Origin: Candidatus Saccharimonadota bacterium
GTDB taxonomy: Archaea > Nanohalarchaeota > Nanosalinia > Nanosalinales > Nanosalinaceae
NCBI RefSeq assembly: GCF_047555085.1
Contig: NZ_CP180230.1
Span: forward strand, 750,001-782,000
DNA: 32,000 nucleotides
Direction of reading: 5' to 3'
In this document: positions 1 to 32,000 of the stretch, piece by piece
How the letters are laid out: each line of letters begins with the position of its first letter
Position numbering within the stretch: position 1 is the stretch's first letter
Program-made: the position numbers and the translations under genes
The notes under the pieces: model-generated
What the model was told of the DNA's origin: nothing
The model's database searches: none
What the model saw: the letters and a program-made list of their open reading frames with translations, nothing else

Positions 1-14
1 ATTCGTTTCTAGTT

Positions 15-719
15 ATGCCGAATCCGAAAAATGTTTCTGAGGATGAGATCCGTGAAATCTATCAGGGCCTGAAAGATCGTTACGGAGAGGCCCCTGAGCC
101 GAGCAGCATGTCCGGTGTTGATTATCTTGTTGAAACTATTCTTTCTCAGAACACGAACGATATCAATCGTGACAAGGCCTTCAAGCAGCTGAAAGAAAAA
201 TACGATTCCTGGGAGAAAGTCGAAAAAGGAGATTACGAGGAGCTTGTCGATACTATCAGAGTAGCGGGATTAGGCCCGACAAAGGCGGAGAGAATACAGG
301 AGGCCTTGCGGATCACCAGGGAGCGTGAAGATGAGTACAGCATCGAGTTCCTGAACGATATGAGTGTTGAAGAAGGGAAGAAATGGCTGACAGACATCCC
401 TGGCATAGGCCCCAAGACAGCTGCTGTGATACTTTGCTTCCATTTCAAGAAGCCTGTGATCCCCGTCGATACACATGTCCACAGGATCTCGAAAAGATTC
501 GAACTAGTGCCGGAGAAGGCCTCGAGGACGAAAAGTCACGACATTTTAGAAGAAATCGTGCCGGATGAAATCAAGTATGGATTCCATAGATTACTTATCA
601 CGCATGGAAGAGAGACATGTAAATCTAAAGGCCACGTCGACAATGAAAACTGCTTCGAGAGATGTAAGTACTACAGAGAAGTTGTCATAGGCGGAAAAGA
701 TCCGAAAGAATTCGTTTAA
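15..719 (+). CDS. HhH-GPD base-excision DNA glycosylase, endonuclease III-like
   Basis: 234-aa ORF with ATG start. It has the LSQNTND motif, a helix-hairpin-helix (IPGIGPKTAAVIL) with Lys, and the downstream VDTHVHRI Asp motif typical of the Nth/HhH-GPD family. The C-terminal Cys pattern is non-canonical (3 Cys only). Confidence 0.85.
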   Translation: MPNPKNVSEDEIREIYQGLKDRYGEAPEPSSMSGVDYLVETILSQNTNDINRDKAFKQLKEKYDSWEKVEKGDYEELVDTIRVAGLGPTKAERIQEALRITREREDEYSIEFLNDMSVEEGKKWLTDIPGIGPKTAAVILCFHFKKPVIPVDTHVHRISKRFELVPEKASRTKSHDILEEIVPDEIKYGFHRLLITHGRETCKSKGHVDNENCFERCKYYREVVIGGKDPKEFV

Positions 720-731
720 ATTCTGGAAAAA

Positions 732-775
732 TTTTTTTGAGAAAATATATGTGAAAGGCCTGTCTTGCAACAGGC
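732..775. terminator. T7 run (732-738) plus hairpin GCCTGT/ACAGGC (758-763 / 770-775) between convergent genes
   Basis: An oligo-T tract lies 13 nt after the stop of the glycosylase gene. A 6-bp stem with a 6-nt loop lies in the 94-bp convergent spacer. Archaeal termination is commonly oligo-T driven. Confidence 0.35.
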
Positions 776-813
776 GTGAATTTGTATAGGAACTCAGGAA
801 ACGACTGGAGGAA

Positions 814-1038
814 TTATTCCTCGTGATCGTGGTCGTGTCCTGGCTGTTCCATTCCTTCCTGCTGTTCCTGCATCTCCTCGACGATCTGCTGTGCGCGTTC
901 GTTGATATCTTCCTGTGAAACGACGTCTTCTTCGTCTAGGATGTTAAGCAGGGCCTGAACTGTAAGTTCAAGGTTACCTAGCTTCTGCTGGAATAGCTGC
1001 ATGATCTGCTGTTCGTTCATTTCTGGTTGTTCTGGCAT
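814..1038 (-). CDS. Hypothetical small acidic, Gln/Glu-rich protein with a His-rich C-terminus (GHDHDHEE)
   Basis: 74-aa ORF with ATG start in an otherwise gene-free slot. Its composition matches the neighbouring genes. I recognise no family. Confidence 0.5.
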   Translation of the reverse strand: MPEQPEMNEQQIMQLFQQKLGNLELTVQALLNILDEEDVVSQEDINERAQQIVEEMQEQQEGMEQPGHDHDHEE

Positions 1039-1157
1039 AATTAATTGACACCTCTTAAAGTGAATAAAACAAGAGTTCTCTTGAACTCTTTTAAATGCGC
1101 ATACCTGTCACGAGGAAAAAGAAGGCCTCGAAAGAAAAATAAAGCACAGAAGGCCTT

Positions 1158-1568
1158 TTAAGCCGAGTTAAGAGGGTTTCTGGCTCCGCAGGCCTGGCAC
1201 TTCAGAAGCTGGACGCCTTTTTCCTTAACGATCTCTGTATCAGGGCTGTCACACTCCGGGCAGAAAACAAAGTCTTCAGCGAAGTTCTGTAGCCTTCCCT
1301 GAATATTTCCTCTTCTGAGCTCTCCATTAAGTACAAGCTCTCCCTCCTTCAGTCTTCCTGCAGTACCCAGTTCATTCTGCAGATACTTGGAAAGCCTGTC
1401 CTTCTCCCTGTTAAGCTTATCCGCTATCTCGGAAAAGTTTACAACTATAGTTTTAGATCCATCCTTCCTGGTATCTACTTCAGGCATCTCGAAACGTTCA
1501 CCGGATCCTGATTCTTCCGGTACTTCTTCCAGGCCTTTTTCCAGGAGATCTTCATAATCGTCAGTCAT
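1158..1568 (-). CDS. eif2b: Translation initiation factor aIF2 beta subunit
   Basis: 136 aa. Central YLQNELGT...G motif and a C-terminal CPECDSPDT...CQACGA zinc ribbon characteristic of aIF2-beta/eIF2-beta. Confidence 0.93.
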   Translation of the reverse strand: MTDDYEDLLEKGLEEVPEESGSGERFEMPEVDTRKDGSKTIVVNFSEIADKLNREKDRLSKYLQNELGTAGRLKEGELVLNGELRRGNIQGRLQNFAEDFVFCPECDSPDTEIVKEKGVQLLKCQACGARNPLNSA

Positions 1569-1609
1569 AAAAGAAAGTTAGAACGTGAATTTCTTAATTC
1601 AAGCGGTAT

Positions 1610-2311
1610 CTACTCTTTTTCAGAAACGGGAAATTCTCCGAACTCAAAATTTTCGTCGGCTTGATACTTCAACTCTATCAGTAACTGAGCTTGTCTCGAC
1701 ATCTCATCAGCATTTTCCGGATACCGCTCCTCTAAATCTAGGGCCTCTGTGACAGATCCACGGACGAATCCTGCGAAATCTCTTTCTCTCAATCTATCTG
1801 CCTGCTCCATCCTCTCCGCTTCAACGGCGTCAAAGGCCCTCTCCATATCCCTCCATGTATCCAGGCCTTCAACGATATCATAAGGAGTGGAACTTCTCCT
1901 TCCCTCTACTTCCTCCAGGCCCAGTATCCTGGGAACATTTGTCTCTGGTATTCCATCGGCGTGCCACTTCCTGTCCGAGTATCTGTCAGAACTATCCGTG
2001 AACATGTCCTGACTCCAATCATACAGTTCACGGGCCTCAGGATCGTACAGGAATAGACTGTCGCCGCTGTTACCCTTATCAGTTACAGTTCTCTGGGATA
2101 TCTGGAATAGATAGTCGCCGTCAGGAGTCTCTGCACCACGGACAACCTGGAGAGTATCCCCTCCGAACATCCAGCCCTCAGACGCCAGGTACTCGACATC
2201 GTCCCCAGCAAGATATTCAAAGGCCTCATCGATCCGAGATTCTTCGCCTAACTCAAAGGCCTCCTCCACATTCTTATCTTCGGCATAATTTACAACGTCT
2301 CTCGAACCCAT
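1610..2311 (-). CDS. Hypothetical acidic protein (no recognisable domain)
   Basis: 233-aa ORF with ATG start. It fills the gap between flanking genes and has the D/E-rich composition of the rest of the proteome. Confidence 0.6.
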   Translation of the reverse strand: MGSRDVVNYAEDKNVEEAFELGEESRIDEAFEYLAGDDVEYLASEGWMFGGDTLQVVRGAETPDGDYLFQISQRTVTDKGNSGDSLFLYDPEARELYDWSQDMFTDSSDRYSDRKWHADGIPETNVPRILGLEEVEGRRSSTPYDIVEGLDTWRDMERAFDAVEAERMEQADRLRERDFAGFVRGSVTEALDLEERYPENADEMSRQAQLLIELKYQADENFEFGEFPVSEKE

Positions 2312-2402
2312 AAACTACATTTTTACTTTAAAGTAACAATTCTTATGTTTCTCCGGTATTGAGAGACAAATAGATATCTTAACCAGACACGCCTTCGTAA
2401 AA

Positions 2403-2534
2403 ATGATTGCTAAGTCGCCGCCATCGATAGCAATGGTAGTAGGCGGAGGACTGATATTCTCCGGCAAACCAGAAGGATGGCTCGCATTTTTTGTTGGAGC
2501 CGGACTTAACGGACTTTGGATTCTGAGTAGGTGA
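2403..2534 (+). CDS. Possible 43-aa small membrane protein (MIAKSPPSIAMVVGGGLIFSGKPEGWLAFFVGAGLNGLWILSR)
   Basis: Hand translation, below the ORF-track size cut-off. It has two hydrophobic Gly-rich segments. Its stop codon is embedded in a hairpin followed by T5. Confidence 0.3.
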   Translation: MIAKSPPSIAMVVGGGLIFSGKPEGWLAFFVGAGLNGLWILSR

Positions 2535-2550
2535 AAAACCTACTCTTTTT
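2525..2550. terminator. Hairpin GAGTAGGT-gaaaa-ACCTACTC followed by TTTTT, between convergent genes
   Basis: Perfect 8-bp stem (2525-2532 / 2538-2545), 5-nt loop and T5 at 2546-2550. It sits directly between the small + ORF and the stop (2553) of the - strand OB-fold gene. Confidence 0.5.
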
Positions 2551-2552
2551 CT

Positions 2553-3302
2553 TTAAAGTTTCTTGATCTTTCCTGGCTTTGGCTCGTAGCAGGTTCCGTC
2601 GCTGAGTAGCGAGTTGATTGTGTCTTCAAGCTGGTCTTCGTCGGCATCTTCAACTGTTTCCAGAATTTCGCTGTAGTCTGCTCCTTCGCCGTCGTCAAGC
2701 TCTTCTACTGCTTCAAGGACGTCTCTTTCAAGATTCTCAACTGTTTCCTCTGTCTGGACGGTGTCGAACTGTTCTCCGAAGCTCTGCATGACGGAGTCTA
2801 CTTCCTCTTCCGTAAGCTTTCCGGCCATCTCTTTCTCTATCTCATCCTGATCTTTTCCGGATTCCTTGAGCTGTTTGATTGTATCGTAGATCTGCTTCCA
2901 TTCTTCAAGCTGTTTCTTGTGCCTTAGCTTGTGAAGAAGCTCTTTCTCTACATCCTGATTCTCCAGAATCTCACCGTTCAAGTAGATTTCTCCCTGATAC
3001 TCCCGGACTTTTCCTACTACTTCAATTATATCTCCGGATTCGAACTCTCTCATGTCGTCAAGTTCGTTGAAGAACTTGATCTGGATAGTATCTTCTCCGT
3101 CGTCTACAGTGATCGAGGCGTATGTCTCGTCCTCGTTGATGAACGTGTCCACAACAGTTCCAACAAGGCGTCCACGGGAAAGCCTGCGGCCTTCCGGCGT
3201 CAAAAGATAGTTAGGCTCAAATCCTTCCTGCTGAAAATACTTACCTGAATTAAGTTCCCGAGTCGTAGTAATCTTTGCGACCTGTCTACTCTGCTGTGGC
3301 AT
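2553..3302 (-). CDS. RPA32/Stn1-like OB-fold ssDNA-binding protein with C-terminal winged-helix-like tail
   Basis: 249 aa. The OB-fold signature region is RLVGTVVD...ITVDDGEDTIQIKFF...GDIIEVVGKVREYQGEIYLNGE. An acidic linker follows. The C-terminal DGTCYEPKPGKIKKL resembles the MCM C-terminus in this window. Confidence 0.7.
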   Translation of the reverse strand: MPQQSRQVAKITTTRELNSGKYFQQEGFEPNYLLTPEGRRLSRGRLVGTVVDTFINEDETYASITVDDGEDTIQIKFFNELDDMREFESGDIIEVVGKVREYQGEIYLNGEILENQDVEKELLHKLRHKKQLEEWKQIYDTIKQLKESGKDQDEIEKEMAGKLTEEEVDSVMQSFGEQFDTVQTEETVENLERDVLEAVEELDDGEGADYSEILETVEDADEDQLEDTINSLLSDGTCYEPKPGKIKKL

Positions 3303-3419
3303 GTAAATTCAAGATATTCTTACTCTTAAGAAACTTTACCGCCTCGAAGTAAAAAACTCGTGAAAGGCCTCTTAAATCAGCCACACAGAAAATCCGAAAT
3401 CACAGATAAAGGCCTCTAA

Positions 3420-3851
3420 TCAAGGCGGAGGAAGCCTCATACAGCGATATTCTATCGTCTCAGTCGATGTCAGGATATTTATCCGTGTCTCACTTGTCAT
3501 ACTGATTGAAGGAGTCAGAGTTGCTGTGAAAGTTCCCTGCGGATCAACTACATCCTGACTGACACTGTAGTTCTGTCCTAGTTCAAGGCCTTCGCCATCC
3601 ACCTGGAAAGGAATATTAGTAGAATTTATCGTCTGTGAGGCATCGTTCCGTATACTGAGTTTGAGATTGTCCGGTTGGCCCCAGCAGCTTTCGATCCTCA
3701 AACTTTCAGAGTTAAGATTTATCTCCGGCTCGAACTGCTGTGCCTGATCTTGAGTGCTTGAGAAAACTTCGTATATAGTCGCTGATCCTGCTACAGTTAC
3801 AGCGATCAAGAGAACTACTGCGATCACAGGCGTTATTCCTTTCCTTTTCAC
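3420..3851 (-). CDS. Archaeal type IV pilin-like protein (class III signal peptide, DUF1628-type N-terminus)
   Basis: GTG start. The N-terminus MKRKGITPVIAVVLLIAVTVAGSA matches the prepilin-peptidase KG/ITPVI cleavage context plus hydrophobic helix. Confidence 0.8.
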   Translation of the reverse strand: MKRKGITPVIAVVLLIAVTVAGSATIYEVFSSTQDQAQQFEPEINLNSESLRIESCWGQPDNLKLSIRNDASQTINSTNIPFQVDGEGLELGQNYSVSQDVVDPQGTFTATLTPSISMTSETRINILTSTETIEYRCMRLPPP

Positions 3852-3910
3852 ATTTTTAGAAGAGGCCTGCGCGTTAAAGTAGGTTTGGCATAGAAAGTTT
3901 CCAGAATTTT

Positions 3911-5902
3911 CTAGATCTTCTGGATGAATCCCTGCTTCGGCTCGTACAGCTCGCCATCACGCTTCAGGCGTTCGATAACTTCCTCGGCCTGATCTCTTTC
4001 AAAGTCTTCTTCCTCAGCTCTGTCAAGAACTTCCTCTATCTCCACTTCTCCATCTTCAGCCATCTCATTGATGATATGCTTGACACTCTGCAATCTATTT
4101 CTTTCAGAGCTTGAGACACCTGACTCGATTATATCGGCGTCGAACTCTCCTGTCTCCGGATCAACACCTACCTGTTCAAGCGAGTACTTCAGAATCCTGA
4201 TAGCTCTCTCCGCATCCTTCTCAGTAACTTTATCACTCAACTCTGTCCTTGCAGAGGCCTCTGCAATTCTTACCAAGGCCTCAAGCTGTCGAGCGGTAAT
4301 CGGAACACTGTTCCCCTCTTCATCGTATCCACGGGAACGCATACTGATGTAGAAATCCTGAATCTTGTCCGCAGCCTCCTGCGTCAACTGAGGCCTCATC
4401 CTCTGAGCGTACGCAATATACTTACGCAGCTGTTTCTGAGATATCTCTGCCTCTGTCTCCTCAGGATCAAGATGATTCTGCAGCACCTGACTGGAAAGCT
4501 TTGTATCTTTCTCCTTGTCCGGCTGATCCTTTACAGGGAAGATGAAATCAAATCTGGAAAGCAGTGTATCCCCGATGTTGATCTGCTGTGGGATCGGCTC
4601 ATAAGGATCAAATCTTCCAAGCTTTGGATTTCCAGCAGCGAGAATAGAAGTCTCAGCATTCAGAGTTGCCTGGATGTTCGCCTTGGAAACAGAGATCTGC
4701 TGCTGCTCCATGGCCTCGTGCAGCGAGGAACGATCCTCAGCTGCCATCTTGTCGATCTCGTCGATCGCCGCCATTCCCTTGTGGGCGAGGACAACTGCTC
4801 CGGCCTCAAGAGAGAATTCTCCTGTAGATTCCTCTTTCACTACAGAAGCTGTCAATCCTGCGCCTGTAGAGGACTTTCCAACAACGTATCTTCCCTTTGG
4901 CGCCAGTTCCCCCGTAAATTTGAGTAACTGGGATTTTCCTGTTCCTGGCTCTCCAATAAGTAGTATATGTAAATCTCCACGGCTTTTGACGCCGTCATCT
5001 CTAGTTTTCTTTACTCCCCCGAACAGCTGTAGCGCAATGGCCTCCTTTATCTCATCGTGGCCGTATATAGAAGGAGCTATAGAGCTTGAAATCTTCTTGA
5101 AGATCTCCGGATCTTTAGCCATCTCCTCAATCTCTTCCTCTTCTTTATCACTTAACTCAAGCTGCTCGAACTCCTGCTGCGTTGGCTCAACACTGTTGGC
5201 CTCCATATAGATATCAAACTTCTTTGAATCCTTCTTCAGAGGCTTCTCACGGAGAACTCCTGTTATGTGGACAACGTTTCCAGGTACGATCTTCTTCTGG
5301 AAATCCGGATCAACAAGATCTCCTTCAAGTCGAACTGATAGGGCGGACGGCTGCTCGGAACCTTCTCTTGACTCCGGATTCTCCTCGATCTGTACCATCT
5401 GCGTATCTGTCATTATCTTGTTGTGGACCTCGAACTTTCTGGATCCACAGGCCTCACACTTGTACGGAGATTTCAGCTTTGTCGAGTCCTGCTCCTTCTC
5501 CACAATCTCCCCGCAGTTAGTACACTGGAACTCTGCCGAAATAACTTCCGGCTTTACCTGAGAGGCCCTCTTGATCATACCTTCGATAGGTATGAAGTTG
5601 CCGATGTGCTTGGAACGAAGATTTCTCAGGAATACGAAGTCCTCCTCCGGCATGTTCTCAAATCTTACACGGATCTCTTCATCCGTAACAAGATCAACAC
5701 CCAGAAGCCCTTCCTCAGCTGCACTTATCGCACTTTCAGGACTCTCCCGTAGAAACTCACTTAACTCAAAGTTGAAGGCATCCATCTCCTGGAAATCAAC
5801 CACTATCGAATCTTCTCCATCCCTGACAACTTCATTAACAGTATCGTAGTATTTATTGGAGAAAAATTCCTCGAATTCGCTGACCGCCTCCCCGTATTCC
5901 AT
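3911..5902 (-). CDS. mcm: MCM replicative helicase
   Basis: 663 aa. Zn motif CTNCG...CEACG, Walker A GEPGTGKSQLL, Walker B AAIDEIDKM and arginine finger SRFD. No intein. Confidence 0.97.
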   Translation of the reverse strand: MEYGEAVSEFEEFFSNKYYDTVNEVVRDGEDSIVVDFQEMDAFNFELSEFLRESPESAISAAEEGLLGVDLVTDEEIRVRFENMPEEDFVFLRNLRSKHIGNFIPIEGMIKRASQVKPEVISAEFQCTNCGEIVEKEQDSTKLKSPYKCEACGSRKFEVHNKIMTDTQMVQIEENPESREGSEQPSALSVRLEGDLVDPDFQKKIVPGNVVHITGVLREKPLKKDSKKFDIYMEANSVEPTQQEFEQLELSDKEEEEIEEMAKDPEIFKKISSSIAPSIYGHDEIKEAIALQLFGGVKKTRDDGVKSRGDLHILLIGEPGTGKSQLLKFTGELAPKGRYVVGKSSTGAGLTASVVKEESTGEFSLEAGAVVLAHKGMAAIDEIDKMAAEDRSSLHEAMEQQQISVSKANIQATLNAETSILAAGNPKLGRFDPYEPIPQQINIGDTLLSRFDFIFPVKDQPDKEKDTKLSSQVLQNHLDPEETEAEISQKQLRKYIAYAQRMRPQLTQEAADKIQDFYISMRSRGYDEEGNSVPITARQLEALVRIAEASARTELSDKVTEKDAERAIRILKYSLEQVGVDPETGEFDADIIESGVSSSERNRLQSVKHIINEMAEDGEVEIEEVLDRAEEEDFERDQAEEVIERLKRDGELYEPKQGFIQKI

Positions 5903-5996
5903 ACATCAAACATGTATGCAAAAAATCATAAATCACAACCGGTAGAGAACAGAAAGCTGGCAGAGAAACAGAGCGAAATAAATAGAAAATAAGTGG

Positions 5997-6015
5997 AAGG
6001 CCTCTGAAAGGCCTT
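5997..6015 (-). terminator. Hairpin AAGGCCT-ctgaa-AGGCCTT overlapping the TBP stop codon
   Basis: 7-bp stem built from two AGGCCT copies (5998, 6009). The TBP stop TAA is at 6014-6016 on the - strand. Confidence 0.35.
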
Positions 6016-6565
6016 ATTCCATTGCACCGATTTCCTTGAGATCTTCTTCCATGTTGGCAATCCCTCGCTTGACGTCCTCATACGTCTTTCCACCAGTACA
6101 TACGAGATTACCGGAACTGAACAGCAGGAAGACTACCTCAGGATCATCAAGCCTGTAAACCAGGCCCGGGAACTGCTCAGGCTCGTACTCTGTTCCAACA
6201 AGCTCGAAAGCGATCCTGTTCAAGTTCAGAGTTGCATCAAGCTCAGATGATGCCACGATGTTCTGTACCGTGATCTCTGGCTTGTTTGTAATCTCTACAT
6301 CAGCCTCTTTCAGCTCCTCGATGATCTTGTGAGTTGCCTCCTTGGCCTGTTCAGGACTCTGTGTACCTGTGCAGACAATCTTCCCTGAACCGAAAAGCAA
6401 CGCTGCGGCTTTCGGCTCCTCAAGCCTGTAAACCAGGCCCGGGAACTGCTCAGGCTCGTACTCAGTGTTTTCTAGGTATATAGCTATTCTGTCAAGCGGA
6501 AGTGATTGATCGAAAGTTGCCGATGCAACCACGTTCTGAATGCTTATATCGTCGTCATCAACCAT
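6014..6565 (-). CDS. tbp: TATA-box binding protein
   Basis: 183 aa. Two TBP repeats each carry NVVAS...EYEPEQFPGLVYRL...LLF.SG..VCTG. An AAGGTGA SD-like motif lies upstream of the ATG. Confidence 0.97.
   Translation of the reverse strand: MVDDDDISIQNVVASATFDQSLPLDRIAIYLENTEYEPEQFPGLVYRLEEPKAAALLFGSGKIVCTGTQSPEQAKEATHKIIEELKEADVEITNKPEITVQNIVASSELDATLNLNRIAFELVGTEYEPEQFPGLVYRLDDPEVVFLLFSSGNLVCTGGKTYEDVKRGIANMEEDLKEIGAME
6147..6190. repeat. Intragenic direct repeat copy 1 (44 nt identical to 6420-6463)
   Basis: TCAAGCCTGTAAACCAGGCCCGGGAACTGCTCAGGCTCGTACTC, aligned by eye, 44/44 identical. The offset is 273 nt (91 codons), which is the TBP repeat unit. Confidence 0.9.
6420..6463. repeat. Intragenic direct repeat copy 2 (44 nt identical to 6147-6190)
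   Basis: Same 44-mer. It encodes (E)YEPEQFPGLVYRL in the other TBP repeat half. Confidence 0.9.
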
Positions 6566-6704
6566 TTTTTGAAGTCACCTTGGGATTCTCCGTTTCAACG
6601 GACTAAGAAACATTTAAATCCTTTATAAACAGTATTTAAAGGAACTCTTTTAAATGAATCCTTTAACAATGAATTAAACTGAAGGCCTCGAAGGTGAATA
6701 AATT

Positions 6705-6986
6705 TTGAAAGAGACAACCAGACAGCTAGTACTGCTATTCGGAGTATTAACCCTTCTAACAAGCAGTTACGTAGTTATCAGCCTGGCAGATGAACCGGCA
6801 GATCCGGGAAACGACAGGCCTCCAGAAAACATCACACAGCCAGATGACCAGCAGCAGATGAACAACACCGGAGACGACGATCCTGAAGGCCTCATAGAGA
6901 GATCGATCAGAGGATTTGAACTTCTGATAGGTGATGTAGGAGAGACGATGAGTTTCCTGTCAACTGACTCCGGAGATAGCTCCTGA
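6705..6986 (+). CDS. Hypothetical small secreted/membrane-anchored acidic protein
   Basis: 93 aa. The TTG start is preceded by AAGGTGA (6691-6697) with a 7-nt spacer. An N-terminal hydrophobic segment LVLLFGVLTLLTSSYVVISLA is followed by a D/P/Q-rich tail. The 3' end overlaps the convergent pop5 by 27 nt. Confidence 0.5.
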   Translation: MKETTRQLVLLFGVLTLLTSSYVVISLADEPADPGNDRPPENITQPDDQQQMNNTGDDDPEGLIERSIRGFELLIGDVGETMSFLSTDSGDSS

Positions 6987-7283
6987 CACTCTTTCAACCT
7001 CAGCAAATCCTCGAGTACCATCAAAGTTTCTCAGCAACGTCAGAGCAGCTTTCATATCAACCTCATACTCTCTTTTAACCCTGATAACCGCTTCCTGTTC
7101 TTCCTGATTAAACTTGTTTTTTATCAGCCATGCATCTGCATCGCTGAAATCCTTAAGGCCTACAAATTCCGGAATAGTATCCCAGTATGCCTCAAGAAGC
7201 TCCTCGAACTTTATTTCGCTTTCTGAGTGTATCTTGAACTTGATATACCGGTACGAAGGCCTCTGTGAAGGATCTGTATTCAT
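6960..7283 (-). CDS. rnp2: RNase P protein component 2 (Pop5/Rpp14 family)
   Basis: 107 aa. It has an RYIKFKI N-terminal motif and the size typical of archaeal Pop5. A 4-nt ATGA overlap with the upstream Rpp30 gene matches the conserved rnp3-rnp2 arrangement. Confidence 0.75.
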   Translation of the reverse strand: MNTDPSQRPSYRYIKFKIHSESEIKFEELLEAYWDTIPEFVGLKDFSDADAWLIKNKFNQEEQEAVIRVKREYEVDMKAALTLLRNFDGTRGFAEVERVSGAISGVS

Positions 7284-7891
7284 TTTTTCTCAACTCCCGG
7301 CCTTACAAAGTCTTCTCCGGATTTTTTCATGTTTTCCTGTAGCATCTGATCTGAAGTGTCAAGAGATTTCTCTGCATCACCGTTTAGAGAACGGACAAGT
7401 GATTTCAGATCTTTTGGAGATCTTAGATCAAATTTTTCCTCGGCTCCGGTAGTTATCAGATACTTTGTATCAAATTTTTCACATATACGGAAGATCTGAC
7501 GCCAGTCCGACATCACTGATACCTTCTTCTTCTTTTTTGAGGCCTTGATCATCCGCCTGAAGCTGAGGCCTATCGCCACTCCGTTTTCAGCTGCTTTTTC
7601 AGCTATGACTTTGTCAACTCCTGTTTCGCTGCGTCCTTTTCCCGGTGAAAGAAGTACATCAAGTCTGGGATCAGAGACTGCTTTCCTGTCAAGTTCTTCG
7701 TTTCCCGCTCTGAATACAAGTATATCGGCGTCCTCTCTGTTCTGTGATATTTTTTTCTTGAGTTCTCCCCAGTCAGAGGCCTCCAGAAAGACTGTGTTGA
7801 AGTCAGCGTTTGTCGAGTCCCAGCCAATTTCTCTGGCTTTCCCGTGTATTTCTTTGTCCTGTGTCTCTATGCAGGGATCGACGTAACTCAT
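7280..7891 (-). CDS. rnp3: RNase P protein component 3 (Rpp30 family, PHP-like TIM barrel)
   Basis: 203 aa. Rpp30-like pattern (...DVLLSP..., GVAIGLSF, KYLITTGAEEKFDLRSPKDL). Its position between rpl15e and pop5 matches the archaeal exosome/RNase P superoperon neighbourhood. Confidence 0.75.
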   Translation of the reverse strand: MSYVDPCIETQDKEIHGKAREIGWDSTNADFNTVFLEASDWGELKKKISQNREDADILVFRAGNEELDRKAVSDPRLDVLLSPGKGRSETGVDKVIAEKAAENGVAIGLSFRRMIKASKKKKKVSVMSDWRQIFRICEKFDTKYLITTGAEEKFDLRSPKDLKSLVRSLNGDAEKSLDTSDQMLQENMKKSGEDFVRPGVEKK

Positions 7892-7976
7892 GGAAAATTA
7901 ATCAGGGAAGAAATGATTAGTTAGTTGCGGAGAAATGAAAAATGAGTATATGAGAATAGAATGAGGAATATGTTTT

Positions 7977-8552
7977 TTACTTTCCTCTGTTGCCTTTAGC
8001 GTTCTGTGAAGGCCTTACTTTCTCTGCTCCTGTGCCTTTGTTGTCCTGGCCTCTTGAACTCTTTGCTGCAGGCGTAACTCCTCTCTCTGCTCGATCTCTG
8101 TTATCTGCAATCCATTTGAGATCGTCGTCGCTCTGGATTTCAGGATGGTCAGGATCTACCATTATTACTTCGAACCATTTCCTGTTTCCGTCTTCTGCTA
8201 CCCAGTAGGAGTCAAGTACTTCCAGATTGGAGTATTTTCTTGATACGCGCTGTTCTCCGATTACCTGTTTTGACTTCTTGCGGGAGTAACGGCTCTGTCC
8301 TGTCTTGCTAGGCGCTCTTCCTGCGTCAGGCCTCTTCCTCTTTGTGCCTCCCTTGTCTACTTTTACGCGTACGATCTTGAATCCGTTCTTTGCTTTGTAT
8401 CCTTTTTCTCTTGCTTTAGGACGTCTCGTAGGATTCTCAACTTCTACTACTGCTTCCTGTTTTCTCCATTCTACCAGTCTTTCCTGCCAAAGTTCATCAA
8501 GATTCTCTTTTGGCTGATTGTAGTTTTCTCTAGCGTACTTGTAGTATCCCAT
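7977..8552 (-). CDS. rpl15e: Ribosomal protein L15e
   Basis: 191 aa. MGYYKYARE...LVEWRK...PTRRPKAREKGYKAKNGFKIVRVKV is a typical eL15 sequence. Confidence 0.95.
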   Translation of the reverse strand: MGYYKYARENYNQPKENLDELWQERLVEWRKQEAVVEVENPTRRPKAREKGYKAKNGFKIVRVKVDKGGTKRKRPDAGRAPSKTGQSRYSRKKSKQVIGEQRVSRKYSNLEVLDSYWVAEDGNRKWFEVIMVDPDHPEIQSDDDLKWIADNRDRAERGVTPAAKSSRGQDNKGTGAEKVRPSQNAKGNRGK

Positions 8553-8672
8553 AATTGACGTCCTCGTATACCATTAACTTCCGGCAAAATATTATAAACC
8601 CTGTCGGGAGTCATGGTGTCATTACTCCGAAACAAATAAAAGAAAAATCTGTAATCACTTTACTGTGATACT

Positions 8673-9152
8673 ATGCATCCAGCAGCAAAGATTCTAGTCG
8701 GCGCACTTATGATTGTAGTAGGAGCCTTTCTATCTATAGGACCTCTTTCGGAACAGGTGGCAACACTTGTACTGGGAGGAGTAGGGCCTCTACTTGTTCT
8801 CATAGGAGCGTTCATTGTATGGCTTGAAAGTGATGAATGGAAGATGGAGAGACAGAACAAGGAAAGTAAGCAGAAAACTTCAGGCCTGCAGGAACAGTTG
8901 AAAACAGCTCAGTCGATCAGAGACAGAGAAAAGAAAGAAAGAGAAGATCAGAAGCGACAGGAACAGCAGAGACAGCAAAAGAACAGGAAAATCCAGAGAG
9001 ACTACACCGACGTACTTGAAGAAACAGTAGAAGAAGCGAAGGAAACAGTCTCAAACATGGAAGATCCGAACTACAACGCACTGATCGCAGCAGAGAGACG
9101 GGATAAGAACAGGAAAACTCTCATCCAGTGGCTTGAAAGACAGAGCGAATAA
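8673..9152 (+). CDS. Hypothetical membrane protein: two N-terminal TM helices plus a K/E/Q/R-rich coiled-coil tail
   Basis: 159 aa with ATG start. Hydrophobic segments ILVGALMIVVGAFLSIG and GVGPLLVLIGAFIVWL are followed by a charged low-complexity region. A terminator-like hairpin lies downstream. Confidence 0.6.
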   Translation: MHPAAKILVGALMIVVGAFLSIGPLSEQVATLVLGGVGPLLVLIGAFIVWLESDEWKMERQNKESKQKTSGLQEQLKTAQSIRDREKKEREDQKRQEQQRQQKNRKIQRDYTDVLEETVEEAKETVSNMEDPNYNALIAAERRDKNRKTLIQWLERQSE

Positions 9153-9163
9153 AAAATTTCTCA

Positions 9164-9193
9164 GAGGCCTGTACGAGGCCTCCAAATATTTTT
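9164..9193 (+). terminator. Hairpin GAGGCCT-gtacg-AGGCCTC followed by a T5 run
   Basis: 7-bp stem (9164-9170 / 9176-9182) made of two AGGCCT copies, starting 12 nt after the stop at 9152. T5 lies at 9189-9193. Confidence 0.5.
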
Positions 9194-9250
9194 CTTAGAA
9201 GACTTTCTCCGACAGACTGATTTATCAAAACTCTTCAATAGTTATTGTAC

Positions 9251-10627
9251 ATGGACTGGCGTAAAACAGGTATTTTGCTTGTAGCCTTACTTTTTGCCAG
9301 TTCAGTTTCTGGAAGTGTTTCCTGGAATAAAGCCTCTGACTGGGACTCAGGTTCTTCTTCAGGACTGGTTCACGAAAGTTTTGGAGACAACAGTGCTGAG
9401 AGTGTGAAGCTCGGATGGTCTCATTACGGGAGCCAGAACAGTTTGACAGGTTACTGGCCTATGGACGAGGATAGTGGCTCCACTGCTGTGGATGTGAGTG
9501 GTTCAGGAAACGATGGAAGTATCGGCAGCGTTGATCTTGGGAAAGACGGTGTTTTCGGAACAAGTTCTTTCGAGTTCAAAGGCGACGATATTGTTGTAAG
9601 CAGTCCTAATGAGCTTCCTACAGGAGATTCAGCGTTTTCTACTGTTTTCTGGTTCAAAAATATCAACGCCAATGATAACGGCGGTATACTGCACTGGGGT
9701 GCGAACAGTGGAAGCAGTGCCAGCGGGCAAGAGGTCCGTGATGATGGATGGCAGCACTATTTTTACGGCAACGACAACAACTGCTACAACCTCGGTATGT
9801 GGGACGGCAACTGGCATATGGCCGTCGTAACGTATGATACCAGTACAAATATGAGGAAAATGTACCTTGATGGAAATCTGGAATGTAGCGATGACGCAGG
9901 AAACGTGAACATCGATAGCAGCACCGACATACAGATCGGGGGAGGAGATTCTAGTGCCGCATTGAACGGAGCAAGACTGGATGAAGTCAGGATATGGCAC
10001 AGATCAGTAAGCCAGGAGGAGATAAACCAGCTTTACAGCTCTGCATTCAACGGAGAGCTCAACACTTCCTGGAAAAACTTCGACAGAGAGACACGCCCGG
10101 ATAAACTGGAGCTAAAAACCAACAGCACCCTGAACGGACAGACGATAAACGTAGTAATAGACTCCGACACTGATGAAAACGGAGTTACAGATGAATCAAG
10201 TGAACAGATAACACTCAACGGTAGTGGAGGACCCTACCCTGTAAAAGGCCTCTCAGCAGACTCAAAAAGTTATAGAGCCCGGATAACATTCGACTCCAGC
10301 ACCGCATCAAGTTCACCGGAGTTAACCGGTCTGAAGCTTGAGAGTAAAGGCCTCGAGATATGTGATCACAGAGGTCCAGGTAATGAATGTGTCTCGAACA
10401 GCAGCCACGACGTTAACGGGAAAACTTTCCATCTAAACTCTATCTTCATAGCTGAACCATCAGCAATCCTCACCGCCCTATCCGAGAACTCTACGATACA
10501 TGTAAACAACGAATCCCGTATCTCAGGCCTGTGGAAAGGCGGATTCTTCATAGATTCTCCAGGGCCTAGAATTGTTTCCGGGGCTGCTTTCAGGCCTCAT
10601 GGCAAAAGAATTGTCATCGGGAACTAG
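9251..10627 (+). CDS. Secreted LamG (concanavalin A-like lectin/glucanase, Laminin_G_3-type) domain protein
   Basis: Signal-peptide-like N-terminus MDWRKTGILLVALLFASSVSG. LamG hallmarks: LTGYWPMDEDSGSTAVDVSGSGNDG..., FWFK..., WHMAVVTYD...MYLDG..., ARLDEVRIWHRSVSQEEINQLY. I prefer ATG 9251 to the track's TTG 9245 because a TTTATCAAAA box is centred about 26 nt upstream. Confidence 0.85.
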   Translation: MDWRKTGILLVALLFASSVSGSVSWNKASDWDSGSSSGLVHESFGDNSAESVKLGWSHYGSQNSLTGYWPMDEDSGSTAVDVSGSGNDGSIGSVDLGKDGVFGTSSFEFKGDDIVVSSPNELPTGDSAFSTVFWFKNINANDNGGILHWGANSGSSASGQEVRDDGWQHYFYGNDNNCYNLGMWDGNWHMAVVTYDTSTNMRKMYLDGNLECSDDAGNVNIDSSTDIQIGGGDSSAALNGARLDEVRIWHRSVSQEEINQLYSSAFNGELNTSWKNFDRETRPDKLELKTNSTLNGQTINVVIDSDTDENGVTDESSEQITLNGSGGPYPVKGLSADSKSYRARITFDSSTASSSPELTGLKLESKGLEICDHRGPGNECVSNSSHDVNGKTFHLNSIFIAEPSAILTALSENSTIHVNNESRISGLWKGGFFIDSPGPRIVSGAAFRPHGKRIVIGN

Positions 10628-12297
10628 CTTTGATCTTCGTACAGGTTCTTTACCTTCTGCAGGGAGTCTGCCTGTTCTTTGTCTTCTCTGAACTGTTTCA
10701 TCCTCGGGAACCGGAGTGCGTATCCTGAAGAATAATTAGGACTTTCCTGGATCTCCTCGTATTCGGCTTCTACGATGACTTCAGGCCTGACTTCTACTTT
10801 TCTGCCGTCTTCCTTCGTTATCAGCGGCTTCAGTTTCTCTGTGATCTCCTGGAACTGTTCGTCGGTAAGGCCTGTCGCCATTTTTCCGACTTCTAGGTAT
10901 TCATCGTTTTCTTCATCGTAGCATCCGAGGTACAGCCGGCCAAGCCAGTCGCTTCTTCTTCCTTCGCTCCATTTTGCTCCGATGATCGCAAGATCTAGAG
11001 TCTCCATCACCGGCTTCAACTTGACCATGTAGCCGACTCTGTTACCGGGCTTGTACTCTGCTTCAAGAGATTTCATCATTATTCCTTCGTGTCCGGCGGA
11101 AAGAGAGGCCTGCTGCATCTCCCCGACTTTCTCCTCCTCACTGGTTTCTGCGTGATCAACGAGTTTCATCACTTTCTCCTCCTCGCTGACTATCTCCTGA
11201 AGTTCCCTCCATCTCTCACTGTAAGGCCTTTCAAGGATCGGCTCATCTAAATATATCAGATCGAAAGGCCTGACTGTGACAGGTATCTGGGCCTTCAGTT
11301 TCTGTATCTCGTATTTTCTCTTGATCCTCTTGGAAAGCTTCTGGAAAGGAATCATGGATCCATCCTCGGGATCGTAGCCGACTATCTCAGTATCAATTAT
11401 ACAGTTCTCAGACTCTATGTTTTCCTCAACAGCCTCTACAACATCAGGGAACTGCTCTGTAACATCTTCAAGCCTTCTGGTAAAGACTGTGACTCCCCCA
11501 TCTTTTACATGGATCTGGGCTCGCATACCATCGTACTTGTAATCTATAGCCGCTGGCTTACCGACTTCTTCAAAACCTTCCTCAATAGTCTCAACTTTCT
11601 TCGCCAGCATCGACTTGATAGGCCTCTCCAGTTCAAGCTCCAGCGATCTTACTTTTTCTATTCCTTCTCTACAGGCCTCTGCAACTTCTGCAAAATCATT
11701 CGTGAAATCATAGGCCTTCTGAATCTCTTCACTATGTTCTCCATCGAAAAAGGCCTCTGCCAGAGCATCTCGGATTGTTCCCTCTCCGATTCCCAGCCTC
11801 AAATTATTGATTATTATACGTGCGAGATAACGGGCCTCTTTCGGCTCCGCTGAAGATATCAGATCAGCCAGTTCTCGCTGTTTTTTATCCTGGTCAACGC
11901 TCTGGCTCAGTCCCGAGGCCTGTGTATCCGCTACTTTCTGAAGCCTGTCGACAACTTTCTCCACGGTTATTTCCTGTGTCATCAGTCTTTGCTGTGTCTT
12001 TTTCTCCACCATGGCCTCTGCTGCCAGGCCTAGATCGCCTTCGTTTTTCCATGTCTCTGTTATCTCGTCTTCTGATCTTCCTGTGGCCTTTGAAATTATT
12101 TTGACAAGTGTTTTTGAGGATACACCGAGGTCCATGTTTTTCCAGGCAGGGAAAGGTGTGCCTGTAGAAAGCAATACCAGGTTTGCAAGTTCGTCATCAG
12201 CGTCTCTGAAAAGCTCTGCAAGTATATCTGTTTTCTCCAGATTCTTCTGTGTAGCTTCCAGATCTTCAAAGGCCTCTGCAACTCGGGAGTATCTCAC
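10624..12297 (-). CDS. lig: ATP-dependent DNA ligase
   Basis: Adenylation motif I KYDGMRAQIH plus full-length similarity to archaeal Lig1-type ligases. The track ORF starts at TTG 12372. I prefer GTG 12297 (MRYSRVAEAFEDLEAT...), which matches typical ligase N-termini and removes the overlap with the divergent gene. The start is uncertain. Confidence 0.93.
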   Translation of the reverse strand: MRYSRVAEAFEDLEATQKNLEKTDILAELFRDADDELANLVLLSTGTPFPAWKNMDLGVSSKTLVKIISKATGRSEDEITETWKNEGDLGLAAEAMVEKKTQQRLMTQEITVEKVVDRLQKVADTQASGLSQSVDQDKKQRELADLISSAEPKEARYLARIIINNLRLGIGEGTIRDALAEAFFDGEHSEEIQKAYDFTNDFAEVAEACREGIEKVRSLELELERPIKSMLAKKVETIEEGFEEVGKPAAIDYKYDGMRAQIHVKDGGVTVFTRRLEDVTEQFPDVVEAVEENIESENCIIDTEIVGYDPEDGSMIPFQKLSKRIKRKYEIQKLKAQIPVTVRPFDLIYLDEPILERPYSERWRELQEIVSEEEKVMKLVDHAETSEEEKVGEMQQASLSAGHEGIMMKSLEAEYKPGNRVGYMVKLKPVMETLDLAIIGAKWSEGRRSDWLGRLYLGCYDEENDEYLEVGKMATGLTDEQFQEITEKLKPLITKEDGRKVEVRPEVIVEAEYEEIQESPNYSSGYALRFPRMKQFREDKEQADSLQKVKNLYEDQS

Positions 12298-12317
12298 ACG
12301 GTTTTTTTGCACCTGAA

Positions 12318-12327
12318 GGTTTAAACC
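12318..12327. promoter_or_regulatory. Palindromic TATA-like box GGTTTAAACC, possibly shared by the divergent lig and nitroreductase genes
   Basis: Centred about 25 nt from the lig GTG (12297) and about 28 nt from the nitroreductase ATG (12351), which is leaderless-type geometry on both sides. The same 10-mer recurs at 16933-16942. Confidence 0.4.
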
Positions 12328-12350
12328 TGTACGAGACGAATAGTTTCGTG

Positions 12351-12995
12351 ATGTCGGTTCTCGAACAGACAAGAAAAATAACCTCTTTCAGAAAGCCGAA
12401 AGACGAGACAGTATCACGGAAAGTGATCGGCAGGATACTGGAAGCAGGTCGACAGGCCCCGTCACCAGGCGGAGTACAGTCACTTGAATTCGTAGTAGTC
12501 GAATCAGAAGAAGTCAAGGAGCAGATAGAGATGGTGGTAGGCGACGAAAGAGTAGTAGAGGCCCCGACATCGATAATCATTATCGGCGACAGACAGAGAA
12601 TGGCCCGCAGAGTAGGCGCAGAAAATGCAGAAAAGGCCTCACAGGCAGAAGTATCATGCGCCGTACAGAACATGCGACTGGTAGCACAGGAAAACGGTGT
12701 ATCAAGCTGCTGGTTCTCCGGCTTCGAGGGAGAGGTACTCGCAGACAAGATAAGTGCCCCTCAGAACAAGGTACCTACAGCTGTAGTCTCACTGGCGTAT
12801 ACCGACAATCCTGTTCCTATGAAGGAGAAGTTCGGTATGAACGAGATCTGTTTCTACGACGAATACGGCAGCCAGGTCAGCACGCTTTTCGATGGGCCTG
12901 AATGGGAAGGAATAGAGGAGGAGAAAAGAATCTTCAGAAAGAAGCAAAAAGGCCTCGTTGACAAGTTGAAACGGCGACTTCGAAAGGTTTTATAA
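12351..12995 (+). CDS. Nitroreductase family protein
   Basis: About 214 aa. N-terminal R..TSFRK motif, ILEAGRQAPSPGG, and the SCAVQNMRLVAQENG...S pattern typical of the NADH/flavin nitroreductase fold. Confidence 0.85.
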   Translation: MSVLEQTRKITSFRKPKDETVSRKVIGRILEAGRQAPSPGGVQSLEFVVVESEEVKEQIEMVVGDERVVEAPTSIIIIGDRQRMARRVGAENAEKASQAEVSCAVQNMRLVAQENGVSSCWFSGFEGEVLADKISAPQNKVPTAVVSLAYTDNPVPMKEKFGMNEICFYDEYGSQVSTLFDGPEWEGIEEEKRIFRKKQKGLVDKLKRRLRKVL

Positions 12996-13123
12996 ATATT
13001 CAAGATACATTGTTCACTATACGATGATAAATCTCTCTGGAGGCCTCACGGAAGTGAGGATTGACGAGTGAGAAAGGTTTATAATTTACTAGAGAGAATG
13101 TTTCATTGTGTTAAGGTGAAAAA

Positions 13124-13975
13124 ATGGTAGCAAGCCAAGAGACTCTGGACAAGCTCGAAGATATCGGGTTGAACATGTACGAAAGAAAAATCTACTCCGC
13201 ACTTCTCGGACGAGGAGTTTCAACAGCCGGAGAACTTTCTGAGATGACAAATGTTCCACGCTCACGAGCTTACGATGTCCTGGAGTCTCTAGCTGAGAAG
13301 GGATTCGCTGTCATTAAATCATCCAAGCCTATGGAGTACGTTTCTATCCCTCCACAGCAGGCTATTGAAAATATTAAGAAACAGCACAGACAGGAATTGC
13401 AGGAGAAGATGGAACGCCTCGATGATTTCAAGGAGTCAGAGGCAGTTGACGAGCTTGAAAGTCTTTACGATCAGGGCCTCGAGCTTGTAGATCCTGCAGA
13501 CATGTCCGGATCCCTGAAAGGTTCCAGACAGATCCAGCAGCATCAGGGAACAATGTTCCAGGAAGCTGATGAAAAGATAAGAATTCTTACTTCTGAGGAA
13601 GGCCTCAGAGATCTACGTGAGAACCACATGGATACACTGAAAGAGGCCAAGGATCAGGGCGTGAATGTTCAGATTCTTGCACCTGTCTCGGAAGATAACT
13701 ATGATCACTACGACAGTCTTGCAGAAGTTGCCGAAGTAAGACACCTGGAAGAAGACGGTGAAATCAGTGCACCTGAGGGAAGATTCTCGATCGTGGACAA
13801 TGATGCAGTCACAATGTCAATGACTCATGAAGACGTCCACTCCACACAGGACTCGGCTTTCTGGAGTCAGAGCGATCACCTTGCAGAAAATACCATGGGT
13901 CCTGTATTCGAGACTCTGTGGAACAAGTCAGGCAAGCCTGAGACTCCTGAAGACTTCGATCAGCCGTCTCCTTAA
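13124..13975 (+). CDS. TrmB family transcriptional regulator
   Basis: 283 aa. N-terminal winged HTH L..LGL..YE.KIY.ALL..G..TAGELSE...VPRSRAYDVLESL..KGF, followed by a TrmB-type C-terminal domain. An AAGGTGA SD motif lies 5 nt upstream of the ATG. Confidence 0.85.
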   Translation: MVASQETLDKLEDIGLNMYERKIYSALLGRGVSTAGELSEMTNVPRSRAYDVLESLAEKGFAVIKSSKPMEYVSIPPQQAIENIKKQHRQELQEKMERLDDFKESEAVDELESLYDQGLELVDPADMSGSLKGSRQIQQHQGTMFQEADEKIRILTSEEGLRDLRENHMDTLKEAKDQGVNVQILAPVSEDNYDHYDSLAEVAEVRHLEEDGEISAPEGRFSIVDNDAVTMSMTHEDVHSTQDSAFWSQSDHLAENTMGPVFETLWNKSGKPETPEDFDQPSP

Positions 13976-14019
13976 GGCCTGAAATATAGATTGTAGAAAA
14001 AAGACATATACCCCATTTT

Positions 14020-14877
14020 TTATCCCAGTCTTGCTGTCAGAGGCGACTCAGGACCAGAGATAGCCGATATAATGGAATTTACTGCGTCCATCGACAGTAG
14101 TGAGAAAAGATTGAAAGACTGTGTTGTCTGAACGCTTTCAAAGGAAAGTTCCTGCTCTGTGATATTTTCTGCAACAGTTTCTGCCGTTGAACGGCCTCCA
14201 AGATGATCTACAAGGCCTTTAGTTTTTGCATCTTTGCCGAGTATTACCTGGCCTTCTCCTACTTCATTGATTTGTTCCTGTGTGAGATTTCTTTCCTCTT
14301 TTACAAGATTGAGGAACTGCTGGTGTACTTCAGAGGCCTGTTCGCTGAGAATTTCTCTGTCTTCCTCAGTCGAGTTCATGTATGGCGATCCTACTCCCTT
14401 GAACTCTCCTGCAGTGATATTGACGTATTCTACTCCGTATTTTTCCAGTGCTTCTGAGAACTCGAGATATGAACTCCTGACTCCGATGCTGCCCGTCATT
14501 GAGGCCTTGTCCGCTACTATTTCATCGCATCCCAGTGAGAAGAGGTAGGCTCCTGATGCTGCGACGTCCCTGAATCGACAGACTGTAGGGATATCCATTG
14601 ATTCTATTTCACGCATTATCTCCTTTGAGGCCACTACTGTTCCTCCTCCAGAGTTGATCTCGTAGATTACAGCCCGGTATCCCTGATTTTTGACTCTGTC
14701 GTTAAGATTTCTTACCTGTCCTGGCGTTATACCTGTAGACGAGAATGCGCTGCTGGGGCCTGATGAGCTTATTGTGCCCGAGAGTTCGATGTATGCTGCT
14801 TTCTGTGTTCCGAGGCTGAATGCTGTTGTCCCCGATACCATAATTAAAACTGCGAGAAAAATCCAGGCCTTTTTCAT
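14020..14877 (-). CDS. sppA: Signal peptide peptidase SppA (36K type, ClpP/crotonase fold)
   Basis: 285 aa with an N-terminal TM segment. INSGGG...AASGAY...MTGSIGV motifs typical of SppA. Confidence 0.9.
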   Translation of the reverse strand: MKKAWIFLAVLIMVSGTTAFSLGTQKAAYIELSGTISSSGPSSAFSSTGITPGQVRNLNDRVKNQGYRAVIYEINSGGGTVVASKEIMREIESMDIPTVCRFRDVAASGAYLFSLGCDEIVADKASMTGSIGVRSSYLEFSEALEKYGVEYVNITAGEFKGVGSPYMNSTEEDREILSEQASEVHQQFLNLVKEERNLTQEQINEVGEGQVILGKDAKTKGLVDHLGGRSTAETVAENITEQELSFESVQTTQSFNLFSLLSMDAVNSIISAISGPESPLTARLG

Positions 14878-14901
14878 AGATTGTTTTTGTCTTGTATGTT
14901 C

Positions 14902-14908
14902 TTTTTAA
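14902..14908. promoter_or_regulatory. A/T box TTTTTAA in the 60-bp divergent sppA/elp3 spacer
   Basis: Centred about 28 nt from the sppA ATG (14877) and about 33 nt from the elp3 ATG (14938). Confidence 0.3.
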
Positions 14909-14937
14909 CTTTCGGAGTTGATCAAGTTCTTACTGCC

Positions 14938-16545
14938 ATGTCAGATCTCAGGGAACTTTCAAGGACTATAATCGAAGAGATTGAATCCGGAGAAATAGAA
15001 AGCAAAGACGATGTAGAGACAAGGAAAAAACAGCTCTGCAGAAACAACGACATCTCCGGAATCCCGAAAAACAGTGATATCCTGAAGTTCCGTGAAGACG
15101 ACGAGAGAAAGGCAAGAAAGCTTCTGAAGCGAAAACCTACACGATCTATCTCGGGAATCGCCAACATAGCGATCATGGCAAGGCCTGCTCCCTGTGGCGG
15201 AGGATGCATTTACTGCCCTAAAGGAAAGAACGCTCCACAGAGTTACACCGGCAAGGAGCCAGCAACTCGTAGAGCTATCAGAAACCAGTATGACCCCTTC
15301 GACCAGGCCCACGACAGACTTGAACAGTACGAGAACAACGGCCACAGTATCGACAAATCCAAATTAATCATAATGGGAGGAACATTCCCGTTCCAGGACC
15401 CGGAATACCAGAAAGAGTTCATGAAAAGAGCCTTCGACGGATTCAACTCGTACCCTGAAAAAGATGAGATCGAGGGAAGTGAGGCCTACGACGGCGCAGA
15501 CTCTCTGGAAGAGGCCAAGAAAATCAACGAGACCGCTGACGTCAGGAACGTTGGTGTAACATTTGAGACAAGGCCTGACATCGCAGAGACAAAGCATATT
15601 GATCGTATACTGGAGATGGGAGGTACCCGTGTAGAGATGGGCGTACAGACAGTTTTCGACGAGACTCATGAGGTCACCAATAGAGGCCATGGAATGGAAC
15701 CTGTAATCGAGGCCACTAAACGTTTGAAGAATGCCGGTTTCAAGGTGGCATACCATCTGATGCTAGGCCTTCCGGGCGAAGGATATGAAGAAGATATCGA
15801 GAAGTTCAGGGAGGTCTTTTCAAATCCAGATTACCAGCCTGATGAGATCAAGATCTATCCGTGTGAAGTAATCCAGGGCACCGAACTTTACAGGCAGTAC
15901 GAGGAAGGAGATTTCGAGCCTATAACAGATGAAGAGGCCAAAGAAAGATTGAAGAAGGCTCAGAAGGATATTATCCCTCCTCACGTGCGTGTGAAAAGAG
16001 TTATGCGTGATATACCTTCAACAGAAGTTGATGCCGGACCTCAATTGACAAATATGCGGCAGATGGCGCTGCAGGAGCTTCACAAAGAGGGAGAAAGATG
16101 CAGATGCATAAGATGCAGAGAAGTAGGCCACGTCAAGCGGACACATGATCTTGAGCCTCAGGAGGAAAATATCGAGCTTGTTGAGAGAAATTACGAGGCC
16201 TCAGGCGGCGACGAGTACTTCCTGAGCTTTGAAGATACTGAAAACGACATAATTCTAGGATTTACGCGTCTGAGAGCTCCGAGTGAAAGTTTCAGGCCCG
16301 AGATTGACCATGATACGTTGATCGTGAGGCAGCTGAAAGTTCTTGGGACTGCTGCAGGCCTCCAGGATGAGGGCGAGGTTCAGCATCAGGGTCTTGGTAC
16401 ACGCCTGATGGAGAAAGCCGAGGAAAAGGCCCGTGAGTTAGGCCGCAGTAAAGTCACGGTGATTTCAGCAGTTGGGACGCGCGAGTACTACAGGAAGTTC
16501 GGTTACGAACTTGATGGGCCTTACATGTCAAAAGAGCTTGAATGA
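14938..16545 (+). CDS. elp3: Elp3-type tRNA uridine(34) modification enzyme (radical SAM + GNAT acetyltransferase domains)
   Basis: Radical SAM cluster motif CGGGCIYC, an Elp3-like core (VTFETRPD, RVEMGVQT) and a C-terminal GNAT (QHQGLGTRLMEKAEE). I take Met20 of the track ORF (MSDLREL...) as the start, because the upstream 19 codons are hydrophobic spacer sequence. Confidence 0.94.
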   Translation: MSDLRELSRTIIEEIESGEIESKDDVETRKKQLCRNNDISGIPKNSDILKFREDDERKARKLLKRKPTRSISGIANIAIMARPAPCGGGCIYCPKGKNAPQSYTGKEPATRRAIRNQYDPFDQAHDRLEQYENNGHSIDKSKLIIMGGTFPFQDPEYQKEFMKRAFDGFNSYPEKDEIEGSEAYDGADSLEEAKKINETADVRNVGVTFETRPDIAETKHIDRILEMGGTRVEMGVQTVFDETHEVTNRGHGMEPVIEATKRLKNAGFKVAYHLMLGLPGEGYEEDIEKFREVFSNPDYQPDEIKIYPCEVIQGTELYRQYEEGDFEPITDEEAKERLKKAQKDIIPPHVRVKRVMRDIPSTEVDAGPQLTNMRQMALQELHKEGERCRCIRCREVGHVKRTHDLEPQEENIELVERNYEASGGDEYFLSFEDTENDIILGFTRLRAPSESFRPEIDHDTLIVRQLKVLGTAAGLQDEGEVQHQGLGTRLMEKAEEKARELGRSKVTVISAVGTREYYRKFGYELDGPYMSKELE

Positions 16546-16634
16546 ATACTCTGCAAGCAGGGAAAATTTTCTCTGGAAATAAAATAAAGAAAGAGGTCGG
16601 TTTGACCCCCCCGTATACGTCTAGGCTGGCATCT

Positions 16635-16919
16635 CTAGTTGGAAGAATGCTGGTTCTTCAGTTCCTGCCACTGTTCGGCGAATTCATCCTTCATGTGTTC
16701 AAGAGCTACTTTCTCTTCATCTTCTAGCTCGCGGTTCTCAACAATATTCCTGTAAACCTTGTAAGGGTGAGTTGGAACATCTTCCTGCATGTTCTGTCTA
16801 AAATCATCTTCAAACTTGTGTCGATGTTGATCGACCTTCTCTTTAAGGATGCCATCCTCCTCCCAAGAATCATTGAGCTTCTCCTTAGAGCTCTTACCTA
16901 AATCCCAGAGGCTAGGCAT
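16635..16919 (-). CDS. Hypothetical charged protein (94 aa from MPSLWDLGK...)
   Basis: The track ORF reaches 17018, but its first 33 codons are basic/Cys-rich and unlike the acidic proteome. Met34 has A/T boxes (TTAATAA, GGTTTAAACC) just upstream. I recognise no family. Confidence 0.45.
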   Translation of the reverse strand: MPSLWDLGKSSKEKLNDSWEEDGILKEKVDQHRHKFEDDFRQNMQEDVPTHPYKVYRNIVENRELEDEEKVALEHMKDEFAEQWQELKNQHSSN

Positions 16920-17183
16920 AGTCTGAAAGCAGGGTTTAAACCTTATTAACCTTACGCACCGCTGAACACTCCAAATACCCGCAGCCAAGGCCTTGTTACT
17001 CCTTTTAGCTAACAACAATATCTCGTTTTAATGATGTAATCAAAAACATCTCTACATCCTGCAAAACATTATAGAAACAATTTAAAACCGTTAAAAACAT
17101 AGAAGGCCTGAAAGCATGCTTTAAAAATGTGAAAAGGCGTTCAAGGCCTTTCAAAGCCCTGAATCCTTATACAATACGTCTCT

Positions 17184-17750
17184 TTATTCAAGAACTGATA
17201 CAAGTTCCTGTGCTGCCTGTTGTGCCTTGCCAGCCTTGTTTTCAATTGTTTTCAGGTATGCTCCTGTAAGAACTGATCCTGTAGCCGCCATTTCACGTGC
17301 TACAGACTGGTAAAGTTCTATTCCTTCTACTGATTCATGTTCACGATTTCTGCCGCCGTCCTCTGTGCTTCTGTCATATATCTCCTGTGCCGATGCGTCA
17401 AGTATGACTATGTGCTCTGGCTCAAGATTTTCTACAGTCCATTTTGGCAGGCCTGGAAGAAATCCGTGCGGTGTCTGAATAGCAGCGTGCGTATCGACGA
17501 TAATGTTGCCATCTTCTGCATCTTCAACTATGGACTCTGCCGCCTTTTTCTGTATATCTTTCTGTTCCTCTGCACTGATCTCCTTGATCTCGTCACGTGA
17601 ATCGATAAGATCTCTTTCCATAGCAAGATCAAGCATCCTGTCTCCGTAATTAATTATCTCGTAATCCTCCTCAGCCAGCTTCAAGGCCTCTTCAAGTACA
17701 GTGGATTTTCCAACTCCTGAAAGCCCTACTACAATATTGACGTTGCTCAT
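17184..17750 (-). CDS. adkA: Archaeal-type adenylate kinase
   Basis: P-loop VVGLSGVGKSTV and AdkA-like GDRMLDLA / VDTHA motifs. The start at MSNVNIVV makes an ATGA overlap with the cca stop. Confidence 0.9.
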   Translation of the reverse strand: MSNVNIVVGLSGVGKSTVLEEALKLAEEDYEIINYGDRMLDLAMERDLIDSRDEIKEISAEEQKDIQKKAAESIVEDAEDGNIIVDTHAAIQTPHGFLPGLPKWTVENLEPEHIVILDASAQEIYDRSTEDGGRNREHESVEGIELYQSVAREMAATGSVLTGAYLKTIENKAGKAQQAAQELVSVLE

Positions 17751-19111
17751 TGTTCTAACCTGAGTTTCCTGACCAAGAATTTTAACCATTCCTCATCCTC
17801 CTGAAATACATCCACCATCCTGAAGTCCTTGATCTTCTCCGCAACATTGCCGGGGACACCTTGCTCCTCCAGTTCAGAGGCCTCGCCGTCAAGGAAGTGC
17901 TTCAGCAGATTCCGGGCGTTGCTGAACTCCCGCTCCGTCTTCGCTACGACCCTGTCATCCTTCACGAAGGTGTTGTCGTACTTCTGTGTGAACTGTTCAA
18001 GATGTTCAACACCGTGGAAAATCTTGGGGCCTTTCTGATAGTATATCTCCGGCAAAGACTCATCCAGTTCAAACAGAATTCTGACTTCCTCGCCTACATG
18101 GAATCCTGACTCGAAAATCCGGAAGCCTGCATCTTCAAGTCGATCCTCCAGACGCCGCAGTGCCTTCCGGAGCTGCGGATAAAGTATATCATCAGGCCTG
18201 TCCGGTGTCTCGAACTCAAGTACGATAAAATCTCCTCGTCTCTCGATCTCCTTCCTCACAGCAAAGCTTTCAACATCAATATCTTCTCTGCGGAAGAAAT
18301 CCATCCCGGGCTCTCTGGAAAACTTCCAGGCCTGATAGACGAAACGTGAATAGTTCTCCAGAGTTAGTACTGAAGCCACGTTCCTCTCAGAGTCGACAGG
18401 ATCAATGACGACCAGCGGCTCATCCCTGAAGCGTTTCTCCAGATTCTCCGGAAGTTCATCGTGATAATCTTCAGGATCAAAGAACTCTGTTTCACTCCAC
18501 TCGCTGGCCGACCTCAGAAGATCGTCGAACGAGCCGAATTCATAGATCAAAAGTTCACACAGATAGCCAGAAAATCCCTGAACCTTGAGAGAAGAACCAT
18601 AAATACCTGAGGCCCGGAGGAAAGCCTTCAGAAGTACGACGTCTTCACACTGCTTCGATGAAAGATTCTCCCTCACCCACTTCGCATGATGCGGGCTTCT
18701 ATCAACAGCACTGATTATATCATCCGGATCTGTATCGTAACACGGCACTATCTCGACTTCCAGGCCTTCGATCACGCCTTTAGTGTAAGGATGCTCGGCA
18801 TAATCGACTTCGTATTCTCCTTCAAACTCTTCGAAGACTTTTCTACCTATTTCAAGGCCTTTCTGTTCCAGCTCCCTTCTCTCCATATCTTCAGGGAAGA
18901 GTACGAAGAGATCGAGATCTCTGTCACCAGTCATGCACGTCTTTCTACCTGCTGAGCCGGCGAAGAATGTTTCAAATCCGAACTCTTCCTGTATGAAACC
19001 AGATATTTTCTCATAGGCCCGTTCCAGTTCGTCAAACTCTTCCTGTTCCGGATAGAACTGATCTACAGCCTTTCTCCTTATCTTTTCCCAGCTTATTTTG
19101 GAGTTGTCCAT
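17747..19111 (-). CDS. cca: CCA-adding enzyme (class I tRNA nucleotidyltransferase)
   Basis: AGSAGRKTCMTGDRDLDLFVLFP nucleotidyltransferase motif and archaeal CCA enzyme length. The track start is TTG 19159. I prefer ATG 19111 (MDNSKISWEKI...). Confidence 0.92.
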   Translation of the reverse strand: MDNSKISWEKIRRKAVDQFYPEQEEFDELERAYEKISGFIQEEFGFETFFAGSAGRKTCMTGDRDLDLFVLFPEDMERRELEQKGLEIGRKVFEEFEGEYEVDYAEHPYTKGVIEGLEVEIVPCYDTDPDDIISAVDRSPHHAKWVRENLSSKQCEDVVLLKAFLRASGIYGSSLKVQGFSGYLCELLIYEFGSFDDLLRSASEWSETEFFDPEDYHDELPENLEKRFRDEPLVVIDPVDSERNVASVLTLENYSRFVYQAWKFSREPGMDFFRREDIDVESFAVRKEIERRGDFIVLEFETPDRPDDILYPQLRKALRRLEDRLEDAGFRIFESGFHVGEEVRILFELDESLPEIYYQKGPKIFHGVEHLEQFTQKYDNTFVKDDRVVAKTEREFSNARNLLKHFLDGEASELEEQGVPGNVAEKIKDFRMVDVFQEDEEWLKFLVRKLRLEQ

Positions 19112-19183
19112 GTACAGGCCTTTATCATCGATTAATTTAATCTCTTTCCGCAGAATCAAGAAAGAAAAAATATGGCGAATATT

Positions 19184-19207
19184 AGAGGCCTCAAGGCGGA
19201 GGCCTCT
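19184..19207 (-). terminator. Hairpin AGAGGCCTC-aaggcg-GAGGCCTCT downstream of eif5a
   Basis: Perfect 9-bp stem built from two AGGCCT copies (19186, 19200), about 15 nt past the eif5a stop. T-runs flank it on the - strand (T5 before, T6 after at complement of 19165-19170). Confidence 0.45.
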
Positions 19208-19221
19208 GAAAAAATTGTTTT

Positions 19222-19605
19222 TTACTCTTCTACGCCTTTGAAGAGTTTTCTGTCGTCGACTACCCAGTAGTTGATCTTCTGTCCTTCTGAGACATCGAAG
19301 TCGTCAGGGATCTGCATTTCTTCTGTCTCGTAGGTGTCCATGTCCATGACCTGTGCGACGTCTTCTTCCTGTGAGACAACCTGGCCGACTTTCTTGTCCA
19401 TGTCCGGGCTGAGCATCATTGTGTCAGCCGGCTTTGTGATATGTCTGTCTTTTTCGTCGAATAGGCCTCGGGCCTTGATCTTGGCCTTGGCGCTTCCGTG
19501 TTTTCCAGGGCTTGATTTGGATACGTCTCTAACTTCACATGGTTCTCCGTCAATCATGACGAAGGATCCGTTGCGTAGTTTTCCTGCTTCAACTTGCTTC
19601 GGCAT
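19222..19605 (-). CDS. eif5a: Translation initiation factor 5A (aIF5A)
   Basis: MPKQVEAGKLRNGSFVMIDGEPC...SSPGKHGSAKA carries the hypusine-loop PGKHG motif. ATG at 19605 is preferred to the track's TTG at 19611. Confidence 0.95.
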   Translation of the reverse strand: MPKQVEAGKLRNGSFVMIDGEPCEVRDVSKSSPGKHGSAKAKIKARGLFDEKDRHITKPADTMMLSPDMDKKVGQVVSQEEDVAQVMDMDTYETEEMQIPDDFDVSEGQKINYWVVDDRKLFKGVEE

Positions 19606-19611
19606 CTTCAA

Positions 19612-19809
19612 TCACTGTGTTGCAATTTCAACGTCTTCTTCTTTTACGGTGTTTCTACCTGCGTGGCTTGCCATGTTGACGGCGTCAGCAGCTACTTCTT
19701 CGCCTAGATCTTCTAGTGCGAATCTTAGTTGATCTACTGCTTCTTCTGAAACTCTTTCTGCTCCTGCCTTCCTGATTATTCTTTCAATTGGTGCATTTGG
19801 TAAGCTCAT
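19612..19809 (-). CDS. Archaeal histone (HMf-type histone fold)
   Basis: 65 aa. LP.API.RIIRKAGAERVSEEA...L...LEE......A...A.HAGR.TVK.EDV matches archaeal histones. Its stop lies 6 nt upstream of the eif5a ATG, so it is probably co-transcribed. Confidence 0.93.
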   Translation of the reverse strand: MSLPNAPIERIIRKAGAERVSEEAVDQLRFALEDLGEEVAADAVNMASHAGRNTVKEEDVEIATQ

Positions 19810-19839
19810 TGTTAATCACAGTAAAAGTATCGCAGAACA

Positions 19840-19850
19840 TTTTTTAATAA
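19840..19850. promoter_or_regulatory. A/T box TTTTTTAATAA in the 66-bp divergent histone/nob1 spacer
   Basis: Centred about 36 nt from the histone ATG (19809) and about 31 nt from the nob1 ATG (19876). Confidence 0.3.
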
Positions 19851-19875
19851 TCAAAGGCCTTTCAAGTTGCATTAC

Positions 19876-20334
19876 ATGGAAGTAGCAGTCGATGCAAACG
19901 TAGTAATCCACGGCAGAAGAAGCAACAGTTTTGAAAAGGCCTACACAGTGCCCGAGATATTTGCAGAGCTTGAAAGCAAGGAGGCCCAGAGAAAAGCCGA
20001 TACCATGGATCTTAAGCCCAGAGAGCCGACAGAAAAATCTCTGAAACTTGTAGAAGAAACATCTGAAAAAATAAACTCTCCTACCTCTCATGAAGATGAA
20101 AAACTGGCTGCACTGGCACATTCACGGGAATTAACTCTTGTAACAGATGACAAGGCCTTGCAGAATCTTGCAGAAATTCTTGATATAGACTACACATCTT
20201 ACATGGACGAGGAAATAGAAGAGGCACTTGAATGGGAGCTTGTATGCGGAAACTGCGGTAAAGAAATCAGTTCTCAGCCGTGCCCTCGATGTGGGTCTGA
20301 GATGATCCAGAGGAAGGCCCGCTCGTATAATTAA
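19876..20334 (+). CDS. nob1: Nob1-like endonuclease (PIN domain + C-terminal zinc ribbon)
   Basis: The N-terminal VDANVVIHG and ...LVTDDKALQN acidic residues are typical of a PIN domain. The C-terminal CGNCG...CPRCG ribbon and the size match archaeal Nob1. The ATG at 19876 is preferred to the track's TTG at 19867. Confidence 0.8.
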   Translation: MEVAVDANVVIHGRRSNSFEKAYTVPEIFAELESKEAQRKADTMDLKPREPTEKSLKLVEETSEKINSPTSHEDEKLAALAHSRELTLVTDDKALQNLAEILDIDYTSYMDEEIEEALEWELVCGNCGKEISSQPCPRCGSEMIQRKARSYN

Positions 20335-21334
20335 GAGCGAACTCCTTAGTCAGTATCAGTAGCAGAGGCCCTATTATTATCCCCTTGAAGCCCAGTACGA
20401 GAGGCCCTGTAAGGAATCCAAGGAAAATCACAAGAGGATGCTCATCCATCTGCTTTGAGCCGATGTAAGGCCTCAGGAATATTTCAGTCATGACGTTGAT
20501 GACTACAGATCCGAAAATAAGAATTAGAGCTCCTTTAAGCGGATCTCCTATCATGAAGTAGTATATTCCAATAGGCCCGTAGATCATGAAAGCTGCTACA
20601 AGCGGGAGAAGTGCTGCAACTCCTATTAGTATAGACCATAGCGGAATAAACGGTACTGGAGAAGTCACCATCGATATCAGGTAGAATCCCATACCTGCAA
20701 CTAGAGCAAGTATGAATGCTACTATGAACTGCGTCATGAAGACTCCTTTGAATATTTCATCTATTGATTTAAGAAGCGACTTCACAATTCCTCTTTCAGG
20801 CTCCGGTATGTTATTCAGTATCGATCGCAGCTGGTTTTCAAGCTTGTTTCTATCTTTGTAGAGGAAAAGTGTAGTTACAAGGAATATTCCAACATCTATA
20901 AGCAGTGTAGGTATGGAGGCGAAAGTTGAGACAAGCTCATTCGTAGCTCTGTCAGATACCCTGTTTATAACAGATTCAACGTTGGCCTGGAACTGTTCGG
21001 AAAGATTCAGGAAATCCACCGCACTCAGTATCCCGCTTCTCAGAGAGCCTGTAAACTGATTGAACTGTGAAAGTATATCGAAAAAGTTATTGATGAAAAA
21101 GTAAAGGAAAGCTACAAGGCCTACAACGACTGCCGATATCACTATAGTGGACGAAAGTAGTTCGTTGTCCAGTCTGCTATCGAGGCGCTCATGGCCAAAC
21201 CGCAGTAGATACGAGACAACTATAGCAAGTACTATCGCGTCAAGAAACGGATAAAGTATGAACATGCTGCCCAGGACCAGTAGCAGCGTCACGAGTATAG
21301 TTTCTCTCTGCGACCTGAGCTCGTTATCCGTCAT
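20267..21334 (-). CDS. AI-2E family transporter (PerM/UPF0118 permease)
   Basis: 355 aa, multi-pass membrane protein with an AI-2E-like organisation. The C-terminal 22 codons overlap the 3' end of nob1. Confidence 0.8.
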   Translation of the reverse strand: MTDNELRSQRETILVTLLLVLGSMFILYPFLDAIVLAIVVSYLLRFGHERLDSRLDNELLSSTIVISAVVVGLVAFLYFFINNFFDILSQFNQFTGSLRSGILSAVDFLNLSEQFQANVESVINRVSDRATNELVSTFASIPTLLIDVGIFLVTTLFLYKDRNKLENQLRSILNNIPEPERGIVKSLLKSIDEIFKGVFMTQFIVAFILALVAGMGFYLISMVTSPVPFIPLWSILIGVAALLPLVAAFMIYGPIGIYYFMIGDPLKGALILIFGSVVINVMTEIFLRPYIGSKQMDEHPLVIFLGFLTGPLVLGFKGIIIGPLLLILTKEFALNYTSGPSSGSSQTHIEGTAEN

Positions 21335-21479
21335 ACATACCCTATATTTCAGAAAAGTTAAATCAGCTAGGGACAGCCGCCAGAACAGGCCTGTGTTGTC
21401 ACTGAGGCCTCAAAGATACAGGGGTAACGCATAAAAAGATTGCGGTAAAGTTAAAATGTTATAAGGTGTTTAATTAAAA

Positions 21480-22580
21480 ATGAGCCAGGATTCTGCAGAG
21501 AACATTCCAAGAAGGCAGCACGATAACTATGAAGTACCTGACGAGTGGAAGGAAGACGAAGAGGCCTCTGAGACATCGGATAATGAAGCCGAGTCCGGAG
21601 AGGTAGATCCCAGTGAAGTTGAAGATGGAGAGGGATACGAGCTACGTCAGGAAGAAGCAGAGGAAGGAGATGAAGTCCTTACATGTTCAGAGTGTGGAGG
21701 ACAGCAGTTCGAGGAAGATTCCTCCAAGGGAGAGCTTATCTGTATCAGCTGTGGAACAGTAATCGATGAGAACAGGATCGACGAATCCGCAGAGTATAGA
21801 GCTTTCAACGCCGAGGAAAAGGAGAAGAAGGCGCGTGCAGGACAGCCACTAACATATACTAAGCACGACATGGGAATCTCCACGGAGATCGGACAGGGAA
21901 GTGGAGAACTCTACAAAGTCTCAGGGAACAAGAGAGCTCAGTACTACAGACTGAGAAAATGGCACAAGAGACTGACGAAGTCAAAGGACAGGAATCTTGG
22001 ATTCGCTCTATCCGAGCTGAACTCCATGATCTCCAACCTGAACCTGCCAGAAAGCGTCCACGAGGAGACAGCACGACTGTATGAGAAATCCGTCGATCAG
22101 GGCCTCGTGAGAGGACGATCAATGGAGTCCATCATCTCAGCAATCATTTACATTGTAGCACGTAAGCAGGGAACACCGAGAACTCTTGACGAGATCTCTG
22201 ATGCTTCCGGAATCGAAAAGAGGGAGATTGGAAGAGCTTACAGATACGTGGCACGTGAACTAGGCCTCAGGATTCTTCCAGCGAAGCCTCAGGACTACGT
22301 ACCAAGATTCGCCGGAAAACTCCAGCTTTCTGGAGAAGTCCAGGCAAGAGCACGTCAGATCCTGAAGGAGGCAAGAGAAAGAGACCTACTCTCAGGAAAA
22401 GGCCCTACAGGCCTTGCCGCTGCAGCACTCTACATCGCAGCAGTACTTGAAGGCGAGAAGAGAACACAGAGAGAAGTTGCCGATGTAGTCGGAGTCACAG
22501 AAGTGACAATCAGAAACCGCTACAAGGAACTTGCAGAGAAGCTAGGCCTTGAGGAAGAATTGGAAGAGAAATCCAATTAA
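21480..22580 (+). CDS. tfb: Transcription initiation factor B (TFB) with a long acidic N-terminal extension
   Basis: Zn ribbon CSECGG...CISCG, a B-reader/linker and two cyclin repeats (SAIIYIVARKQG.PRTLDEI; AAALYIAAVLEGEKRTQREVA). An AAGGTG SD-like motif lies upstream. Confidence 0.96.
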   Translation: MSQDSAENIPRRQHDNYEVPDEWKEDEEASETSDNEAESGEVDPSEVEDGEGYELRQEEAEEGDEVLTCSECGGQQFEEDSSKGELICISCGTVIDENRIDESAEYRAFNAEEKEKKARAGQPLTYTKHDMGISTEIGQGSGELYKVSGNKRAQYYRLRKWHKRLTKSKDRNLGFALSELNSMISNLNLPESVHEETARLYEKSVDQGLVRGRSMESIISAIIYIVARKQGTPRTLDEISDASGIEKREIGRAYRYVARELGLRILPAKPQDYVPRFAGKLQLSGEVQARARQILKEARERDLLSGKGPTGLAAAALYIAAVLEGEKRTQREVADVVGVTEVTIRNRYKELAEKLGLEEELEEKSN

Positions 22581-22627
22581 AGGCCTTTTCTCACTACATA
22601 TTTCTTTTTTCTTGTCAATAACTATTC

Positions 22628-23062
22628 TTAATCCATCGTTGCTGGTTCTGTAACATTTGTATCCGCTGAAACATCCATAGATTCTTCAACACTATCTGTT
22701 TCCATATATGCTGATAGGCTGAAAACATCGTAAGCTGGCTTCCAGATATCTTTGGCACGATATCTTTGATCTTCAGCGCCATCCACGCCTATCTCAACCA
22801 TTACCTGTCTAGCGAGGACATCATCATTGTGAACAGTGGCTTTCCAGTAGTCCTTTGCATAATCTCTGTCAAGCTGGACTTGCATTGAAACGTCCGCTGT
22901 CTCTGCACCGTTGAGAACTTCTTGCGCAGTAGCATCTACTCCTAGTTCTGAAAAAAGCTCATTAATTTGCTCTCTATCCGCTCCCGTTACCTCATCACTA
23001 CCCGCTTCTATTTCTGGCGGCGTAGATCGATTAGAGGCGTAACCACTATTGCTGTACCTCAT
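22628..23062 (-). CDS. Hypothetical acidic protein
   Basis: About 144 aa from ATG 23062 (the track's TTG is at 23068). A TTTAAAT box lies about 30 nt upstream. I recognise no family. Confidence 0.5.
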   Translation of the reverse strand: MRYSNSGYASNRSTPPEIEAGSDEVTGADREQINELFSELGVDATAQEVLNGAETADVSMQVQLDRDYAKDYWKATVHNDDVLARQVMVEIGVDGAEDQRYRAKDIWKPAYDVFSLSAYMETDSVEESMDVSADTNVTEPATMD

Positions 23063-23172
23063 TTGCAATAAAAAATGCGGCCAGCGGATTTAAAAAATTT
23101 CGCATACAAACGGGAGGCCTTCCAGATACCTCCAGAAACTCGTGAGAACATTGATTTACTCTGGAAGATTTT

Positions 23173-24288
23173 TCAATCGCTTTGTTCAGTTATGCTTGCA
23201 TCTCTGATCTCTGATCTAATATCTTCAAATGGAGCATCCGTCTTCAGGCCTGTAGGCGAGAAATGTGTTCTTGAAACTATGTATCCTTTGTCCTTTAGAG
23301 CTTCTATAACTTCATCTCTTTTAGGGGCCTGTATCTCCAGCTCGGAGGCCATCTCGTGGATATCGTAGAAAGGAGTTTTGATCGAGGCCTCTGAATCAAT
23401 TATACGTACTTTCTCGTGGGCCTCTTCCCATTCTTCCGGTGTCTTTTCAAGCATTTTTTCAGTGAATCTCTGATCGGAAAGCTTTCCCGTCCAGAGAGGG
23501 CCTGCGATCTCCGTTTCTTCGCCGCATTTCTCACATTCTTCTTTTCTCTCCAGTGTTCTCCAGCGGCATCCCCGGCAGAAACTCAGGTAGCCTATATTAT
23601 CCAGATTTCTGTTCGTTCTTCTTTTGGATTCAGTCACTCTGCCCATCACACGGCTGTAATGCCGTTCATGGAAGCAGATCTTTGGCTCAAAGCATTTATC
23701 GAAGCGTGCAAAGTTCTGGAAAACTTCCTTGATATATATTCTGAGGCCTGTCTCATGCATGAAGCTGTTGCGAAGAGGCCTGGATCCATAACGTCTCTCA
23801 CAGACTGTAGGATAACTTCCGGATGGTGCCGAGTTATCTGTCGCTGTAAATCCGACGAAACTTGTGTGATTTGCGGCTCTGGCTGTTGAGTCCAGGAACT
23901 TGGTGAAAGGTCCGAACGGATCAACATCTATAAGGTGGAAGAAGTTTCTCTTTTCCGAGAGCAGTACATTTGCATCTTTCTCCGTTGTCTCTGCATCCAT
24001 ATCGTTCATTTTCAGGCCTTTCTGTATAGCTTCCTGGGCCTCGGGATTTGGATCGTTCAAATACAGTTTATCGTTTTCTTCGGCGTATCGGAATCCTCTG
24101 ATACCGGATCCTGATGTTGCGTCGCATACTCTCAAGTGATCTAGATCTACCTGTTCCCGGAAAACTTTGACAGCTACTTCTGATATGTCTCTGTTGAGCT
24201 GCATCTCCGGATTGTAGAACACATCTGCATCTTTAGTTACCTCATCCTCTGAGGCCTCGAACTTTACCCCTCGTTCCTCCATTTCCAT
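23173..24288 (-). CDS. trm1: tRNA (guanine(26)-N2)-dimethyltransferase Trm1
   Basis: 371 aa. FYNP.MQLNRDIS, the SAM-binding DATSGSGIRGFRYA, DVDPFG and a C-terminal Cys cluster (CRGCRW...CEKCG) typical of archaeal Trm1. Confidence 0.93.
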   Translation of the reverse strand: MEMEERGVKFEASEDEVTKDADVFYNPEMQLNRDISEVAVKVFREQVDLDHLRVCDATSGSGIRGFRYAEENDKLYLNDPNPEAQEAIQKGLKMNDMDAETTEKDANVLLSEKRNFFHLIDVDPFGPFTKFLDSTARAANHTSFVGFTATDNSAPSGSYPTVCERRYGSRPLRNSFMHETGLRIYIKEVFQNFARFDKCFEPKICFHERHYSRVMGRVTESKRRTNRNLDNIGYLSFCRGCRWRTLERKEECEKCGEETEIAGPLWTGKLSDQRFTEKMLEKTPEEWEEAHEKVRIIDSEASIKTPFYDIHEMASELEIQAPKRDEVIEALKDKGYIVSRTHFSPTGLKTDAPFEDIRSEIRDASITEQSD

Positions 24289-24430
24289 AATATATTATGG
24301 TAGAGTTAATTACGAGAATTTTTAACTTAGGTCCAACACTACAGAAATTTTTATAAATGGAAGAGCGGAGCGCGCCGGGATGTCCTTTATAAGTCTTCCA
24401 GAGACGGTCTAGTAACAAGGTGCAGAGCTC

Positions 24431-24754
24431 TTGAAAACAGTAGTCGAGCAGGTTAAGGATGCCGAGGAAAAGGCTGAAGAAAAAATTGAACAGGCCAGAG
24501 AGGAAAAGCAGGAAATAATCGAAGAGGCCCGTGAAAAGGCCGAGGAGAAAATCGAGAAGGCCAGGAAAAGAAGCTCGGAGAAGAAGGAGAAGGAACTTGA
24601 AGACTTCGAACAAGAGCTTGAGGAAAAGAAACAGAGTATTATCGAAGAGGCAGAAAAAGAGGCTGAAGAGCTTCGAAGAGATGCCGAAGAAAACGAGGAT
24701 TCTGCAGTCGAGTTTCTAACGGAGAAATTCACTGAAGAATTTCTTGAAGGGTGA
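24431..24754 (+). CDS. atpH: A-type ATP synthase subunit H
   Basis: 107-aa E/K-rich coiled-coil protein immediately upstream of atpI, the canonical position. The TTG start is the only in-frame start after an upstream stop, and AAGGTG lies 8 nt upstream. Confidence 0.7.
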   Translation: MKTVVEQVKDAEEKAEEKIEQAREEKQEIIEEAREKAEEKIEKARKRSSEKKEKELEDFEQELEEKKQSIIEEAEKEAEELRRDAEENEDSAVEFLTEKFTEEFLEG

Positions 24755-24776
24755 TTAAGCCATCAAGCCTGTTGAA

Positions 24777-26579
24777 ATGACCAAGGTATCTATTACAGGC
24801 CCGAAGACACAGTTAGACAGAGTTATAACTACTTTATATGATCTTGAAGTTCTTGATATAGATGATTACAGTGGAGAGATGCTTGAGAAAGGTGAACCGT
24901 TCAAGAAAGCCGAGGATCTTTCGCAGTTACTTGTTGATGTTAGATCTCTGAAGTCCAAGTTGCCTGAAATCGAGTACGAAAACGGGAATGGATTCAGCTT
25001 GGAGAATATCCAGGATTCTGTTGAAGAGATAAATGAAGAAGTTGACAGCCTCACAGCTGAAAGAGACAGTATAAAGACCGATATATCAAATCTAAATGAC
25101 CATATAAGATTCTTCAAGCATATCAAAGGCTGTGATCTAAAGTACAGTGATCTTGCAGGATCAGAAAATCTTGATGTTATTGCAGGAAAGTTTGATAGAG
25201 AAGGCCTGACACAGGACCTTGGGGACGACAGTTACGATATTTTCGAGGGAAGTCAGGCCTCAGTAGTAGTTTTCAGCAACGATTCCGGGCTGGACTCCCG
25301 TATCAGAAATCATCTCAAGGAGGAGTACAGTGTACCGGAGCTTGATGTCTCCGGCTTCCCGAGCGAAGTTATAGATGATCTCAGGAAGAGAAGAAAGGAG
25401 CTGAAGCAGAGCCGTAGAAGTCTTGAAAAGAAGATAGAGGATATCGCAAGGGATTGGTATCCACGTCTTGACGGAGCGGATGAATTCCTTACCGAGAAAG
25501 TTGAGAAAGCTGAGGCACCTATCCGATTTGGAACTACTGACAAGGCCTTTGTTGCCCAGGGATGGATTCCTTCCGAGCAGTTCGAGGAAGTCGAGGAGAT
25601 CCTGGCAGAGGCCTGTGAAGGAAAGATTCATATTCAGAAGGAAGATGATGATCAGGAGCCTCCTGTAAAGCATGATAATGCAGGACCTGTCAAGCCTTTC
25701 GAGTCTTTGACTGATCTTGTTTCAGTTCCAAGGTACAATGAGCTGGATCCTTCTATTGTTTTGATGCTTACTTTCCCACTTTTCTTCGGATTTATGATAG
25801 GTGATGCCGGATACGGGCTTACCACTTTCTTGGTCTTTTATGGAGGGATGAAAGTGTTCCCTCAGGCCAAGGAAATTTTCAAGTCGCTGATGTATGCCTC
25901 CGTTGCGACGTTCTTATTCGGACTGGCGTTCGGTGATGCGTTCGGATACGTCATATTCGGCCATCACTCCGAACTAGCTGCCGCTACAGGAATCCATCTG
26001 TTTGAACAGATTCCGATTCTGTGGCATCGTGCCGAGCATCTTGGACAGGTATTCAACATTGCGGCCATGATAGGCCTCGTACACGTTAATATTGGATACC
26101 TGATTGGAGGCTACAACGAGTACGTTAACCACGGATTGAAGGAGGCCTTCCTTGAGAAAGGTTCCTGGCTTGTACTTCAGATCGGTGCATTGATGACGTA
26201 CTTTTACGGTGCAACGGTAGGAGGGCCTGTACTGGCTCTATCAGTAGTATTGTTGTTTGTAGGTGAAGGTGTGGAAGGCCTTGTCGAGATCCCTTCATTG
26301 ATCTCGAACATCCTTTCGTACCTTCGAATCTTCGGTGTCTCAGTCGCAGCCGTCGTACTGGCGCAGGTCGTTAACTCGATGGCCCAGCCGCTCCTGACTT
26401 CAGGAAGCGTAGTCGGTTTGACGGCAGGCATCGGTTTACTTGTGTTTGGACACGTGTTCAACACATTCGTTAAAATCATGGAAGGTTTCCTCCAGGGCAT
26501 CCGACTTCACTACGTCGAGATGTTCAACAAGTTTTACGAGGGAGGAGGCCGAAAATACCTGCCATTCGGGGCAGAGTAA
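24777..26579 (+). CDS. atpI: A-type ATP synthase subunit I (stator/proton channel)
   Basis: 600 aa. An N-terminal cytoplasmic coiled-coil domain is followed by a multi-TM C-terminal domain with the conserved SYLRIFGVS arginine motif. Confidence 0.93.
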   Translation: MTKVSITGPKTQLDRVITTLYDLEVLDIDDYSGEMLEKGEPFKKAEDLSQLLVDVRSLKSKLPEIEYENGNGFSLENIQDSVEEINEEVDSLTAERDSIKTDISNLNDHIRFFKHIKGCDLKYSDLAGSENLDVIAGKFDREGLTQDLGDDSYDIFEGSQASVVVFSNDSGLDSRIRNHLKEEYSVPELDVSGFPSEVIDDLRKRRKELKQSRRSLEKKIEDIARDWYPRLDGADEFLTEKVEKAEAPIRFGTTDKAFVAQGWIPSEQFEEVEEILAEACEGKIHIQKEDDDQEPPVKHDNAGPVKPFESLTDLVSVPRYNELDPSIVLMLTFPLFFGFMIGDAGYGLTTFLVFYGGMKVFPQAKEIFKSLMYASVATFLFGLAFGDAFGYVIFGHHSELAAATGIHLFEQIPILWHRAEHLGQVFNIAAMIGLVHVNIGYLIGGYNEYVNHGLKEAFLEKGSWLVLQIGALMTYFYGATVGGPVLALSVVLLFVGEGVEGLVEIPSLISNILSYLRIFGVSVAAVVLAQVVNSMAQPLLTSGSVVGLTAGIGLLVFGHVFNTFVKIMEGFLQGIRLHYVEMFNKFYEGGGRKYLPFGAE

Positions 26580-26656
26580 ACTCCAGACTTGGAGTTTACG
26601 AAAAGCAGAAACTCAACAGAGTTTCAAAAATCGATATTTGAGGTGAAAATCACACA

Positions 26657-26875
26657 ATGGCAATAGGCGAATTCGCAGCAATCGGTGCAGGACTAGCAAT
26701 CGGACTTTCAGCACTAGCTACAGCTTGGGCTCAGTCAAAGATCGGAGCCGCTGGAGTAGGTGCACTAGCAGAAGATGATAGTCTCTTCGGTTCAGTGCTT
26801 ATTTTGACAGCACTTCCTGAGACAATCATCATCTTCGGACTGGTAGTCTCACTGGTTATCGCAGGATTCATTTAG
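26657..26875 (+). CDS. atpK: A-type ATP synthase subunit K (proteolipid c)
   Basis: 72-aa two-helix proteolipid with the ion-binding Glu in LPETIIIFG. A GAGGTGA SD motif lies upstream. Confidence 0.93.
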   Translation: MAIGEFAAIGAGLAIGLSALATAWAQSKIGAAGVGALAEDDSLFGSVLILTALPETIIIFGLVVSLVIAGFI

Positions 26876-26887
26876 AAAAACCAACTC

Positions 26888-26920
26888 AAGGCCCGTAACA
26901 GGGCCTTTAATTCAATTTTT
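26888..26920 (+). terminator. Hairpin AAGGCCC-gtaaca-GGGCCTT plus a T5 run just after atpK (candidate internal attenuator or RNA-stabilising element)
   Basis: 7-bp stem (26888-26894 / 26901-26907) 13 nt after the atpK stop. T5 lies at 26916-26920. Confidence 0.4.
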
Positions 26921-26949
26921 AACCACAAACCAACGAGGAGAAAAACGAT

Positions 26950-27042
26950 ATGACAACAAGAATCAAGGAAGAAAGCGGAAGGCCTGAAAACAGTACTATG
27001 AACGACTTTAACACGGAAAAAGTTTCTGGAGGTGTCCTGTAG
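26950..27042 (+). CDS. Candidate 30-aa mini-ORF in the atpK-atpE spacer (MTTRIKEESGRPENSTMNDFNTEKVSGGVL)
   Basis: Hand translation. GAGGAG lies 9 nt upstream of the ATG. The stop TAG (27040-27042) ends 1 nt before the atpE ATG (27044). There is no homology evidence. Confidence 0.2.
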   Translation: MTTRIKEESGRPENSTMNDFNTEKVSGGVL

Positions 27043-27043
27043 A

Positions 27044-27577
27044 ATGGGACTTGATGATGTGAAGAATGAGATACTTAATGAAGCAGAGCAGGAGAAAGAA
27101 GAAATCCTAGAGGAAGCTGAGGAGAGAAAACAGGAGATTCTGGAAGAGGCTGAAGGAGAGGCTGACAGAATCCGAAGTGAAGCTGAAGAGGATATAGAGG
27201 ATGAGAAGGCCTCTATGGAGAAGAAGGCTGTCTCCAATGCCAATATGAAGGCGAAGCAGAAGAAGCTCAAGGCAAAGGAGAAGGCTCTTGATCAGGCCTT
27301 TGAAACATTCAGGGATGAACTTCATGATCTCTCCAGTGATGAGAAAGAGTCCATGATCGAGAACGCCATCGAATCTGCTGATTTCGAGGTAGGCCTCGTC
27401 AAGGGAAGTGAAGATTTCGAGGATCTTACAGACAGAGAGTTTGAGTCAGCAGATGTGAACGGTTTTGTTCTTGTCTCTGATGATGGTGAGAGGCAGCTCA
27501 ATTTCACGTTTGATAAAATCGCAGATGATTTCAGGGCCAGATACAGGAAGGATGTTGCCGAAGAGCTTTTCGGTTGA
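27044..27577 (+). CDS. atpE: A-type ATP synthase subunit E
   Basis: N-terminal charged coiled coil (LDDVKNEILNEAEQEKEEILEEAE...) plus a globular C-terminus, in the operon position after atpK. GGAGGTG SD lies upstream of ATG 27044 (the track's GTG at 27032 is less likely). Confidence 0.85.
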   Translation: MGLDDVKNEILNEAEQEKEEILEEAEERKQEILEEAEGEADRIRSEAEEDIEDEKASMEKKAVSNANMKAKQKKLKAKEKALDQAFETFRDELHDLSSDEKESMIENAIESADFEVGLVKGSEDFEDLTDREFESADVNGFVLVSDDGERQLNFTFDKIADDFRARYRKDVAEELFG

Positions 27578-27583
27578 TCAGCT

Positions 27584-28591
27584 ATGAGTCTAGTAGATAA
27601 AATCCCGAAGGACTATCCTTATTTGAACGCACGTATCAGAGCCAAAGGAGCTCAGCTTCTGGACAGGAATGACTACGAGAATCTTCTCAAGATGAAGTCC
27701 AACGGTATCGCCCGGAAACTGGAGGAAGGGCAGTACAGCAGGGAGATAAACGAGCTTGGTTCAATGCTTGATGGGACAGAGCTTGTGGAGACTGCTTTAC
27801 AGAGAAATGCAACTAGAACTCTTGTTGAACTTGTTGATGAAAGCTCCGGAAGCCTTGAAGAGATACTGAAGGTATATGTAAGGCGTTATGATATTGAAAG
27901 CCTGAAGAGGCTTCTGAGAAAGAAGAAACAGGGCGAAGAACTAGGCACAGTAGTAACACCCGGATTTGAGTATCCTATCGAAAGACTCGAAAAAATGCAC
28001 AGAAATGAAAGAGAAGAAATAATAAACTCCATCGAATTCGAAGGAGCGCTCGTGGATTACAGCGAATACATCTCCGCAGAACAATCACTTGAAGAGTTCG
28101 AGAGAGGTATCGATCAGGCCTACTTCGATGAACTGGAGAAGCTAGCAGATAAAACAGGCAATAAAAGACTGGAGAGATTCCTGAGGAAGGAACTTGAGTA
28201 CGAGAACCTGAGGATTGTTATCCGGCTGAAAAGATATGACATAGAAGCTGAAGAAATCAGGAACAGATGTTTCAACTGTGAGGCCTCGAATCTTGTTCAG
28301 GCCTGTATCGATGCAGCGGACTTTGACGAAATGCTTCAGTTGATCAGGGACTCCGACTGGGAAATAGGAATGGCTGAGGAAGTAGAGGAGGTAGAGCACC
28401 AGTTGAAGGTTTCACGCCTCCGCAGCTCCTTGAAGAATCTGAGGACTGCGCCTCTAGGCCTCGCACCGATAATGTCCTTCGTGGTTGCAAAGATGGTTGA
28501 GGTCGACAATCTTCGTATGATGGTTCAGGCCAAGTCCACAGGCGCTCAGGATGCCGATAAAATCAGGGAAAATCTAGTGATTTCAAGATGA
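27584..28591 (+). CDS. atpC: A-type ATP synthase subunit C
   Basis: 335 aa. YPYLNARIRAKGAQLL N-terminus and the repeated helical architecture typical of AtpC / V-type d. Confidence 0.9.
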   Translation: MSLVDKIPKDYPYLNARIRAKGAQLLDRNDYENLLKMKSNGIARKLEEGQYSREINELGSMLDGTELVETALQRNATRTLVELVDESSGSLEEILKVYVRRYDIESLKRLLRKKKQGEELGTVVTPGFEYPIERLEKMHRNEREEIINSIEFEGALVDYSEYISAEQSLEEFERGIDQAYFDELEKLADKTGNKRLERFLRKELEYENLRIVIRLKRYDIEAEEIRNRCFNCEASNLVQACIDAADFDEMLQLIRDSDWEIGMAEEVEEVEHQLKVSRLRSSLKNLRTAPLGLAPIMSFVVAKMVEVDNLRMMVQAKSTGAQDADKIRENLVISR

Positions 28592-28611
28592 AAAAAGAGG
28601 TAAGATAAAAA

Positions 28612-28926
28612 ATGGTAGATTCAGACGACAGGAAAAGTATTGCAGTGATCGGTGACTCCGATTTCACGACAGGTTTCAAGCTTGCAGGCATCAAGAAGAC
28701 TTTCGACACAGAAAACTACAGGGATACAATCGAAGAACTGATTGATCGAGATGACATCGGAATCCTTGTAGCCGAGGAAAGTGACCTGGAGAAGCTGCCT
28801 AAAAGAGCACGAAACACTGTTGAATCAAGTGTCGATCCTGTGGTAGTAGCCTTAAGCGAGACAGCTGAAAGCGAAAGATTGCAGGAGAAAATCAAGAAAG
28901 CTATTGGAGCAGACATCACACAGTGA
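28612..28926 (+). CDS. atpF: A-type ATP synthase subunit F
   Basis: 104 aa. IAVIGDSDFTTGFKLAGIK motif typical of AtpF / V-type F. Confidence 0.9.
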   Translation: MVDSDDRKSIAVIGDSDFTTGFKLAGIKKTFDTENYRDTIEELIDRDDIGILVAEESDLEKLPKRARNTVESSVDPVVVALSETAESERLQEKIKKAIGADITQ

Positions 28927-28964
28927 GACAGTCTAAAACTAATACTAAAGGTGTAAATTAAACA

Positions 28965-29024
28965 ATGAACAACGAGAAAAACAACGAATCGTTTCATACA
29001 GAAACACAGAGGGTGAACAACTGA
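28965..29024 (+). CDS. Candidate 19-aa mini-ORF in the atpF-atpA spacer ([19 protein letters not shown])
   Basis: Hand translation. AAGGTG lies 11 nt upstream of the ATG. The stop TGA (29022-29024) overlaps the atpA ATG (29024-29026) as TGATG. There is no homology evidence. Confidence 0.2.
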
Positions 29025-30751
29025 TGGGAGAGATTTACAAGGTAGCAGGGCCTGTAGTAATCGCTACAGACATGGACGCACAGATGTACGATGTTGTACA
29101 TGTCGGAGAAGAAGGCCTGATGGGAGAAGTAATCCAGATAGAAGGAGAAAAATCATACATACAGGTATACGAGGATACTACAGGAGTAAAGCCTGGAGAA
29201 CCTGTAGAGAACACGGAAGAGCCTCTTTCCGTAGAACTTGGACCAGGCCTGCTGACATCTATCTACGATGGACTTCAGAGGCCTCTTCCTGAGCTTCAGG
29301 AGATGACAGGAGACTTCATCGCCAGAGGAGAAGATGCTCCAGGAATTGATGAAGAAAAAGAATACGATTTCAGGCCTACAGTCGAGGAAGGTGACGAAGT
29401 TGAACAGGGAGATGTCGTCGGTAAAGTCGACGTAGAGTACGGAGATCACAAAGTAATGGTTCCTCCGGATTCAGAAGGCGGAGAAGTCGCCGATGTCAGA
29501 AGCGGAGATCATACAGTAACAGATACTGTAGTCGAGCTTGAAAACGGGGAAGAGATCCAGATGAGACAGGAATGGCCTATCAGAGACGCAAGGCCTGCTC
29601 AGGACGATCTTAGACCTGAAGTCCCTCTAGTTACAGGACAGAGAGTTCTTGACGGACTGTTCCCAATTGCAAAGGGAGGAACAGCCGCTGTTCCCGGAGG
29701 ATTCGGGACAGGAAAGACTGTGACACAGCAGTCTCTCGCGAAGTTCTCCGACGCAGACATCATTGTATACATCGGATGTGGAGAACGTGGAAACGAGATG
29801 ACAGAGGTACTGGAAGAGTTCCCAGAGCTTGAAGATCCACAGACAGGAGATAAAATCATTAATCGAACAGTACTCATTGCGAACACTTCAAACATGCCTG
29901 TAGCAGCAAGAGAGGCCTCCATCTACACCGGAGTGACGATCGCAGAGTACTTCCGCGACATGGGACTGGACGTCGCACTGATGGCCGACTCCACTTCCCG
30001 TTGGGCGGAAGCTATGCGAGAGATCTCCGCAAGACTGGAGGAGATGCCTGGTGAAAGAGGTTATCCTGCTTATCTTGCTTCAAGGCTTGCAGAGTTCTAT
30101 GAGCGTGCTGGAAGAGTTGATCCTCTTGCAGATGAGGATCCGGGTTCCGTCTCGATCATCGGAGCTGTTTCACCTCCGGGAGGAGACTTCTCGGAGCCTG
30201 TTACTCAGAACACCTTGCGTGTTGTGAAGAACTTCTGGGCTCTGGACAAGGATCTGGCCGAGAAGAGGCACTTCCCATCGATTAACTGGGATGATTCTTA
30301 CTCCGGTTATGAGGATATGCTTGCAGACTACTTCAAGGAAGAAGTAGACGACGACTGGAGTGACAACATTCAGAGAATGAAGGATCTGCTTCAGAAGGAC
30401 GGCGAGCTTCAGGAGACAGTTCAGCTTGTCGGAAAGGATGCTCTTCCGGAAAGAGAAAGATTGACACTGGAGATTGGAACATTGATAAAGCAGTTCTACC
30501 TGCAGCAGAATGCATTCCATCCTGTCGATCAGTACTCTTCACCGCAGAAGACTTTCGACATCCTTGAACTGATCCTGGACTGGGGAGACAACGCTTACCA
30601 GGCACTTGAGGACGGTGCAGCTGTACAGGATATCGTTTCACTGGCCTCAAAGAACAGAATCAGTGAGGTCAAAACCGCAGATGACTACGAGGATAAGATA
30701 AACGAACTCCGTGACCAGATGGATGAAGAGTTCTCGGAGCTTGAGAGGTGA
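29024..30751 (+). CDS. atpA: A-type ATP synthase catalytic subunit A
   Basis: 575 aa. P-loop GGFGTGKTV, Walker B region and full-length AtpA-like sequence. No start codon lies in frame upstream after the TAA at 28946. Confidence 0.98.
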
Positions 30752-30761
30752 TTTTTGAACA

Positions 30762-32000
30762 ATGACACAAGAAGAATACCAGACTATTGAACAGGTGAAA
30801 GGACCGCTTGTCTACGTTGAGAAAACCAGAGACGTCGCCTATGGAGACATCGTTGAAATCGAGACTCCGGACGGAGAGGTCAAAAGAGGAGAAGTTCTGG
30901 AGACTTCAAAAGACGTCGTAGTAGTCCAGGTGTACGAGGAGACACAGGGAATCGGACAGGATGCACGAGTCCGTTTCATGGACGAAAACGTCAAGATGCC
31001 TGTTACAGAGGATCTTCTGGGAAGAATCCTTGACGGTACCGGAGATCCAATCGACGATGGGCCTGAAGTAATCCCTGAAGAGGAACGAGACATTCAGGGA
31101 GAGGCCATCAACCCTTACTCAAGAGAGCTTCCGGAAGACTTCATCCAGACAGGAATCTCCACGATTGACGTGGCGAACACTCTTGTCAAGGGACAGAAAC
31201 TTCCGATCTTCTCCGGATCAGGCCTTCCGCACAACCGTCTTGCAAAACAGATCGCAAGACAGGCCGATGTAAAAGGAGAGGATACAGATTTCGCAGTAGT
31301 ATTCGCAGGAATGGGAATCACAGAGGAAGAATCTCAGGACTTCATCGAAGAGTTCGAGGACACAGGAGCACTTGAACGCTCCGTAGTTTTCCTGAACAAG
31401 GCCTCTGATCCTGCACCGGAAAGAATAATCACGCCAAGAATGGCGTTGACGACTGCAGAGTTCCTGGCTTTCGAGAAAGGTATGGATGTCCTTGTCATCA
31501 TGACAGACATGACAAACTACTGTAACGCACTGCGAGAAGTATCTGCAGCTAGAGAGGAAGTTCCAGGGCGAAGAGGATATCCTGGATACATGTATACAGA
31601 TCTTGCAGAGCTTTACGAGCGTGCTGGATTGATTGAAGGCGAGGAAGGATCTGTTACACAGCTTCCTATCCTTACAATGCCTAACGACGATCAGACACAT
31701 CCTATCCCAGACCTTACAGGTTACATTACAGAGGGACAGATCGTTGTCGACAGAGATCTCGATAATCAGGGCCTGAATCCGCCTATAGATATCCTTCCAA
31801 GTCTTTCCCGTCTGGAGGACAACGGTATCGGAGAGGGCTACACTCGCGAAGACCACGGAGATGTTTCAGATCAGCTATACGCTCTCTACGCAGAAGGTGA
31901 GAGCCTGAGAGATCTTGTTTCAATTGTAGGAGAAGATGCGTTGAGTGATAGAGATGAGAAAATCCTTAACTTCACACGTGAGTTCGAGAAAAAGTTTGTC
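30762..32000 (+). CDS. atpB: A-type ATP synthase subunit B (3' end beyond the window)
   Basis: Not in the ORF track because it is open-ended. Hand translation from ATG 30762 gives [21 protein letters not shown]...[15 protein letters not shown]...[15 protein letters not shown]..., typical of AtpB. GAGGTGAT SD lies upstream. Confidence 0.97.

Follow-up and report, generated by a model that had tools for sequence, protein, structure and literature searches.

We found that the palindromic hexamer AGGCCT pervades the window, as we call the whole 32-kb stretch of DNA analysed here. In a subset of Nanohaloarchaea, AGGCCT may well be a highly iterated palindrome akin to HIP1, with an orphan StuI-type methyltransferase as its likeliest agent. 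In the searchable literature, we found no earlier report of AGGCCT hyper-abundance in Nanohaloarchaea.

Results

By exact count, the window holds 121 copies of AGGCCT, one per 264 bp or about 3.8/kb, the first starting at 175 and the last at 31399. At a GC content of 46.2% the zero-order expectation is 6.6, an excess of about 18-fold, which bears out the hand count of an earlier note on this DNA (about 121 copies, an expectation of 5-10 and GC in the mid-40s %). When all hexamers were counted AGGCCT ranked top, followed by its own overlaps GGCCTC (67) and AAGGCC (59). The one-off neighbours AGGCCC+GGGCCT, AGGCCA+TGGCCT and AGGCCG+CGGCCT numbered 48, 27 and 9, close to the 45, 27 and 7 from which the note had claimed specificity for the full hexamer. 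Its remarks on flanks were also accurate: TAGGCCT, put at about 7, occurs 9 times and TAGGCCTA is absent, and the "third" of copies said to be 8-mer palindromes is 42 of 121.

Markov models predict 7.7, 26, 63.5 and 119.7 copies at orders 1 to 4. The note had regarded a prediction of 100 or more as fatal to the enrichment, and only order 4 gives such a figure; since AGGCCT dominates its own 5-mers (it accounts for 121 of 163 AGGCC and 121 of 222 GGCC), this match is uninformative and no valid refutation. The order-4 figures do reveal that the flanking bases, A on the 5' side and T on the 3' side, occur independently of each other, each at 73% of GGCC. Synonymous codon shuffling within genes, the note's other null, yielded 16.3±3.4 copies, with no more than 27 in any of 500 shuffles and so far below 100, against 96 observed (z=23). 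All informative nulls are thus exceeded, and the enrichment in the window is confirmed as real.

Table 1. AGGCCT copies, tight AGGCCT pairs and selected genes in the window.
Feature	Position	Strand	Remarks
Dispersed AGGCCT copies (n=121)	175..31404		96 in genes, 23 in spacers, 2 across gene ends
MCM helicase gene	3911..5902	-	4 AGGCCT, 4/6 opportunities used
AGGCCT pair, 5 nt apart	5998..6014	-	Immediately 3' of TBP stop codon
AGGCCT pair, 5 nt apart	9165..9181	+	13 nt past stop codon of 159-aa ORF 8673-9152
ATP-dependent DNA ligase gene	10624..12372	-	Pfam match; in per-gene AGGCCT table
AGGCCT pair, 8 nt apart	19186..19205	-	Just 3' of aIF5A gene

As previously claimed, all three frames are used in genes (17 copies as AGG-CCT, 43 as xAG-GCC-Txx and 36 as xxA-GGC-CTx). 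Over the three frames, 73% of the places in the window where the protein sequence permits AGGCCT have it: the word is used at 17 of 22 Arg-Pro pairs, at 42 of 53 [KEQ]-Ala-[SFLCYW] triplets and at 36 of 56 of the x-Gly-Leu type. Tabulated per gene, nearly every gene uses most of its opportunities, and the densest is that of the ATP-dependent DNA ligase (12 copies, 6.9/kb, 12 of 14 opportunities). Copies are spread uniformly (12-19 per 4-kb bin), and the gaps between them are Poisson-like, with a coefficient of variation of 0.94. We did not observe an excess of close pairs in the window (5 against 8.9 expected). With genes and spacers delimited by our own gene model, the density is 5.2/kb in spacers (23 copies in 4.4 kb) and 3.5/kb in genes. 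The higher non-coding density reported in the note is weak; when 17 enriched loci are pooled, the difference shrinks to 3.55/kb non-coding vs 3.28/kb coding.

Using MCM as the marker for finding relatives and placing the window, we found that it comes from a nanohaloarchaeon (DPANN), the relatives of its MCM being Nanohaloarchaea. Their AGGCCT density is bimodal, with 2.0-4.8/kb in enriched loci vs 0-0.9/kb in the others. Among the enriched loci are the complete genomes SG9 (CP012986.1) and M3_22 (CP046106.1) together with several metagenome contigs, and every enriched relative shows the enrichment along the whole of its 7-22 kb locus; Nanosalina J07AB43 is among the non-enriched. The MCM tree has four enriched clades with non-enriched lineages branching between them, and the nearest relatives of the window are one enriched locus (77.5% nucleotide identity) and one non-enriched locus (75.9%). 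Within the nanohaloarchaeal group, gain or loss of the AGGCCT trait has occurred several times. One relative, L018, over-represents GGWCC instead of AGGCCT, recalling the "alternate HIPs" of cyanobacteria.

Between enriched and non-enriched genomes, the odds ratios for AGGCCT in the three codon frames were 20.9, 19.1 and 18.1, and the factor in non-ORF DNA was 17. This near-equal multiplier (about 18-20) across frames and non-ORF DNA speaks for a DNA-level process, and specifically for a fixation bias on the hexamer itself: regardless of frame or coding status, the complete AGGCCT has an approximately 18-20-fold DNA-level fixation advantage. Per 100 kb, AGGCCT occurs 334 times in enriched vs 29 times in non-enriched loci, GGCC with only one of the two flanks 192 vs 76 times, and GGCC with neither flank 81 vs 75 times, essentially unchanged; GGGCCC showed no enrichment in the same comparison. 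It is the hexamer (about AGGCCY on each strand) that is recognised, and not the GGCC core. The advantage converts about 65-75% of all protein-tolerated positions to AGGCCT. It further makes peptides that can harbour the word more frequent, by a factor of 1.7-2 in enriched genomes (p=1e-4 and 3e-4).

Existing sites are kept from decay and conserved well beyond neutral expectation. At the orthologous position, 47% of window sites are AGGCCT in enriched relatives vs 16% for control hexamers, and 6% vs 14% in non-enriched relatives. Between enriched pairs of 82-86% nucleotide identity, 62-94% of sites are kept vs 30-40% expected. Independent saturation can account for the sites that enriched clades share, so this sharing gives no evidence of individual-site function.

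The three tight pairs of Table 1 can fold in transcripts. The pair following TBP gives a hairpin of about 7 bp plus outer pairs (-13.3 kcal/mol, z -3.2), the pair past the 159-aa ORF a 7-bp hairpin (-13.4 kcal/mol, z -4.7) and the pair following aIF5A a 9-bp hairpin (AGAGGCCUC...GAGGCCUCU; -16.8 kcal/mol, z -4.8). A few copies have probably been recruited secondarily as 3'-end hairpins.

Discussion

In some Nanohaloarchaea, AGGCCT appears to be the archaeal equivalent of the enigmatic "highly iterated palindromes" of cyanobacteria. HIP1 (GCGATCGC) and the alternate HIPs are likewise short GC-rich palindromes, more than 10-fold over-represented, present in spacers as well as in every frame of genes, with densities reaching roughly one copy every few hundred bp. 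They are patchy among relatives, certain lineages having a different word (as L018 has GGWCC here), and their sites are conserved beyond neutral expectation. The proposed agent is also alike, HIP words being associated with orphan methyltransferases (PMC4390886, PMC5861425). On the other hand, the host is archaeal (DPANN) rather than cyanobacterial, the word is a different one of 6 bp instead of 8 bp, and its spacing is Poisson-like with no periodicity seen, whereas HIP1 is reported to be quasi-periodic. Furthermore, the cognate methylase of AGGCCT is only a candidate, and a StuI-type enzyme, if true, would give N4-cytosine, whereas HIP1 contains 5mC and 6mA modifications.

The agent would be a lineage-specific, sequence-specific DNA enzyme, and the analogy with HIP1 together with a clue from the literature suggests an orphan StuI-type (AGGCCT) N4-cytosine methyltransferase as the most likely candidate. 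Methylated AGGCCT could be favoured via weak genome-wide selection for high site density or, alternatively, through a methylation-linked repair bias as proposed for HIP1. No established mechanism leads from methylation to the gain of sites, as N4-methylcytosine does not obviously create a T:G repair drive. The clue is that in the enriched relative M3_22 the single restriction-modification gene is an orphan Type II methylase of the N4-cytosine class, with neither Vsr nor an m5C methylase listed (PMC10609329). Cyanobacterial HIP words are found together with cognate orphan methylases (PMC4390886). The solitary methyltransferase suggested in the note is therefore plausible, although a search for methyltransferase, nuclease and other candidate genes found none in the window or in about 300 kb of enriched loci; nor did we find an enriched-specific gene linked to this region. 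The published methylome of a cultured nanohaloarchaeon, Ca. Nanohalococcus occultus, which may or may not be of the enriched type, has only GDGCHC methylation (PMC11001535).

StuI-type restriction-modification shares the recognition word AGGCCT, and the sole measured case of AGGCCT methylation found in the literature, in Photorhabdus, is N4-cytosine (PMC6092372). A methylase for which REBASE had predicted AGGCCT specificity also proved to be an m4C enzyme, with GGGCCC as its target (PMC6700114). In Photorhabdus the methylated word is rare, at 184 sites in the genome (PMC6092372) vs about 3.8/kb here, an example of the avoidance of such palindromes that the note had described as usual; restriction sites are usually avoided, whereas AGGCCT has accumulated. 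A report on Synechocystis describes GGCC as a frequent methylated motif (PMC6560206), and M.Ssp6803II, the compared system in that organism, performs GGCC N4-cytosine methylation.

The note had listed four possible roles for AGGCCT without choosing among them. The methyltransferase has to be weighed against other DNA-level agents. It is rather unlikely, in our opinion, that AGGCCT is instead the site of an abundant DNA-binding protein present only in enriched lineages, with weak selection accumulating sites without methylation; nucleoid organisation, chromosome segregation or replication are example roles. The profile does resemble a binding specificity, in that the core is indispensable and one side accepts an outer transition, outer transversions being much less favoured, and the sites are maintained, evenly dense, strand-symmetric and frame-independent. 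However, a 6-bp dimer site should tolerate GGGCCC in proportion, and this word is not enriched at all; we found no precedent in which 70% of synonymous opportunities had been saturated by a chromatin protein, and no candidate protein was identified in the window and about 300 kb of enriched loci. The very-short-patch repair drive raised in the note, in which a 5-methylcytosine methylase on GGCC/AGGCCT and a T:G mismatch enzyme of Vsr/Mig type would turn AGGTCT/AGGCTT into AGGCCT, seems improbable and was not demonstrated. GGTC/GACC alone of six GGCC neighbour classes is clearly lower in enriched loci when these are pooled (0.75), but the depletion is not significant per genome (p=0.11) and other GGTN words are as low. 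Window genes contain 2 AGGTCT and 2 AGACCT vs 6.8 and 9.6 in synonymous shuffles; at the motif Gly/Ala codons of non-enriched orthologues, T (0.39/0.30) is not in excess over control codons (0.31/0.30), and flankless GGCC is not enriched. The window does encode an HhH-GPD glycosylase (15-719), but it belongs to the endonuclease III type, with Deinococcus EndoIII-1/DR2438 as its best matches (Mig.Mth only at E=1.6e-6), and the stretch carrying it aligns in non-enriched relatives too. Dcm/Vsr of E. coli, which raises CCWGG and lowers CTAG-containing words, is similarly a genome-wide word bias arising from a DNA enzyme system, not coding needs, in which the word is the methylase site. That bias is small and the approximately 18-fold effect here far larger; the T-neighbour depletion to be expected was not demonstrated here, and no Vsr or Mig was found in the window or the approximately 300 kb of enriched loci. 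M3_22, as noted, is listed without the required enzymes (PMC10609329).

A self-recognition tag for DNA exchange in these ectosymbionts, comparable to the Neisseria and Haemophilus uptake sequences, has a slim chance of being the answer. Uptake sequences (USS in Pasteurellaceae, DUS in Neisseriaceae) are also dispersed, lineage-specific and present in all reading frames, shift peptide usage and at times are paired at 3' gene ends. Yet they are 9-12 nt long, non-palindromic, found at about 1/kb and act through a specific receptor, whereas AGGCCT is 6 nt, palindromic and about four times denser; six palindromic bases hold little information for telling self from other DNA, and one word is common to four deeply diverged clades. 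In favour of a tag, type IV secretion-like systems are linked to giant proteins that Nanohaloarchaea carry (PMC10266531), and a 2026 preprint connects HIP1 with type IV secretion. Finally, it is hardly credible that base composition, codon or amino-acid usage, or RNA hairpin modules produce the excess. The order-4 expectation equals the count and the three tight pairs form stable hairpins after stop codons; however, this general explanation is rejected by the synonymous shuffle (16 vs 96), by non-enriched sister lineages of the same GC (0.448 vs 0.455) without excess, by the 17-fold enrichment of non-ORF DNA and by the close-pair count (5 vs 8.9). The RNA structural module proposed in the note likewise finds no support as a general account, given the Poisson-like spacing and hairpins at only three tight pairs. 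In Acidilobaceae loci, a milder AGGCCT excess of about 1.3 times the order-2 expectation is accounted for by composition, so the test is able to detect composition-driven cases.

AGGCCT in the window

AGGCCT occurs 121 times in the 32,000 bases of the window (GC 46.2%), for a zero-order expectation of 6.6, and ranks first among the 4,096 hexamers, the next three having only 44-49 copies once its own overlaps are set aside. The earlier note had reported an excess of this kind from the sequence alone; exact counting returned the same positions, and the neighbour counts, frame examples and share of 8-mer palindromes it gave all lie near the exact values. It had also proposed to give up the excess if a Markov null predicted about 100 or more copies. 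The expectations at orders 1, 2, 3 and 4 are 7.7, 26, 63.5 and 119.7, respectively, and order 4 thus formally reaches that figure. However, we discarded this null as self-built, because AGGCCT supplies most of its own 5-mers (it accounts for 121 of the 163 AGGCC, and for 121 of the 222 GGCC). What can be read from order 4 is that 73% of GGCC have the A on their 5' side and as many have the T on their 3' side, the two being independent of one another. The informative null is the synonymous-codon shuffle that the same note had called for. Across 500 shuffles it puts 16.3±3.4 copies, and at most 27, into genes that in fact contain 96.

By frame, 17 copies encode Arg-Pro, 43 read xAG-GCC-Txx and 36 read xxA-GGC-CTx. 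Taking as an opportunity each place where the protein sequence permits AGGCCT through synonymous codons, 95 of 131 are filled (Arg-Pro 17/22, [KEQ]-Ala-[SFLCYW] 42/53, x-Gly-Leu 36/56), and usage of the word is close to saturating. Nearly every gene in the window has the majority of its opportunities taken, and the genes bearing the word include the housekeeping genes for MCM, DNA ligase, TFB, the CCA-adding enzyme and A-type ATP synthase subunits. The density is even along the window (12-19 per 4 kb) and the gaps are Poisson-like, with a coefficient of variation of 0.94 versus 0.98 for random placement and a 36/42/42 split modulo 3; neither the quasi-periodic spacing reported for HIP1, the highly iterated palindrome of cyanobacteria, nor an excess of close pairs was found in the window. 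The flanks are near background: only T is shunned at -1, with a weak T at -3/-4, and the avoidance at -1 matches the general rarity of TAG and CTAG. The higher non-coding density described earlier holds to some degree within the window (5.2 vs 3.5/kb), but the difference nearly vanishes when all enriched loci are counted (3.55 vs 3.28/kb).

Patchy distribution among Nanohaloarchaea

The MCM protein of the window places it in the Nanohaloarchaea (DPANN), its nearest homologue showing 89% protein identity and that of Nanosalina J07AB43 83%. Across ~60 nanohaloarchaeal loci of 7-22 kb each, AGGCCT density was bimodal at the same GC, with 2.0-4.8/kb in loci that we call enriched and 0-0.9/kb in the others. 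The word ranks first or second among hexamers in each enriched locus checked. In an MCM neighbour-joining tree the enriched loci fall into four clades with non-enriched lineages in between, and the nearest DNA relatives of the window are an enriched locus (L201, 77.5% identity) and a non-enriched one (L004, 75.9%).

Loci compared for AGGCCT density, and archaeal MCM genes in records labelled otherwise
Group	Loci	Accession	Remark
Enriched loci	L001, L005, L011, L020, L022, L027, L054
Enriched complete genomes	L013 (SG9), L023 (M3_22)	CP012986.1, CP046106.1
Enriched metagenome contigs	L201, L208, L214, L216, L218, L223, L229
Non-enriched	every other nanohaloarchaeal locus		0-0.9/kb
Labelled otherwise	L024	JBLGBK010000006.1	titled Colwellia polaris; MCM 76% identical to that of the window
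Labelled otherwise	L048	JAUYPF010000059.1	titled "bacterium"; MCM 44%
Labelled otherwise	L073	JAHFNV010000027.1	titled Candidatus Nomurabacteria; MCM 47%

Some loci are intermediate, exceeding the order-1 expectation 2-4-fold at 0.6-0.9/kb (L012/L213, L219, L003, L014 and L006), and L012 is sister to an enriched clade; these could be lineages gaining or losing the trait. The 22-kb locus L018 (JBDGSJ010000004.1, GC 55%) has no AGGCCT excess and carries 161 evenly spread copies of GGWCC, 2.1 times the order-1 expectation. In all other loci GGWCC stands at or below 1.02 times this expectation, in many at 0.14-0.3, and L018 may bear an "alternate" iterated palindrome. The last three records in the table look like mis-binned archaeal (DPANN) contigs.

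A bias acting on the complete hexamer

We compared ~296 kb of enriched with ~413 kb of non-enriched nanohaloarchaeal DNA. Per 100 kb, AGGCCT occurs 334 times in the former versus 29 in the latter, GGCC with one correct flank 192 versus 76 (AGGCCC/GGGCCT within this class being up 5-10-fold), and GGCC with neither flank 81 versus 75, while the frequency of GGGCCC does not change. These flank-class counts rule out a plain GGCC (HaeIII-type) target. The specificity sits in the hexamer, and a per-strand word of about AGGCCY fits the counts. The pattern is also symmetric between strands in genes, where AGGCC not followed by T and GGCCT not preceded by A both reach ~1.7 times their shuffle values.

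At synonymous opportunities, the odds ratios for AGGCCT in enriched versus non-enriched DNA are 20.9, 19.1 and 18.1 in the three frames, and non-ORF DNA differs in density by a factor of 17. A DNA-level fixation bias on the complete word would produce such a single, frame-blind factor, as effects at the level of codon pairs, proteins or transcripts would not. We consider a DNA-level bias of this kind highly probable. The pressure extends to the proteins themselves, since the peptides able to carry the word are commoner in enriched genomes ([KEQ]-Ala-[SFLCYW] 2.0-fold, p=1e-4; x-Gly-Leu 1.7-fold, p=3e-4).

In enriched relatives, 47% of the window sites have AGGCCT at the orthologous place too, versus 16% for control hexamers; in non-enriched relatives 6% do, versus 14% for controls. 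Pairs of enriched loci at 82-86% identity keep 62-94% of their AGGCCT sites, versus 30-40% expected. Sharing of sites between clades does not require common ancestry, because independent saturation at ~70% accounts for it. No metagenomic relative was close enough to yield a SNP spectrum, the nearest MCM standing at 89% protein identity, and between pairs at 97-99.9% identity the SNPs are too few.

Candidate mechanisms

Drive of the very-short-patch type predicts the loss of T-containing neighbours. GGTC/GACC is the sole GGCC neighbour class that is clearly low in enriched versus non-enriched DNA, and its pooled ratio of 0.75 speaks for classical T:G repair drive. However, the per-genome depletion is not significant (p=0.11) and other GGTN words are just as low, so that the pooled ratio does not demonstrate such a drive. 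An apparent excess of AGGTCT/AGGCTT at the orthologous codons of non-enriched relatives was also lost under a codon-level control: Gly and Ala codons inside the motif show T in non-enriched orthologues no more often than control codons, because synonymous sites are saturated at ~70-75% nucleotide identity. The sole repair gene and glycosylase in the window, an HhH-GPD base-excision enzyme, finds its best matches in Deinococcus endonuclease III-1 (DR2438), a monofunctional glycosylase, and the T:G glycosylase Mig.Mth is only distantly related. We rejected it as a Mig-type driver: it belongs to the endonuclease III type, and non-enriched relatives also align over the stretch in which it lies. 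A Vsr/Mig T:G enzyme paired with a 5mC methylase was not found within the window. We judge classical T:G drive to be improbable.

That AGGCCT is the binding site of an abundant protein appears unlikely to us. Uptake sequences (USS/DUS) are non-palindromic motifs of 9-12 nt with conserved flanks, and AGGCCT is unlike them in that only the hexamer is specified; we attach little credence to its being a self-recognition tag. Hardly better placed is a broader version, in which the word either marks own-kind DNA for these ectosymbionts during import or cell-to-cell transfer, or results from methylation-free, sequence-specific biased repair or gene conversion. Were the tag reading true, no earlier example of a sequence that signals uptake or transfer would be known from Archaea. 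AGGCCT is also unlike REP or MITE elements, because no conserved flanks extend a repeat unit beyond the core, and the position of most copies inside conserved housekeeping genes counts against such elements. Restriction-site avoidance, which leaves a palindrome under-represented, is the opposite of the AGGCCT pattern. Scans of the window with tRNA and Rfam models found no tRNA or family. An artefact of composition or RNA is scarcely credible as the source of the excess.

By analogy with cyanobacteria, where HIP words go with cognate orphan methylases (PMC4390886), AGGCCT would be a HIP-like word whose partner is a lineage-specific methylase for AGGCCT. In the enriched genome M3_22, the single restriction-modification gene of a REBASE survey is an orphan Type II methylase of the N4-cytosine class, with no Vsr (PMC10609329). 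AGGCCT methylation, where measured, is N4-cytosine as well, in Photorhabdus, where the word is rare (184 sites; PMC6092372). A methylase predicted by REBASE from similarity to be AGGCCT-specific actually makes N4-cytosine at GGGCCC (PMC6700114). Motif scans for methyltransferases, run on the window and on all archaeal loci compared, turned up no credible enzyme in any nanohaloarchaeal sequence, and three regular-expression matches, all in non-nanohaloarchaeal loci, were set aside as unlike real methylases. A protein search seeded with a beta-class SPPW methylase gave no acidic halophile-type protein among its best 120 hits, and no gene both specific to enriched genomes and linked to the window region was found. 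We hold the methylase link only tentatively. The combined statement, a HIP-like word under DNA-level bias together with a lineage-specific AGGCCT methylase, is the best explanation we can offer, and we believe it about as much as we doubt it.

Relation to highly iterated palindromes

The AGGCCT phenomenon works like HIP1. Four of the six features listed for this class were found: an excess of at least 10-fold over composition (at zero order and at order 1), presence in every frame and outside coding DNA to a degree that codon usage does not explain, conservation beyond neutral expectation, and lineage specificity with loss or another word in relatives (the bimodality, the four clades and the GGWCC of L018); quasi-periodic spacing was lacking, and for the sixth, a cognate orphan methyltransferase, the one clue is the M3_22 gene of the REBASE survey. 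The phenomenon differs from HIP1 in the domain of life, the word, its length and probably the type of modification. The excess is a real, strong and probably genome-wide feature, and a variant of a known but unexplained class. The highly iterated palindromes of cyanobacteria go back ~30 years and, to our knowledge, neither what they do nor how they arise has been settled. Full-text literature searches returned no account of AGGCCT being over-represented in archaea, Nanohaloarchaea included, and the feature is apparently undescribed so far.

With these findings the class gains an independent archaeal instance, in genomes of ~1 Mb. Since lineages with and without the excess alternate at comparable sequence distances and the genomes are small, a comparison of gene presence and absence among the genomes now available could name the gene responsible, a step that, as far as we know, could not be taken with HIP1. 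Throughout the proteome, the pressure suffices to alter which synonymous codons and which peptides are used, and it bears on work with these organisms that relies on codon usage, phylogeny or binning. In hypersaline metagenomes, AGGCCT could also be used to mark a lineage.

Further observations

Pfam and NCBIfam searches of the window ORFs returned housekeeping genes only, and five ORFs of 127-233 aa had no significant match. Each of the three tightest AGGCCT pairs lies directly past a stop codon and forms a hairpin of 7-9 bp (-13.3 to -16.8 kcal/mol) in which pairing reaches past the hexamer; these pairs may have been co-opted as 3'-end structures.

Features of the window
Feature	Coordinates	Strand	Remark
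HhH-GPD base-excision glycosylase	15-719	+
ORF	1610-2311		no family match
ORF	8673-9152		no family match
ORF	16635-17018		no family match
ORF	22628-23068		no family match
ORF	31218-31856		no family match
Tight AGGCCT pair	5998-6014		after TBP stop
Tight AGGCCT pair	9165-9181		after stop of 159-aa ORF
Tight AGGCCT pair	19186-19205		after aIF5A stop

Several other palindromes fall far below their order-1 expectation in the window, namely CTAG (50 vs 128), CGCG (14 vs 51), GCGC (26 vs 56), TCTAGA (3 vs 18) and GGWCC (17 vs 44), and the depletion of CTAG, GGWCC and CGCG is avoidance-like. TCCGGA exceeds its expectation 3.4-fold (28 vs 8.2).

Beyond the Nanohaloarchaea, an apparent 5-fold, milder AGGCCT excess in three Acidilobaceae loci is accounted for by composition and was not taken as the same trait. 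A scan for viral contigs with three close AGGCCT copies returned chance matches or tandem repeats, apart from a few dispersed cases that are not halophile-like. These include L082 (IMGVR_UViG_3300029432_000018), with 13 copies in 3.6 kb at 36% GC, and L163, with 22 copies in 10.8 kb, and from these the trait may also occur outside Nanohaloarchaea.
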